55,325 nt of DNA from positions 1 to 55,325 of IMG/VR virus record IMGVR_UViG_3300044606_000259, one strand, 5' to 3'. The position numbers and the translations under genes are program-made. Under the pieces are notes generated by a model. It did no database searches. It was not told the origin of the DNA and worked only from the letters and a program-made list of their open reading frames with translations. Positions 1-55,325 of this stretch are shown piece by piece. Source of the stretch: a virus (Duplodnaviria; Caudoviricetes). Positions within the stretch are counted from its first letter, which is position 1; the number at the start of each line of letters is the position of its first letter.

Positions 1-2616
1 ATGGCAACCGTTTCTGAACAAATTCAGCAGATCTACATCGGCCTGCTGGGTCGCGCCGCTGACCAGGCTGGTCTGGACTACTGGGCCGCTGAGATCAACA
101 GCGGTGCTCTGACCCTTGAGCAGCTCCGCGCCAACATCGTTAACGAGCAGCCGGAATACGCTGCCGGCCAGGGCAGCATGACGCGTGCCCAAGCGGTTGC
201 CGACCTGTACGAGAACCTCTTCAACCGTCAGCCGGAAGCTGCTGGCCTGGAATACTGGGTCAATGGCGGTGGTGCCAGCGTGAATATCGACCAGCTCGTG
301 CTGGCATTGATCGCCGGTGCTTCGGCTGCTGATCAACTGGTCTTGGATAACAAGACCGAAGTGGCTGAGTACTACACCGCCGCCGCTGGCGCTGATTACA
401 CCGCTGACGCTGCAAAGGCTGCGGTTGACAATGTCGATGCGACGCGCGGTTCGGTCGATGCTGCTAAGGTAGCTATCGATTCGGGTACTGTGGCTTCGGG
501 TCAGACTTTCATGCTCACTGTTAGTCAGGACACCCTGACTGGTACTGCCGGCAACGATACCTTCACCGCTGGTGTCGCTGGCGACACCCAGGCCAACCTG
601 GCTGACACGCTGCAGAGCATTGACTCCATCAACGGCGGCGCTGGTACCGACACCCTGAACGTCACTCTGAACGGTGGCGTTGCTGTTACCCCGACGCTGG
701 CTGCTATTGAGAACATCACCCTGCGTTCCACGACCAACGCATCCGAGCTTGACCTGTCTGGCTCTACCGATGTTGCCAAGGTGTCCGTGTCGTCCAGCAC
801 CGCGACTGCCGTCGTGAGCGGTTTGAATGATGTTGCCAGCTTGGAAGTTTCCAGCCAGAGCAAGAACGTGACCTTCTCCGGCTCTACCGCTACTGCCCTG
901 ACTCTGGGTCTGACCGGCGTTGCAGCTACCGCTGACACCACCGTTGATCTGGATGATGCTGCTGCGACCTCGCTGACGCTGAACCTGAGCGGCAACGGCA
1001 CCGGCCTGACCAAGAATGTCCTGACGCTCGACCAGAACGCAGCGACTGCTACCGCTGTTACTGTGAACGTGACGGGCGCTAACTACGTTGATGGCGTTCT
1101 CGCCCTCGACGCAGCCAAGACCCTGAACGTTGCTGGCACGGGTTCCCTGACGGTTGATGGTACCAATACCCTCCTGACCGCTCTGCAAACCCTGAACGTT
1201 ACCGGTGGTGCTTCCGTCGATCTGTCTGACATCGGTACCCTGGGCGCGCTGAAGACTGTTGCTGCTGGCTCGACCACTGGTGACGTTTCCATCATCGTCG
1301 ATGACACCGCGACTGCTTTGGCTACCGGTTCGGGTGACGATGTTGTCGAATACACGGCCGCCATTGCTGCTTCTGCCACGGTTTCCCTTGGCGCTGGTGA
1401 TGACGAGCTGACCGTTACCGACGCTGACAAGACTGCAGTGATCAGCGGTGGTGAAGGTACCGATACGCTGGCTGGCTTGGTTGCTGACATTGCTGCGCTG
1501 ACTGCCGATGCCGACAAGTCGGCTGCGTTTGCCGGTTTCGAAGTGTTGAAGGTTACCGATGCTCTCGGTACTGGCGACAACGTTGATGTCTCCGCGATTG
1601 ACGGTGTGACCAGCTTTGTCGCTGGTGCTGGTGTTACCAGCACTGAAACGGCTACTGTTTCCGGTATTGGTGCTAACGCAACTGTTACGCTGGAAGGCGC
1701 CATTGCCAATGACGGCGACTTGACCGTTACCCTGGCTGACGCAACTGGTAGCGCTGACGTTCTGAACCTGGTGCTGAACAAAGCAGCTCCGGCCGACAAC
1801 GCCAACACGACTGTCGAGTACACCGCAGTGACTATCGGTGTTGCAGCGGCTGGTGTTGAAACGGTGAACCTGACGGCTAACGCCGCTGGTGCTGCTGACG
1901 GCGATATCGACCTGAACAACTACACCGTTACGCTGACTGACACCGCGCTGACCACTCTGAACATCAGCGGTGCTCACAAGGTTACCTTCGCTGCTGACGC
2001 GACGATGGATAAGCTGGTCACCATCGATGCATCCGCCACTACTGGCGGTGTTGATATTGATGTTGATCTGGTCGATACGAAGGCTGTGACGATCACCGGC
2101 GGTTCCGGTGACGACACCATCAAGGGCTCGGACTTCGCTGACACCATCAACGGCGGCGCTGGCAATGACACCATCACCGGTGGTGCCAAGGCTGATGCAC
2201 TGAATGGTGGCGAAGGCAATGATGTGTTCGTGATGGCTGCGACCACCGACTCCACCCTGATCAACCTCGACGTGATCACTGGCTTCGTGGCGAACACCTT
2301 CGGTCAAGGTACCGACGGTGCTGCTACCGATGCTGGCGCTGACATCGCGGACATCGCTGACTGGACGGGTGACGTGATTGATCTGTCTGCTATTGCTGGT
2401 GGCCTGACCAAGATTGCCGTTAGTGTTCAGACCAATGCTTCGGATGCTCAGACCTACCTGCAAAACATCGGTGACTCTACCAACGACACCATCGGCGTTG
2501 CTCTGGACTCCTCCAGCGGCAAGCTGTATATCGACGTCGGTTCCGACGGTACGGTCGACTCGGTGATCCAACTCACCGGCGTGACCACCATCGACGAGGC
2601 TGCCTTCATCATCTAA
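1..2616 (+). CDS. S-layer protein, RsaA/DUF4214-like, with RTX Ca-binding repeats and C-terminal type I secretion signal; probably a host(1-173)/phage(174-871) chimera
   Basis: N-terminal IQQIYIGLLGRAAD..GLDYW and YENLFNRQPEAAGLEYWV motifs; Ala/Thr/Gly/Asp/Val-rich beta-helix-like body; GGxGxD repeats (GGSGDD, GGAGND, GGEGND); ends IQLTGVTTIDEAAFII; no Sec signal; GCT/GGT/GTT/ACT codon bias of highly expressed genes. Confidence 0.9.
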   Translation: MATVSEQIQQIYIGLLGRAADQAGLDYWAAEINSGALTLEQLRANIVNEQPEYAAGQGSMTRAQAVADLYENLFNRQPEAAGLEYWVNGGGASVNIDQLVLALIAGASAADQLVLDNKTEVAEYYTAAAGADYTADAAKAAVDNVDATRGSVDAAKVAIDSGTVASGQTFMLTVSQDTLTGTAGNDTFTAGVAGDTQANLADTLQSIDSINGGAGTDTLNVTLNGGVAVTPTLAAIENITLRSTTNASELDLSGSTDVAKVSVSSSTATAVVSGLNDVASLEVSSQSKNVTFSGSTATALTLGLTGVAATADTTVDLDDAAATSLTLNLSGNGTGLTKNVLTLDQNAATATAVTVNVTGANYVDGVLALDAAKTLNVAGTGSLTVDGTNTLLTALQTLNVTGGASVDLSDIGTLGALKTVAAGSTTGDVSIIVDDTATALATGSGDDVVEYTAAIAASATVSLGAGDDELTVTDADKTAVISGGEGTDTLAGLVADIAALTADADKSAAFAGFEVLKVTDALGTGDNVDVSAIDGVTSFVAGAGVTSTETATVSGIGANATVTLEGAIANDGDLTVTLADATGSADVLNLVLNKAAPADNANTTVEYTAVTIGVAAAGVETVNLTANAAGAADGDIDLNNYTVTLTDTALTTLNISGAHKVTFAADATMDKLVTIDASATTGGVDIDVDLVDTKAVTITGGSGDDTIKGSDFADTINGGAGNDTITGGAKADALNGGEGNDVFVMAATTDSTLINLDVITGFVANTFGQGTDGAATDAGADIADIADWTGDVIDLSAIAGGLTKIAVSVQTNASDAQTYLQNIGDSTNDTIGVALDSSSGKLYIDVGSDGTVDSVIQLTGVTTIDEAAFII
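513..519 (+). repeat. candidate attL core GCTCACT inside the S-layer gene
   Basis: Identical 7-mer at 54764-54770 in the same frame and at the equivalent protein position (TFMLT|VSQDTLTGTAGNDT vs AITLT|IGVDNIVGTSGNDT). Confidence 0.7.
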
Positions 2617-2657
2617 TCTCCCCCGGAGACAAGCACCCGCCCTCGGGTAGGTGCTTG
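2617..2657 (+). other. two RNA hairpins directly after the S-layer stop (possible mRNA 3' stabilisers)
   Basis: TCTCC-ccc-GGAGA and CAAGCACC...GGTGCTTG inverted repeats. Confidence 0.45.
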
Positions 2658-2665
2658 AGGTGATT

Positions 2666-2701
2666 AAAACCCTGTCCTTCGAAAGAAGGGCGGGGTTTTT
2701 T
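2666..2701 (+). terminator. rho-independent terminator of the S-layer gene
   Basis: AAAACCCTGTCCTTC-GAAA-GAAGGGCGGGGTTTT stem with GNRA loop followed by T run. Confidence 0.85.
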
Positions 2702-2712
2702 CCATAAGGGCC

Positions 2713-3414
2713 TTGAGAATGCGCAGGGTCTTAATGGAAGAAAGCAGTCAAGGAGCCGTCGCCATCGCAAAACCAGATCCCGCCCTGGTCGCCATCCTGG
2801 TTAACCGGGAGCACAGCCGCCTATCGAGCCAGGTCAAGACGCTGGAAAAGGTGCTGCACGCGCCGTTTTCCGACAAGGAGCACCAGCGCCTGCTCACCCT
2901 GGTGGCCAACTGGCGTGCCCTGCTGGCGTTTGACGATGGTGCCCCGAGGCTGGCCGATGCGCTGGAGAGCTTCGCGGCTGCCTACCGGCAGCGCTCACCC
3001 GACCAGGAGCGACTCCACGACGAGGTGGTCTTCCAGGCCGGTGTCTACCGGATGGGCCACTGGGGGCTTGTCAAGCACTTCATCCCCTGCGTCACCGACT
3101 GCCTGGACAACTTCGGCAGTGTTCTGCCCAAGTACCGCGATGCCTTCAAGCGCCGATACGAGGCTGACGGCAATCTGAGCGTGGAAGCGCAGTCGCAGCT
3201 ACTCAAGGCGCAGTACGCCTTGATCCCCAACCGCCGAGATCCCTACCGGCACGAAGAGATGAAGCGCCGAGGGCTGGTCAGCGCCGACGGCATCGTGCCG
3301 ATGGGCGTGAAGGAAGCACTGGCGCTGATCGAACGGGACGAGGCGCAGGCCGCGCAACCAGCCAAGCGTGGCGTCGTAGCGTGGGTGGCGGATCGGTTTC
3401 GGCGCAAAGAGTGA
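2713..3414 (+). CDS. hypothetical protein (start may be ATG 2734)
   Basis: 233-aa ORF with normal coding bias; no motif recognised. Confidence 0.7.
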   Translation: MRMRRVLMEESSQGAVAIAKPDPALVAILVNREHSRLSSQVKTLEKVLHAPFSDKEHQRLLTLVANWRALLAFDDGAPRLADALESFAAAYRQRSPDQERLHDEVVFQAGVYRMGHWGLVKHFIPCVTDCLDNFGSVLPKYRDAFKRRYEADGNLSVEAQSQLLKAQYALIPNRRDPYRHEEMKRRGLVSADGIVPMGVKEALALIERDEAQAAQPAKRGVVAWVADRFRRKE

Positions 3415-3429
3415 GCGCGCAGGGGGGCT

Positions 3430-4038
3430 ATGGAAAGCGAACAAATGGATTCAGGGGGTGCGGCCTCAAAATGGGAACAAGCTCTTCAACGGTTAGAAAT
3501 AACAGCGGAGCAGCGTCTCGTCATCGATAACGCCAAGGCAAAGCAGGCAGACGATTGGTCGCTGGATGAGGCTGATCTGATGATTCGCGTCAGTCGTGAA
3601 GCGCGTCGTCTTCAGGCCGTTGATGAATACAAGACTCTACCTCGAGATGACCGTGAGCGGGAGCACCAGCGAGTTTGGCAATTGATTGGCGGATATACCG
3701 CCTTCATAGCTGCGGCCTGCCTTGCAGTAATCAGCGCATCAAAATCTGAGGGCAGTTACGCATTCGCATTCTCGTTCTGGGTAATCTCTCTGCCGTTTCT
3801 GTGCGGCTCAATGCTGCTCGATTACCACGTTCGAGTGAGGCAGGCGAGGCTTAACAGCAAAGTCCGGAGCTTCTTGCTGACAGTCGGAGTTCTATCAAGC
3901 CACTTGGGCACAGCAGGGATCGTGAGCACATATTCGTGGGTTGCAGCGGTTGTTTATGGGCTGTGCCCAGTGTTGGTCGGCCTATATCTGCACGAAACCA
4001 TTGCGCTTGGAGGCAGAGAAAACTTCGAGGATCTTTAA
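3430..4038 (+). CDS. hypothetical membrane protein (~4 TM helices)
   Basis: Hydrophilic N-terminus followed by four hydrophobic stretches; lower GC than the phage core. Confidence 0.7.
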   Translation: MESEQMDSGGAASKWEQALQRLEITAEQRLVIDNAKAKQADDWSLDEADLMIRVSREARRLQAVDEYKTLPRDDREREHQRVWQLIGGYTAFIAAACLAVISASKSEGSYAFAFSFWVISLPFLCGSMLLDYHVRVRQARLNSKVRSFLLTVGVLSSHLGTAGIVSTYSWVAAVVYGLCPVLVGLYLHETIALGGRENFEDL

Positions 4039-4039
4039 A

Positions 4040-4945
4040 TTGAGTGACAAGCTGTACATCATCGGCAACGGCTTCGATCTCCATCACGGGATGCCGACCA
4101 AGTTCTCAGATTTCCGAACTTTCGCTCGTAAGACTGCCCCTGAGCTGCATCGTGCCGTTGATGACTATCTGCCGGTGAACAATGACTGGTCTGATCTTGA
4201 GGATGCACTCGCCGCGCTGGATGTAGACACCGTCATCGAGGACCTGATCGGCTTCATGCCATCCTACGCTGCAGATGACTGGCGCGACTCCGGTCACCAT
4301 GACTTTCAGTTTGAAGTGGATCGCGTGGTCCGCCAGCTTTCGATGGAGCTGAGGTCAGTTTTTGCCCGATGGGTCCGGCAGGTCGAAGTCCCGAATCTTG
4401 CCAATGCGCCTGGAGTCCATCGCCTGACGAGCATTTACCCCAGTGCATCATTCTTGACGTTCAACTACACGCCCACCTTGGCTGATCTATACGGCGTGCC
4501 GTTGGAGCGCACGCTTCATATCCATGGCGCGTCTTCTGATGATGATCAGGAACTGATCCTGGGGCACGGCTGGAATCCGGCGATGCGCAAATCGCTGAAT
4601 GACCGTCCAGATATCGAGGATCTGGACACCCGAATGATCGAAGCGCACCAGATCCTGGATCAGTATTTCAGCGCCACATTCAAGCCGTCACAACAGTTGA
4701 TCGCGCAGCACCAGGAATTCTTCAAGGCATTGGACGCGGTCACACAGGTCACCGTCCTTGGGCACTCCCTTTCGGATGTGGACGCAGAGTATTTTCGGGC
4801 GCTGCTTGCGGTGCCAGCCGTGGCCTCGGCCACCTGGGCGGTGGCTTGCCGCCACAGCGACGATTCTGTTGAAAAAACTCAGCGGCTCGCTAACTTGGGC
4901 TTGCCGGCAAGTCAGATCAGGGCGGTTGCATGGGCCACACTTTGA
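4040..4945 (+). CDS. AbiH-family abortive infection protein
   Basis: LYIIGNGFDLHHG, FLTFNYT, LHIHG, LILGHG and VLGHSLSDVD motifs typical of the AbiH/SIR2-like family; TTG start 1 nt after the upstream stop. Confidence 0.8.
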   Translation: MSDKLYIIGNGFDLHHGMPTKFSDFRTFARKTAPELHRAVDDYLPVNNDWSDLEDALAALDVDTVIEDLIGFMPSYAADDWRDSGHHDFQFEVDRVVRQLSMELRSVFARWVRQVEVPNLANAPGVHRLTSIYPSASFLTFNYTPTLADLYGVPLERTLHIHGASSDDDQELILGHGWNPAMRKSLNDRPDIEDLDTRMIEAHQILDQYFSATFKPSQQLIAQHQEFFKALDAVTQVTVLGHSLSDVDAEYFRALLAVPAVASATWAVACRHSDDSVEKTQRLANLGLPASQIRAVAWATL

Positions 4946-4946
4946 T

Positions 4947-5028
4947 TGACCGTTAACAAAACAGTTGACGCCGTATCTTCACTTCCCCTACAATCGCCGT
5001 TAATCAATCACGCAACGGTTAACGGTCA
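4947..5028 (+). promoter_or_regulatory. sigma70-like promoter with flanking inverted operator-like repeats
   Basis: TTGACG(4965-70)-N18-TACAAT(4989-94); perfect 11-bp IR TGACCGTTAAC (4947-57) / GTTAACGGTCA (5018-28); partial CCGTTAA at 4997. Confidence 0.65.
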
Positions 5029-5297
5029 TGGGCTTCGGCACCTTCATTCGAGAAAAACGCGAGCAGGCCAATGTGCCGATGAACGAGTTCGCCCGCAGCT
5101 TAGGCATCTCGCCGGCCTACTGGTCACGCATCGAGCGTGAGCTGGAGAAAGCGCCCAAGGATGAGCTGATCACCAAGGCCGCTGAGGCGTTGGGGCTCAA
5201 CCCCGACGAGGCCTACATCGAGGCCAGCCGCTTGCCCCCCGATATGCAGAAGGACGTCAGCACCGTCGTTCGCCTGTACCGCAAAAACTTGGGTTAA
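5028..5297 (+). CDS. XRE-family HTH transcriptional regulator (putative repressor)
   Basis: FGTFIREKRE..MNEFARSLGISPAYWSRIER HTH_3 pattern. Confidence 0.85.
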   Translation: MGFGTFIREKREQANVPMNEFARSLGISPAYWSRIERELEKAPKDELITKAAEALGLNPDEAYIEASRLPPDMQKDVSTVVRLYRKNLG

Positions 5298-5308
5298 GGC
5301 GGTGACGC

Positions 5309-6139
5309 ATGCCAGCGCTTTCCCTGCGGTATGACTATTGCTCCCTTCACAAGCCCCGCTACCTGAACAAGCCGGCCATCGAGATGGTGGCCCGAGAGGC
5401 CAGAGCACAGCTTTTGTCTGCTGGCACCGATGCGCTGACACTAGAGAAACTGGCCGCCATCTCCGACCTGACCATCAACGGCCTGCCGTACCAGTTGTGG
5501 GTCAGCCTGGAGCACCCGGTCACCGATGAATCAGGCCAGCCGGTGCTGGGCCTGTGCGAGTTCGACCCGGACTGCGGCGAGGACGCCGTGTCGGTGCTGG
5601 TTTCACCGGTCGGTGAGCAACTCACCCCCGAGCTGGCGCTCTCCACCTTCGCTCACGAACTGGGCCACGCCATCTTTGACGCTCCTGCCTGGCTGATCGC
5701 TGCCAAGCAAGGGCCAGGCTTGTTCGACGAACCGGACACCAGCCAACGTCGCGCCTATCGCACCGCCACACCGGATGCCGAGCACCTGGGCGCCACGACC
5801 CTGCCGCAAAACACCGCACTCGAAAAAGAGATCCGCATCGCCGAGTTCCGTGCCAACGAGTTCATGGGCTCGCTGCTGGTGCCGCGTGACCGGCTGGTCG
5901 AACTGGCTGTGGCCCGTGCGTCAGACTTCGATGTCGGCATTGAACGCGACGGCGGCCTGTCCGACGAACTCCACGCCGCCACACCGCGCTTGGTCGAGCG
6001 AGGCACCTTCGGCTTCGTTGGTATGGAAAACCTTCAGCGCGAACTGGCTGCGACCTTCGGCGTGAACCCCAAGTTCATCCGCGTGCGGATGGAGCGTTAC
6101 GGGCTGCTGCCCGCTCTGCCTGGTAGAGGACAAAGATGA
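5309..6139 (+). CDS. ImmA/IrrE-family zinc metallopeptidase
   Basis: FAHELGH (HExxH) and EFRANEFMGSLLVP motifs; directly follows the XRE gene. Confidence 0.85.
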   Translation: MPALSLRYDYCSLHKPRYLNKPAIEMVAREARAQLLSAGTDALTLEKLAAISDLTINGLPYQLWVSLEHPVTDESGQPVLGLCEFDPDCGEDAVSVLVSPVGEQLTPELALSTFAHELGHAIFDAPAWLIAAKQGPGLFDEPDTSQRRAYRTATPDAEHLGATTLPQNTALEKEIRIAEFRANEFMGSLLVPRDRLVELAVARASDFDVGIERDGGLSDELHAATPRLVERGTFGFVGMENLQRELAATFGVNPKFIRVRMERYGLLPALPGRGQR

Positions 6140-6161
6140 GTTACTGATCGGATGCACAGCT

Positions 6162-6186
6162 CGCCGGCCTGGTGCCGGCGTTTTTT
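6162..6186 (+). terminator. rho-independent terminator
   Basis: CGCCGGC-ctggt-GCCGGCG-TTTTTT. Confidence 0.7.
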
Positions 6187-6250
6187 GAAGCCTGCGATTA
6201 ACAAATCGCGCAATCGTATAACAACCCGCCACTCGTAAAGGAGAACAAGA

Positions 6251-7651
6251 ATGGCAGAAGTCGACGTGATGGAAAACCGCGAGTCAGACCCGACGGCCCT
6301 CGCCGCAGAGGCGACTGCTACGGGTGGCGACAAACTGCGTAAGCCACGGGCCACTGATGGTGGGCCGGAGATCCTGCCCGATATGGGCCACTATGTGACC
6401 CTGGTGCGCAAGATCCGGCATCGGCCGCTGGTGGCACAGTGGCTGCAGCATCTGCACCCGGAGGATCTGCCCGCCATCGAGTGGAACCACAAGGTCTGCG
6501 CCAGCTACAAGCAGAGCCTCTTCACTGTGGTCGCGGGTCTGTCCGGTGCTATCCGTCAGCGGGTGGAGGAAGCCGCTCAGCGCATCTTGCTGCTGTCGGA
6601 TGACTATGGGTGCGAGGCCGTCAAATCGCTGTTGAGTGAAGACAACGAGACTGAGCAGCAGGCGGTTGCAGCCGCCGGCGACAAGTACGACCGTGCGCTC
6701 TACCTGTACCTGTGTCGGCTGGCGGACGACGGTGACCGTCGCTTCGAGCAGGCCGAAACCACCCGCCAGCAGAACAGGCAGTGGAAGTCTGAAACCTACG
6801 CCAGCCACTTCCGAGGGCCGAAGGCGGTGGATATCGCACTGGACGACACGCTCAAGGACAAACTCAAGACGGCGATTGCCGCCATCTACCCGCAGGCACC
6901 GTTGCAAGATGTGGTCATCGAGCATTTCCAGCGGCGCGATCTGACCCAGGACGAGGACCGTGGCGGTGAGGATGACTCGGCCCCAGTTTGGCTGCACACC
7001 ATCGTGGTCGGCTTCAATGGCAAGGAAACCCACTGGGACAAGATCGTCGATGGCGAGGTGACCACGCGGCACGACCAGGCCCTGCAGCGCATCACCTTCT
7101 CGTATGAGCCGAGCACCGGAGCGCTGTCGGTGTTCTGCGACGACCGCAATGCCCGTCAGGAACTCGCCAAAGCCCTGCGCGATGTGGTGCTGGCCAGCGA
7201 CACTGAAATCGCCGAAATGCCGCTGCGCGAGTTCAGTCTCAACGCCTTTGGCAGCCCTGAGGTGTTCAACCTGCTCCAAACCGAGCACGGCGATGGCATC
7301 GAGCGCATCAGCATCAACCAGATCAAGGTAGCCAAGTGCTTCGATCAATTGGGTGCGGATGGTGGCACCCATCATATTTCGAGTGGCTTGACCATCCATC
7401 GCGACCGGCGCGACCGCCGTGACGTCTATGTCGTGGCCAGAGAAGACCACCGTCTGGCGGATTTGAGCGGCTACGAATTGGTGCAGGTCAAGCTGGTGCT
7501 GCGCATGGCCAAGCAAAAGGAGCGCCGTGCCCACAACATCGTGGTGCAGATCACCGCGCCCAACGGCCTGAACGACAACGCCAAGACCGAGGACGAGCGC
7601 CAGCTGGTGATGCGCCTCTTGAAACGCTGGCAGATTGTCACCGAGTTTTGA
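6251..7651 (+). CDS. hypothetical protein (466 aa)
   Basis: Long ORF with strong SD (AAGGAG); no motif recognised. Confidence 0.8.
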   Translation: MAEVDVMENRESDPTALAAEATATGGDKLRKPRATDGGPEILPDMGHYVTLVRKIRHRPLVAQWLQHLHPEDLPAIEWNHKVCASYKQSLFTVVAGLSGAIRQRVEEAAQRILLLSDDYGCEAVKSLLSEDNETEQQAVAAAGDKYDRALYLYLCRLADDGDRRFEQAETTRQQNRQWKSETYASHFRGPKAVDIALDDTLKDKLKTAIAAIYPQAPLQDVVIEHFQRRDLTQDEDRGGEDDSAPVWLHTIVVGFNGKETHWDKIVDGEVTTRHDQALQRITFSYEPSTGALSVFCDDRNARQELAKALRDVVLASDTEIAEMPLREFSLNAFGSPEVFNLLQTEHGDGIERISINQIKVAKCFDQLGADGGTHHISSGLTIHRDRRDRRDVYVVAREDHRLADLSGYELVQVKLVLRMAKQKERRAHNIVVQITAPNGLNDNAKTEDERQLVMRLLKRWQIVTEF

Positions 7652-7662
7652 GGAGGCCGCCG

Positions 7663-8592
7663 ATGCTGACAGAAACGCTGCAACGGCTGGAGCGGCTGGA
7701 CACCATGGACAGCACGTTGTTCGGCAGCGAGCTACGGAGCTTTGGTCGCGTACTGCTGGACAAGGGTTGGATCGCCGCCATTGGTTACTTCAGCCACATC
7801 GATGTCGAGGTGATGGACGACATCTTCGAGGAGGTCGAGGTCACGGTCGACGAAGCCGCTGGCCGTTACACCTACCCACACCCATTCCGGCGCACGGTGA
7901 TCCTGAGCCGCCCGTTGTCCGACGTCACCCGCTACCGCTTCCAGCGCGAGCCCTTCTTCGACCACCTCGCCACGCTGCTGGGCATCGAGCCTCGGTTTGC
8001 CGGACGCCGGCGTTGCCTGGTCGAGCATCACCTCTGGTATCTCGGTGAGATTCGCGTCGGCCACAGCCACGCCTTTGCACCAATTTTCTTCGGGCGACGG
8101 CTCCAGGATGCGTCAGCTGAGCAGATCACCTCTGCCTTGTCCGACCCGGCGTTCGGCAGCGGCGGTGTGGTGCTGGCACTGACCGATCCGAAGATCGGCT
8201 TGCCCAACGGCCACCAGCTGCGCACCGTCAAGGATCTGCTGGTCGTGGAGGACGGCGAGGAGCAGTTCGATCTGCCGGTGCTGGAGCGGATTTTGGTCGG
8301 GCTGCCTGCAGACCCGGCCGACGAGCCTGAAGAGTGGTTCGATGCGAAGACCGGAGGTTTGCGATTGCAGCACATGCCAGAAGTGGCCTATTTCTCTGGC
8401 ATTCAATTGCGGATCATGGAACTCTTCTGGAAATCGCGCGATGGCGCTCCCCTGTCATGGGCGGAGGTCAAGCGCCGGACATTCACGGCCAGCAAGGGGA
8501 TTGATGACGCATTCAAAGGTCGGGATTGGTCGCAGTGGATCGAGCGCGTTGGCCACGGCAAACTCAGGCTGCGCACATCCCGCTCGGCGTAG
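7663..8592 (+). CDS. hypothetical protein, possible C-terminal winged-helix DNA-binding domain
   Basis: SD GAGGAGG; C-terminus FSGIQLRIMELFW..PLSWAEV..WIERVGHGKLRL resembles a wHTH. Confidence 0.7.
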   Translation: MLTETLQRLERLDTMDSTLFGSELRSFGRVLLDKGWIAAIGYFSHIDVEVMDDIFEEVEVTVDEAAGRYTYPHPFRRTVILSRPLSDVTRYRFQREPFFDHLATLLGIEPRFAGRRRCLVEHHLWYLGEIRVGHSHAFAPIFFGRRLQDASAEQITSALSDPAFGSGGVVLALTDPKIGLPNGHQLRTVKDLLVVEDGEEQFDLPVLERILVGLPADPADEPEEWFDAKTGGLRLQHMPEVAYFSGIQLRIMELFWKSRDGAPLSWAEVKRRTFTASKGIDDAFKGRDWSQWIERVGHGKLRLRTSRSA

Positions 8593-8761
8593 TGCTATGC
8601 CCGGCTTGGGCTCATCGGCCGATCTGACGACTCAGGCGAGTTGAGATCGATGGTCGCCATCCGCCTCAGTGACGGATGGCGCAGGGGCAAGCGTTCCCAA
8701 GGCCCGCCATACGCTTTGAATGGGCGTAAATGGGAGCCTAGTTTGCTCTGAATTGAACGCG

Positions 8762-9427
8762 TTACGCGTCGGCTTCGTCAAGGTCGTAGTAGCTGTCGTC
8801 GACGCTCGCGCCGATGTCGAGCTCCATGTCGTTCATCAGGCAGACTCGACCAGCCTTCCAGACCCTCACAACACCTTTGACCAGGATGTTGTCGCCACTG
8901 AAAGGTTTGTCAGGGTCTTGATCCATGCCGACATTGCCTTCGACCGGAATCTCCCAAAACTCGCGGCTGTCCTTCAGCACCTCATCGGGCTCAGTCGCCT
9001 CGAGGTAGGCCCCTTCGAAATAGGCGTTCGTGTTGGCGGCTGCATCGGACACGGCGTCGTGATCCATCACCGTGTCATTGGCAAACCGAACCACGACATC
9101 TTCGATGAAGTCCAGCGGGGTCAGGAAAACGGCAGGTGCTTCAGGATCACTCTTGATGGCGGCGGCTATCGCATCAGCGATCTGATCTGACGCCGCGCCG
9201 TAGCCCAGGGATGTTGCTCGGGCGGACAAGCCTGCCACGTCCAGGATGACAAAGTCTGCCCCAGCAATACCGGGGGCTTCTTCGCTGGATGCCTGGATGG
9301 CCGCCAAGCTGCCATAGCCCAGGCTGGCTGCAAGTAACTGTTGCGTGTGGCCCAGCGAAATGGAAACACCGGACGCAACGAGACTTTGGCGGGCGATGAA
9401 CGCAAGGGAACTGAAGTCGGATTTCAT
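8762..9427 (-). CDS. hypothetical accessory protein
   Basis: 221-aa ORF with SD GGAG, opposite to flanking genes; acidic C-terminus. Confidence 0.7.
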   Translation of the reverse strand: MKSDFSSLAFIARQSLVASGVSISLGHTQQLLAASLGYGSLAAIQASSEEAPGIAGADFVILDVAGLSARATSLGYGAASDQIADAIAAAIKSDPEAPAVFLTPLDFIEDVVVRFANDTVMDHDAVSDAAANTNAYFEGAYLEATEPDEVLKDSREFWEIPVEGNVGMDQDPDKPFSGDNILVKGVVRVWKAGRVCLMNDMELDIGASVDDSYYDLDEADA

Positions 9428-9626
9428 TGAAATTCTCCAAATTCTGCGCGGGACGTTGAGCGATTACGCATCCAGCACAGTGGGAATCCCAATGGTCGGA
9501 TGAAAACTTCAGGGTGCAACGAGATGCCCTTTTTTGAGTCGCTCACAACTCGGGCGGGTGCCTGATCGAAATTCTACGCCAGGTGGTGAAAGGATTCAAA
9601 GGTGCTGGGCAACCTGCCCACTGATG

Positions 9627-9670
9627 TTTCCGGAAAGTTTTCAGGAAATCGTCCGGACACCTTCCGGAAA
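9627..9670. repeat. four phased copies of a (T)TCCGGA(A) palindromic motif upstream of the replication/recombination operon
   Basis: tttccggaaa 9627, tttcaggaaa 9639, cgtccggaca 9650, cttccggaaa 9661 (11-12 bp period). Confidence 0.75.
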
Positions 9671-9716
9671 TGGATGCGAAGAATGGGTAACTCCTTAACC
9701 ACCAAGGAGTTGCGAA

Positions 9717-10262
9717 ATGCAAACCCATTCGACGGCCCTCGCGGCCACGGCTTCGGCCACCCCCCAACCGACTGTCCCCGTCATCGACATCGGCAGTCTT
9801 CCCCTCCAACTCGAAGACCTGACGCGCGAGCGCATCAAGGCGCTGCCCAAGCCAGCACTGCAGGAACTCTCTGTCCTGCTTGCGGGAATGGACCGCGCTA
9901 TCGATCACGCCCGTGAACAGCTGACTGCTGCGCTCGATGACCTCTACGGCGACGCCGCCCGAGCGCAACTGCTCGATGCGGGCAAGGACACCGGCACCAC
10001 GCACCTGAACGACGGTGATCTGGCTATCACGGTCGAGATCAAGAAGTCGGTGGCCTGGGATCAGCAGGAACTGGCCGCCATTGCCCAGCGCATCGCCAAC
10101 AACGGCGACGACCCCGCTGAATACATCGACGTGAAGTATTCAGTCTCCGAGCGCAAGTTTGCCGCCTGGCCGGAAACCCTGCGCCGTCCCTTCGAGGCTG
10201 CCCGCACCCTCAAACCCGCCAAGCCGGCCTTCCGTCTGGCACTCGTTGGGGAGGGCAAGTGA
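9717..10262 (+). CDS. phage hypothetical protein (first gene of recombination module)
   Basis: SD AAGGAG; translationally coupled to the AAA gene. Confidence 0.75.
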   Translation: MQTHSTALAATASATPQPTVPVIDIGSLPLQLEDLTRERIKALPKPALQELSVLLAGMDRAIDHAREQLTAALDDLYGDAARAQLLDAGKDTGTTHLNDGDLAITVEIKKSVAWDQQELAAIAQRIANNGDDPAEYIDVKYSVSERKFAAWPETLRRPFEAARTLKPAKPAFRLALVGEGK

Positions 10263-11131
10263 TGGCACTCCCAATCATCAGCGCCGACCAGCGCCTCGCC
10301 GAAAAACGCTGTGCCAAGGTCGCCCTCGTGGGCGTACCCGGTGCCGGTAAGACCTCCCAGATCCGCACCCTGAACGCCACTAGCACCTTGCTGGTGGACA
10401 CCGAGGCGGGCGATCTGTCCATCCTCGACTGGGCCGGCGACACCCTGCGACCGCGCACCTGGCCGGAGTTCAAAGACCTGGTGGTGTTTCTCGCCGGGCC
10501 GAGCCCGAGCGCCAATCCCGACCAAGCCTTCTCGCAGGCCCACTTCGATCACGTCTGCCAGAGGTACGGCGACCCGGCGCAGCTGGCCAAGTACGACACC
10601 TACTTCGTCGACAGCCTGACTGTGCTCTCGCGGATGTGCCTGGCCTGGTGCAAAACCCAGCCCGCCGCCTTCTCCGAGAAGACCGGCAAGCCCGACACGC
10701 GGGGCGCCTACGGTCTCTTGGGCACCGAGATGATCGGTGCGCTCACCCACCTGCAGCACGTGCGGGACAAGCACGTCATCTACGTCTGCATCCTGGAAGA
10801 GAAGCTCGACGACTTCAATCGCCGCATCTACCAGCTGCAACTCGAAGGTGCCAAGACCTCGGCCGAGCTGCCGGGTGTGCTCGATGAAGTCATCACGCTC
10901 GCGATCTTGAAAGCAGACGACGGCACCCCGTACCGCGCCTTTGTCACCGGCGCGGACAACACCTGGGGTTTCCCGAGCAAGGACCGCAGCGGCCGGCTCG
11001 ACCCCATCGAAGAACCCCACCTTGGAAAGCTCATCGCCAAGTGCCTCGGCCGCGATGCCGCAGCTCGCCCAACTGCGACTGCCGTGCAGACCAGTCCCGC
11101 TTTCCCGACCGCCAACGAATTTCAGGAGTAA
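10262..11131 (+). CDS. AAA_24 / Sak4-like ATPase (phage recombination)
   Basis: Walker A GVPGAGKT, LLVDTEAG, Walker B YFVDSLT, KDRSGRL; precedes an SSB-like gene. Confidence 0.75.
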   Translation: MALPIISADQRLAEKRCAKVALVGVPGAGKTSQIRTLNATSTLLVDTEAGDLSILDWAGDTLRPRTWPEFKDLVVFLAGPSPSANPDQAFSQAHFDHVCQRYGDPAQLAKYDTYFVDSLTVLSRMCLAWCKTQPAAFSEKTGKPDTRGAYGLLGTEMIGALTHLQHVRDKHVIYVCILEEKLDDFNRRIYQLQLEGAKTSAELPGVLDEVITLAILKADDGTPYRAFVTGADNTWGFPSKDRSGRLDPIEEPHLGKLIAKCLGRDAAARPTATAVQTSPAFPTANEFQE

Positions 11132-11137
11132 CCCGCC

Positions 11138-11776
11138 ATGTCCAACTGGAACGATTTCAACGACGCTGAACAGCAGCAGTCCTTCGACCTCATCCCGCGC
11201 AACACGGCGGCCAAGCTGCGCCTGACCATCAAGCCAGGCGGTTTCGATGACCCGGCACAGGGCTGGACCGGTGGCTGGGCCACCCAGTCCTTCGAGACTG
11301 GCGCGGTTTACCTCGCCTGCGAGGGTGTGGTGATGGAAGGCCCGTTCGCCAAACGCAAGATCTGGTGGAACGTTGGCCTGCACAGCCCCAAGGGGCCGAC
11401 CTGGGGGAACATGGGGCGCACCTTCATCCGCGCTGCGCTCAACTCCGCGCGCAAGGTCCACCCGTCTGACAACAGCCCCCAGGCCCAGACCGCCCGTCGC
11501 ATCAGCGGTTTTGCCGACCTGGATGGCCTGGAGTTCGCCGCGCGCATCGATATCGAGAAGGATGGCCGGGGCGAGGACCGCAACACCGTCAAGGCCGCCA
11601 TCGAGCCGGACCACCGCGACTACGCCTTGGTCATGGGCGTTGCACCGAAGAGCAATCCGGGTGGCGGCCAGTCGGGTGCACCAGCAGCGGTCGCGGCCCC
11701 GAGCTACACGCCGCCCGCTGCCGCGCGTCCTGCCCAATCCGCCGTCCCCAGCGGCAAGCCCGCCTGGGCGCAGTGA
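11138..11776 (+). CDS. putative phage ssDNA-binding protein (DUF669-like)
   Basis: WNDFNDA N-terminus, GPFAKRKIW, Pro/Ala-rich tail ending KPAWAQ; position after the Sak4-like ATPase. Confidence 0.6.
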   Translation: MSNWNDFNDAEQQQSFDLIPRNTAAKLRLTIKPGGFDDPAQGWTGGWATQSFETGAVYLACEGVVMEGPFAKRKIWWNVGLHSPKGPTWGNMGRTFIRAALNSARKVHPSDNSPQAQTARRISGFADLDGLEFAARIDIEKDGRGEDRNTVKAAIEPDHRDYALVMGVAPKSNPGGGQSGAPAAVAAPSYTPPAAARPAQSAVPSGKPAWAQ

Positions 11777-11790
11777 GGGAGGGCGTGACG

Positions 11791-12648
11791 ATGATGAGCA
11801 CACCTATTCTCACGACCAGCCACTACGGCGTGGTGCGCTTTGGCGACCTGGCGGTGGAAGCTGTGGTGCTGGAAGACGGCACCCGGGGCTATGTCCAGCG
11901 CCAGCTGGCCACGGCCATCGGCCTGCATGAGTCCCGCCGGGGCAGCCAGCTCAAGACGCTACTGTCGGATGTTGCCCCCGGTGCGGCCGAGGTTCTGCAG
12001 GAAAACGCCTGCAGCATCCGCCTGCCCTCCGGTCAGACCACGGCCTTCTTTCCGGCTGGGGTGATCAGCGAGGTCGCCTCCGGCGTGATCGATGCCGCGC
12101 TCGAAGGCCGGCTGCACCGCAAGCGCCAGCACCTGGTGCCCAACTGCCAGCGCATCCTCAAAGCTCTGGCCAAGACCGGTGAAGTCGCGCTGATCGACGA
12201 GGCCACCGGCTACCAGTACCACCGTGCCCCGGATGCGCTGCAGGCCTTGATCTCGCGTCTGCTGCGCGAGCGCGTGGCCAGCTGGGAGCGGCGCTTCAGC
12301 CCCGACTACTACCGGGCACTGTTTCGCCTGTTCGGTTGGCACTACCAGGGCCATCAGCAAAATCCGCCGGCGGTGATCGGCCAGATCACCCTGCGCTGGG
12401 TATACGACGTGATCATGCCCCGCGAAATCATCGAGGAGATCCGCAATCGCAAGCGCCTCTCCGACAAGGCACACCAGTGGCTCAGCGAAGGTGGTCTCGC
12501 CTTGCTCGAGAAGCAAATCCACGCGGTGACCATGATCGCGCGCTCGTCGATGACCTACCGGGACTTCGACACCCGCTGCGCCACGGCCTTCGGCAGCCAA
12601 CCGCTGCAGATGACCCTCTTCATCGGTGCGCTGGAGGGAGGGCAATGA
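11791..12648 (+). CDS. P63C-domain phage protein
   Basis: VLEDGTRG and ALIDEATGYQ..R..DALQ..WERRF..YY..LFRL motifs. Confidence 0.75.
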   Translation: MMSTPILTTSHYGVVRFGDLAVEAVVLEDGTRGYVQRQLATAIGLHESRRGSQLKTLLSDVAPGAAEVLQENACSIRLPSGQTTAFFPAGVISEVASGVIDAALEGRLHRKRQHLVPNCQRILKALAKTGEVALIDEATGYQYHRAPDALQALISRLLRERVASWERRFSPDYYRALFRLFGWHYQGHQQNPPAVIGQITLRWVYDVIMPREIIEEIRNRKRLSDKAHQWLSEGGLALLEKQIHAVTMIARSSMTYRDFDTRCATAFGSQPLQMTLFIGALEGGQ

Positions 12649-13212
12649 ATGGCCGGGCAATGTTGGGCTTGCCGCCGGCAGGCCCGTGGCCTCGGCCACA
12701 GCGACAACCGCTTCAAGGTCGGCGAATCGCGCCGGTATCCGATGGACTGGGTCTTCTGCAGCCGCCAATGCCAGGACGCGTTTCACGCGCTCTACGGGCA
12801 GTGGCTGCGCACCGACCCTCGGCAGGAGGAGGTGCTCATGGTTGATGCGACTGAATTTGAGCGCGCAGCGATGCGCGCTTGCCTGAAGTTCTTCGGTGAG
12901 GCGGCCGGCGAGATAGGCTTTGACAAGCCCCTGGGTCACTACAGCGAGGCCGAGGCCTCGCAGGTGATCGAGGCCATCGTCACCGGCTGGACGGAAGCGA
13001 TGGCGGCTCATCACCAGCAGGCGAAGTACCCGCCGGTACGGGGTATGGAGTCCTATGAGACGCAGGCACCACAGCCGGTGGCCAAGTTGGGGCCGACCCC
13101 GGCGCCGGCCTTCGACCCAGAGCATCCCTTCGCGGATCTGGAGGACGACCTGCCCTGGGAAACCGGGGAGCCGGTGGCTGCCAAGGGTACTCAGCGTGGG
13201 AGGGCGAAGTGA
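12649..13212 (+). CDS. hypothetical protein with N-terminal Zn finger (DUF6511-like)
   Basis: CWAC...FCSRQCQ; C-terminal DDLPW. Confidence 0.65.
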   Translation: MAGQCWACRRQARGLGHSDNRFKVGESRRYPMDWVFCSRQCQDAFHALYGQWLRTDPRQEEVLMVDATEFERAAMRACLKFFGEAAGEIGFDKPLGHYSEAEASQVIEAIVTGWTEAMAAHHQQAKYPPVRGMESYETQAPQPVAKLGPTPAPAFDPEHPFADLEDDLPWETGEPVAAKGTQRGRAK

Positions 13213-13970
13213 TGTTGGATTTCAATCATCGCCCCGCCTTCCACGAGCGGGTGACAGGCTTCATCGATGCCGCCCTGGATGCCGAGCGGGCCGAGCAGAC
13301 CCCGCGCGACTACCTCGGTGCCTCCCGACTGGGCGTGTCCTGCGAACGGGCCCTGCAGTACGAGTACGCCGGTGCGCCGGTTGATCCCGGCCGGGGTTTC
13401 TCCGGCCGCATCCTGCGGGTGTTCGAGGTCGGCCATGTGCTGGAGGACCTGGCCGTACGCTGGCTGCGCATGGCTGGCTTCGAGTTGCACAACCAGAAAG
13501 CCAACGGTGGTCAGTTCGGGTTCTCGGTGGCGGGTGGCCGAATCAAGGGCCACGTCGACGGGATCATCACGGCGGCACCACCAGAGCTGGGGCTGTCGTT
13601 CCCGATGCTCTTCGAGTGCAAGACCATGGCCGACAAACACTGGAAGGCCTGTGCCAAATCCGGTGTGGCGTTCACCAAACCTGTCTATGCCGCCCAGATG
13701 GCGACCTACCAGGCCTATATGGAAGGCACGGTCGAAGGGATCAGCCGCAACCCGGCGCTCTTCACCGCCATCAACAAGGACACCCAGGAGCTGTGGTTTG
13801 AGCTGGTGCCTTTCGATGCGGCGCTCGCCCAGAAGATGTCCGACCGGGCCGTGCGGGTGATCCAGGCGACCGAGGCAGGCGAGCTCTTGCCCCGCGCCTT
13901 CGCCGAGGCCAGCCACTTCGAGTGCAAGTTCTGCTCGTATGCGCAGCGCTGCTGGGGAGGTGTGTCATGA
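13209..13970 (+). CDS. PD-(D/E)XK exonuclease, Cas4-like with Fe-S cysteines
   Basis: LGASRLGVSCER, GHVDGII, LFECKT, QMATYQ, CKFCSYAQRC. Confidence 0.8.
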   Translation: MMLDFNHRPAFHERVTGFIDAALDAERAEQTPRDYLGASRLGVSCERALQYEYAGAPVDPGRGFSGRILRVFEVGHVLEDLAVRWLRMAGFELHNQKANGGQFGFSVAGGRIKGHVDGIITAAPPELGLSFPMLFECKTMADKHWKACAKSGVAFTKPVYAAQMATYQAYMEGTVEGISRNPALFTAINKDTQELWFELVPFDAALAQKMSDRAVRVIQATEAGELLPRAFAEASHFECKFCSYAQRCWGGVS

Positions 13971-14458
13971 GCACAGCTTTCAAGCAGCGCAAGCCGGCCA
14001 AGGCCACCCAGACGGTGTGGGTCGAGCGCTGGATGCCACCCAAACCCCTGGTCGGCCTGCAGGCCATCGAGAAGGTGCTGGGCCGTCACACCTTCCTGGT
14101 GACCCCGGAGTCTCGGCTGGTGGTGGCGGTGCTCGCCCGTGCCATCCACGACAGCCTGAGTCTGACCAACCGCCGGATGCGGCGGGAGGCGCGGCGCTTT
14201 CTGCTCGGGGACGACCTCACGCTCTGGTGCGACCTGGTGGGACTGCATCCGGACTTCGTGCGCTTCGTCGCCCGCAAGGCCGGCTACCTAGCCGATGAGA
14301 AGGCGCACTGGAAAAAAGTACCAGTGAGGGTGCCGATCAAGGTGCCGGTGCCAAGCGCGCCCAACGAACCGGTCGTCAGCGCCAGCAGCTCTCCGGTGCA
14401 TTCCATCACCTGCCAAGCCCACACCCATCAGCCACAGGGAGGACTGATCCATGCTTGA
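13967..14458 (+). CDS. hypothetical phage protein
   Basis: ATGA overlap with upstream gene; SD GGAGG. Confidence 0.65.
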   Translation: MSTAFKQRKPAKATQTVWVERWMPPKPLVGLQAIEKVLGRHTFLVTPESRLVVAVLARAIHDSLSLTNRRMRREARRFLLGDDLTLWCDLVGLHPDFVRFVARKAGYLADEKAHWKKVPVRVPIKVPVPSAPNEPVVSASSSPVHSITCQAHTHQPQGGLIHA

Positions 14459-16778
14459 TTTCAATTCGGTGCCGCCGGTGGCCAATCCCGCTGGCGGTGA
14501 TCTCAACCAACAGCGCGATGCTATCCGGGCGGATCTGCTCGCCCGGCTGGAATCGGTGCTGATGACGCTGCTGCCGGCCGGCAAGAAGCGTGGCCAAAAA
14601 TACCTGGTCGGTGATGTGCTGGGCAGCCCCGGCGACAGCCTGGAAGTGTCGCTCAAGGGTGAGACGGCAGGACTCTGGCACGACCACGCTACCGGTGAAG
14701 GTGGCGACATCTTCGATCTGATTGCAGCCCACCACGGGCTCGACACCCAGGCGGACTTCGCCCGGGTGTTGGAGATCGCCGGGCAACTGGTCGGACGGGC
14801 CACCAGCCATCCGCCCAAACGCAAGAAGGCGGAAGCCCCGGTCGACGAGCTGGGGCCTGCCAGCGCCAAGTGGGACTACCTGGACGCTGGTGGCAATCTC
14901 ATTGCCTGCGTCTACCGCTACGACCCAGCACCAGGCAGGAAGGAATTCCGCCCGTGGGACGCCAAGCGTCGGAAGATGGCACCACCCGAGCCGCGCCCGC
15001 TCTACAACCAGCCGGACATTGCCATCGCCGAGCAGGTGATTCTGGTCGAGGGCGAAAAGTGCGCCCAGGCCTTGATTGAGGCGGGCATCAGCGCGACCAC
15101 CGCGATGCACGGGGCCAATGCGCCGGTCGACAAGACCGACTGGTCACCGCTGGCCGGCAAAGCTGTGCTCATTTGGCCGGATCGGGACAAGCCGGGCTTT
15201 GGCTATGCCGAGGCGGCTTCGCAGGCTGTGCTCATGGCGGGCGCCACCTCCTGCGCCATCCTGTTGCCGCCCGATGCCAAACCGGAAGGCTGGGATGCGG
15301 CCGATGCGTTGGCCGAGGACTTCGACGTGGTGGGATTCATCACCACCGGACCGCGCATCACGGTGCAGCCCTTCGAGGATGATCCTGCGGCCTTCGATCA
15401 TTTTGGATCTTCCGATCACGACGATACCCACGACAGCGATGCCACGGTCTGGGGAACCGAAGATGCCCTGGCGGTGAGCTTCACCCGCCGCTACCAGCGC
15501 GACTGGCGCTACATCGCGGCCTGGGGCAAGTGGCTGATGTGGGATGGACAGCGCTGGCGGGCGGAGGAGACCTTGGCGGCCACGGATCTGATCCGTCACG
15601 TCTGTCGTCACGCAGCGGTGCGTGCGGACAGCAGCAAGGTCGCGGCCAAGCTGGCTGCCAGTAGCACCGTGGGTGGGGTGGAACGTCTGGCACGCTCTGA
15701 CCGCCGGCACGCGGCGACCACGGACGAGTGGGATGCCGACATCTGGCTGATCAACACGCCTGGTGGTGTGGTGGATCTGCGCACAGGGCGGATGCGAGCG
15801 CACGACCGGGCTGACCGGATGACCAAGATCGCCTCGGCGACCCTGGTGGCGGGCAGCACTTGCCCGACCTGGCTGCGGTTCCTGGACCAAGTCACCGGCG
15901 GTGATGCCGAGCTGCAGTCCTACCTGCAGCGGGTGTTCGGCTACTGCCTGACCGGCGCGACCAGTGAGCACGCCTTGTTCTTCCTCTACGGCACCGGGGC
16001 CAACGGCAAGTCGGTGTTCGTGAACACGCTCTTCACGCTGTTGGGTGACTACGCCGCCAACGCGCCCATGGACACCTTCATGGAAACGCGCGGTGACCGG
16101 CATCCGACCGATCTGGCGGGACTGCGGGGTTCGCGCTTCGTGGGTGCCACTGAGACCGAGCAGGGGCGGCGCTGGAACGAGTCGAAGATCAAGGAGATCA
16201 CCGGTGGCGACCGGGTGTCCGCGCGTTTCATGCGCCAGGACTTCTTCACCTATGTGCCCCAGTTCAAGTTGGTGATCGCAGGCAATCACAAGCCGGCCAT
16301 CCGCAACATCGACGAGGCGATGCGCCGGCGTCTGCACCTGATCCCCTTCACGATCACCGTGCCCCCGGAAAAGCGCGACAAGCAGCTGCAGACCAAGTTG
16401 CTGGCTGAGGCCAACGGGATCTTCAGCTGGGGTGTCGAGGGCTGTCTGGCCTGGCAGCGGGAGGGGCTCAAGCCACCGAAACCCGTGCTCGATGCCACCG
16501 ATGAGTACTTCGAGGCGGAAGACGCACTGGGCCGCTGGCTCGAGGAGCGCTGCGTGCGCCACCCCAATGCCAAGGCACTGACCGCCGAGCTTTTCACCGA
16601 CTGGAAACAGTGGGCCGAAGCCGCCGGCGAATTCGTCGGCTCGCAAAAGCGCTTCGCCGATCTGCTGCTCACACGGGGGCTGGAGAAGTGGCGTAACGGC
16701 ATGGGGCTGCGGGGATTCCAGGGCGTGGGCCTGCTGGAGACCCCGAAGGATCGCTTCACGCCCTATGCCGACAACTGA
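14451..16778 (+). CDS. DNA primase/helicase (TOPRIM + P4-family/D5 SF3 helicase)
   Basis: LVEGEKCA and IWPDRD TOPRIM motifs; D5_N region; Walker A YGTGANGKS; GNHKP; RRRLHLIPF. Confidence 0.9.
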   Translation: MLDFNSVPPVANPAGGDLNQQRDAIRADLLARLESVLMTLLPAGKKRGQKYLVGDVLGSPGDSLEVSLKGETAGLWHDHATGEGGDIFDLIAAHHGLDTQADFARVLEIAGQLVGRATSHPPKRKKAEAPVDELGPASAKWDYLDAGGNLIACVYRYDPAPGRKEFRPWDAKRRKMAPPEPRPLYNQPDIAIAEQVILVEGEKCAQALIEAGISATTAMHGANAPVDKTDWSPLAGKAVLIWPDRDKPGFGYAEAASQAVLMAGATSCAILLPPDAKPEGWDAADALAEDFDVVGFITTGPRITVQPFEDDPAAFDHFGSSDHDDTHDSDATVWGTEDALAVSFTRRYQRDWRYIAAWGKWLMWDGQRWRAEETLAATDLIRHVCRHAAVRADSSKVAAKLAASSTVGGVERLARSDRRHAATTDEWDADIWLINTPGGVVDLRTGRMRAHDRADRMTKIASATLVAGSTCPTWLRFLDQVTGGDAELQSYLQRVFGYCLTGATSEHALFFLYGTGANGKSVFVNTLFTLLGDYAANAPMDTFMETRGDRHPTDLAGLRGSRFVGATETEQGRRWNESKIKEITGGDRVSARFMRQDFFTYVPQFKLVIAGNHKPAIRNIDEAMRRRLHLIPFTITVPPEKRDKQLQTKLLAEANGIFSWGVEGCLAWQREGLKPPKPVLDATDEYFEAEDALGRWLEERCVRHPNAKALTAELFTDWKQWAEAAGEFVGSQKRFADLLLTRGLEKWRNGMGLRGFQGVGLLETPKDRFTPYADN

Positions 16779-16801
16779 CCCAAACCATGAAACGACGCGG
16801 T

Positions 16802-16889
16802 TCTGACGGATCGGACAGACTCACTGATTTACGCCTACACGCGCGCACGCGTGAAGAGGGTAACCGGCAAACCTGTCCGATCCGTCAGA
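16802..16889. repeat. 17-bp perfect inverted repeat downstream of the primase; candidate replication origin
   Basis: TCTGACGGATCGGACAG (16802-18) / CTGTCCGATCCGTCAGA (16873-89) around ACGCGCGCACGCGT. Confidence 0.6.
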
Positions 16890-16915
16890 CCGCCCAAAAC
16901 ACAGGACTGACGAAC

Positions 16916-17389
16916 ATGACGACAACGATTTTGGCCCTCGACCTGGGCTCTCAACTTGGCTGGGCATTGTCTGGCCGCGATGGACTTATCAACGGCGGTA
17001 GCGAGAATTTCCGCCCGCAGCGTTTCGAAGGCGGCGGCTTTCGGTACCTGCGTTTCAAGCGCTGGCTCACCGAGATCAAGCAGTGCGCTGACGGCATTGA
17101 TCTGGTGGTGTACGAGGAGGTCAGGAACCACAAAGGCGTGGATGCTGCGCATATCTACGGCGGCTTCATGGCCCACCTGACCGCCTGGTGCGAACACCAC
17201 CAGATTCCGTACCAGGGTGTGCCGGTGGGCACGATCAAGAAGCACGCCACGGGCAAGGGCAATGCCGGCAAGGCCGAAATGATCGCGGCGGCCACGGCGC
17301 GCGGTTTCGACCCGGTCGACGACAACCACGCCGATGCGCTGGCGCTGCTGGACTGGGCGATGGATCAAGGAGGTGTGGCATGCGTATGA
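16916..17389 (+). CDS. RuvC-like Holliday junction resolvase
   Basis: ILALDLG, VVYEEV, IKKHATGKGNA.K, DNHADALA. Confidence 0.8.
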   Translation: MTTTILALDLGSQLGWALSGRDGLINGGSENFRPQRFEGGGFRYLRFKRWLTEIKQCADGIDLVVYEEVRNHKGVDAAHIYGGFMAHLTAWCEHHQIPYQGVPVGTIKKHATGKGNAGKAEMIAAATARGFDPVDDNHADALALLDWAMDQGGVACV

Positions 17390-17748
17390 GCACACCTTCG
17401 ATTCCAAGTCAGCTGGGCCGAATGGCGGCGCAGTCGCCTGCCAATGCCGAAGAACTGCGTGCGATGCGCGCCGCTGCCTGGCACAAGCAAGGCATCGTCG
17501 TGGTGCCGCTCGACGACATCTACGACGACTGGGATCGTGCGTTCCTGACCGGCATCGCCACCATGCTCTACGGAGCGCGCACCACCGCATCCCGAAAGAG
17601 CACACCTTGGGCCGAGGGCGAGGTGATCGACCGGGGTGACGGCGAGACCTGGACGGTAGTGGCTGCCACGGGCAAGTCCGTCACCGTGCAGCGTGACCGC
17701 GATGGTGCACTGGCGACCCTTGGGCAACTTGGGGAGGGCCGGCCATGA
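17380..17748 (+). CDS. hypothetical phage protein
   Basis: SD GGAGGT; coupled to both neighbours. Confidence 0.6.
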   Translation: MRMSTPSIPSQLGRMAAQSPANAEELRAMRAAAWHKQGIVVVPLDDIYDDWDRAFLTGIATMLYGARTTASRKSTPWAEGEVIDRGDGETWTVVAATGKSVTVQRDRDGALATLGQLGEGRP

Positions 17749-18332
17749 CCAAGAAGACGCAACGCGCCAAGGCACGCGCTGAACGCAAACCACCTATCGG
17801 CCACGAACTGATCCGCCCTGATGGCAGCGTGATCCGCTACGTGCGCGAGGAGGACGATGATCAGAAGCCGGTCGACCACTACCGGACGGTGGACACGCTG
17901 TCGCTGATGCTCCGAAACGGCAGCATCACCGGCGCCATGCACGACGCCGGGCAGCAGTTCTCGCAGGACTTCGCCCGGGCCTTTGCAAGTGGTGTGGCCA
18001 GTAGCCGGCTCGATGGCCTGCCGTGTGGAACAGCCCCCGGCGAGATGCTGATCGAGCGCAACGCCAGTGCCGCTCGTGCGGTTCGGGATGCGCTGGAGGC
18101 GGTCGGCGGCAGTGGCAGTCCAGCCGGATCGGCGCTGTGGTACGTGGCTGGGCTGCAGATGTCGATCCGCGATTGGGCACTGCGTGATGGTTGGAACGGC
18201 AAGCGTGTCGAGAAGAACGAGGCCAAGGGCATTCTGCTTGCGGCGCTCGGGATGCTGGCTCGGTACTATGGGTATGAACGCTCGGGACAACGGTCGCATC
18301 GCACGGCGCACCGGAGCGTGATTTCACCATGA
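17745..18332 (+). CDS. hypothetical protein (DUF6456-like), possible late-gene regulator by position
   Basis: Last gene of the early operon; C-terminal HTH-like segment ending LARYYG. Confidence 0.55.
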   Translation: MTKKTQRAKARAERKPPIGHELIRPDGSVIRYVREEDDDQKPVDHYRTVDTLSLMLRNGSITGAMHDAGQQFSQDFARAFASGVASSRLDGLPCGTAPGEMLIERNASAARAVRDALEAVGGSGSPAGSALWYVAGLQMSIRDWALRDGWNGKRVEKNEAKGILLAALGMLARYYGYERSGQRSHRTAHRSVISP

Positions 18333-18425
18333 CCCGGGGTTGTCCGCCTGCTTGCTGGCAAGTGGGCAGCATTTCCCTCGATCCAGGTGGCGTTAATGGG
18401 AACGTATGTGTTACCATTATCCTCA

Positions 18426-18764
18426 ATGAGCTACCAAGTAAAACAACTGCTCCTGCCCGATGGCAGTAGCCCTTACGCAGCGTGGTTTGCCACACTTGAT
18501 CCAATGGCTGCTGCCAAGGTCAGTGTGGCCGCTGCGCGGATGGAACAGGGCAATCTCTCCAACGTGGAGTGGTTCCGGGGCATTGGTGAGTACAAGATCG
18601 ATTGGGGGCCAGGCTACCGCATTTACCTGGCCAAAGACGGTCTGAAGATCATTGTCCTGCTCGGCGGTGGCAGCAAGAAGCGCCAGCAGAAAGATATCGA
18701 TGAGGCGGTCGCCCTGTGGGAAGACTACAAGCGCCGCAAGGCACAAACGAAAAAAGGAGCGTGA
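18426..18764 (+). CDS. RelE/HigB-like toxin (addiction module killer)
   Basis: [33 protein letters not shown]. Confidence 0.85.
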
Positions 18765-18767
18765 ACC

Positions 18768-19088
18768 ATGGCATTGACCCGTGATTTCAAAGAAACCGTG
18801 GCTGCCCGTGTGCAGAGCGATCCGGCTTTTGCTCAAGCATTGCTCGACGAGGCGATCACCCTGTTCATCGATGGCGAGCCCGATACCGCCAAACTGATCC
18901 TGCGTGATCTGGTGAACGCGACGGTCGGCTTCGAGTCGCTGGCCGAGGAAATTCACAAGCCGGCCAAGAGCCTTCATCGGATGCTGTCGGCTTCAGGCAA
19001 TCCAACCATGAGCAACATCTCGGCGATCTTTGCCGCCATCAAGCGTGCGCTGAAAGTGGAAGTCCACACCAGCGTGGTGATGGCATAA
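18768..19088 (+). CDS. cognate HTH antitoxin (addiction module antidote)
   Basis: DPAFAQALL..LRDLVNATVGF..SLHRMLSASGNPTM; follows the toxin. Confidence 0.8.
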   Translation: MALTRDFKETVAARVQSDPAFAQALLDEAITLFIDGEPDTAKLILRDLVNATVGFESLAEEIHKPAKSLHRMLSASGNPTMSNISAIFAAIKRALKVEVHTSVVMA

Positions 19089-19103
19089 GGTTGGAGACGT
19101 CTG

Positions 19104-19295
19104 GTGAATGCTGCGAGTGAGAAATGTAGGCGCGCGCCAGTTGGTTTATTGCCGGAAGATCGTTGCCGCTTTCTGCTCGACGAGACTCAGTGGGCAGAAT
19201 TCCAGCGGATGCTGAATCGATCTGTCGTCAACAAGCCACGACTGCGTCAGTTGCTGGCGCAGCCCTGTGTTCTGAACAGCGGACCAAAGCGATGA
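19104..19295 (+). CDS. short ORF resembling the C-terminal part of a DUF1778 (TacA/AtaR-type) antitoxin
   Basis: RFLLDETQWAEFQRMLNR..NKPRLRQLLAQP; lacks the N-terminal RHH; no GNAT toxin adjacent. Confidence 0.5.
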   Translation: MNAASEKCRRAPVGLLPEDRCRFLLDETQWAEFQRMLNRSVVNKPRLRQLLAQPCVLNSGPKR

Positions 19296-19654
19296 ACATG
19301 AAACCGCGCAGCGAGGCCTTGGGAGCCATTCACGAGACGATGGGCGCCTTGCATCAGATCGGCGCTGTGGATCGCGAAACGATGAACGACATCGAATCTG
19401 CTTGCCTGATTGATGCGATGCCGTCGCTGCTGAGTGAGCAGCAAGCAGCGGACTATCTGAACGTCTCGGTAGCGTTTGTTCGCCAGCAATTGCAAACCAG
19501 AGAGTTGGTTCTTGCCGATGAGCCAGGCGGTTGTTTTCTGAATCGCAACGACGTGGTGGCCTACAAGCAACGCGTGGATGTACAGCGTCGTCAGGCGCTG
19601 GACGAGCTCGCCGAACAAGCCCAGGAACTGGATATGGGCTACGGCTTGCGCTGA
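19292..19654 (+). CDS. chimeric antitoxin-like protein: HigA-type N-terminal helix plus excisionase-like HTH_17 domain
   Basis: SEALGAIHETMGALHQIGAVDRETM..ACL then LLSEQQAADYLNVS..DVVAYK..RRQALDELAEQAQELDMGY. Confidence 0.55.
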   Translation: MNMKPRSEALGAIHETMGALHQIGAVDRETMNDIESACLIDAMPSLLSEQQAADYLNVSVAFVRQQLQTRELVLADEPGGCFLNRNDVVAYKQRVDVQRRQALDELAEQAQELDMGYGLR

Positions 19655-19821
19655 TGTAAAAAATTTCAGCGGGTTTTCCAAAACCTGATTGAAACCCGTC
19701 CGGACACAAAGTACAGTATTCACGTACTGCTGATAGCTGCGCCCACCGGGGAGACCTTGGTGGGCGTTGTCGTTTCTGGGCTGGGCGCTCGCCCGTCTGC
19801 CCAGCCTTGGAGACTCCCCCC

Positions 19822-20025
19822 ATGAAACTTCTCATCACCCGCCCGGTGGTTATCACCGGCGCTGGCGGCGTGCGCTCGCTCGTCCCTGGCCTCACGGTCG
19901 AGGTCGATGCGGCCACTGCTGAACAGATCCTCGACCGTCAGGCAGGCATCCCAGCTGATCCTGCTACCCAGCCCGAGACTCCAGTCACCCCACGTCGCCG
20001 GAAATCCGCCGATGCTGAAACTTGA
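19822..20025 (+). CDS. small hypothetical phage protein
   Basis: SD GGAG; first ORF of the late region. Confidence 0.6.
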   Translation: MKLLITRPVVITGAGGVRSLVPGLTVEVDAATAEQILDRQAGIPADPATQPETPVTPRRRKSADAET

Positions 20026-20590
20026 TCTCACCGCCGATGTGGCCAAGGCCACCGAGCACCTGTCGGACCTGGCTCAGCAGCACGTTCCGAACGCCGCCGC
20101 CAAAGCCCTGACCCGCACGGCGTTCGACGCCCGTGATGCGGTGCGTGATAGCCTGCCCGAGCGCTTCAATCTGCGCCGGCCGTGGATCAGCCGAGGCATT
20201 GGTGTGACGCCGGCCAAGCCGCGCACGCTGATGGCTGAGGTCTGGTCGCGGGATCGCTTCATGGCGGCGCAGGAGAGCGGTGGCAGCCATCCCGATGCGC
20301 GACCCATTCCGGCCGGGCGGTTGCGCCAGATGGCACAGACCCGGGTGATCCCCAAGAGCCAGTGGCTCGATCAGCTCAAGAACAAGCCAACCGTCTTCTA
20401 CCGGGCGGGGATGCTGTTCGAGCGCCGTGATGAGCGACGCATCCTGGCGCTCTACCTGCTGCGGCCCAAGGCCCAGATCAAGGTGCAGCCGCGCTTGGGT
20501 ATGGCCGAGACAGTCCGGAGCGTGGCGCTGCGCGAGTACCAGCGGCAGATGGAACGGGCGCTGCGGGAAGAACTGGCCAAGGCCCAGTGA
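20012..20590 (+). CDS. hypothetical phage protein (possible tail completion/minor tail protein)
   Basis: AAAKALTRTA motif, basic protein, located upstream of the cos region. Confidence 0.5.
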   Translation: MLKLDLTADVAKATEHLSDLAQQHVPNAAAKALTRTAFDARDAVRDSLPERFNLRRPWISRGIGVTPAKPRTLMAEVWSRDRFMAAQESGGSHPDARPIPAGRLRQMAQTRVIPKSQWLDQLKNKPTVFYRAGMLFERRDERRILALYLLRPKAQIKVQPRLGMAETVRSVALREYQRQMERALREELAKAQ

Positions 20591-20619
20591 TGGTGGCTGA
20601 CGCATCTGACACATCTGAC

Positions 20620-20670
20620 GGGTCCTCCCGGGCGATCTAAAAAGCGGGGGACGCGCCAACCACCCGGCTT
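20620..20670 (+). other. candidate cos region (cosQ-like GGGTCCT and putative cosN)
   Basis: GGGTCCT at 20620-26 matches lambda cosQ; lies just upstream of the small terminase; GTTGCCA repeats follow. Confidence 0.55.
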
Positions 20671-20784
20671 GCCTAGCGCCAGCGACAAAAAGAGGTTGCC
20701 AGTTGCCACCCCTTTCCAGCCTGTTCCACGCCGAGGTGAACCACCCCTGACGATTGATTGACCCGCCCGGCCCGGAGGAATGCG

Positions 20785-21330
20785 ATGGGACTGTCCATCC
20801 GGGCCTATGCCCAACACCGTGGCGTGAGCCACACCGCTGTGGCCAAGGCCATCAAGGCCGGGCGCATCAGCAAAGAGCCAGACGGCAGCATTGATCCGGC
20901 CAAGGCCGACGCCCAGTGGGTGCGCAACACGCTGGCGTCGCAGAACCTGAACACCAGTGTCAGCAAACCAGCGCCCAAGGTGGCAACCCCACCTGTTTCC
21001 ACCCCGGTTGCCACGGGTTCCAGCCGCGAGCTGCCGCCGCCGTTGGAAACCGGCCGGATTTCTGCCCCCGACTACCAGACCAGCCGCGCCATCCGCGAAG
21101 CCTACGCCGCGCGCCTCGCCAAGCTCGAGTACGAGGAGCGAACGGCCAAGCTGATCAGCAGCGATGAGGTGGAGATGCGCACCTTCAACCTGGCGCGCCG
21201 CCTGCGCGACCGGATGCAGACCTTGCCACGCCGACTCGCAGCCGCCTTGGCCGCCGAGCAAGACCCGCGCGTGATCGAACAACGGCTGGACGATGAAATT
21301 CGCCAGGCCCTCGAGGAGCTCTCTCGATAG
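20785..21330 (+). CDS. terminase small subunit (Nu1-like)
   Basis: N-terminal HTH SIRAYAQHRGVSHTAVAKAIKAGRI; coiled coil ARLAKLEYEERTAKLI; position after cos. Confidence 0.7.
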   Translation: MGLSIRAYAQHRGVSHTAVAKAIKAGRISKEPDGSIDPAKADAQWVRNTLASQNLNTSVSKPAPKVATPPVSTPVATGSSRELPPPLETGRISAPDYQTSRAIREAYAARLAKLEYEERTAKLISSDEVEMRTFNLARRLRDRMQTLPRRLAAALAAEQDPRVIEQRLDDEIRQALEELSR

Positions 21331-21372
21331 GTCTGGTTGTGGATCGGATCAGCACACCTTTGAGAGAACCCT

Positions 21373-22656
21373 ATGCAAGACATCGAACTGCACCACTGGC
21401 CGGTGGACAAACTCATTCCCTACGGACGCAATCCGCGCAAGAACGACCACGTCATCGAGCAGATGGCCGGTGCCATCCAGGAATTTGGGTTTCGAATCCC
21501 GATCATCGCCAAGAGCACCGGTGAGGTGGTTGACGGGCACCTGAGGCTCAAGGCCGCGCTGCACCTGGGGCTGGAGACGGTACCGGTGGTGCTGGCCGAC
21601 GACCTGACGCCGATGCAGATCAAGGCGTTTCGCATCCTGGCCAACCGCTCGGCCACCTGGGCCGACTGGGATGAGGACCTGCTGCGCCTGGAACTGGAAG
21701 AACTGCAGCTCGATGACTTCGATCTGGCGCTCACGGGCTTTGATGACGATGAGATCGCTGAACTGCTGGCCGGCGAGGAGACCACGACCGAAGGCAATAC
21801 AGACGAAGATGCCGCGCCCGAGGTGCCAGTAGTCCCGGTGTCCAAGCCTGGTGACATCTGGCTCATGGGCAAGCACCGACTGCTGTGTGGTGACAGCACC
21901 GATGCTGCGAGCTTTGACCTGCTGATGGCTGGCGAGAAGGCTACGATGGTGTTCACCGATCCGCCCTACAACGTCGACTACGCCAACAGCGCCAAGGACA
22001 AAATGCGCGGCACCAACCGCCCGATCCTGAACGACAACCTGGGCGATGGTTTTCAGGACTTTTTGCTCAATGCCTTCAAGCCCACCCTGGCGCATTGCTC
22101 GGGTGCCATCTACGTGGCGATGTCCTCCAGTGAACTCGACACCCTGCAAGCAGCCTTCCGTGCTGCTGGCGGCAAATGGTCGACCTTTATTATCTGGGCC
22201 AAGAACACCTTTACGCTGGGTCGCTCCGACTACCAGCGTCAGTACGAACCGATCCTCTACGGTTGGCCCGAGGGCGCTACCCGCCACTGGTGCGGCGACC
22301 GCGACCAGGGCGATGTGTGGCCCTTCAACAAGCCGCGCGTCAATGACCTGCATCCGACGATGAAGCCCGTGGAGCTGGTCGAGCGGGCGATCCGCAATTC
22401 CAGCCGTCCTGGTGACATCGTGCTCGATCCCTTCGGTGGCTCGGGCACCACGCTGATCGCCGCCGAGAAGTCCGGCCGGCAGGCACGACTGATCGAACTC
22501 GACCCCAAGTACGTCGATGTGATCGTTCGCCGCTGGCAGGAGTACACCGGCGCACAGGCAGTGCGGGAAGCGGATGGGGTGCGATTCGATGATCTGGTTG
22601 GCGCAGCAGAGGCTGCCGATGTCAGCGACGAGCTGGATGCTGAGGAGGCTCTGTAA
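21373..22656 (+). CDS. ParB-like N-terminus fused to a beta-class N6/N4 DNA methyltransferase
   Basis: LIPYGRNPRKN..DGHLRL (ParB); FTDPPYN; HPTMKP; LDPFGGSGTT. Confidence 0.9.
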   Translation: MQDIELHHWPVDKLIPYGRNPRKNDHVIEQMAGAIQEFGFRIPIIAKSTGEVVDGHLRLKAALHLGLETVPVVLADDLTPMQIKAFRILANRSATWADWDEDLLRLELEELQLDDFDLALTGFDDDEIAELLAGEETTTEGNTDEDAAPEVPVVPVSKPGDIWLMGKHRLLCGDSTDAASFDLLMAGEKATMVFTDPPYNVDYANSAKDKMRGTNRPILNDNLGDGFQDFLLNAFKPTLAHCSGAIYVAMSSSELDTLQAAFRAAGGKWSTFIIWAKNTFTLGRSDYQRQYEPILYGWPEGATRHWCGDRDQGDVWPFNKPRVNDLHPTMKPVELVERAIRNSSRPGDIVLDPFGGSGTTLIAAEKSGRQARLIELDPKYVDVIVRRWQEYTGAQAVREADGVRFDDLVGAAEAADVSDELDAEEAL

Positions 22657-22849
22657 AGTAGTCCCGCGCCATCATCTCGATGACGGACTCGCCGGTGGGG
22701 CGGGTGGCCGTTCTGCCAGTGGGCAGGTAACGGCGTTCCTGGTGGGTGACGGCGGCAATCGTTCGACCGCGCCACTCCAGATTGATCAGGCAGGAGCCGC
22801 GTGGCCGCTGGTTGGCATCGAAGCGCAGGGCGCGCACCGTGCGGGTCAT
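22622..22849 (-). CDS. hypothetical protein
   Basis: Last ORF of the reverse-strand small-gene cassette. Confidence 0.5.
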   Translation of the reverse strand: MTRTVRALRFDANQRPRGSCLINLEWRGRTIAAVTHQERRYLPTGRTATRPTGESVIEMMARDYFTEPPQHPARR

Positions 22850-22852
22850 GGC

Positions 22853-23221
22853 TCAAGCCGCCAGGGATTCTTCGATGATCTCGCAGTGGATCACGAAGCC
22901 GGTGAGGTAAGGCAGGCCCTTGGGGATGCCGTACTCCTTGCTGGTGCTGCGGCCAATCGTCCAGCCCATCCAGCGCTGGGTGGCTTGCTCAATCGCATCG
23001 CTCAGGGTGGCGCCGGCAAAGAGGCCGTTTTGCACATCGTCGGCAAAGTGGCGGCCGTGGCGGCTGTCGAGGAAGGCGCGGACCGACTCGAGCGGCTGGC
23101 AGGTGGCATCCGAGATCGCGGTCATGGCCAGAGGCCAAGCGGCATCGGCTTGTTCGTTCATCGTGCCGTAAAAGCCCCAGGCGTCGTTCTGGGTGGCGGG
23201 GATCGGGCTGGTGGCGTTCAT
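22853..23221 (-). CDS. hypothetical protein
   Basis: SD AAGGAG; preceded by the repeated promoter-like motif. Confidence 0.7.
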   Translation of the reverse strand: MNATSPIPATQNDAWGFYGTMNEQADAAWPLAMTAISDATCQPLESVRAFLDSRHGRHFADDVQNGLFAGATLSDAIEQATQRWMGWTIGRSTSKEYGIPKGLPYLTGFVIHCEIIEESLAA

Positions 23222-23256
23222 TTTGAGCTCCTTGCAGGTGGTGTTTCGTTGGGTCT

Positions 23257-23287
23257 ATGAACGCTCTACCCGGATGGAATAGCAAGC
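23257..23287 (-). promoter_or_regulatory. repeated promoter-like motif, copy 1
   Basis: + strand ATGAACGCTCT-N15-CAAGC; same spacing as copies at 24588 and 25007. Confidence 0.6.
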
Positions 23288-23355
23288 AGAAGATCGACTG
23301 TTTTCTGATCAAGTTGGGGGTGTGCGACACCATCAACGATCCCTTTTCCTTCACC

Positions 23356-23715
23356 TCAGCCCAAGCGCGCCACATAGCGGGCGTAATCACTGCCCTCGGG
23401 ATTGATGTAGAGGTAGGGTCGACCAGGGGCCGTCACTTCCAAGCAAAGGTAGCCACCTTCCGCTCCACCCCCTTTGCCGGCCAGCCAATCCCGCGAGGCC
23501 ATCAGGCTGCGCGCAAAGACATCGAACTCGGCCGGGGTCATCATCCGGGTCTCGGTCACAAAGACCTTGATCTGGCCATGACCGCCGACCTCATCGAGAT
23601 CGACCGGCTTGCGGGCAAAGGGCAGGCGCACGCCCAATTCCTCCACGCTCACCGCCTGACCATTGATCGTCAGGGTGCGCGGGGTGCGCTCGATGGTGAG
23701 GGTCATGGTGCTCAT
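23356..23715 (-). CDS. hypothetical protein
   Basis: SD GAGGAGG; C-terminal INPEGSDYARY. Confidence 0.7.
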   Translation of the reverse strand: MSTMTLTIERTPRTLTINGQAVSVEELGVRLPFARKPVDLDEVGGHGQIKVFVTETRMMTPAEFDVFARSLMASRDWLAGKGGGAEGGYLCLEVTAPGRPYLYINPEGSDYARYVARLG

Positions 23716-24284
23716 ACGCTGACCTCCTCGGTGATGCGGTAGAGGCGCTGACCCGCACCCGGGGTGCCGGCAGGGCCTTCGATCTTCTCGGAGACGATGT
23801 TCAGGCCCAGCTTCTTCTTGAGTGCGCCGGCAAAGGTGCCGCGCACCGTGTGCGCCTGCCAGCCGGTCGCCTCGCAGATCTGCGCAATGGTCACGCCCTC
23901 GGGGCGCTTGAGCATTTCGATCACCAGCGCCTGCTTGCTGTGGCCGCGACCGGCAGGGGTGGGTTCGCTAGTTGGGCTGACCAAGGGCTCTGTCGTTGTG
24001 ATGGCCTTCGGTTCTTGCTCGATGGCGTCATCTGCTGCCAAGGGGATGGGCAACACCTCTTCGGGCTTGGCCTCGCCCTTGATGATGGCCATCGCCGTGC
24101 GCGTCAGGCGCCATTGGCCCTCGGCCTGTTCGATCAGGTTTCGGCTGGCAAGGCTGGCGATCATTTTCAGCTTGGCGCCGCCCTTGAGTTCGAGCAGTGG
24201 CTCGATCAAGCCATTGGCATCGCAGTGGGCGCGGGTGATCAGGTCAAGCTGGCGTTCGGTGATGGGGGCAATCTGGTTGCTCAT
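23712..24284 (-). CDS. DUF3489-domain protein
   Basis: SKQALVIEMLKRPEGVTIAQICEATGWQAHTVRG. Confidence 0.8.
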   Translation of the reverse strand: MSNQIAPITERQLDLITRAHCDANGLIEPLLELKGGAKLKMIASLASRNLIEQAEGQWRLTRTAMAIIKGEAKPEEVLPIPLAADDAIEQEPKAITTTEPLVSPTSEPTPAGRGHSKQALVIEMLKRPEGVTIAQICEATGWQAHTVRGTFAGALKKKLGLNIVSEKIEGPAGTPGAGQRLYRITEEVSV

Positions 24285-24313
24285 GGTGGTTTCTCCTTCG
24301 AGGGTGGGTGGAA

Positions 24314-24541
24314 TCAGGCGGACTGCTGGGCCGCTTTCTGACTGGCGGCCAGACCGGCCTGGTAGGCGGCGAGCAGCGCCTCCTTGACGCCCCAGACGCT
24401 GACATCGTGGAAGTCCATCGAGTCGCTGTTGCGCGTTTCCAGGGTGTCGATGAAGAGGTGCTCCTGGGCGATCCGGGTCAGCAGTGCATCCAGTGTCTGG
24501 GTGGGATTGCGGCGGGTTTTCTGGGTAGTGGTCTGGGTCAT
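24314..24541 (-). CDS. DUF6900-like small protein
   Basis: IAQEHLFIDTLETRNSDSMDFHDVSVWGVKEAL.AAY.AG. Confidence 0.7.
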   Translation of the reverse strand: MTQTTTQKTRRNPTQTLDALLTRIAQEHLFIDTLETRNSDSMDFHDVSVWGVKEALLAAYQAGLAASQKAAQQSA

Positions 24542-24587
24542 TTCAATCTCCGTTGGTGTGCTTGTTTGGCTGTGTGGGCGTGTCTGT

Positions 24588-24618
24588 ATGAACGCTCTGT
24601 TCGGCGCAGAAGCCAAGC
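24588..24618 (-). promoter_or_regulatory. repeated promoter-like motif, copy 2
   Basis: minus strand GCTTGGCTTCTGCGCCGAACAGAGCGTTCAT. Confidence 0.65.
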
Positions 24619-24969
24619 TCATTCCAGCGATTTCGCATCTATTTCTGCATCAACTTCTTCGCCGAGGGTTTCGGTGAGCGGGTCGGCCTCCGGGTCATCG
24701 CCGTCCTCTTCACCCAAGGCCTCGGCGATCTCCTGGATGGTGTCCTCCAGGGTCACCATCGAGCCGCCCAGGTAACCGTGATCACGCGAGAGCGCACAGA
24801 CGATGTGCGGTATCCAGTAAGCCTCGGCACGCTGCCGGGCGCCGTCGAATCCGGACTGCTTAAGCAGCCATTCGGCGCGTTGTACCGCATCGAGCAATTC
24901 GTTCTGGATATCGCGCAGCTCATCGATCAGCAGGGCCTGCTCCGGGCTGTTGGGGTGGTGGTGGCTCAT
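24619..24969 (-). CDS. hypothetical acidic protein
   Basis: SD AAGGAG; very acidic C-terminus. Confidence 0.65.
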   Translation of the reverse strand: MSHHHPNSPEQALLIDELRDIQNELLDAVQRAEWLLKQSGFDGARQRAEAYWIPHIVCALSRDHGYLGGSMVTLEDTIQEIAEALGEEDGDDPEADPLTETLGEEVDAEIDAKSLE

Positions 24970-25006
24970 GGCGGTGCTCCTTTCAAAAGCGTGTGTTGAT
25001 GGGTCC

Positions 25007-25037
25007 ATTCACGCTCTGTTTGCCCCAGAAGCCAAGC
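25007..25037 (-). promoter_or_regulatory. repeated promoter-like motif, copy 3
   Basis: minus strand GCTTGGCTTCTGGGGCAAACAGAGCGTGAAT. Confidence 0.65.
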
Positions 25038-25081
25038 GAGTTCTGCTTATTTTTTGAACAATTTTTCAGCGGGGGTGGCGA

Positions 25082-26941
25082 GTGCTGGACACTGTTGAAT
25101 CCCTCGTCGAATCGGCCTGGAAACGGGGCCTTGCACCCGACCCCATCCTCACCGTTGATGACTGGGCCAACCGCCACCGGATGCTCTCGTCGGTGGCCTC
25201 CGCTGAGCCCGGTCGCTGGTCGACCAGCCGCACGCCGTATCTCAAGGCGGTGATGGAAACGCTGTCGGCCACCTCGCGCGTGGAGCGCGTGGTACTGATG
25301 GCCGGGGCGCAGATTGGCAAAACAGAAGCAGGGTTGAACTGGCTGGGCTATGTGATCCACCACGCCCCGGGGCCGATGCTGCTGGTGCAGCCCACGGTCG
25401 AAGGCGCCAAGCGCGTCTCCAAACAACGAGTCGATGCGCTGATCGAAGCCAGCCCCGAACTGGCGAACCGGGTCAAAGACCCGAGAAGCCGGGATTCCGG
25501 CAACACCCAGCTGATGAAGGAATTCCCCGGTGGCGTGCTGATCATGACCGGCGCCAACTCCGCGGTGGGCTTGCGCTCGATGCCGGTGCGCTACCTGTTT
25601 CTCGACGAGGTCGATGGCTATCCGGGCGATGCCGATGGCGAAGGTGATCCGGTGGCGCTCGCGGTGCAGCGCGCGGCCACCTTCGTCAACCGCAAGGTGT
25701 ATCTGTGCTCAACGCCGACGCTGAAGGGTTTTTCACGCATCGAGGCAGCCTACCTGGAATCGGACCAGCGGGTGTTCGAGGTGCCCTGCGATCACTGTGG
25801 CGTGCACAGCCAAATCCTCTGGCGTGACATCAAGTGGCCGACCGGCAAGATGAGTGATGCCGCTTGGCACTGCCCGCAGTGTGAAGGAATTCATCCCGAG
25901 TACCGCAAACCTGCGCTGCTCGCCAACGGTCGGTGGACCGCCAAGGCCGAGGGTGACGGCAAGACAGTCGGGTTTCATCTGTCGAGCCTGTATTCGCCAT
26001 GGCTGACCTGGGGCGAGATCGCCCAGGAACATCACGCTGCCAAGGATGACCCGGTGCGCCTCAAGGTCTGGGTGAACACCAAACTGGCCGAGACCTGGGA
26101 AGACCGGGAGGGGGAGACCTTGGACGCTGAAGGCCTGATGGAACGCCGCGAAGCCTATGGGCCGGCCATCCCTGCCGAGGTGGCACTGCTGACCTGCGGC
26201 ATCGATGTGCAGGACGACCGGCTGGAGTTGGAAGTGGTCGGCTGGGGCCGGGATGAAGAGTCCTGGTCGGTGGACTACAAGGTGCTGTGGGGCGATCCCT
26301 CGGCGCCAGACACCTGGTCGCAGCTCGATGCTTACCTCGGTAACCGCTTCGAGCACGAAACCCTGGCCAACGGACTGACCATCGAAGCCGCGTCTCTGGA
26401 CACCGGCGGCCACCACACGCTGGCGGCCTATGCCTTTTGCAAGGGCCGGGAGCGCAAACGCATCTGGGCGATCAAGGGTGGCTCGGGCAAGCGCCCGATC
26501 TGGCCCAGGCGCCCGAGCAAGGCCAACAAGGGCAAGGTCAATCTCTTCACCGTTGGGGTGGATGCGGCCAAGGAGGCGATCTACGCCCGGCTGAAGAAGG
26601 AGGCCGGCGCGGGCGCGATGCATTTCCCGCTGGACCGCGATGCCCAGTATTTCGAGCAGCTCACCGCCGAGCGCATCCGCACCCGCTACGTGAAAGGGTT
26701 CCCGCAACGCTTCTGGTGGAAGCCGGACGGGCGGCGCAACGAAGCGCTGGACTGCCGGGTGTACGCCTACGCCGCGCTACACGGCCTGCTGTCGATGGGG
26801 CTGAACCTGAACAAGCGGGTCGAGGCGCTGCCGCCGATGCCGGCCAATCGCAAACCAGCCAGCAATGCCACCCCCGTGACGGCACCGATGACCGCCAGCC
26901 CGCGCCGTCGGCGCATGGCCATTTCTTCCAACTACCTCTGA
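25082..26941 (+). CDS. terminase large subunit (lambda GpA family)
   Basis: AGAQIGKTE Walker A, LFLDEVD Walker B, CSTPT, GIDVQDDRLE, RNEALDC. Confidence 0.95.
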   Translation: MLDTVESLVESAWKRGLAPDPILTVDDWANRHRMLSSVASAEPGRWSTSRTPYLKAVMETLSATSRVERVVLMAGAQIGKTEAGLNWLGYVIHHAPGPMLLVQPTVEGAKRVSKQRVDALIEASPELANRVKDPRSRDSGNTQLMKEFPGGVLIMTGANSAVGLRSMPVRYLFLDEVDGYPGDADGEGDPVALAVQRAATFVNRKVYLCSTPTLKGFSRIEAAYLESDQRVFEVPCDHCGVHSQILWRDIKWPTGKMSDAAWHCPQCEGIHPEYRKPALLANGRWTAKAEGDGKTVGFHLSSLYSPWLTWGEIAQEHHAAKDDPVRLKVWVNTKLAETWEDREGETLDAEGLMERREAYGPAIPAEVALLTCGIDVQDDRLELEVVGWGRDEESWSVDYKVLWGDPSAPDTWSQLDAYLGNRFEHETLANGLTIEAASLDTGGHHTLAAYAFCKGRERKRIWAIKGGSGKRPIWPRRPSKANKGKVNLFTVGVDAAKEAIYARLKKEAGAGAMHFPLDRDAQYFEQLTAERIRTRYVKGFPQRFWWKPDGRRNEALDCRVYAYAALHGLLSMGLNLNKRVEALPPMPANRKPASNATPVTAPMTASPRRRRMAISSNYL

Positions 26942-26976
26942 TACCGCCAGCCTCCCGCTGGCCGGGAGTGCTGTCC

Positions 26977-27189
26977 ATGACCCTTGAACAATTGAAGGCC
27001 CAGCGTGAGGCGCTGCAGGCCGCGCGCTTCAATGGCGTGCTCACGGTGAAGGCAGGCGACAAGTGGGTCACCTACAAGTCCGATACCGAACTGCAGTCGG
27101 CCCTCCATGACCTTGACCGCGAGATTGCTCAACAGGAAGGCCGCCCGCGTGCCCGTCGCATCCGTACTGTATGCGGGAAGGGGTTGTGA
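26977..27189 (+). CDS. head-tail joining protein (gpW-like)
   Basis: 70-aa ORF between terminase and portal; VTYKS..EL. Confidence 0.7.
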   Translation: MTLEQLKAQREALQAARFNGVLTVKAGDKWVTYKSDTELQSALHDLDREIAQQEGRPRARRIRTVCGKGL

Positions 27190-28643
27190 TGAAGGCCTTC
27201 CAGAACCTGCGCCAGAAACTTGGTAGAAAGGTCGGCGCGATGATCGGTGGCTTCGAGGGCGGCTTGTCCGCCCGCCGCCTCAAGACCTTTGCGGCCAGCC
27301 GCGCCCACGTCAATACGCTGATCCAGGCGGCTGGCGCCGACATGACCGCCCGTGCCCGGTACCTCATCCGCAACAACGGCTATGCCGCCAATGCGGTCGA
27401 GTCCTGGGCGGGCAATGCGGTGGGCACCGGCATCAAGCCCTCGTCGGGTATCGGTGATGCTGTGCTCAAGGAGCGGGTGCAACGCCTGTGGCTGCGCTGG
27501 ACCGATGAGTCGGATGCTGAGGGGCTGACCGATTTCTATGGTCAGCAACGCCGCGCGGCCCGCGAGCTCTTCATCGCGGGTGAAGTGTTCTTCCGCATCC
27601 GGCCGCGCCGGCCAGAGGATGGACTGTCAGTTCCGCTGCAGTTGCAGATGATCCCCGCCGAGATGCTGCCGTTGAATCACAACCAGGCACTGGACAACGG
27701 CCACCGCATCCGCCAGGGCATCGAGTTCGACCGCATCGGTCGGCGCGTCGCCTACCACTTTCTGCGCCGCCACCCGGGCGACATCACCGATCCGGGGCTG
27801 ACTGGTGAGACGGTGCGGGTGCCGGCCGAGTCCGTGCTGCACATCGTCGATCCGGTGGATGCAGGGCAGTTGCGTGGCGTTTCGCGCTTCTCGCCGGCGC
27901 TGGTGAAGCTGTTCCTGCTCGACCAGTACGACGACGCCGAACTGGATCGCAAGAAGGTGGCGGCGATGTTCGTCGGCTTCGTGCGTCGGCCCGAGCGCGA
28001 TTTCGACAACAGCGGTGAGACCGACGACCGGGGCGAGCCGCTGCTGCCGCTCGAACCCGGCCAGTTGCAGATCCTGGACGACGGCGAGGACATCACCTTC
28101 TCGACGCCCGCCGATGTCGGCGGCAACTACGAGTCCTTCCAGTACCGGACGCTCCTGCAGGTGGCTGCCGCCTTGGGCTTGCCCTACGCGAACCTGTCAG
28201 CCGATATGTTGAAGGCCAACTACTCGAACACCCGCGCGGCGCTCTTGGAGTTCCGCCGGCGCATCGAAGCCTTCCAGCATTCGGTGCTGGTGTTTCAGCT
28301 ATGCCGGGCGGTATGGGGGCGCTGGATGGACACGGCGGTGCTCTCGGGTGCCCTGGATCTCCCGGACTACGAGCAGCGCCGATCTGACTACCTGGACTGC
28401 AGCTGGCTGCCACCGCGCTGGGACTGGGTCGATCCCCTCAAAGACATCCGCGCCGAGATCAACGCCATCGAGGCCGGGCTCAAGTCGCGCACCCAGGCGA
28501 TTGCCGAACGCGGGTTTGATGCCGCGATGGTCGATGCCGAGATCGCCGGTGACCACCGGCGCGAGGACAGCCTGGGACTGCGCTTTGGGCGTGAGCCGGC
28601 ATCAGCTCCTGCGCAGGCTCCGCCGCCAGCCCCCTCGAACTGA
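27189..28643 (+). CDS. portal protein, lambda family
   Basis: RARYLIRNN, GQLRG, NYSNTR, WDWVDPLKD. Confidence 0.92.
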   Translation: MKAFQNLRQKLGRKVGAMIGGFEGGLSARRLKTFAASRAHVNTLIQAAGADMTARARYLIRNNGYAANAVESWAGNAVGTGIKPSSGIGDAVLKERVQRLWLRWTDESDAEGLTDFYGQQRRAARELFIAGEVFFRIRPRRPEDGLSVPLQLQMIPAEMLPLNHNQALDNGHRIRQGIEFDRIGRRVAYHFLRRHPGDITDPGLTGETVRVPAESVLHIVDPVDAGQLRGVSRFSPALVKLFLLDQYDDAELDRKKVAAMFVGFVRRPERDFDNSGETDDRGEPLLPLEPGQLQILDDGEDITFSTPADVGGNYESFQYRTLLQVAAALGLPYANLSADMLKANYSNTRAALLEFRRRIEAFQHSVLVFQLCRAVWGRWMDTAVLSGALDLPDYEQRRSDYLDCSWLPPRWDWVDPLKDIRAEINAIEAGLKSRTQAIAERGFDAAMVDAEIAGDHRREDSLGLRFGREPASAPAQAPPPAPSN

Positions 28644-28652
28644 GGAATCCTC

Positions 28653-29981
28653 ATGACCGATTTGCCATACCTGGCGTCCCGCCTTTACGGGACGCCGCTC
28701 CTGATTGCGCGCCCCAAACTTGAAGTGATCCTTGGGGTCGTGGCCAGAAAGCTCGCAGGCGACGCGCTGGCCACACCACCGCCGGCCAACGTCGATTCCG
28801 GCATGACCGGTGGCCTCCAAATCCTGGAGGGCATCGCCGTCCTCCCGGTCCTCGGCACGCTGGTGCGTCGCTCTTCCTATATCGGCGCGGCCAGTGGCCT
28901 GACCAGCTACCACGACATCGAGGCCATGGCCGAACAGGCCTTTGCCGACGGACAAGTGCGCGCCGTGTTGCTGGAGATCGATTCCAGCGGCGGCGAGGCG
29001 GGCGGCGTGTTCGATCTGGCCCAGCGCCTACGCCAGCTGGCGCAGTCCTCGGGCAAACCGCTGTGGGCCATCGCCGATGAAGCCGCACTGTCGGCCGCCT
29101 ACGCCATTGCCTGTGCGGCTGACCGCCTGTGGCTCACCCGCACCGCCGAGGTGGGCTCCATCGGGGTGGTCGCGGTCCACGTCGATGAGTCGGTGGCCGA
29201 TGCCAAAGCCGGTCTGAATTACACCTTCCTGCACGCAGGTAGACACAAGGTCGATGGCCATCCGCACGCACCACTCCCTGCGCCAGTCGCCGCCGACATC
29301 CAGGCCGACATCGAGCAGCTCCATGAGCAGTTCATCAGCCTGGTTGCGGGGTTCCGTCGGTTGACGCCAGATGCCATCCGCAACACCGAGGCCCGCGTCT
29401 ATCGCGGCGAGGCCGCTCTCCAGGCGAGCCTGGCCGATCAGATCGGCACCCGTTCGGAGGTGCTGGCCGCTCTGCAACGGCAACTCGCCATGAGTGCCGG
29501 ACGCAGCCTGCGCAACCAGGCCGCCGCACTGTCGGCCACCCGCACCACATCCCGATCCCAACCCTTCCCGAAGGAGATCTCCATGAATGATCACAACCCC
29601 GTCACGCCGGTGGACGACACCCAAGAGGACACCACTCCGAATGCAAGTCCGACCCCGGCGCAGTCACCGCACACCCCGCCGCCGCTCGATGAGGCGGCCA
29701 TCACGGCCCAGGTCGAGCAGCGACTGCGCCGCCAACTCGCGGAGCTGTCCGAGATCGCCGCCCAGGCCAAGCGCCTCGGGGTCACCGTCGATCCCGCGCA
29801 GGCCCTGGCGCGCGGCGTCACCCCGGATGCGCTGCGCCAGTCGGTGCTGAAGCAGGCCGCCGAACGTGATGTGGCGCAAGACATCGTGGCCCAAGCCCCG
29901 GCGCCCGCATCCACCAAACCTCAATCCGTCACTGACAGCCCGCTGGTCAAGGCGGCCCAAGCCTATGGAGCCCGTAAATGA
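28653..29981 (+). CDS. S49-family head maturation protease (gpC-like) with C-terminal scaffold
   Basis: LEIDSSGGE, ALSAAYAIA, VGSIGV; internal SD+ATG at 29583. Confidence 0.9.
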   Translation: MTDLPYLASRLYGTPLLIARPKLEVILGVVARKLAGDALATPPPANVDSGMTGGLQILEGIAVLPVLGTLVRRSSYIGAASGLTSYHDIEAMAEQAFADGQVRAVLLEIDSSGGEAGGVFDLAQRLRQLAQSSGKPLWAIADEAALSAAYAIACAADRLWLTRTAEVGSIGVVAVHVDESVADAKAGLNYTFLHAGRHKVDGHPHAPLPAPVAADIQADIEQLHEQFISLVAGFRRLTPDAIRNTEARVYRGEAALQASLADQIGTRSEVLAALQRQLAMSAGRSLRNQAAALSATRTTSRSQPFPKEISMNDHNPVTPVDDTQEDTTPNASPTPAQSPHTPPPLDEAAITAQVEQRLRRQLAELSEIAAQAKRLGVTVDPAQALARGVTPDALRQSVLKQAAERDVAQDIVAQAPAPASTKPQSVTDSPLVKAAQAYGARK

Positions 29982-30370
29982 GCACACCTTTGATTTCTCC
30001 TTTGAGCCTCGGTGATCTGGTCAAGCGCGAGTCCGATCCGGACTACACCCGCGAAACCGTGACCTTGAAGGCCGGTGCAGCCTATCCGCTGGGTGCCGTG
30101 CTCGGCCGAATCACCGCCACGGGCGTTTATGCCTCTTCGCCGGCTGCCTCCACGACAGGCATCGAGGGCGCCGAGATCGCCTGCGCCGTGCTGCTGCACC
30201 CAGTTGCCGCCAGTGACACCGACACCCAGGCGGTGGTGCTCGCGCGCGGCCCCGTGATCGTCGCTGACCGCGCCTTGGTTTTCGATGCGTCGGTCACGGA
30301 TGCCACCGCCCAATCCCTCAAACACCAGCAACTGGCAGCCCACGGCATCGTGGTGCGTACGGTCGCCTGA
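29978..30370 (+). CDS. head decoration protein (gpD-like)
   Basis: LGAVLGRITATG motif; position before the capsid gene. Confidence 0.8.
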   Translation: MSTPLISPLSLGDLVKRESDPDYTRETVTLKAGAAYPLGAVLGRITATGVYASSPAASTTGIEGAEIACAVLLHPVAASDTDTQAVVLARGPVIVADRALVFDASVTDATAQSLKHQQLAAHGIVVRTVA

Positions 30371-30393
30371 CCTTATTTCTCAGGAGTCTTGAT

Positions 30394-31422
30394 ATGACCG
30401 TGATCGTCAATCCTTTCGACGCCGGCGGCTTCACACTGGCCGAGATGTCGGCCGCCATCCAGATGCTGCCCAACCCTTATGGCCGGGTCGGCCAGCTGGG
30501 GCTGTTTGCCCCCGAGCCAATTTCCCAGCGCAACGTCACCATCGAGTCCATCGAGGGCGAACTGCGTCTGCTGCCCGCCGTGGCGCCCGGGGCTCCGGCC
30601 ACCGTCGGCACCACCGACAAGCGTTCGGTGCGCTCGTTTGCCGTACCCCACATCCCGCACAACGATGTGGTGCTGCCCGAGGAGATCCAGGGAATCCGTG
30701 GGCTGGGTCTGGCCGCTGGTGAAGACCCGCTGGTCACCGTGATGACCCGCAAACTCGCCCGAATGCGCGCCAAGCACGCGCAGACGCTGGAGTACATGCG
30801 CGTGAACGCCTTGCTGGGGATTACCAAGGACGGCGCCGGCAACACTCTCTACGACTGGCACGACGAGTTCGACATCCAGAAGCCCGAGGTGGATTTTGTG
30901 TTCGGTGGCGCCGAGGACATGGTCATCCACTGCACCCAGGTGGCCCGCCACATCGAAGAGAACTTGAAGGGCGAGATGATGACCACGATTCATGCGCTGG
31001 TCAGCCCCGAGTTCTTCGATGCACTGGTCAAGCACAAGACCGTGAAGGAGGCCTATACCTTCTATCAGGGAACCGCCGGCACCAACCCGCTGCGTGACGA
31101 TGTGCGCCGGGGCTTCCGCTTTGGCTCCATCCTGTTCGAGGAGTATTTCGGCACGGTGACGCTGGCCAACGGTACATCCGTGCGCCTGATCCCACCGCGC
31201 GAAGGGGTGGCCTTCCCGCTGGGCACGCTCGATACCTTCCGCACCTACTTCGCCCCGGCGAACCTGATGGAAGCGGTCGGCACCTATGGGCAGGAGCTCT
31301 ATGCCCATCAGCTTGCTAGGCCCAACGGCACCGGCGTGGACATCTACACCCAGTCGAATCCGCTGCCCATCGTGAAGCGCCCGGCGCTGACCGTGCGGCT
31401 CTTCTCCAGCAATGGCTGGTGA
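30394..31422 (+). CDS. major capsid protein (lambda gpE family)
   Basis: 342 aa; TLEYMR..ALLG; QSNPLP..RP C-terminal motif. Confidence 0.9.
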   Translation: MTVIVNPFDAGGFTLAEMSAAIQMLPNPYGRVGQLGLFAPEPISQRNVTIESIEGELRLLPAVAPGAPATVGTTDKRSVRSFAVPHIPHNDVVLPEEIQGIRGLGLAAGEDPLVTVMTRKLARMRAKHAQTLEYMRVNALLGITKDGAGNTLYDWHDEFDIQKPEVDFVFGGAEDMVIHCTQVARHIEENLKGEMMTTIHALVSPEFFDALVKHKTVKEAYTFYQGTAGTNPLRDDVRRGFRFGSILFEEYFGTVTLANGTSVRLIPPREGVAFPLGTLDTFRTYFAPANLMEAVGTYGQELYAHQLARPNGTGVDIYTQSNPLPIVKRPALTVRLFSSNGW

Positions 31423-31781
31423 TGGTCATGACGGTTTTCGGTGACCTGACCCGGGCCATGTCATCCATCGTGCTCACCACCTTCGGTGAGCCGGTGGTGT
31501 TTCACCTTGAGGGGCAAACCGAGGCGCTGCCGGGTCGGGGCGTCTTCACCGCTGCGCACCAGGAGGTGGATGCCAGCACGGGTGTGCCGGTGTCCATGGC
31601 TCAGCCGGTGCTCGAAGTCCGTCAAACCGACTTACCCGCCACCCCGACCGAGGGCGATGCCGTCACCGTGCAAGGCGTGCTCTACCTGATCGTCGAGGTG
31701 CGCCCCGATGGGCACGGCTTTTTGAAACTGATGCTGCACAAAGGAGGCGGCCATGAAGCATCCACGCACCCTGATCCGTGA
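31422..31781 (+). CDS. head-tail joining protein (FII-like)
   Basis: Position; P.EGD.V...Y.IVEVRPDG.G..L.L. Confidence 0.65.
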   Translation: MVMTVFGDLTRAMSSIVLTTFGEPVVFHLEGQTEALPGRGVFTAAHQEVDASTGVPVSMAQPVLEVRQTDLPATPTEGDAVTVQGVLYLIVEVRPDGHGFLKLMLHKGGGHEASTHPDP

Positions 31782-32307
31782 GGCGGTGAGGGAACGGCTG
31801 GTGGCGCAGTTGCCGGCGATTGATCCGCGCATCAGCGCCAACCGGATCAGCATCCACCGCAGTACACCGCTCTTTGCCGGCAAGCTGCCCGCCATCTTGA
31901 TTTACACCCGCGATGAGCGCATTGAGGAGCAGCCAAATGCCGATCCGGGCCTGCGCTATCGGAAGCTGGAACTGTCGGTCGAGATCATCGCCAGTGGCGA
32001 AACCGCTGCCGAAGAGGCAGATCTCCTGGCGCAAGCGATCGAAGCCATCCTCGATGCTGACGAGACCCTGGGGCTGCTGGTGGAAGGCACGCGCCTGACC
32101 CGCACCGAGGTGGATCAGGGCGGAGAGGGTGAGACGCCGGTTCTCGCCGCCCGACTGTCTTTCGAGGTCAGCTACTGGACCAAGCCCGTGATCGATGACG
32201 GGGTGCTGCCCCTGCAGGTGCTGGTCAGTTGGGCGCCGGAGATCGGTGTCAGCCATGAGCACAGCTATCAGCCGGTCGGCACCCACTACCGGGAGCCAAG
32301 TTCATGA
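31753..32307 (+). CDS. tail terminator/completion-like protein
   Basis: HPRTLIR..LPAILIYT; position. Confidence 0.55.
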   Translation: MKHPRTLIREAVRERLVAQLPAIDPRISANRISIHRSTPLFAGKLPAILIYTRDERIEEQPNADPGLRYRKLELSVEIIASGETAAEEADLLAQAIEAILDADETLGLLVEGTRLTRTEVDQGGEGETPVLAARLSFEVSYWTKPVIDDGVLPLQVLVSWAPEIGVSHEHSYQPVGTHYREPSS

Positions 32308-32780
32308 GCGAGCGCAACCTGCATCAGGACATGACCGAGGCCGAGCGGCGCATCAGCAATGTGGCCCTGATGGGTCAGGTGGTGGCCCTCGACACTGCGC
32401 GTGCCCGGGTGCGGGTGCAGGCCGGTCCCATCACCACCGGCTGGTTGCCCTTTGCGACGCTGCGCGCCGGACCGGATCGGACCTGGCATCCGCCCGAGCC
32501 GGGGGAGCAGGTGCTGCTGGTTGCCCCCGGTGGCGATCTCAATCAGGGCGTGGTGGTGGGTTCGATCTACCGAGCAGACCATCCGGCCCCTGCCGACTCG
32601 GAGGACATCTCGCGCACCCTGTTCAAGGACGGCGCGGTGATGGAGTACGACCGCGCCCAGCACCACTGGCGCTTGGCAGTACCGGCGGGCGGCAAGATTG
32701 TGTTGGAGATTGGTGCTACCAAACTGGAACTCAGCGATCAGGGGGCAAGGCTCACCGCTCCACGGATTGATCTGAACTGA
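32304..32780 (+). CDS. baseplate spike assembly protein V
   Basis: TGWLP..RAG..W.PP..GEQV; FKDGAVMEYD. Confidence 0.9.
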   Translation: MSERNLHQDMTEAERRISNVALMGQVVALDTARARVRVQAGPITTGWLPFATLRAGPDRTWHPPEPGEQVLLVAPGGDLNQGVVVGSIYRADHPAPADSEDISRTLFKDGAVMEYDRAQHHWRLAVPAGGKIVLEIGATKLELSDQGARLTAPRIDLN

Positions 32781-32859
32781 AGGCGCGATGTGTCGCGAAA
32801 TTCGAATCGCGACATCAATAGCGTCGCGCAAGACTTTTCCCGACATAAAGGAGGTTGCC

Positions 32860-33147
32860 ATGCCAGCGATAACGCGCTTGGGCGACCACTGTACCGGCCA
32901 CAGCTGTTTCCCTGCACGCCCCAGTACCTCGGCGGCGGCCTCGGTGTTCATCAATGGCATCGCGGTGCACCGGGTAGGGGATGCTTGGGCGACCCACTGC
33001 TGTGGTCCCGCCTGCCACCCCAGCGTGCTGGCTGAAGGTAGCACTTCGGTCTTTGCCGAGGGACAGGCGGTCGGACGGATCGGTGATCCGGTGGCCTGTG
33101 GATCAACGGTAGCGCAGGGTTCGTCGAATGTCTTTACGGGAGAATAG
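32860..33147 (+). CDS. PAAR-domain spike tip protein
   Basis: PAITRLGD..GH, VFING..VHRVGD..HC, GRIGDPVACG..GS.NVF. Confidence 0.9.
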   Translation: MPAITRLGDHCTGHSCFPARPSTSAAASVFINGIAVHRVGDAWATHCCGPACHPSVLAEGSTSVFAEGQAVGRIGDPVACGSTVAQGSSNVFTGE

Positions 33148-33168
33148 GCAACGCACAAGCGCTCTGAG

Positions 33169-33459
33169 TCACAGGTGACGCGGTGCATCCATGCGGTCAT
33201 GCAATACCCGAACAACGGCGATACCGTAGTCGGTAATACGGAAGTAGATCATGTGACGCTCAACGCCCCACCGGCGATAGCCTGACCTGATGTGCTCGCA
33301 GCTTGGCGCTGTTTTTGGAGCGTCCGCCAACTCAGCAAACGCCGCCGTCAGGAAGTCGATGTAACGATCTGCCTGCTCGACACCCCATTGTCGAACCGTA
33401 TAGGTCCAGATCGACTCCAGATCACGCTCTGCTGCTGGGGTCAGGCGATATTCAGCCAT
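33169..33459 (-). CDS. parE: ParE-family toxin
   Basis: YRLTPAAERDLESIW.YT..WG..QADRY; HMIYFR; RVLHDRMD. Confidence 0.88.
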   Translation of the reverse strand: MAEYRLTPAAERDLESIWTYTVRQWGVEQADRYIDFLTAAFAELADAPKTAPSCEHIRSGYRRWGVERHMIYFRITDYGIAVVRVLHDRMDAPRHL

Positions 33460-33697
33460 GGGCGGCCAGCATCCTTTGCTTGAACTCGGCAGGATTGAAA
33501 CGGCGGGGTTCCCCGCTGGCTTCGCCCTCGATCAGTGCGGCGCGGATCGCTTCGATCTCAGCACTGCGTTCCTGTTCGCGTCTGATCAGATCGCGGATGT
33601 ACTCGCTGTCGTTGGTGTAGTGTCCCGCATCGATTTGAGCTTTGACCCAGTTGTCCTGCTGATCGGTCAGGGTGATGGTTTTACGCACAGTTCCCAT
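33452..33697 (-). CDS. parD: ParD-family antitoxin
   Basis: GHYTNDSEYIRDLIR..IRAALIEGEASG; overlaps parE. Confidence 0.85.
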   Translation of the reverse strand: MGTVRKTITLTDQQDNWVKAQIDAGHYTNDSEYIRDLIRREQERSAEIEAIRAALIEGEASGEPRRFNPAEFKQRMLAAHG

Positions 33698-33818
33698 GGT
33701 GCAGCCTCCTATGTTGGCATCACTACGAATCAAAAATCATACTATTGGTGCAATATAGCGCAAAACCGCGCAGATTGCCAGCGGGTTCGCAGCACCAAAT
33801 CAATTTGGGAGTGCCGCA

Positions 33819-34154
33819 GTGCTTGGAATCAACGCCCAAACCGGCCAGCCCCTGGCTGGCATTGATCACCTACGCCAGAGCATCCGCGACATCCTCACCA
33901 CCCGTATCGGCACCCGCGTGATGCGCCGTGACTATGGCTCTCGCCTGCCCGCCTTGGTCGACAACCCCATGACCCCAAGGCTTGCCATGGACCTGTATTC
34001 GGCCACCGCCGAAGCCCTGGCCCGTTGGGAGCCGCGTTTCAAGCTCACCCGCGTGCGCATTGCTTCGGCCACGGTCGGGCAAGTTGTGCTCGATCTGGAG
34101 GGCATCTACCTGCCCGATGGCAAGGCGACCGTGCTTAGCGCACTGGAGGTGTGA
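33819..34154 (+). CDS. baseplate wedge protein (P2 gpW/gp25 family)
   Basis: HLRQSIRDILTT.IGTRVMRRDYGS; WEPR. Confidence 0.92.
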   Translation: MLGINAQTGQPLAGIDHLRQSIRDILTTRIGTRVMRRDYGSRLPALVDNPMTPRLAMDLYSATAEALARWEPRFKLTRVRIASATVGQVVLDLEGIYLPDGKATVLSALEV

Positions 34155-34997
34155 ATGACGACCCTCAACGATCTGGCGAGTTTGCCGGCGCCAGCAGTGA
34201 TCGAGCCCTTGTCCTTCGAGACGATCTTCTCGCAACTGCAAACCGAGTTTCAATCGCGCTACCCCGACTATTCGGTGCTCCTGGCCTCGGACCCAGCGGT
34301 GAAGTTGCTGGAGGTTGCCGCCTACCGGGAGGTGCTGCTGAGAAACCGAATCAACGCCGCTGCCAAAGCCTCCCTCCTGGCCTTTGCCACCGGCAGCGAT
34401 CTCGATCACCTCGCGGCTTTCTATGGTGTCACGCGCCTGTTTGATGAGACGGACGAGGCGCTGCGATTTCGCACCCGTCAACGCATCATTGGCTTTGCCA
34501 ATGCCGGCGGGGCCGCGCACTACCGCTACTGGGCGCTCTCGGCTTCCCCCGGCGTCGCTGATGTCGAGGTCGACAGCCCGGAACCCGGGCGGGTGCGCAT
34601 CAGCGTGCTGGCCAAGGGAGAGGAGGAGACCGTACCGGATGCCGTGCTGGAGGCTGTCCGTTCGGTGGTGCTGCGCGACGACATCCGGGTGCTCACCGAC
34701 ACGGTCGAGGTGGTGCCGGCGGAGTTGATTCCCGTCGCGGTGACCGCCCGCATCTGGCTCTATCCCGACACGCCAATGGCCGCCTTCGAGGCCATCGCTC
34801 CCCGTTTCAAGGATGCACTGGCGGCGCAGTCGGGGCTGGGATGGGATCTGACACCGTCCTGGGTGATTGGCGAGTTGCAGCGCCCCGGCGTGCACAAGGT
34901 CGAGCTGCACTCACCCACGACCGACATCCGTGCCAATGCCAACCAGGCGGTGCGGCTCTTGAATCTGAATCTGGAATTTGCCGGGCGGGATCGGTAG
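34155..34997 (+). CDS. baseplate J protein
   Basis: LPAPAVIE.L.FE; SDP.VKLLE..AYRE; LDHLAA. Confidence 0.92.
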   Translation: MTTLNDLASLPAPAVIEPLSFETIFSQLQTEFQSRYPDYSVLLASDPAVKLLEVAAYREVLLRNRINAAAKASLLAFATGSDLDHLAAFYGVTRLFDETDEALRFRTRQRIIGFANAGGAAHYRYWALSASPGVADVEVDSPEPGRVRISVLAKGEEETVPDAVLEAVRSVVLRDDIRVLTDTVEVVPAELIPVAVTARIWLYPDTPMAAFEAIAPRFKDALAAQSGLGWDLTPSWVIGELQRPGVHKVELHSPTTDIRANANQAVRLLNLNLEFAGRDR

Positions 34998-35024
34998 CGC
35001 CCCCCATCTTGCGCTGGAGGGCAC

Positions 35025-36599
35025 ATGACTGCTGACCATCTGCTGCCCGCCAATGCCACACCGCTGGAGCAGGCACTTTCCCTGTCCATCGATTCGCTGT
35101 CCCGGCTGGCCCTGCCAGCGGACGCGATCCGCCAGTTCAAGACCGATCCGACTGATCCGCTCTTGCCCTGGCTGATCTGGGAGTTCGGACTGGGCGAGTT
35201 GCTGCCGTATTTGCCCGAGCCAAGACAGGCGATTGACGAAGGGATTCTGTGGCAGCGGCTGCGTGGTACGCCGGCCGCACTGTCGACCGCCTTGTCCTGG
35301 ATCGGGATGCGCGCCACGGTCGAGCAGGAACCGCCCGGTGTTCACTTTGCCGAGTTTCAGCTCGATCCGGGGCAGGTGCTCGACAGCGACACGGCGATTG
35401 CCAACCTGATCGCCATTGCCCGACTGTCGGCTCCGGCACGCTCTCGTCTGTCACGGATCTACCACGGCCATGACCTGCGTCGCGTTGTGCTGGACGAGAG
35501 TCGACTGGGCGAGGCACTGTTGTCCGATCACAGCGGCGTGTTCTGGCGGGACGGGCAGACCAAGCTGTCGTTTGGCCGGGTGCGCAAATTTGCGCATCCA
35601 CCCCAAGAGATCATCCTGACGCCCACGCGCGAAGCGACACGCTTTGCGGAGGCGAGGTTGATCGACCGGTATCTGCTCGATTTCTCGGCCCTGGGCGATG
35701 CCGGGCATACGCGCAACGAGGAGATCCTGCATTCGCACCTCTTTACGCTGGCCAATGTGCTCGGACTGCCGGAGGCGCAGTCATGGCTGCCTGAGCGTCG
35801 CTTCGCACGAGCGATGGTGGTGCTCTCCGACAGCACCCCCCTGGGTGACATCAATGCCAACCTGCCGCGCTTTGCCTGGCGTGAAGAGGGGCAATCGATC
35901 ACCCTGGGTGGCCGTGACCAGCTCTCTGCCACACCGCATCGGCTGATCCGCATCGAAGTGCTGGAGCGCAACCTTCGTGGACACCCGGGGGACTTAGTCG
36001 TGCCAACCCTGAGTCTTCAGGCCCATCGCGACCATCTCGCTGTCCATCGCGTCCAGGCCCGTGCCGATCAGTCGTTGGGGATGTGGACCTTGGGCGAATT
36101 GGTGCCCAGCCTGGACCGAGGGTTTGTTCGGCGTGATCACACCCGAGGCAATCCAGCCCTGCCAGATGCGGCTGGCTGGCGGCCACTGCTGTACCAGCGG
36201 GCGCAGGTGGTGCTCTCCGAGGTGACGCTGGGCGACGTGAACAGTCGCACCCCACGTCGTGCCATCTATCGCACTCGGCCTATCGCCCGGCTGGGCGATC
36301 TCACCTTGGGTCAGACCGCCGAGATCGAATGGCGGCCGCTCACCGAGATGCAAATTTGCACATCGGGTCTGACGTCGCCGTTGCCCTATGCCTTCGAGGA
36401 GGCTTGCCCGAGCTTGCTACGCCTGCTGACTCAGGCCGCCGAATCCAGGCTCACAACGCTCCTCGCGCCTTCCCGCTGGTCGCTGAGCAGCGCACGTGCC
36501 ACCTGGCAAGGCCAGACCTGGACCGGCGTGCGCTGGCCGGCTTCAAGTTGGAACGACACCCGCGAATTGATCGGCACGACACATCAGACGCTGAACTGA
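35025..36599 (+). CDS. tail protein I (P2 gpI-like) with long C-terminal extension
   Basis: LLPANATPLE, LLPWL.WE, RGT N-terminal motifs; internal repeats VLSD/E..LGD.N..PR. Confidence 0.75.
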   Translation: MTADHLLPANATPLEQALSLSIDSLSRLALPADAIRQFKTDPTDPLLPWLIWEFGLGELLPYLPEPRQAIDEGILWQRLRGTPAALSTALSWIGMRATVEQEPPGVHFAEFQLDPGQVLDSDTAIANLIAIARLSAPARSRLSRIYHGHDLRRVVLDESRLGEALLSDHSGVFWRDGQTKLSFGRVRKFAHPPQEIILTPTREATRFAEARLIDRYLLDFSALGDAGHTRNEEILHSHLFTLANVLGLPEAQSWLPERRFARAMVVLSDSTPLGDINANLPRFAWREEGQSITLGGRDQLSATPHRLIRIEVLERNLRGHPGDLVVPTLSLQAHRDHLAVHRVQARADQSLGMWTLGELVPSLDRGFVRRDHTRGNPALPDAAGWRPLLYQRAQVVLSEVTLGDVNSRTPRRAIYRTRPIARLGDLTLGQTAEIEWRPLTEMQICTSGLTSPLPYAFEEACPSLLRLLTQAAESRLTTLLAPSRWSLSSARATWQGQTWTGVRWPASSWNDTRELIGTTHQTLN

Positions 36600-36661
36600 T
36601 CCAGCGGCGCTCTGCAGCGCTGCTGCTTTGTATTTCTCTCTATTCATTTCTGGAGCACCCC

Positions 36662-37354
36662 ATGGCGATTCTGACTGCCAGTGGTCGCGCTGCGCTTGCC
36701 GCCGCGATCAAAGAACAAACCTTACATCTCGCCCTGGGCGAGGGTGATCCCTTGTGGGACACCACCAAGGCGATCAGCACCCCGTTTGATGAAGCCGGGG
36801 TGATCGAGCTGGGCTTTACGCACCTGGCCGACATCCGAGTGACCTCGCTCGATGACCAGACCGAGTATCTGCTGGACGTCGACTACAGCGCCAACGCCCG
36901 TGAAGGTGTGATCCGGCGGCTGCCCGATAGCAGCATCCCAGAACAAGGAGATGTCACCGTCCACTTCAAGGTGGAACACCCGCCCGAATCCATCGGCCAG
37001 ACGGCGCTGCTGCGTGAGGTTGGTCGCCGCGTGGTCGATGAGGTGCATTTCGTCGCCGCCGACCCCGAGGGTGAGATCGTGGTGCCGACCGGGCGCTATC
37101 GCCTCTCGACGGAGCCCACCAACCATCTCTTCATCCGGGTGCGCTTTGACTTCGAGGATGCCGCCACCAGCGTGGTACGCGAGCAAGGCCTCTTCGTCAG
37201 TACCCAGACCGATCCCGAGCTCCCCATCGGGCAGAAATTTTTCATTCCGGCCCAGATCACGGATGCCGGAATCCTTCTCGTGTTGCAGAACTCGGTGCCC
37301 ATCGTGCGCCAGCCCTCGACGCGCGAGACCTTCGAATTCGTTGTCACTTTCTAA
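36662..37354 (+). CDS. baseplate/tail structural protein
   Basis: MAILTASGR..; VREQGLF; ends FEFVVTF. Confidence 0.65.
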   Translation: MAILTASGRAALAAAIKEQTLHLALGEGDPLWDTTKAISTPFDEAGVIELGFTHLADIRVTSLDDQTEYLLDVDYSANAREGVIRRLPDSSIPEQGDVTVHFKVEHPPESIGQTALLREVGRRVVDEVHFVAADPEGEIVVPTGRYRLSTEPTNHLFIRVRFDFEDAATSVVREQGLFVSTQTDPELPIGQKFFIPAQITDAGILLVLQNSVPIVRQPSTRETFEFVVTF

Positions 37355-37369
37355 TCCGCGAGGCCATCC

Positions 37370-40300
37370 ATGATCGAGCGTTACTACAACCTGTTTGACC
37401 CGGCCAAGCACTACACCCAGCTGCTGTTTCGCGCGGGCGATGGTCTGCAGTCTCGAGAGTTGAACGAGATCCAGACCACCCTGATCCACCGCCTGCAGGG
37501 CGTGGCCGATGCGCTGTTGAAGGACGGGGACATCGTCAGCGGCGCCAACCTGCAGATCGATGCCGACACCGGCTGGGTCACTCTGGAGGCCGGTCGCGTC
37601 TATCTGCGCGGCGCGGTGCGCGAAGTACCGGCAGCCTCCTTCACCGTACCGGTCGATGGCCGCGTGGCCGTCGGCGTGCGCTTTACCACCCGCACCGTCA
37701 CCGAACTGGAAGACCCCACCTTGCGCGAACCAGCGGTGGGCGTGCGCAACTACCAGGAGCCCGGTGCCGGGCGTCTGCAGGAGACGCTCGCCTGGGGCTG
37801 GGAAGGTGCGGGCACCAGTGACGGTCAGTCCGGCGACTTTCACGCTGTCTATGCCCTGGACAACGGTCTGCTGGAGAACCGCCGCCAGCCCCCCGTGCTT
37901 GATGGCGTGATCGCGGGCCTGGCGCGCTACGACTATGACGCCAACGGGCACTACGTCGTCGACGGGCTGGGCGTCCGGTTTCTGGACACCGACAGCGACA
38001 GCCAAGAGCACATCTTTTCCGTGGCGGAGGGGCGCGCCAATATCGATGGCTTCAAGGTCGAACGGACGCAGTCGCAACGCCTGCGGCTCCCCATCGACCC
38101 GGATCTGCAACGGGTGTCCAGTGAGCCGCAGGTCTTCAACGATAGTGGCGATGGCTCCATGGTCGTCACGATCAACCGGCCACCGCTCGCCCAAGTGCTC
38201 GACATCAAGGTCACCCAGCAAAAGACCGAGACCGTAGCCCATGGCGCCTTCACCGGCAGCCGGGATGTTCTCACCGAGCCCACCGTGGTCGCGGTGCTGG
38301 AGGTGACACAAGGTGGCACGACCTATGCCCAGGGCACCGACTACAAGGTAGTCGGGGATGAGATCGACTGGAGCCCGGGTGGCGCCGAACCGGCACCGGG
38401 ATCGAGCTATCAGGTCACCTACCAGTACATCGCCAGTATTACGCCGACCGACCTGACCGACACCGGCTTCAATGTGACCGGCGTCGTGCAGGGCTCGACG
38501 ATGTACATCGACTACCAGTGGAAGCTGCCGCGTGTCGATGTGCTGGCGCTCACTGCCGACGGACAGGTCGAACGCATCAAGGGGATCTCGCAGGTCAGGA
38601 ATCCGGTCGCCCCGACCGTGCCGGGCTCGCGGCTGGCTCTGGCCGAGATCGGCTACGACTGGCGCAGTGGCTCGGAGCCGGTCGTGCGCAACATTGCGAT
38701 CCGCACCATCAAGGTCTCGGAGCTCACCGCGATGCAGCGCCAGATCGCCGATCTTTACGATCTGATGGCCCTGGAGCGCCTGCGCGTGGATGCCAACATC
38801 CGCGAGCCCGCCGCCAAGAAGGGGCTGTTCGTCGACAACTTTCTGGACGACGACCTGCGTGACCAGGGAGTGGCGCAAACCGGCGCGATTGTGGCAGGCG
38901 TCTTGACGCTGCCGATCACGGCATCCGCCCAGCACGCCAAGGACAACGGCAATGCGCTGCTCACCTTGGACTACGCCCTCACCCCGGTGATCGAGCAATT
39001 GGCCCGCACCGGGTCGATGAAGATCAACCCCTACCAGGCCTTCGAGCCGGTGCCGGCGCGCGTCACGCTCAATCCCGCTGTGGACCAGTTCACGGTGACG
39101 AACACCACCTGGCGCTCCACACTGACGGAACGCATCATCACCGGCAGCGGCATTCTCGAGCAGGTGGTGGAGACGCGCTCGCGCACCCAGACCTTGTCAC
39201 GCTCGGTCGTGGAGGCCGAGTTCCTGCGCACGCTCAATGTGGCCTATGAGGTGCAGGGCTTTGGGCCGAGCGAGGCGCTGGCTGCGTTGCGCTTTGACGG
39301 GATGATTCTGGTCCAGCCTGATGGCACGGCTGCCAATACCCAAGGCGTACTCCAAGGCAGCTTCCAGGTCCCCAGCGGCGTACCTTCGGGTTCCAAGCTG
39401 GTTGAGTTTTTGGGCGCTGGGGGCAGCTATGGCTCAGCCACCTATGTGGGCAACGGCCAGATCGTCACCCAAGTGCGCCGGCGTATCCGGACCACCGTAG
39501 TGCGTCGCTGGGACCCGCTGGCGCAGACCCTCACACTTCCCGAGGCCCGCACCCTCGGTGGACTGGAACTGTGGTTCACCACCAAGGGCGGTGATGCACC
39601 GGTGATCGTGCAGATCCGGGAAACCCAAGTGGGCATGCCCACCACCGAGGTGCTCACCGAAGGGCGTCTGGCGGCTGCCGACATCAAGACCGATGGCAAT
39701 CCAACCCGGATCGCCTTCGATCCGGTGGCGCTGGAAGCCAACCGCGAGTACGCCCTCGTGGTGCTCACCGATGATGCGAACCACGCGGTGTCGGTCGCGG
39801 ATCTGGGTAAGTACGATCCGCGCACCGGCTGGGTCACCGCCCAGCCTTACCAGATCGGCGTGCTGCTCTCGTCCTCCAATGGCATCACCTGGACGCCGCA
39901 CCAGACGCAGGACCTGACCTTCCGGCTGCTGGGCTGCCGTTTCACGCAAACGTCTCGGACGGTCAGTCTGGGCCAATACGCAGTGACCGATCTCACGGAC
40001 TTGATGGCGCTCGCAGGTGTCGAGCGGCCGGCCGCCGGTACCGACGTGCAGTTTCTGGCCACCGATGCCCAAGGGCGCAGCATCACCCTGTCGGAAGACC
40101 AAGGGCTGGCACTCACCGAGAAGCTCTCGGGCAACCTGGCGGTGTCGGCCAAGCTCACCGGTACGGAAGTGGCGAGTCCAATCCTCTACCCGGGCACCCA
40201 ACTGGTGTTCGGCACCTTGGAAGCCGCTGGCGACTACCTGTCGCGGGCCATTGCGGCCGATGCCACCTTCAACGTCGCGGTGACCTTCGATGCCCTGACA

Positions 40301-40531
40301 CCCGGTACGTCCAGCGTGGCGGTGCAGGCCGAGTCCGGCACGCCGGGCAGCTTCATTGAGTTGGCTTTGTCGGCGGGTGAGGAAGTCGGTAACGGCTGGA
40401 TCGAGCGCACCTACAAGGCCACCGGTCTGTTGGGGGTCGGTGCGGATCGGACCACCCGGGTGAAGCTGGTGCTGGCAGGCTCGCCGCAATACCGGCCCTT
40501 CGTGCGCAATCTGCGTGTGATCGTGACCTGA
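37370..40531 (+). CDS. large virion adsorption/baseplate protein (DUF4815-like)
   Basis: LFRAG..LQSRELNEIQ; G.FVDNF.DD..RD; INPY; DPLAQT; SSNG.TW..HQ..DLTF. Confidence 0.75.
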   Translation: MIERYYNLFDPAKHYTQLLFRAGDGLQSRELNEIQTTLIHRLQGVADALLKDGDIVSGANLQIDADTGWVTLEAGRVYLRGAVREVPAASFTVPVDGRVAVGVRFTTRTVTELEDPTLREPAVGVRNYQEPGAGRLQETLAWGWEGAGTSDGQSGDFHAVYALDNGLLENRRQPPVLDGVIAGLARYDYDANGHYVVDGLGVRFLDTDSDSQEHIFSVAEGRANIDGFKVERTQSQRLRLPIDPDLQRVSSEPQVFNDSGDGSMVVTINRPPLAQVLDIKVTQQKTETVAHGAFTGSRDVLTEPTVVAVLEVTQGGTTYAQGTDYKVVGDEIDWSPGGAEPAPGSSYQVTYQYIASITPTDLTDTGFNVTGVVQGSTMYIDYQWKLPRVDVLALTADGQVERIKGISQVRNPVAPTVPGSRLALAEIGYDWRSGSEPVVRNIAIRTIKVSELTAMQRQIADLYDLMALERLRVDANIREPAAKKGLFVDNFLDDDLRDQGVAQTGAIVAGVLTLPITASAQHAKDNGNALLTLDYALTPVIEQLARTGSMKINPYQAFEPVPARVTLNPAVDQFTVTNTTWRSTLTERIITGSGILEQVVETRSRTQTLSRSVVEAEFLRTLNVAYEVQGFGPSEALAALRFDGMILVQPDGTAANTQGVLQGSFQVPSGVPSGSKLVEFLGAGGSYGSATYVGNGQIVTQVRRRIRTTVVRRWDPLAQTLTLPEARTLGGLELWFTTKGGDAPVIVQIRETQVGMPTTEVLTEGRLAAADIKTDGNPTRIAFDPVALEANREYALVVLTDDANHAVSVADLGKYDPRTGWVTAQPYQIGVLLSSSNGITWTPHQTQDLTFRLLGCRFTQTSRTVSLGQYAVTDLTDLMALAGVERPAAGTDVQFLATDAQGRSITLSEDQGLALTEKLSGNLAVSAKLTGTEVASPILYPGTQLVFGTLEAAGDYLSRAIAADATFNVAVTFDALTPGTSSVAVQAESGTPGSFIELALSAGEEVGNGWIERTYKATGLLGVGADRTTRVKLVLAGSPQYRPFVRNLRVIVT

Positions 40532-40542
40532 TGGGAGGGTGA

Positions 40543-40905
40543 GTGATGCCAGATGAACGCACTCCGGTGCTGCGCTTGCCCCTGCCGCACCCCGATCACC
40601 TGCTGGTCGATGACGTGCTGCGTCTGCGCGAGGCCTTGATGGCGCTGGACGTCCAGGTCGCCGACAAGGCCGCAGTCAACGATGTGCTGAGCCTGCTTGC
40701 GCAGGAAGCCAGTACGCGAGCCGATGCCGACCAAGGTCAGCAGGCCGATCTGGCGGCTGCCCGGCAGGCGCTACAGGTTCTGTTCGAGGCCGCGCTGCAA
40801 ACGTCCGAGACGCAGTGGTCACAGCGCTTTGACGCCTTGGCTGTGCGCACCGTTGACCCGAGTCGTTACCGGCAGGTCTATGCCAACTTCCTGGAGGGGG
40901 TCTGA
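40543..40905 (+). CDS. tail-fibre-associated hypothetical protein
   Basis: LPLPH..L.DDV.RLR.AL..LD. Confidence 0.6.
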   Translation: MMPDERTPVLRLPLPHPDHLLVDDVLRLREALMALDVQVADKAAVNDVLSLLAQEASTRADADQGQQADLAAARQALQVLFEAALQTSETQWSQRFDALAVRTVDPSRYRQVYANFLEGV

Positions 40906-41996
40906 TGAGTTACCAGTCAGAACTGATCGCCAAGATCAACGGCCTGGACGCCCAGGCACCGGCCTCCGATCTGTATCTCGCGGCCAAATCGTTGATCGAG
41001 ATCGGGGTGCAGGACATTCCCCGGGCGTTCACGGAGAACGTCTATGCCCGGCTGCTGCAAGCACAGACCAGCGATCCCTATGAGATCGGGTTTCTCAACA
41101 AGATCCTGGCGATGCTCGATGCCTGGGCGGTGACCACGGGCGCGTTTGGGTTCAACGGACAGGTCGTGCCGATCAAGAACGGGGCGCTGATCAGCCCGCC
41201 GCTGGATACGAGCTATGTGAAATTCCCGACCCGGCAGTGGGTCTTCGACACCCCGGGCACGCTGGACTTCCTGGCGGTGCACGGTCATGAGCTGCCCGGC
41301 TGGATCAAGGACCGCACGTTGCTGCGTGTCAGGGTCTGGGGGGCCGGGGGCAACGGCAGCAAGGGCGGCGGCTCTTCCACCAACGGTTACTACTCGGGCA
41401 ATGGCGGTGGCGGCGGCGCCTATGCCGAGAGCCTGATTTCGTTCGCGCAACTGTCGGCGGCGCCCACCCTGGTGGTCGGAGCTGCGCCTTCTGGTTCGTC
41501 GGCCTTTGTCGGTGTATCAGCCGAAGGCGGTGGAACGGCCACGGCCAATGGCCCGGGCGTGGGTGGGGCCGTGACCTCCGGGATGCTGACTGCACCGGGC
41601 GGCAATGGCGCCGGCTACACCAGTACCTCGACCTCGTCGGGGCGGCGCTCCAGTGGTTTTGGTGGCGGCGGTGCCGGTGGTCCTTGGGGACCAGGCAGCG
41701 GCCTGAACACCAGCACCGAGAACGGGGGTGGCACAACGGGCGTGCTCGATTCGCCAGCGGCGGCGACCTATCTCAGCGACTGGTGGAGCGAATACCTGCA
41801 GTCGCTGGCGGGGCCTGACCCGACGCCGGGTCTCTTTGGTGCCGGTGGTGCGCAGTTTCAGGCAGGTGGCGCCTTTGGGGGCGGCGGGCGCGCGGCGAAC
41901 GCGGGCATCGCCGCTGGCGGGGGTGGCTGTTCCTATACCGGCGAGACGCCAGGGGCCGGTGGCCACGGTCTGGTCATTGTGGAGAGTTTCCTATGA
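40905..41996 (+). CDS. glycine-rich tail fibre-like protein
   Basis: VWGAGG.G, GGGGGAY, GAGGHGLVIVE glycine-rich domain. Confidence 0.7.
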   Translation: MSYQSELIAKINGLDAQAPASDLYLAAKSLIEIGVQDIPRAFTENVYARLLQAQTSDPYEIGFLNKILAMLDAWAVTTGAFGFNGQVVPIKNGALISPPLDTSYVKFPTRQWVFDTPGTLDFLAVHGHELPGWIKDRTLLRVRVWGAGGNGSKGGGSSTNGYYSGNGGGGGAYAESLISFAQLSAAPTLVVGAAPSGSSAFVGVSAEGGGTATANGPGVGGAVTSGMLTAPGGNGAGYTSTSTSSGRRSSGFGGGGAGGPWGPGSGLNTSTENGGGTTGVLDSPAAATYLSDWWSEYLQSLAGPDPTPGLFGAGGAQFQAGGAFGGGGRAANAGIAAGGGGCSYTGETPGAGGHGLVIVESFL

Positions 41997-42397
41997 CGTG
42001 TTTTGTGCGAGTCGATCAAGAGCGGATCGTGGAAGTCATCGACTTCGATCCGACCGGCATCTATGGGCCGGCCTTCAAGTGGCATCCGTGCGCGCCGCCG
42101 GCCCGGGTGGGGATGCGCTACGACGCGCTCACCCGAACTGCCCAGGCCCCAGACGCGGCCCAGGTTTCTCCGGTGCAGTTCAAGCTGCTCTTCACTCCGG
42201 CCGAGCGAGTCGCCATCCAGGCGGCGCGTACGACGGACCCCGTGATCGAGGATTTCATGGCGATTGTCGAAGATCCTCGGCTGACCCATGTTGATCTGGG
42301 GCTCAAGAGCACCCGGGAGGCGCTGGCCTACCTGAGCGCCCAGGGGTTGATCACGGAGGAACGCGTCCAGGCCATCCTGTCGGGGGTGCTGCAATGA
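41993..42397 (+). CDS. tail fibre assembly-like protein
   Basis: F..LFT.AER.AI; GLIT.ER...IL. Confidence 0.55.
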   Translation: MTCFVRVDQERIVEVIDFDPTGIYGPAFKWHPCAPPARVGMRYDALTRTAQAPDAAQVSPVQFKLLFTPAERVAIQAARTTDPVIEDFMAIVEDPRLTHVDLGLKSTREALAYLSAQGLITEERVQAILSGVLQ

Positions 42398-42714
42398 GGG
42401 CCGCCCTTCAACACCGCCTGGCGATGCTCGCGGTCTGGGTGCTTTGCCAGATCGCCGCCGTGATTGCGTCCTTGTGGATGCTGGTTGCAGCCCTGGCTGG
42501 GAGCAGACGGGCCTGGACCCTGGCGGTCGCCCACGACCAACTGGCCAATGCCGCTTTCGGCGGCCACGAGGACGAGACGCTCTCCAGCCGTGCCGGCAAG
42601 GCCGCGCGCAAAGGCAAGCGCTGGGCCTGTGTGCTGTGTCGATTACTCGACCGACTCGATCCGAACCACTGCGAGAAGTCCATCGAGGTCGACGAGGGCA
42701 AGCCTGTCGCCTGA
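42394..42714 (+). CDS. hypothetical phage membrane protein
   Basis: N-terminal TM; DQLAN...G..DETLSSR; LD.LDPNHC. Confidence 0.65.
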   Translation: MRAALQHRLAMLAVWVLCQIAAVIASLWMLVAALAGSRRAWTLAVAHDQLANAAFGGHEDETLSSRAGKAARKGKRWACVLCRLLDRLDPNHCEKSIEVDEGKPVA

Positions 42715-42747
42715 GCCTGCCGAGCGGCAAGCTACCCCATTCCCCCG

Positions 42748-42769
42748 ATCCGCCGCTGGCGGATTTTTT
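42748..42769 (+). terminator. possible intrinsic terminator
   Basis: ATCCGCC-gct-GGCGGAT-TTTTT. Confidence 0.5.
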
Positions 42770-42786
42770 ACTTTTGGAGCCCACCC

Positions 42787-43977
42787 ATGGCAGATCACTT
42801 TCTTCACGGGGTCGAGGTCGTTGAAATCGACAACGGCCCGCGTCCCATTCGCACCGTCCGATCCTCCGTGATCGGCCTCGTCGGCACCGCACCGAATGCC
42901 GATGAGCACAGTTTTCCCTTGAACACCCCAGTGCTGATTGCCGGTTCGCGCCTGGAAGCGGCCAAGCTGGGTAGCACCGGCACCTTGCCCATGGCCATCG
43001 ATGGCATCTTCGATCAGGCAGGCGCGCTGGTGGTGGTGATCCGTGTGGCTGAAGGCGCAACGGAGGCCGAAACGCAAACCAACGTGCTCGGCGGTGTCGA
43101 CGCGGACGGCCAGTACCTCGGCCTGCAGGCACTCTTGGCGGCGCAGTCGGTCGCCAAGGTCACACCGCGCATCCTGATTGCGCCGGGCTTTACCCATCAG
43201 CGCCCCACCGATCCGGACGATGACACCCGCCAGCTGGCGAACCCTGTCGTGGCGGAACTGCTCGGTATTGCCGAACGCCTGCGCGCGGTGATCATCGCCG
43301 ACGGTCCCAACACCACCGATGCGGCCGCCATCGACTACCGCGAGGATTGGGGCTCGCCGCGCATCTACGTGGTCGATCCGCACGTCAAGGTGATGAAGAA
43401 TGGGGTGGTGGTGACCGAGGCGGTCTCAGCACGCGTCGCCGGCCTGATCGCCAAGATCGACAACGACCGAGGCTTCTGGTGGTCGCCCTCGAACAACGTC
43501 ATCAACGGCATCGTCGGCAGCCACCGTCCAGTGGACTTCGCACTCGGCGACCCGAACGCCCGGGCCAACCTGCTCAACGAGAACGAGGTGGCCACCATCA
43601 TTCAGGAGGATGGCTACCGCCTGTGGGGCAACCGCACCTGTTCCACCGACCCCAAGTGGGCCTTCCTGAGTGTGCGGCGCACCGCAGACATGATCAACGA
43701 GTCGCTGCTGCGCGCCCACCTCTGGGCGGTGGATCGCAACATCACCAAAACCTATGTCGAGGAAGTCACCGAAGGGGTCAATGCCTATCTGCGCCAGTTG
43801 AAAGCACAAGGCGCGATCCTCGGTGGCAAGTGCTGGGCTGACCCGGATCTGAATTCACCGATGTCGATTGCGGACGGGAAGATTTACTTCAATTTCGACT
43901 TCACCCCGCCGTATCCGGCCGAGCACATCATCTTCCGCTCGCACCTGGTCGATGACTATCTCGAGGAGATTCTGTAA
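42787..43977 (+). CDS. tail sheath protein (P2 FI-like)
   Basis: FLHGVEV.E; PRILIAPG; WWSPSN; GYRLWGNRT. Confidence 0.95.
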   Translation: MADHFLHGVEVVEIDNGPRPIRTVRSSVIGLVGTAPNADEHSFPLNTPVLIAGSRLEAAKLGSTGTLPMAIDGIFDQAGALVVVIRVAEGATEAETQTNVLGGVDADGQYLGLQALLAAQSVAKVTPRILIAPGFTHQRPTDPDDDTRQLANPVVAELLGIAERLRAVIIADGPNTTDAAAIDYREDWGSPRIYVVDPHVKVMKNGVVVTEAVSARVAGLIAKIDNDRGFWWSPSNNVINGIVGSHRPVDFALGDPNARANLLNENEVATIIQEDGYRLWGNRTCSTDPKWAFLSVRRTADMINESLLRAHLWAVDRNITKTYVEEVTEGVNAYLRQLKAQGAILGGKCWADPDLNSPMSIADGKIYFNFDFTPPYPAEHIIFRSHLVDDYLEEIL

Positions 43978-44489
43978 TGGCTATCGAACTGCCCCGCGTG
44001 CTGAAGAACATGAACCTCTTTGTCGATGGTCGCGGCTACGCCGGTCGCATCGACGAGATTCAACTGCCCAAACTCACCCTGAAGACCGAGGAGCACCGCG
44101 CCGGTGGCATGGATCTGCCGGTCGAGATCGACCTCGGTATGGAGAAGCTTGAGGCCGAGCTGACGATTGCCGATCACGATCCGGAGGTCTTCAAGCTCTT
44201 CGGCCTGCTGGACAACGCCGCGACGCAAATCACCATCCGGGGCGCCATCCAGGCACAGGGGATGGAGGCGAAACCCGTCATCGTCAATCTGCGCGGTGGC
44301 TGGAAGGAGCTCGATGCCGGAACCTGGAAGCCGGGCGACAAAAGCACCCTCAAGGTTTCGGTGGCGGCCAGTTACTACAAGCTCGCCATCGATGACGAAG
44401 AGTTGATCGAGATCGACGCCATCAACCTGGTGCGCAAAGTCGGCGGCACCGATCAGATGGAAGCCATTCGTACCGCGATTGGTTTGTGA
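43977..44489 (+). CDS. major tail tube protein (P2 FII-like)
   Basis: LPRVLKNMNLF.DG; RAGGMD..V.IDLG. Confidence 0.95.
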   Translation: MAIELPRVLKNMNLFVDGRGYAGRIDEIQLPKLTLKTEEHRAGGMDLPVEIDLGMEKLEAELTIADHDPEVFKLFGLLDNAATQITIRGAIQAQGMEAKPVIVNLRGGWKELDAGTWKPGDKSTLKVSVAASYYKLAIDDEELIEIDAINLVRKVGGTDQMEAIRTAIGL

Positions 44490-44511
44490 TGAACGATAAG
44501 GAGAACATCGA

Positions 44512-44760
44512 ATGAGCACTGCCGAACCCATCAAACTGAATTTCCCCATCGAGCACGATGGCGTCCCCATTGCCGATATTGCCCTTCGCCGTCCCACCGT
44601 GGGCGACCACCTGGCCGCGCAGAAGGCGGCAGGTACCGACGCCGAGCGCGAGATCCGGCTGATTGCCAACCTGGCCGAGTTGCCGCCGGCTGCGATTCAC
44701 CAGCTCGATATGAAGGACTACGCCCAGCTGCAGAAGGTGCTGGGCGGTTTTTTGCAGTGA
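44512..44760 (+). CDS. tail assembly chaperone (gpE-like)
   Basis: LRRPTVGD; QLDMKDY; ends at a slippery T run. Confidence 0.85.
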   Translation: MSTAEPIKLNFPIEHDGVPIADIALRRPTVGDHLAAQKAAGTDAEREIRLIANLAELPPAAIHQLDMKDYAQLQKVLGGFLQ

Positions 44761-44903
44761 ATCCGGGTGAGCTGTCCGCCCTTGTGGTGGAGCTCGCCCT
44801 CTACACCCACTGGCCTCGATCCGAGTTGCTTGCCCTGGAGGTGAGTGAGTTGGTCGAGGCCTTGTCATTGGCGCGGCGCCTGTCCGCCGTTCCATCCTCC
44901 TGA
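44746..44903 (+). CDS. gpE' extension made by -1 frameshift at GGTTTTTTG
   Basis: -1 frame reads FAVNPGELSALVVELALYTHWPRSELLALEVSELVEALSLARRLSAVPSS*, with the HW..SE motif of P2 E'. Confidence 0.75.
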
Positions 44904-44912
44904 GGTTTCTTC

Positions 44913-47717
44913 ATGGCCACAGCGCATCCCGTTCAGATCAGTATCGGTGCCACGCTGGCGGCCTCGCTCGGGTCAGCGGTGCGTGGCGCTCAGGCCCAGC
45001 TGAACCAGCTGGGTTCGACCATGGCGGAGCTGGGTAACAAGCAGTCGGGCATCCGTCAGCTCGAAACCCTGCGCACCCAAGCTCGGGATGCGGCACTGGC
45101 CATGCGCGCGGCGCAGCAGAAGGTTTCCGGACTGGAAGCCAACATCGCCGGGCAGGATGGCGGCGCTACCGCCAAACAAGCCCGCGAACTCGAACGTGCT
45201 CGTACCGCCGCCGCCCGCGCCGAGGAAGCCTACCGTCGCCAGCGCTCGGCCGTCGATGAGTTATCGACCTCCCTGCAACGCTCGGGCGTGAATCTGCGTG
45301 CCGTCGGTGCCGAGTCAGCCAAGCTGGGCAGCCAGCTCGAGTTGCTGCGTAATCGCACCGACGCCCTGGTGCGCGCACAGCAGGCCCAGGCGAAGAACTT
45401 GGAGAACCGCAGCGCCTACCGCGCCCAGATGATGGATGCGGTGGCCTTGGGCGGCGCGCTCTATGGCCTAGTGCAACCGGCGGTCCAGTTCGAGTCGGTG
45501 ATGGCCGACGTCAAGAAGGTGGTCAATTTCGAGACCCCCGAGCAGTTTGGGCAGATGTCCAAAGATGTGCTCTTGATGTCGACGCGCATCCCGATGGCGG
45601 CCGATGGCATTGGGGCCATCGTTGCGGCTGCAGGTCAGGCTGGTATTGCCCGGGATGAACTGCTGCGCTTTGCGGAGGACGCCGCCAAGATGGGCGTGGC
45701 CTTCGATCTGTCGGGTCAGCAGGCCGGTGCCGCGATGACGGGCCTGCGCTCGATCTTCGGGCTGACGCAAGACGAGGTGGTGAAGTTGGGTGACGCCATC
45801 AACCACCTATCGAACAACATGGATGCCAAGGCGTCCGACCTGCTCAACATCGCCAACCGGGCGGGCTCGACCGCCAAATTGTTCGGGCTGTCTGGCGCAC
45901 AGCTCAATGCCCTGGGCGCCACCTTCCTCGCCCTGAAAACGCCGCCCGAGGTCGCAGCCACCGGCATCAACGCCTTGCTGATGAAGCTCGCCACTGCCGA
46001 TAAACAGAACGAGCGATTCCAGCAGGGCCTGCAGGATATCGGGTTGTCGGCCGAGGTCATGAAAGAGATGATCGGCCGCGATGCCCAAGGGGCGCTGACG
46101 ACCTTCTTGCGGCAGGTCAAAAACGCCCCCGATCTAATGGGCACGCTCTCGGACCTCTTTGGCATGGAGTACGCCGATGACATCGCCAAGCTGGTGGGTT
46201 CGATGGATACCTACGAGAAGGCAGTGGGCCTGGTGGCCGATCAGACCGCCTACGCCGGATCGATGCAGGCCGAGTACGAAGCACGTTCGGCCACGACGGC
46301 CAACAACCTGCAGCTCTTGAAGAACCAGATGAGCCGGCTGGGCATCACGGTCGGCAATGCACTGCTGCCGGCCTTGAACAACCTCGTGGGCGCGCTGATG
46401 GGGCCTATCGACAGCCTCGCCAATTTGGCAGAACGTTTCCCCATCGTCACGCAAGTGGTAGTGGGCGCAGTCGGTGCTGTGCTGGCCTTGAAGGTGGCGA
46501 CCATCGCCTTGGGCTATGCCTGGACCTTTGTGAAGGGGCCGATCCTTGGGGCGCAGGTGGCGTTTCAGTCGGCTCGGGCAGGCTTGGCGCTGCTGCAGGT
46601 GCAGGCGGCTACAACTGGTGCGGGTGCCGGATTGCTGTCGGTGGCTTGGGCGCGCATCCAGACGGGTGCGCTGGGGTTACTCGCCCCGATCAAGTCGGCA
46701 GCGTTAGCCTTCTGGTCGATGCTGCCGGCCATTGGTGCCACCACGGCAGCCTTGCTGGCCAACCCGATCACCTGGATCGTGGCGGGGATTGGTGTTGCTG
46801 TCGCCGGTCTTGCGTTAGTGATCCGCAAATACTGGGACCCCATCGCTGCCTACGTCGGTGGCGTGTTCGAGGGCATTCGCGCCGTCGTGCAGCCGGCGAT
46901 CAGCAGTCTTTCCACAGCACTGGCGCCACTAGCGCCCATAGGGACGGCCATTGCCAACGTCTTCGGTTTCATCGCCGATGGCGTGAGCCGGGTGGTGGGC
47001 TGGATCGGACAACTGCTTGCGCCGGTGACACTCACCCAAGACGAGTTCGCTTCGCTCTCGACCTCGGGTCAATCGCTCGGGGCTGTGATCGGTGGTGTGT
47101 TGAGCACAGCTTTTACTGTCTTGACCCTACCGATCCGGGCCGTGGGCACGCTGGTGGGGTGGGTGATCAACGGCTTTACGGCCTTGGTGTCCTTCTCACC
47201 CCTGGCTCTGATCAGCGCCGCCTGGCAGCCGGTGGCGGATTTCATGACCGGTCTCTGGTCGGGTATCACCGCCACCGTCGCTCAAGCCATCGACTGGATC
47301 GCCAACAAGATCGGCTGGGTGATGGAGGCCGGCAAGCAGGTCGGCGACTGGTTCGGTTCTCTCTTCGGCAGCGAGAAGCAGGCTGTGCCGACATCCACGG
47401 CACCAACATTCTCGCGTCCAGCGGCTATGGGTGGCACTGCCGCGCTGGCTGCGCCGCGTCCAGCTGTCGGTACCGCGCCGGTTGGCATCACGTCGATGTC
47501 AGCGGGCAGCCCGGCAGCAGCTAACACCCGGCCGATGGCAATGCCTGCTCAACCGCTGGGTGCGCGTGGCAACACCAGTGTGTCGCTGTCGGCCCCGATC
47601 ACGGTCAATGCACCGCCCGGGATGGATGCACGCGAGATTGCTGCGCTCATTGAATCGCGTCTGCGCGCCTTGATGCGCGAGACCACCCGTAGTCCGGCGG
47701 CAGCGATGTACGACTGA
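44913..47717 (+). CDS. tail tape measure protein (TP901 family)
   Basis: FES.MADV.KVV.F; AAKMGVAFD; TTANNLQL; Ala-rich helical protein. Confidence 0.93.
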   Translation: MATAHPVQISIGATLAASLGSAVRGAQAQLNQLGSTMAELGNKQSGIRQLETLRTQARDAALAMRAAQQKVSGLEANIAGQDGGATAKQARELERARTAAARAEEAYRRQRSAVDELSTSLQRSGVNLRAVGAESAKLGSQLELLRNRTDALVRAQQAQAKNLENRSAYRAQMMDAVALGGALYGLVQPAVQFESVMADVKKVVNFETPEQFGQMSKDVLLMSTRIPMAADGIGAIVAAAGQAGIARDELLRFAEDAAKMGVAFDLSGQQAGAAMTGLRSIFGLTQDEVVKLGDAINHLSNNMDAKASDLLNIANRAGSTAKLFGLSGAQLNALGATFLALKTPPEVAATGINALLMKLATADKQNERFQQGLQDIGLSAEVMKEMIGRDAQGALTTFLRQVKNAPDLMGTLSDLFGMEYADDIAKLVGSMDTYEKAVGLVADQTAYAGSMQAEYEARSATTANNLQLLKNQMSRLGITVGNALLPALNNLVGALMGPIDSLANLAERFPIVTQVVVGAVGAVLALKVATIALGYAWTFVKGPILGAQVAFQSARAGLALLQVQAATTGAGAGLLSVAWARIQTGALGLLAPIKSAALAFWSMLPAIGATTAALLANPITWIVAGIGVAVAGLALVIRKYWDPIAAYVGGVFEGIRAVVQPAISSLSTALAPLAPIGTAIANVFGFIADGVSRVVGWIGQLLAPVTLTQDEFASLSTSGQSLGAVIGGVLSTAFTVLTLPIRAVGTLVGWVINGFTALVSFSPLALISAAWQPVADFMTGLWSGITATVAQAIDWIANKIGWVMEAGKQVGDWFGSLFGSEKQAVPTSTAPTFSRPAAMGGTAALAAPRPAVGTAPVGITSMSAGSPAAANTRPMAMPAQPLGARGNTSVSLSAPITVNAPPGMDAREIAALIESRLRALMRETTRSPAAAMYD

Positions 47718-47738
47718 TTTTCTGTTTGGAGGTGTGCC

Positions 47739-48137
47739 ATGGCCGAACGTGTGATGTTGGGCCTAGGCGAGTTTCGTTTTGAAATCGCCACGCTCGCTTA
47801 CCAAAAATTCTCACTCAACCAGTCCTGGCGCTGGCAAGAGCAGGCACGTATCAACCGAGATCCCGCCTTGCAGTTCGTTGGACGCAACGTTGGCGAGATC
47901 GAACTCGACGGCGTGATTTACCCGAGCTTCAAAGGCGGCCTGGTGCAGATCGAAGCCATGAGATCCCTTGCTGACGCCGGCAAGCCGCTGCAACTGGTCG
48001 ATGGTCTGGGTCGTATCTGGGGTGCCTGGGCGATCACGGAGATCGGGGACACCCGAACCGTGTTTGCCGATGACGGCCAGCCCAGGAAGCTGGAGTTCCG
48101 CATCAAGCTCAAGGCCTACGGGGAGGATCAGCGATGA
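47739..48137 (+). CDS. tail protein (P2 gpU family)
   Basis: MLGLGEFRF; PALQFVG; LVDG.G..WG.W. Confidence 0.88.
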   Translation: MAERVMLGLGEFRFEIATLAYQKFSLNQSWRWQEQARINRDPALQFVGRNVGEIELDGVIYPSFKGGLVQIEAMRSLADAGKPLQLVDGLGRIWGAWAITEIGDTRTVFADDGQPRKLEFRIKLKAYGEDQR

Positions 48138-48352
48138 GCCGCCCCCTCTTCAAGCGCGTGATCACCCGGGATGGGGATGTGCTCGATGACCTGATCTGGC
48201 AGCACTACGGGAGAGGGGATGTACTGGCTTCCGTGCTTGAGGCCAATCCCGCTCTGGCGCAGTTGCCCCCGGTCCTTACCGCTGGCCTGGTGATCGAGCT
48301 GCCTGAGCTGCCGTTGCCGGCAGAAGCGCCGGTGATCCGGCTGTGGTCATGA
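48134..48352 (+). CDS. tail protein X (LysM-like)
   Basis: GDVLD.L.W.HYG..VLEANP.LA..IRLW. Confidence 0.9.
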   Translation: MSRPLFKRVITRDGDVLDDLIWQHYGRGDVLASVLEANPALAQLPPVLTAGLVIELPELPLPAEAPVIRLWS

Positions 48353-48362
48353 GGGGGCATCG

Positions 48363-49448
48363 ATGCAACCGATCTTCCGTCTCTACGCCGACAGCCAAGA
48401 GATCACCGCTGCCATTCGCGACCGGCTGATCGAGCTGGTGGTCACCGACGAAGCCGGCATCCAGTCCGACGAGCTGAAACTGACCCTCGATGATCGTCGC
48501 CGTGAGGATAGCGCGATCGCGCAGCTGCCGCGCATCGGCACGGTGCTGACCGTGTTCATGGGCTACGCCGAAACCCGGCTGGTATCGATGGGGCGCTTCA
48601 TTGTCGACGAGGTCGAGATGCGCTCGCCACCGGCCACGCTGACGGTCTCGGCCAAGGCCGCCGATATGGTCGGGCCGTTTCGCAGCCCCAAGACCCGCTC
48701 CTGGGATGCGACCACCCTGGGCCAGCTGGTCGAGGCCATTGCTGCCGAGCATCGGTACGAGGCCAAGATCGATCCCGAACTCGGCGCCATTGCCATCCCG
48801 CATCTGGACCAGACCGAGGAATCGGACATGGCGCTGCTCACGCGCCTGGCCGCCAAGCACGATGCCGTGGCCAAAGCCGTGGCGGGGTTTCTCGTGCTGG
48901 GCAAGCAAGGGGCGATCAAGACCGTCACCGGCCAGGTGATGCCGACGATCTCTCTCAATGCCAATGAGCTGGCCGAATGGCGCTACCGACACTCGGCGCG
49001 CAAACCCGGCGGGAGTGGCTCCACCAGTGACCGCGACACTTCGTCACCACCGACGACAGCAACCGGTGGCACACGCGCCTACTGGTGGGATTTCGAGAAG
49101 GGCGAGCGCCGGGAAGTGACAACCGGCCAGCCACCGTTCGAGGAAATCCGCTACGTCCACGCCACGGAAGCCGAGGCCAGGGCGGCAGCGGCCACGCGCA
49201 AGAACACCGGCGAACGGGGACAGGGTGAACTGTCGTTCAGCCTGCCTGGCGATCCGAGGCTGGCTGCCGAAGGCCGGCTGTCGATCTCCCCGCGCCCGGG
49301 CATACCCACCGACTGGCGCATCAAGCGCGTCGAGCACCGCCTCGGCACCCAGGGCTACACCACTCAGGTCGAGTGCGAGCGCTTCACGGAATCGCCCGTG
49401 CCAGTGAATGACGCGCCGACTACAGCCACCACCGAATCCAACAGATAA
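48363..49448 (+). CDS. baseplate hub / late control protein D
   Basis: TDEAG..SD.L.L.LDD; HLDQT.ESD..LLTRLA. Confidence 0.9.
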   Translation: MQPIFRLYADSQEITAAIRDRLIELVVTDEAGIQSDELKLTLDDRRREDSAIAQLPRIGTVLTVFMGYAETRLVSMGRFIVDEVEMRSPPATLTVSAKAADMVGPFRSPKTRSWDATTLGQLVEAIAAEHRYEAKIDPELGAIAIPHLDQTEESDMALLTRLAAKHDAVAKAVAGFLVLGKQGAIKTVTGQVMPTISLNANELAEWRYRHSARKPGGSGSTSDRDTSSPPTTATGGTRAYWWDFEKGERREVTTGQPPFEEIRYVHATEAEARAAAATRKNTGERGQGELSFSLPGDPRLAAEGRLSISPRPGIPTDWRIKRVEHRLGTQGYTTQVECERFTESPVPVNDAPTTATTESNR

Positions 49449-49461
49449 GGAGACAAGCACT

Positions 49462-49794
49462 GTGACCCCTGACAAAGATCCTTCGACCTACGGCCTGATC
49501 ACCTACCTGTGGGTGACCGGGCTGGCCGCCTGGGGTGGCTTGGTCAATTTCTACCGCAAGGTGAAGTCCGGCGAGACCCGGGCTTTCAATGTGGTGGAGC
49601 TCATTGGCGAGATCGCCACCTCGGCCTTCGCCGGCCTCATCACCTTCTGGCTGTGCGAGGCCGCGCAGTTCAACCCTCTGGTCACTGCCGCCCTGGTCGG
49701 CATCTCTGGCCACATGGGCAGCCAGGCCATCTATCAACTGGAGCGCTGGGCACAAAAGCGCCTGGGCACACCCGTAGAAAGGGAGCGGCCATGA
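49462..49794 (+). CDS. phage holin
   Basis: SD AAGGAG, GTG start; three hydrophobic segments; precedes the endolysin. Confidence 0.75.
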   Translation: MTPDKDPSTYGLITYLWVTGLAAWGGLVNFYRKVKSGETRAFNVVELIGEIATSAFAGLITFWLCEAAQFNPLVTAALVGISGHMGSQAIYQLERWAQKRLGTPVERERP

Positions 49795-50309
49795 ACGCCA
49801 TCGATACGATCCTCGACGACATCCTTCGCCGGGAAGGCGGCTACGTGAATCACCCCGCCGACCGGGGTGGGCCAACGAACTTCGGCATCACCGCGCAGAC
49901 GCTGGGTAGCTGGCGCAAGCTGGACCGTCCGGCCTCGGCCGCTGAGGTGCAAGCGCTGACGGAAACGGAGGCCCGCGCCATCTACCGCCAGCAGTACATC
50001 ACTGGCCCTGGCTTCGAGGCCATGACCCATCCGGCACTGTTGCATCTGCTGGTGGACGCCGGCGTGCATTCAGGGCCGAAGCGGGCGGTGCAGTGGTTGC
50101 AGGCTGCGCTCGGTGTCACGGCCGATGGCGTGATCGGTCCCAAGACCCGCGCAGCACTCGCTACCGCCGACCAAGGTGTGCTCTATGGCAAAGTGCTCGG
50201 ACAGCGCCTGCGCCATCTCGGAAGGCTGATCACCAACGATCCCAGGCAGTCGGCGTTCGCCGCTGGCTGGATGAACCGGATGGCCGAATTCGTGGAGGGC
50301 ACGGCATGA
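49791..50309 (+). CDS. endolysin, glycoside hydrolase family 108 with PG-binding domain
   Basis: EGGYVNHPADRGGPTNFGIT; DGVIGPKT; GWMNR. Confidence 0.92.
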   Translation: MNAIDTILDDILRREGGYVNHPADRGGPTNFGITAQTLGSWRKLDRPASAAEVQALTETEARAIYRQQYITGPGFEAMTHPALLHLLVDAGVHSGPKRAVQWLQAALGVTADGVIGPKTRAALATADQGVLYGKVLGQRLRHLGRLITNDPRQSAFAAGWMNRMAEFVEGTA

Positions 50310-50734
50310 CCCCATTGCTGACCACTTTGGCGCCAGGCCTGCTCGAAGCCGGTAGCCGCCTGATCGACCGCCTGGTGCCGGACCCCGCCGAGCGGGAGAA
50401 AGCCAAGCTCGCGCTGCTGCAGGCAGAAGGTCAGTTGGCACTGCAGGAGATGCAGACGAGTCTCTCGGCGATCCTGGCCGAGGCCAACTCGCCGGACCCC
50501 TGGACCAGCCGGGCACGCCCGACCTTCCTGTACGTGATCTACGGCGTGATCCTGCTGTGCGTGATGGGCGCCATCATCGGCATCTGGTGGCCAACGCACG
50601 TTTTCCAGGCAGCGGAGAACCTGAACAAACTGCTGGGTGCGGTGCCCGAAAGCCTGTGGTGGCTCTTTGGTGCCGGCTACCTTGGCTACACCGGGGCGCG
50701 CAGCTTCGACAAGTGGCGTGGGCCGGTACGCTGA
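50306..50734 (+). CDS. holin-like membrane protein (3TM/GTA-holin-like)
   Basis: IDRLVPDP..REKAKL; W.SRARP; GYLGY..ARS.DK. Confidence 0.7.
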   Translation: MTPLLTTLAPGLLEAGSRLIDRLVPDPAEREKAKLALLQAEGQLALQEMQTSLSAILAEANSPDPWTSRARPTFLYVIYGVILLCVMGAIIGIWWPTHVFQAAENLNKLLGAVPESLWWLFGAGYLGYTGARSFDKWRGPVR

Positions 50735-50768
50735 CCGGTGCTGCCCGACACGACAACCTGACACGACG

Positions 50769-50816
50769 ATCCCCCGATCTCACTGCCTTCACGGGTGGTG
50801 GGGTCGGGGGATTTTT
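50769..50816 (+). terminator. terminator ending the late operon
   Basis: ATCCCCCGATCTCACTGCC..GGTGGTGGGGTCGGGGGAT stem followed by T run. Confidence 0.75.
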
Positions 50817-50838
50817 GCGTTTGGTGGTGAGTAGACAA

Positions 50839-51453
50839 TTACGCCGATTGCTCGGTACGGGCTTTGAGGATGCTTTCGATCAAGCGATACACAGTCGTCT
50901 GCCCGAGGCTTCTTGGCCAGTCGGAGCACGGCGGGTGATCCCGTTTCTTTGCGCGGCGAATGGCATCGTCGATTTGCGACTGACTGATTTTCCGCGTGTC
51001 GATGCCCTTGTCGTAGTCCGGAATCCAGCGTTTGAGTCGATCTGTGCAGTCGCGCGATGAGGTGACCCCCGTGCCATCCTCAAAGTGCAGCAGTAACCAG
51101 TATTCGAACTTGGGGTTGCTGAGTGCGAAGCCGTAGTTCTCTTGCTGCAATGACCATTGGTGCAGTTGCGTCAGCTGCTCATCGGTCCACTGATCCTTGT
51201 CCACCACCAGCCACGCTTCGTCAGACGACTTGAGTCCTTCGCTCTCGAGGTGGTCAGTCATTCGCTTCAATACCTGCGGCGGCGAGCTGTCGTGTTTGCC
51301 TTTTAGGCAGCTCACCCGCACGATGGAGGTGTCGTCGGCGAAGATGCCGAAATAAAGCGGCTCGGTTTTGATGCCTTCGGCCGCGATGAGGAACAGCTTC
51401 TTGTAGCGCCGCTCTCCCAGCGGTCGCTGGAATTTTCGTCGCTGCGCTGCCAC
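50839..51453 (-). CDS. RloB-family (AbiLii-like) protein
   Basis: [29 protein letters not shown]. Confidence 0.85.
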
Positions 51454-52796
51454 TACTGCACCTCCTCTGCGGCTGAGTTCTCGTCGCTCTCAGCAAAATT
51501 GCTGCTGAGCAAAATGCGAGGTATGCCGCCAAGTCGGCCCTGTAAATAGCTCTTGCGGATGTCCTTGTCGTACCGAACATCTTTGTACTCAGCGAAGGAA
51601 ACCAGCGTCGATGCACCTGTGGGTTTGCGCTCAGCCACCCACATCTCATCACGGCGCAGCAACTGCTGGTCCATCAGCAAGACATCGTGGGTGGTCAGCA
51701 GAAGCTGCGAGCGGGTGTCGGCAGAGCAACTGGCCAGGTACGCTTCCAGCAGGCGGCGTGTCAGCAAGGTGTGAAGGCTCCGATCCACCTCATCGATTAC
51801 GAACACTTTCTTTGATCCGGGAGCCGCGAGTTCCAGGAATGCGGGCAGCAGATCAATGACACGCTGCGACCCATCGGACTCTTGCCGGATCTCGAATTTT
51901 GCTTCTGTGCCGTCAGTCTTTGGGTGGTAAGTCACCAGCTTCTTGGCGATCAGATCACCGTTCTTGCGCGTGAAGACGAAGCGCTCGTTCTTATCCGACA
52001 TCAGGCGAATCGTCATGCCTTCCTTGACGTCCTCCTGAAGCATCATCTTCATGGGTTCAGGCAGGGGAATATTCTCGAAGGGAATATCTTCGCCACCCAG
52101 ATGTGCAATGCCTGTGTCGAGCTGCGGCAGCATCTCGTTCATCGTGGCATAGAGCGGGTGACCGTCATCGAGGAACTGCTCAAAAGGCTCGAAGCGCGAG
52201 TCCGGTGCAACCAAGTCCAGCGTGTCTTTGAACCAGTCATAGACAGGGCGGAAGTTCTCCACCTTCTGGGAAACCGAGTTCGTCAGGAACAGCTGGTTGT
52301 CGCGCGTGCCCTTGAACGCAAACTGCAGGAATTGATCCTTTTTCAGCGCCTCGTCGAAGTCGATTTTGTTGCCTCGACGCGAGTAGAGCACCCGCTCGCT
52401 GGTGCTGGTGATGACGACCAGCTTCTCGTCCAGGACGGCCTTGCGGTTCACCGAGAAGGCGAACTCGTAGATCGTCTCGTCAATCAGCAGCTCAAAAGCA
52501 AAGCGCGAGGGCTTGTCGATGCTGGCGTTGTCCAGACGAAAGCCTTCCACGGCCAAATGGCTATCGGGCTGGGTGCCCTTGACCACCAGCATCTTGGCGA
52601 AGTTCAGCGCTTTGAAGAAATTGGTCTTGCCAGAAGCATTGCCACCGTAGATGGCGGCAACCGGCAATACTCGGGTGTTGTACTTCCCGAGCTTGGGCAA
52701 TCTGTCTCCGTGCTGGCGCTCCCGACTGGCAACCATCGAGAAGGTGACGGAGTCGCGGAAAGACATCCAGTTTTCGACAGAGAAGCTAATGATCAT
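51453..52796 (-). CDS. AAA_21 ATPase (RloA/AbiLi-like)
   Basis: [57 protein letters not shown]. Confidence 0.88.
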
Positions 52797-52839
52797 GTGC
52801 TTACTCCTTATGAGCGAAAACCGCTTTAGTTGGTCTTAG

Positions 52840-52894
52840 ATTGTACTCGTTAGCCAATTTATATTCAAGTTAAAGAGAAAAAATCTCTTTAACT
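52840..52894 (-). promoter_or_regulatory. sigma70 promoter and 11-bp inverted repeat upstream of the rloA/rloB-like operon
   Basis: minus strand TTGAAT-N17-TACAAT; AGTTAAAGAGA-N5-TCTCTTTAACT at 52868-52894. Confidence 0.7.
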
Positions 52895-52897
52895 AGG

Positions 52898-54106
52898 TCA
52901 GGTCAGGGTTGCCGTGTGTACCTGATTCGCTGTCACCACCGGCCGCCGCCTCACGACATTCCCCACCACGTTGACCGCTTCCAGCATCGCCTGCGGCGAC
53001 AGGTGCGCATAGCGCATCGTCACCTTCGGATCGTGGTGACCCAGAAGCTTTTGCACCTCGTACAGCGACCGCCCTGCATTGACCAGGAAACTGGCGTAGC
53101 TGTGGCGCAGGTCGTGCAGCCGCACTTCCTCCAGCCCGACCTTTTTGCGGATCGAGTCCCAGGCGTAGAAGATCGACACCGGCGGCTTCTTGGTCTTGGG
53201 GTTGAAGAACACCCAGGGGATGTCCTCCTGCCGGGGCAGCGCCAGCAGCAATTCCACTGCTGCATCCGACAGGGGAATATGGCGCGGCTTCTTCGACTTC
53301 GACCGCGCCGCGGGCACCGTCAGCATCCGCCGGTTGAAATCGATCTCGTCCCAACGGGCATCCAGAATTTCCCGCTTGCGGGCGCCGGTGTAGAGCAGCA
53401 GCCGGATCACCTGGCCGACCTGCACATTGCGGTTGGTGTCCAACTCGTCAAACAGCCGCTGCACCTCGTCGGTCGTCAGGTAGCGCTCCCGCGCACCGTG
53501 GTCCTCGAAGGGCTCAACGCCATCGCAAGGATTGCTCTTGGGCGGCAGGATTTCCCAGCGGATCGCGCAGTTGTAGATGAACTTCATCAGCACGATCATC
53601 CGGTTGCAGGTGCCGGCCGCGTAGCCCTTCTCGAACACCGCGTGGTGGAAGGCCACTACATCGGAGCGGGTGATCCGGTTCATCCGAAACTCGGCAAACA
53701 CTGGCAGCAGGTGATTGCGCAGCATCGTCTCGTCCGTCTCCCAGCTGCGCTTGCGGGTCTTGGCGTAGGGCAGATACCGTTCGGCCACGAAATCCCCGAA
53801 GGTCGGCACATCCTTGAAGCGGTGGCTCTCCACTTTCGGGTCGCCGCCCTCGGTCACCATCTGCTTCATCTTGTGCGCCTTGGCCCGGGCGTCCGATACC
53901 GAAATCTCATCAGAGCGGCCAATCCGGTTCAACCGAACCTTGCTGGCCGCATCGCGGTAGCGGAAGTAAAAGGTGGCCCCGCCGCTGGCCCGGTGCTCCA
54001 GCAGGAAGCCTTTGATCTCCGTATCGAAGTAACTCACAGCCCCGGAGGCAGGCTCGCGACCTGGCAGTGTGGCCAGGAATTCGGTTGTCAACGCTTGTGC
54101 AGGCAT
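52898..54106 (-). CDS. int: tyrosine integrase with N-terminal arm-binding domain
   Basis: YFD....GF...GG..F.FRYR arm domain; catalytic TGARKRE, K, HDLRH, LLGH, RY. Confidence 0.95.
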   Translation of the reverse strand: MPAQALTTEFLATLPGREPASGAVSYFDTEIKGFLLEHRASGGATFYFRYRDAASKVRLNRIGRSDEISVSDARAKAHKMKQMVTEGGDPKVESHRFKDVPTFGDFVAERYLPYAKTRKRSWETDETMLRNHLLPVFAEFRMNRITRSDVVAFHHAVFEKGYAAGTCNRMIVLMKFIYNCAIRWEILPPKSNPCDGVEPFEDHGARERYLTTDEVQRLFDELDTNRNVQVGQVIRLLLYTGARKREILDARWDEIDFNRRMLTVPAARSKSKKPRHIPLSDAAVELLLALPRQEDIPWVFFNPKTKKPPVSIFYAWDSIRKKVGLEEVRLHDLRHSYASFLVNAGRSLYEVQKLLGHHDPKVTMRYAHLSPQAMLEAVNVVGNVVRRRPVVTANQVHTATLT

Positions 54107-54216
54107 CGTCGTGCTCCTCTATCTGTTGAGGGTCATGCTACGATACAATGCGCCGTAAAGGACATAAAAAGCGTCTAATAGACGAGAATATTTACCTACC
54201 CAAAAAGGAGTCGACC

Positions 54217-54468
54217 ATGATCGACGGAAGACAGATCCGCGCCGCACGCGCGATGCTGGGTTGGAGCCGGGACGACCTGCTCAAGGCCTCGGGCATCTCG
54301 ATGTCAGCGCTGCTGCGCATGGAAGGGGCACTGGCCGACAGCCGTGGCTCCACGCTCAACAAGGTGGCCAAGGCCCTGACCCTGGCCGGCATCGAATTCG
54401 TCACCCGCGATGACGGGGCGATAGGCGTGATCCTCAAGGCACAAAACCCGCCTCAACCGGCACAATGA
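54217..54468 (+). CDS. XRE-family HTH regulator divergent from the integrase
   Basis: QIRAARAMLGWS..DL..SGIS...L.R.E; AGIEF; SD AAGGAG. Confidence 0.85.
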   Translation: MIDGRQIRAARAMLGWSRDDLLKASGISMSALLRMEGALADSRGSTLNKVAKALTLAGIEFVTRDDGAIGVILKAQNPPQPAQ

Positions 54469-54497
54469 GCACAGCATCCCGAGCGCCCCAAAAGGCA

Positions 54498-54534
54498 CAA
54501 AGGCCACCTGATGAGACACATTGGGTGGCCTTTG
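54498..54534 (+). terminator. hairpin after the XRE gene
   Basis: CAAAGGCCACC-N15-GGTGGCCTTTG. Confidence 0.45.
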
Positions 54535-54763
54535 CACTAGATGGCTTCGGTTGGTAGGTAGTTGGTACGTCGGATTGGCTGTAAATTGCGTCTATATAGA
54601 TAGGTGACACGGCTAAGTCTTTGAAAAGACAAAGAAAATATCTGATCAGACTGAAAATATGCCTTTTGCGGTAGGAAAGTGGTCGGAAGTGGGCGCTTCG
54701 AGGGCTTCAAAGCGCGCGTAAGTCTTTGACTTATAAAGAGATTGCAGACTAGCTGGCTATTAC

Positions 54764-54770
54764 GCTCACT
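54764..54770 (+). repeat. candidate attR core GCTCACT
   Basis: Marks the switch from AT-rich non-coding DNA to S-layer-like coding sequence; matches 513-519 in frame. Confidence 0.7.
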
Positions 54771-55325
54771 ATTGGTGTGGATAACATCGTCGGCACCTCC
54801 GGCAATGACACTATCAACGGCAACTACGACCCGGTTGAGGCATTGCACCAATTCTCCGGCCTGGATGTCATCGACGGCGGTGATGGCACCGACACCCTGG
54901 CCCTGACGGATTCTGTTGGCGGCAATCTCGACCTCGGCGTCGCCACCGTCAAGAACGTTGAAGTGCTCAACGTCCGTTCAGTTGGCGCCATCGTTGGCAA
55001 CGGCGCCACTGCAAACGACGTCGATCTGACCACCTTCGCTTCCGGCCTGACGTCCGCCACCATCGACGTGGCTCAAGCCGCTGCCCTGACCGTGACGGCT
55101 GCCACCACCACCGCGCTGAACGTTTCCAGCAACAACGATGTGACCATCGTTGGTGCGGGCGGTGCTCTTGTGATCGATACCGATGGCGACGTGGTTGTGG
55201 GTAACAATGGCGCTGCGACTGCCGCCGACATCAACGCCCTGACCTCCGTCAGTGTGACCCAGGTGCTGGCTTCCGCCAAGAAGGCCGACATCACCGACAA
55301 CAGCGGCGCTGCCGGTGCTATGTAA
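54765..55325 (+). pseudogene. displaced, headless 3' part of an S-layer gene, ending at an early TAA
   Basis: LTIGVDNIVGTSGNDTING..DVIDGGDGTDTL..VKNVEVLNVRS is colinear with residues 172+ of ORF 1-2616; in-frame TAG at 54750; no DUF4214-type head and no clear SD. Confidence 0.8.

Follow-up and report, generated by a model that had tools for sequence, protein, structure and literature searches.

A temperate phage that probably integrates at a 7-base hinge site of an S-layer gene and fuses the host anchor to a phage-supplied lattice domain

S-layers form the outermost coat of cells and are a common phage receptor. Integration into a gene whose 3' end is then replaced by one borne on the element is known for phages and islands that target tRNA genes, and for phage 21 and e14 in icd of E. 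coli. The sap system of Campylobacter fetus provides surface variation from a single expression site. Temperate phages that modify the O-antigen of Shigella flexneri are reported to cause lysogenic (serotype) conversion (PMC3636060), and the Vpma system of Mycoplasma agalactiae is reported to vary the surface from a single expression site, through site-specific recombination by Xer1 within the 5' part of the gene (PMC5634654). The locus described here would join two known kinds, replacement of the 3' part of a target gene and lysogenic conversion. A search of the literature found no description of an S-layer domain swap caused by prophage integration.

We analysed a complete virus record of 55,325 bases, hereafter the window. 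The record begins at an ATG and finishes at a stop codon, which hints at trimming on gene borders. Its + strand holds just three copies of GCTCACT, at 513-519, 38548 and 54764-54770. The outer two, separated by 54,251 bases, lie in the same frame and at an equivalent protein position (x-Leu-Thr, where anchor and lattice join) in two RsaA-like S-layer segments. The initial annotation had reported this 7-mer, its frame and protein position at both ends and the same spacing, all of which we read directly from the sequence, although its coordinates for the 7-mer were 1-2 bases off. The ORF 1-2616 (871 aa) reads ...GQTF-M-L-T-VSQDTLTGTAGNDTF, 513-519 being the G of ATG plus CTC ACT. At the right end, ACG CTC ACT (54762-54770) begins ...T-L-T-IGVDNIVGTSGNDTING, and the in-frame stop described just before this headless ORF is the TAG at 54750-54752. 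The right-hand fragment is colinear with residues 172-364 of the left protein, with 26% identity over 194 aligned positions (BLASTP, E 7e-13), as expected from the earlier description of two colinear yet divergent 3' parts. The identical core in the window spans 7 bases only; no direct repeat longer than 15 nt joins the two ends, and no tRNA was found in the window. The features of the window are listed below.

1..512, + strand: probable host anchor part of the hybrid S-layer gene (N-terminal, 171 codons, ending ...GQTF-M; Pfam DUF4214, E 1.4e-13)
513..519, + strand: attL core GCTCACT (last base of codon 171, then the Leu-Thr codons), the sole + strand copy in the left 38 kb
520..2616, + strand: lattice cassette, deduced to be element-borne, without promoter or start (698 codons and stop; RsaA-like with RTX repeats)
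2617..2712, + strand: hairpin/terminator stretch 3' of the cassette (GC-rich inverted repeat, then a T run)
2713..4945, + strand: cargo beside the cassette (ORF 2713-3414, unknown; ORF 3430-4038, membrane-protein-like; ORF 3941-4945, AbiH-family, Pfam AbiH E 5e-66)
4950..52796, no single strand: prophage body (Pfam; synteny with G001-G005 and G193), with replication genes and AcaML1-like head and contractile-tail genes
5028-5297, in the prophage body: HTH repressor-like gene (Pfam)
5309-6139, in the prophage body: M78-like gene (Pfam)
49509-50309, in the prophage body: GH108 lysin
51453-52796, - strand: AAA_21 ATPase
52898..54106, - strand: tyrosine integrase with arm-binding domain (PHROG 1 integrase)
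54148..54468, + strand: small HTH gene of XRE type, oriented divergently to the integrase (weak Pfam match to HTH_31/HTH_3 under the cutoff; PHROG match to a transcriptional regulator, E 3e-6)
54469..54763, + strand: attR phage arm (P arm), non-coding, conserved family-wide up to the core, with the in-frame TAG
54764..54770, + strand: attR core GCTCACT
54771..55325, + strand: putative displaced host lattice allele, headless (187 codons from 54762, then TAA at 55323-55325, the last bases of the record)

We propose, with a probability of about 0.87, that a temperate phage integrates at a 7-base site in the S-layer hinge and fuses the host anchor to a lattice that the phage supplies. Sequence comparison establishes how the locus is built, where its boundaries lie, that they recur, and that integrase and hinge are linked, as detailed below. 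The integrase combines Phage_integrase (PF00589, E 1.9e-30), Arm-DNA-bind_3 (PF13356, E 1.2e-11) and SAM-like (PF14659, E 3.4e-6) domains, and is related to 45 viral and 77 genomic loci. The adjacent XRE-type gene may be a regulator or a directionality factor. At the other side of the body, window positions 4950-12000 are conserved in other proviruses.

The arm and core were found together at 23 loci, 21 of which are distinct. In these 21 loci with close integrase relatives, mean identity is 82% over the 60 nt that adjoin the core towards the integrase, compared with 47% over the 60 nt after it, which marks the right junction as a true boundary between phage and host, as had been claimed. Furthermore, each of the 21 continues after the core into a different in-frame headless lattice ORF, of 671-1082 aa where the locus is long enough to show it. 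At two loci, L026 and L135 (GCACACT), the arm is followed by non-S-layer DNA. The putative displaced allele of the window shares 74% identity with the start of headless proteins of 763-781 aa and 60-68% with the corresponding part of full-length S-layer proteins; where it stops, nine relatives run on for ~580 further residues. Because it is cut off at 187 codons, excision from the window host would not restore a full gene. The idea that deleting the interval rebuilds a seamless gene thus holds for the core and frame, but the gene rebuilt from this record would be truncated.

The left end has the arrangement anchor-TF-x-LT(GCTCACT)-lattice in all six prophages whose left end could be reached, namely the window, G001, G012 (Stutzerimonas kunmingensis), G015, G193 (complete genome) and G011 (Extensimonas perlucida), which confirms that the left junction shares the core. 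The anchors of these six are unrelated (44% identity left of the core). Five prophages besides the window carry the 7-mer at both ends in the same frame and at the hinge, with a one-base difference at the right end of G193 (GCTCACC), a recurrence that exceeds chance. Lattices at attL and attR do not form separate groups and are 30-50% identical throughout. Upstream of the hybrid gene of G012 are genes for Wzt, a methyltransferase and a GT4 glycosyltransferase, which support the view that the anchor side is host DNA. In several relatives the cassette adjoins methyltransferase, glycosyltransferase or sugar-nucleotide genes, and some S-layer relatives bear the name 'S-layer protein' from JGI only.

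In the window, an open hybrid ORF of 871 codons spans attL, and its promoter lies outside the record. Residues 213-869 match RsaA chains (6p5t_A, E 1.3e-9; 5n97_A, E 4.7e-9), with a Pfam match to RTX repeats at residues 709-742. The 171 anchor residues recur in P0009 fused to a different lattice, and 95%-like anchor residues sit on another lattice in P0006. We observed that identical anchors are found on lattices only 26-60% alike, indicating that S-layer genes of these bacteria are modular.

Homology between the phages starts at window position 2613 in G012 (83%) and 2621 in G193 (88%), immediately after the S-layer stop codon. G193 keeps all of 2621-8297, and G012 keeps 2613-3404 and lacks 3405-4941. 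Since this homology, between phages in hosts of different classes, extends left to the S-layer stop codon, the 698-codon lattice 520-2616 is placed inside the prophage. Likewise, as recombination is conservative and 513 is the only core in the left 38 kb, attL reads as host-core-phage. Carriage of the cassette by the phage is deduced from these element boundaries, which agree with the ~700-aa lattice attributed to the phage in the initial annotation. Its estimate that ~80% of the protein is swapped fits the incoming part (698 of 871 codons) but not the outgoing allele, cut short here at 187 codons.

The same boundary could also mean that the left gene, 1-2616, belongs entirely to the host, that the prophage starts at about 2617-2712, and that the right headless piece is an unrelated silent or decayed paralogue. 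The homology that ends at 2613/2621 leaves the cassette itself without conservation between phages, and no copy of 520-2616 was found on a second element, its best protein relative (97%, partial) being on a 3.6-kb contig. Stretches 83-95% identical to the 2617-2712 region sit immediately 3' of S-layer genes in G012, G193 and G080, and the one in G080, a genome without such a prophage, matches 89 bases at 95%. We nevertheless consider this explanation very improbable. Conservative recombination leaves an identical core at either end, but there is no GCTCAC at 2600-2720, where the homology starts, and the sole left core is at 513. It also requires that the right allele lost its head in six independent prophages, each with an anchor joined exactly at the core. 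Moreover, the lattice left of the phage in G006 also lacks a head, and another integrase precedes it. In no relative examined does the fragment come directly after an entire 1-2616 gene.

The hinge is linked to the integrase. Among 24 assessable genomic loci with an integrase at least 56% identical to that of the window, 14 have an adjoining core and headless lattice, two adjoin a complete S-layer gene, and eight show neither, some of which may be too short given that the junction lies ~670 or ~1960 bases from the integrase. Conversely, this pattern was seen at 0 of 21 loci whose integrase is at most 34% identical. Tandem integrase-core-lattice units are stacked in G006, G009 and G012, with integrases 43-64% identical and an identical core; such integrases, with the same core, are also carried by small islands of 10-15 kb. 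G080 has an intact 942-aa S-layer gene with the core at its hinge and an anchor 78% identical in nucleotides to that of the window, and its closest integrase, only 27% identical, is located elsewhere. We regard G080 as a candidate empty site; among the sequences compared, neither an excised circle (attP) nor an exact attB of this very phage and host appeared.

Antigenic variation by the host itself, through homologous recombination or a host recombinase as in C. fetus sap, with the phage merely caught among the cassettes, would account for how common headless S-layer ORFs are (at least 13 of the best 120 cassette relatives begin at or just after the hinge) and for the conservation of the hinge and of the following motif TG.D..TGT.GNDT. 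Yet the headless alleles examined adjoin an integrase arm at base resolution, the pattern is missing beside the distant integrases (0/21), and, because the anchors are not repeated, exchange would lack a long homologous stretch 5' of the hinge. Cassettes are in direct order, not inverted, and we find this explanation equally hard to sustain. Invertible or shufflon-type variation was rejected, as all cassettes are in direct order and each lies beside an element-borne integrase. A chimera assembled across a repeated S-layer motif, or another artefact of assembly or provirus calling, is scarcely credible despite the repetitive motifs and the trimmed gene borders of the record, since the layout recurs in independent assemblies, including the complete genome G193 and isolate drafts, and an assembler would not be misled by so short a shared core.

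Under the proposed integration at the hinge, the tyrosine integrase of a myovirus-type prophage with AcaML1-like head and tail genes would recombine at GCTCACT, which encodes the Leu-Thr hinge between the N-terminal anchor and C-terminal lattice of an RsaA-like S-layer gene. The attP of the free phage would lie between the integrase/XRE arm and a lattice cassette devoid of promoter and start codon, so that integration would join the host promoter and anchor (1-512) in frame to the phage lattice (520-2616) at attL, and leave the host's own lattice headless behind the phage DNA at attR. The lysogen would thereby display a different lattice on an unchanged anchor, and excision would restore the old gene where the displaced allele is intact. 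The crossover chemistry, the expression and assembly of the hybrid protein, excision, and any advantage, for instance the exclusion of phages that bind the S-layer, are steps that we infer.

Other phages, and islands of 10-15 kb, would dock at the same hinge site through related integrases, so that successive integrations would accumulate silent cassettes downstream of one expression site. We therefore lean slightly towards a broader view, in which the Leu-Thr hinge (GCTCACT) is a docking site widespread in Beta- and Gammaproteobacteria for which unrelated elements (myovirus prophages of 60 kb and islands of 10-15 kb) compete, each with a startless lattice cassette and often with matching methylation or glycosylation genes. 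The latest arrival would set the surface, and earlier cassettes would form a silent stack recoverable by excision. If true, this would be surface variation from a single expression site driven by mobile elements, in which integration itself is the condition for expressing a phage gene.

Rewriting of the exposed domain through integration would be a novel way for a phage to bring about lysogenic conversion and superinfection exclusion. This would account for the modular S-layer genes, the headless S-layer ORFs that litter genomes and the rare-codon hinge kept at the DNA level, and would constitute a natural integrase system that swaps domains in frame at a target of 7 bases. Integrase relatives adjoin cut-off pieces of S-layer genes in many other bacteria, and cultured isolates that are not pathogenic allow testing (Extensimonas perlucida, Stutzerimonas kunmingensis, Allochromatium humboldtianum and Yanghanlia caeni).

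Among known phages, the Acidithiobacillus phage AcaML1 (JX507079) resembles the window in its terminase, portal, sheath and baseplate genes, with 80% nucleotide identity over 73% of 25000-45000. Its attachment module differs, as none of 50,697 phage records has a close relative of the window integrase (best, 32%). The S-layer protein RsaA of Caulobacter crescentus (PDB 6p5t, 5n97, 5n8p) shares the build of anchor plus lattice, the lattice alignment over 213-869 and RTX repeats near the C-terminus. No homology to the RsaA N-terminal anchor was found; the window anchor is a DUF4214 domain, and PDB alignments start only at residue 213.

As in the tRNA and icd type of integration, a tyrosine integrase would cross over within a gene, the element carries the downstream part, the gene stays whole, and the old 3' part lies behind the prophage. 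In that type, however, the replacement is a near copy and function is unchanged, whereas the window replacement is a domain of 698 codons with just 26% identity to its displaced counterpart, so that the gene product would change; its target, unlike theirs, is the domain hinge of a surface protein. With Vpma and sap, the locus shares one promoter and N-terminal part, many C-terminal alternatives, a short recombination site at the join and silent cassettes nearby. Those systems are chromosomal, served by a resident recombinase and act mostly by inversion, whereas window-type cassettes each lie on their own mobile element with an integrase, in direct order. Finally, as in the S. flexneri phages, the prophage would alter the outermost surface and the converting genes adjoin the attachment site; in those phages, however, complete conversion genes are expressed from the prophage, whereas the window phage would carry a headless fragment, expressible only after fusion to a host gene.

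The window, a whole 55,325-base virus record, opens with an ORF of 871 codons, its ATG at the first base, and closes with the TAA of a short ORF; both ends of the record look as if they had been trimmed at gene borders. No tRNA gene or tRNA target was found in the window, which contains a temperate phage body and its integration module:

Phage body: HTH repressor-like gene and M78-like gene
Phage body: AAA_24 replication gene
25000-45000: head and contractile-tail genes, about 80% DNA identity to Acidithiobacillus phage AcaML1 over 73%
Phage body: P2 gpU-like and gpD-like tail genes, GH108 lysin
Phage body: AAA_21 ATPase
52898-54106, minus strand: tyrosine integrase
Divergent from the integrase: small XRE gene

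The initial annotation had proposed that S-layer pieces carry the same 7-mer in frame at both ends, and reading the window sequence bore this out. The left ORF comprises a DUF4214 N-terminal domain and RTX repeats, and over residues 213-869 it can be aligned to RsaA, the S-layer protein of Caulobacter (E 1.3e-9). Its hinge between anchor and lattice reads GQTF-M-L-T-VSQD..., with the core GCTCACT at 513-519. At the right end, a 295-base non-coding stretch (in-frame TAG at 54750) is followed by ACG CTC ACT, which opens T-L-T-IGVDNIVGTSGNDT. The translated frame is colinear with the left protein and 26% identical to its residues 172-364. The + strand of the window has just three copies of GCTCACT, at 513, 38548 and 54764, and no direct repeat above 15 nt was found between the window ends beyond the 7-mer, those detected sitting inside genes. 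CTC is a minority Leu codon in the left S-layer gene (11/77), and ACT accounts for 28 of its 121 Thr codons.

The paired cores were confirmed, with one correction to the headless right-hand frame: it is only 187 codons long, its TAA falling exactly at the record's final base, where its relatives run on for about 580 residues. The displaced lattice terminates in ...GAAGAM-stop (55300-55325), where nine relatives have GA(I/V)G(S/A)(K/T)L; a point change, an insertion or an element past the end of the record are candidates for this break. Since the displaced allele is truncated in the window, this lysogen may rely on the cassette that the phage brings. Most other loci retain a full open frame for the displaced allele.

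Related proteins show the S-layer gene to be modular at precisely the hinge. In P0009, whose N-terminal 171 residues are those of the window, a lattice of the displaced fragment's type follows at GQTF-T-LT, and P0006 has a similar arrangement. P0004, P0005 and P0008 carry three unrelated N-terminal domains ahead of the same G(Q/E)TF-x-LT join and a lattice of the fragment's type, while P0002, P0003, P0007 and P0010 (762-781 aa) start at the hinge. In the left cassette's 120 best relatives, the hinge motif falls around residue 150-210 and is preceded by a wide variety of anchors; at least 13 proteins start at or just past it. A search of metagenome contigs for close relatives of the displaced fragment returned only distant S-layer genes (54% identity at most), and aligning the fragment-type lattice against genome and viral contigs gave pattern matches, none of which was confirmed.

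Integrase-related loci numbered 45 in IMG/VR and 77 in GTDB genomes. Integrases 93-98% identical to that of the window were found in Allochromatium humboldtianum, Extensimonas perlucida, Stutzerimonas kunmingensis, Thauera terpenica, Yanghanlia caeni, Tepidimonas thermarum and several metagenome-assembled genomes. These proteins (L132-L147) span Chromatiales, Pseudomonadales, several Burkholderiales and Rhodocyclales, a host spread that is unusually wide for one attachment module. Among 50,697 cultured-phage records, the best integrase match reached 32%, so no cultured phage offers an attP for comparison.

At 23 loci (21 distinct), the integrase-side DNA is kept up to ...TATTA(C/T)-GCTCACT and diverges straight past the core, mean pairwise identity being 82% in the 60 bases before it vs 47% in the 60 after. 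Past the right core, each locus reads x-LT-.G.D...G.D. in frame and opens a different headless lattice ORF, of 671-1082 aa, counting only loci that were long enough. The right junction is a true boundary between phage and host. Where the integrase is 56% identical or more, 24 genomic loci could be assessed: 14 showed the core and a headless lattice, 2 a complete S-layer gene (L158, L159) and 8 neither, some of these 8 having too little flank, since integrase and junction are about 670 or about 1960 bases apart. With integrases of 34% identity or less, the pattern was found at 0 of 21 loci.

Several loci depart from this arrangement. At L158 and L159, 370-1400 bases separate integrases 60-61% identical to that of the window from the beginning of S-layer genes that are complete with their anchor. 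No headless allele lies alongside, and these loci may reflect a different target or a different stage. At L026 and in Thioalkalicoccus limnaeus (L135), the conserved arm between integrase and core is followed by GCTCACT and GCACACT, respectively, and then by non-S-layer DNA; secondary sites, a cassette-free attP or rearrangements could account for this. L032, a 15-kb viral contig with two integrase copies, has a first junction whose lattice ends after 544 codons and gives way to tail genes of a second phage copy, and is a putative rearranged tandem.

The far prophage end was reached in six cases: the window, a 59-kb IMG/VR contig (G001), S. kunmingensis (G012), an Oxalobacteraceae MAG (G015), a complete 4.17-Mb genome with a prophage of about 60 kb between cores at 7911 and 68238 (G193), and E. 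perlucida (G011). Four virus records (G002-G005) and G013, at a contig end, stop before any core and were scored as not reached rather than as misses. All six far ends had the structure anchor-TF-x-LT-lattice with GCTCACT in the same frame, and their anchors are unrelated (44% identity before the core). The right core of G193 is GCTCACC. Upstream of the hybrid gene in G012 lie genes for Wzt, a methyltransferase and GT4 glycosyltransferases, a host locus of O-antigen type.

An apparent second copy of the hybrid gene in G193 was ruled out as a duplication, as the two ends of that record overlap by 50 kb at 99.76% identity and the copy falls within the overlap. There, C1:4118000-4168158 repeats 4291-54417 (L241-L248), the last 50 kb against the first 50 kb, which looks like the untrimmed overlap of a circular assembly; the hybrid gene is open for 989 codons in one copy and breaks 375 codons past the hinge in the other. 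In G011, the prophage and displaced lattice occur on two scaffolds (C1:1-57659 and C49:29309-~94350) with identical junctions, either a real duplication or an assembly duplicate.

Three lines of evidence, namely the logic of the core, the limit of homology and the record G006, point to the left lattice (520-2616) being phage DNA. First, attL must read host-core-phage because a conservative recombinase leaves that order, and the sole core in the left 38 kb of the window is at 513, with none at 2600-2720. Second, homology between prophages in hosts of different classes extends left to the S-layer stop codon: window 2613-3404 and 4942-8471 match G012 at 83%, 2621-8297 matches G193 at 88%, and 4950-12000 is kept in further proviruses. 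With the core on one side and phage DNA on the other, the cassette is therefore bracketed as the sole differing part. Third, the lattice left of the phage in G006 is also headless, with another integrase before it, which is the expected product of a second integration into the attL hinge. Were the left S-layer gene host DNA throughout, the head of the right-hand allele would have to have disappeared on six separate occasions, and attL would have no core. The cassette had no match in viral contigs, and no second element with the same cassette, no attP circle and no exact attB for the window's host were seen. Across 20 sequencing runs from 9 studies, 0.19-0.25 of the sampled words of window 1-3000 were present and none reached half, from which no inference was drawn.

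Next to the cassette, window 3405-4941 (a membrane-protein-like ORF and an AbiH-family gene) is missing from the Stutzerimonas prophage, which is colinear in other respects, and occurs in G193; it looks like an inserted defence moron. The hairpin stretch after the cassette (2613-2701) is 95% identical to a stretch behind the S-layer gene of G080, a complete genome. Copies occur at L243 11425-11513 and 13491-13543, and because the second, partial copy flanks an IS200/RAYT-like transposase gene (11776-12876), the stretch may be a REP-like element instead of a plain terminator.

G080 belongs to the family of Thauera terpenica and has an intact 942-aa S-layer gene, with an anchor at 78% DNA identity to that of the window and GCTCACT at its hinge, which reads GETF-K-LT. 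The best integrase match in this genome reaches 27% identity and is located 400 kb away. It was rejected as an exact empty site, as the S-layer gene flanks of G080 and G193 are not homologous, and appears only as a candidate: its hinge is intact and it has no close integrase. Among S-layer loci returned by the Thauera terpenica family search, the core was present in four of five distinct hinge-bearing genes.

The integrases of G006 and of a further record, G009, are 43-48% identical to that of the window (64% between two of them), and their junctions read ...TCC-GCTCACT-ACAGGT... before lattices of 1055-1372 aa. G009 has the order phage-integrase-core-lattice-methyltransferase-glycosyltransferases-...-second integrase-core-lattice-methyltransferase. 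Behind the displaced lattice, G012 has a 13-kb island, a second-type integrase, GCTCACC and a third lattice of 1142 codons. This innermost cassette (C26:54583-58008, L250/L251) is shifted by one base relative to the reading frame of the core (GCTCACC then CGGGGT...), so simple excision could not re-express it. Several elements carry methyltransferase, TPR, glycosyltransferase or UDP-sugar genes beside their cassettes. A small class I methyltransferase (start M.S.LHVGCG..KDRTT), often accompanied by the other three, follows lattice cassettes in several unrelated elements (L029, L129, L066, L210, L212) and may be cassette-matched modification cargo.

The mechanism unites two known things, replacement of the 3' end of a target gene by the integrating element, as in tRNA genes and in icd with phage 21 and e14, and lysogenic conversion of the cell surface. 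No description of an S-layer domain swap by integration was found in full-text literature searches; PMC10763512 was rejected as a prior description, as the S-layer locus it mentions is unrelated to its prophage. As single-expression-site variation, the system resembles Vpma/Xer1. However, what arrives here is a large and divergent domain, joined in frame at a hinge; the phage sequence would stay unexpressed until it integrates; and unrelated elements stack at a common site.
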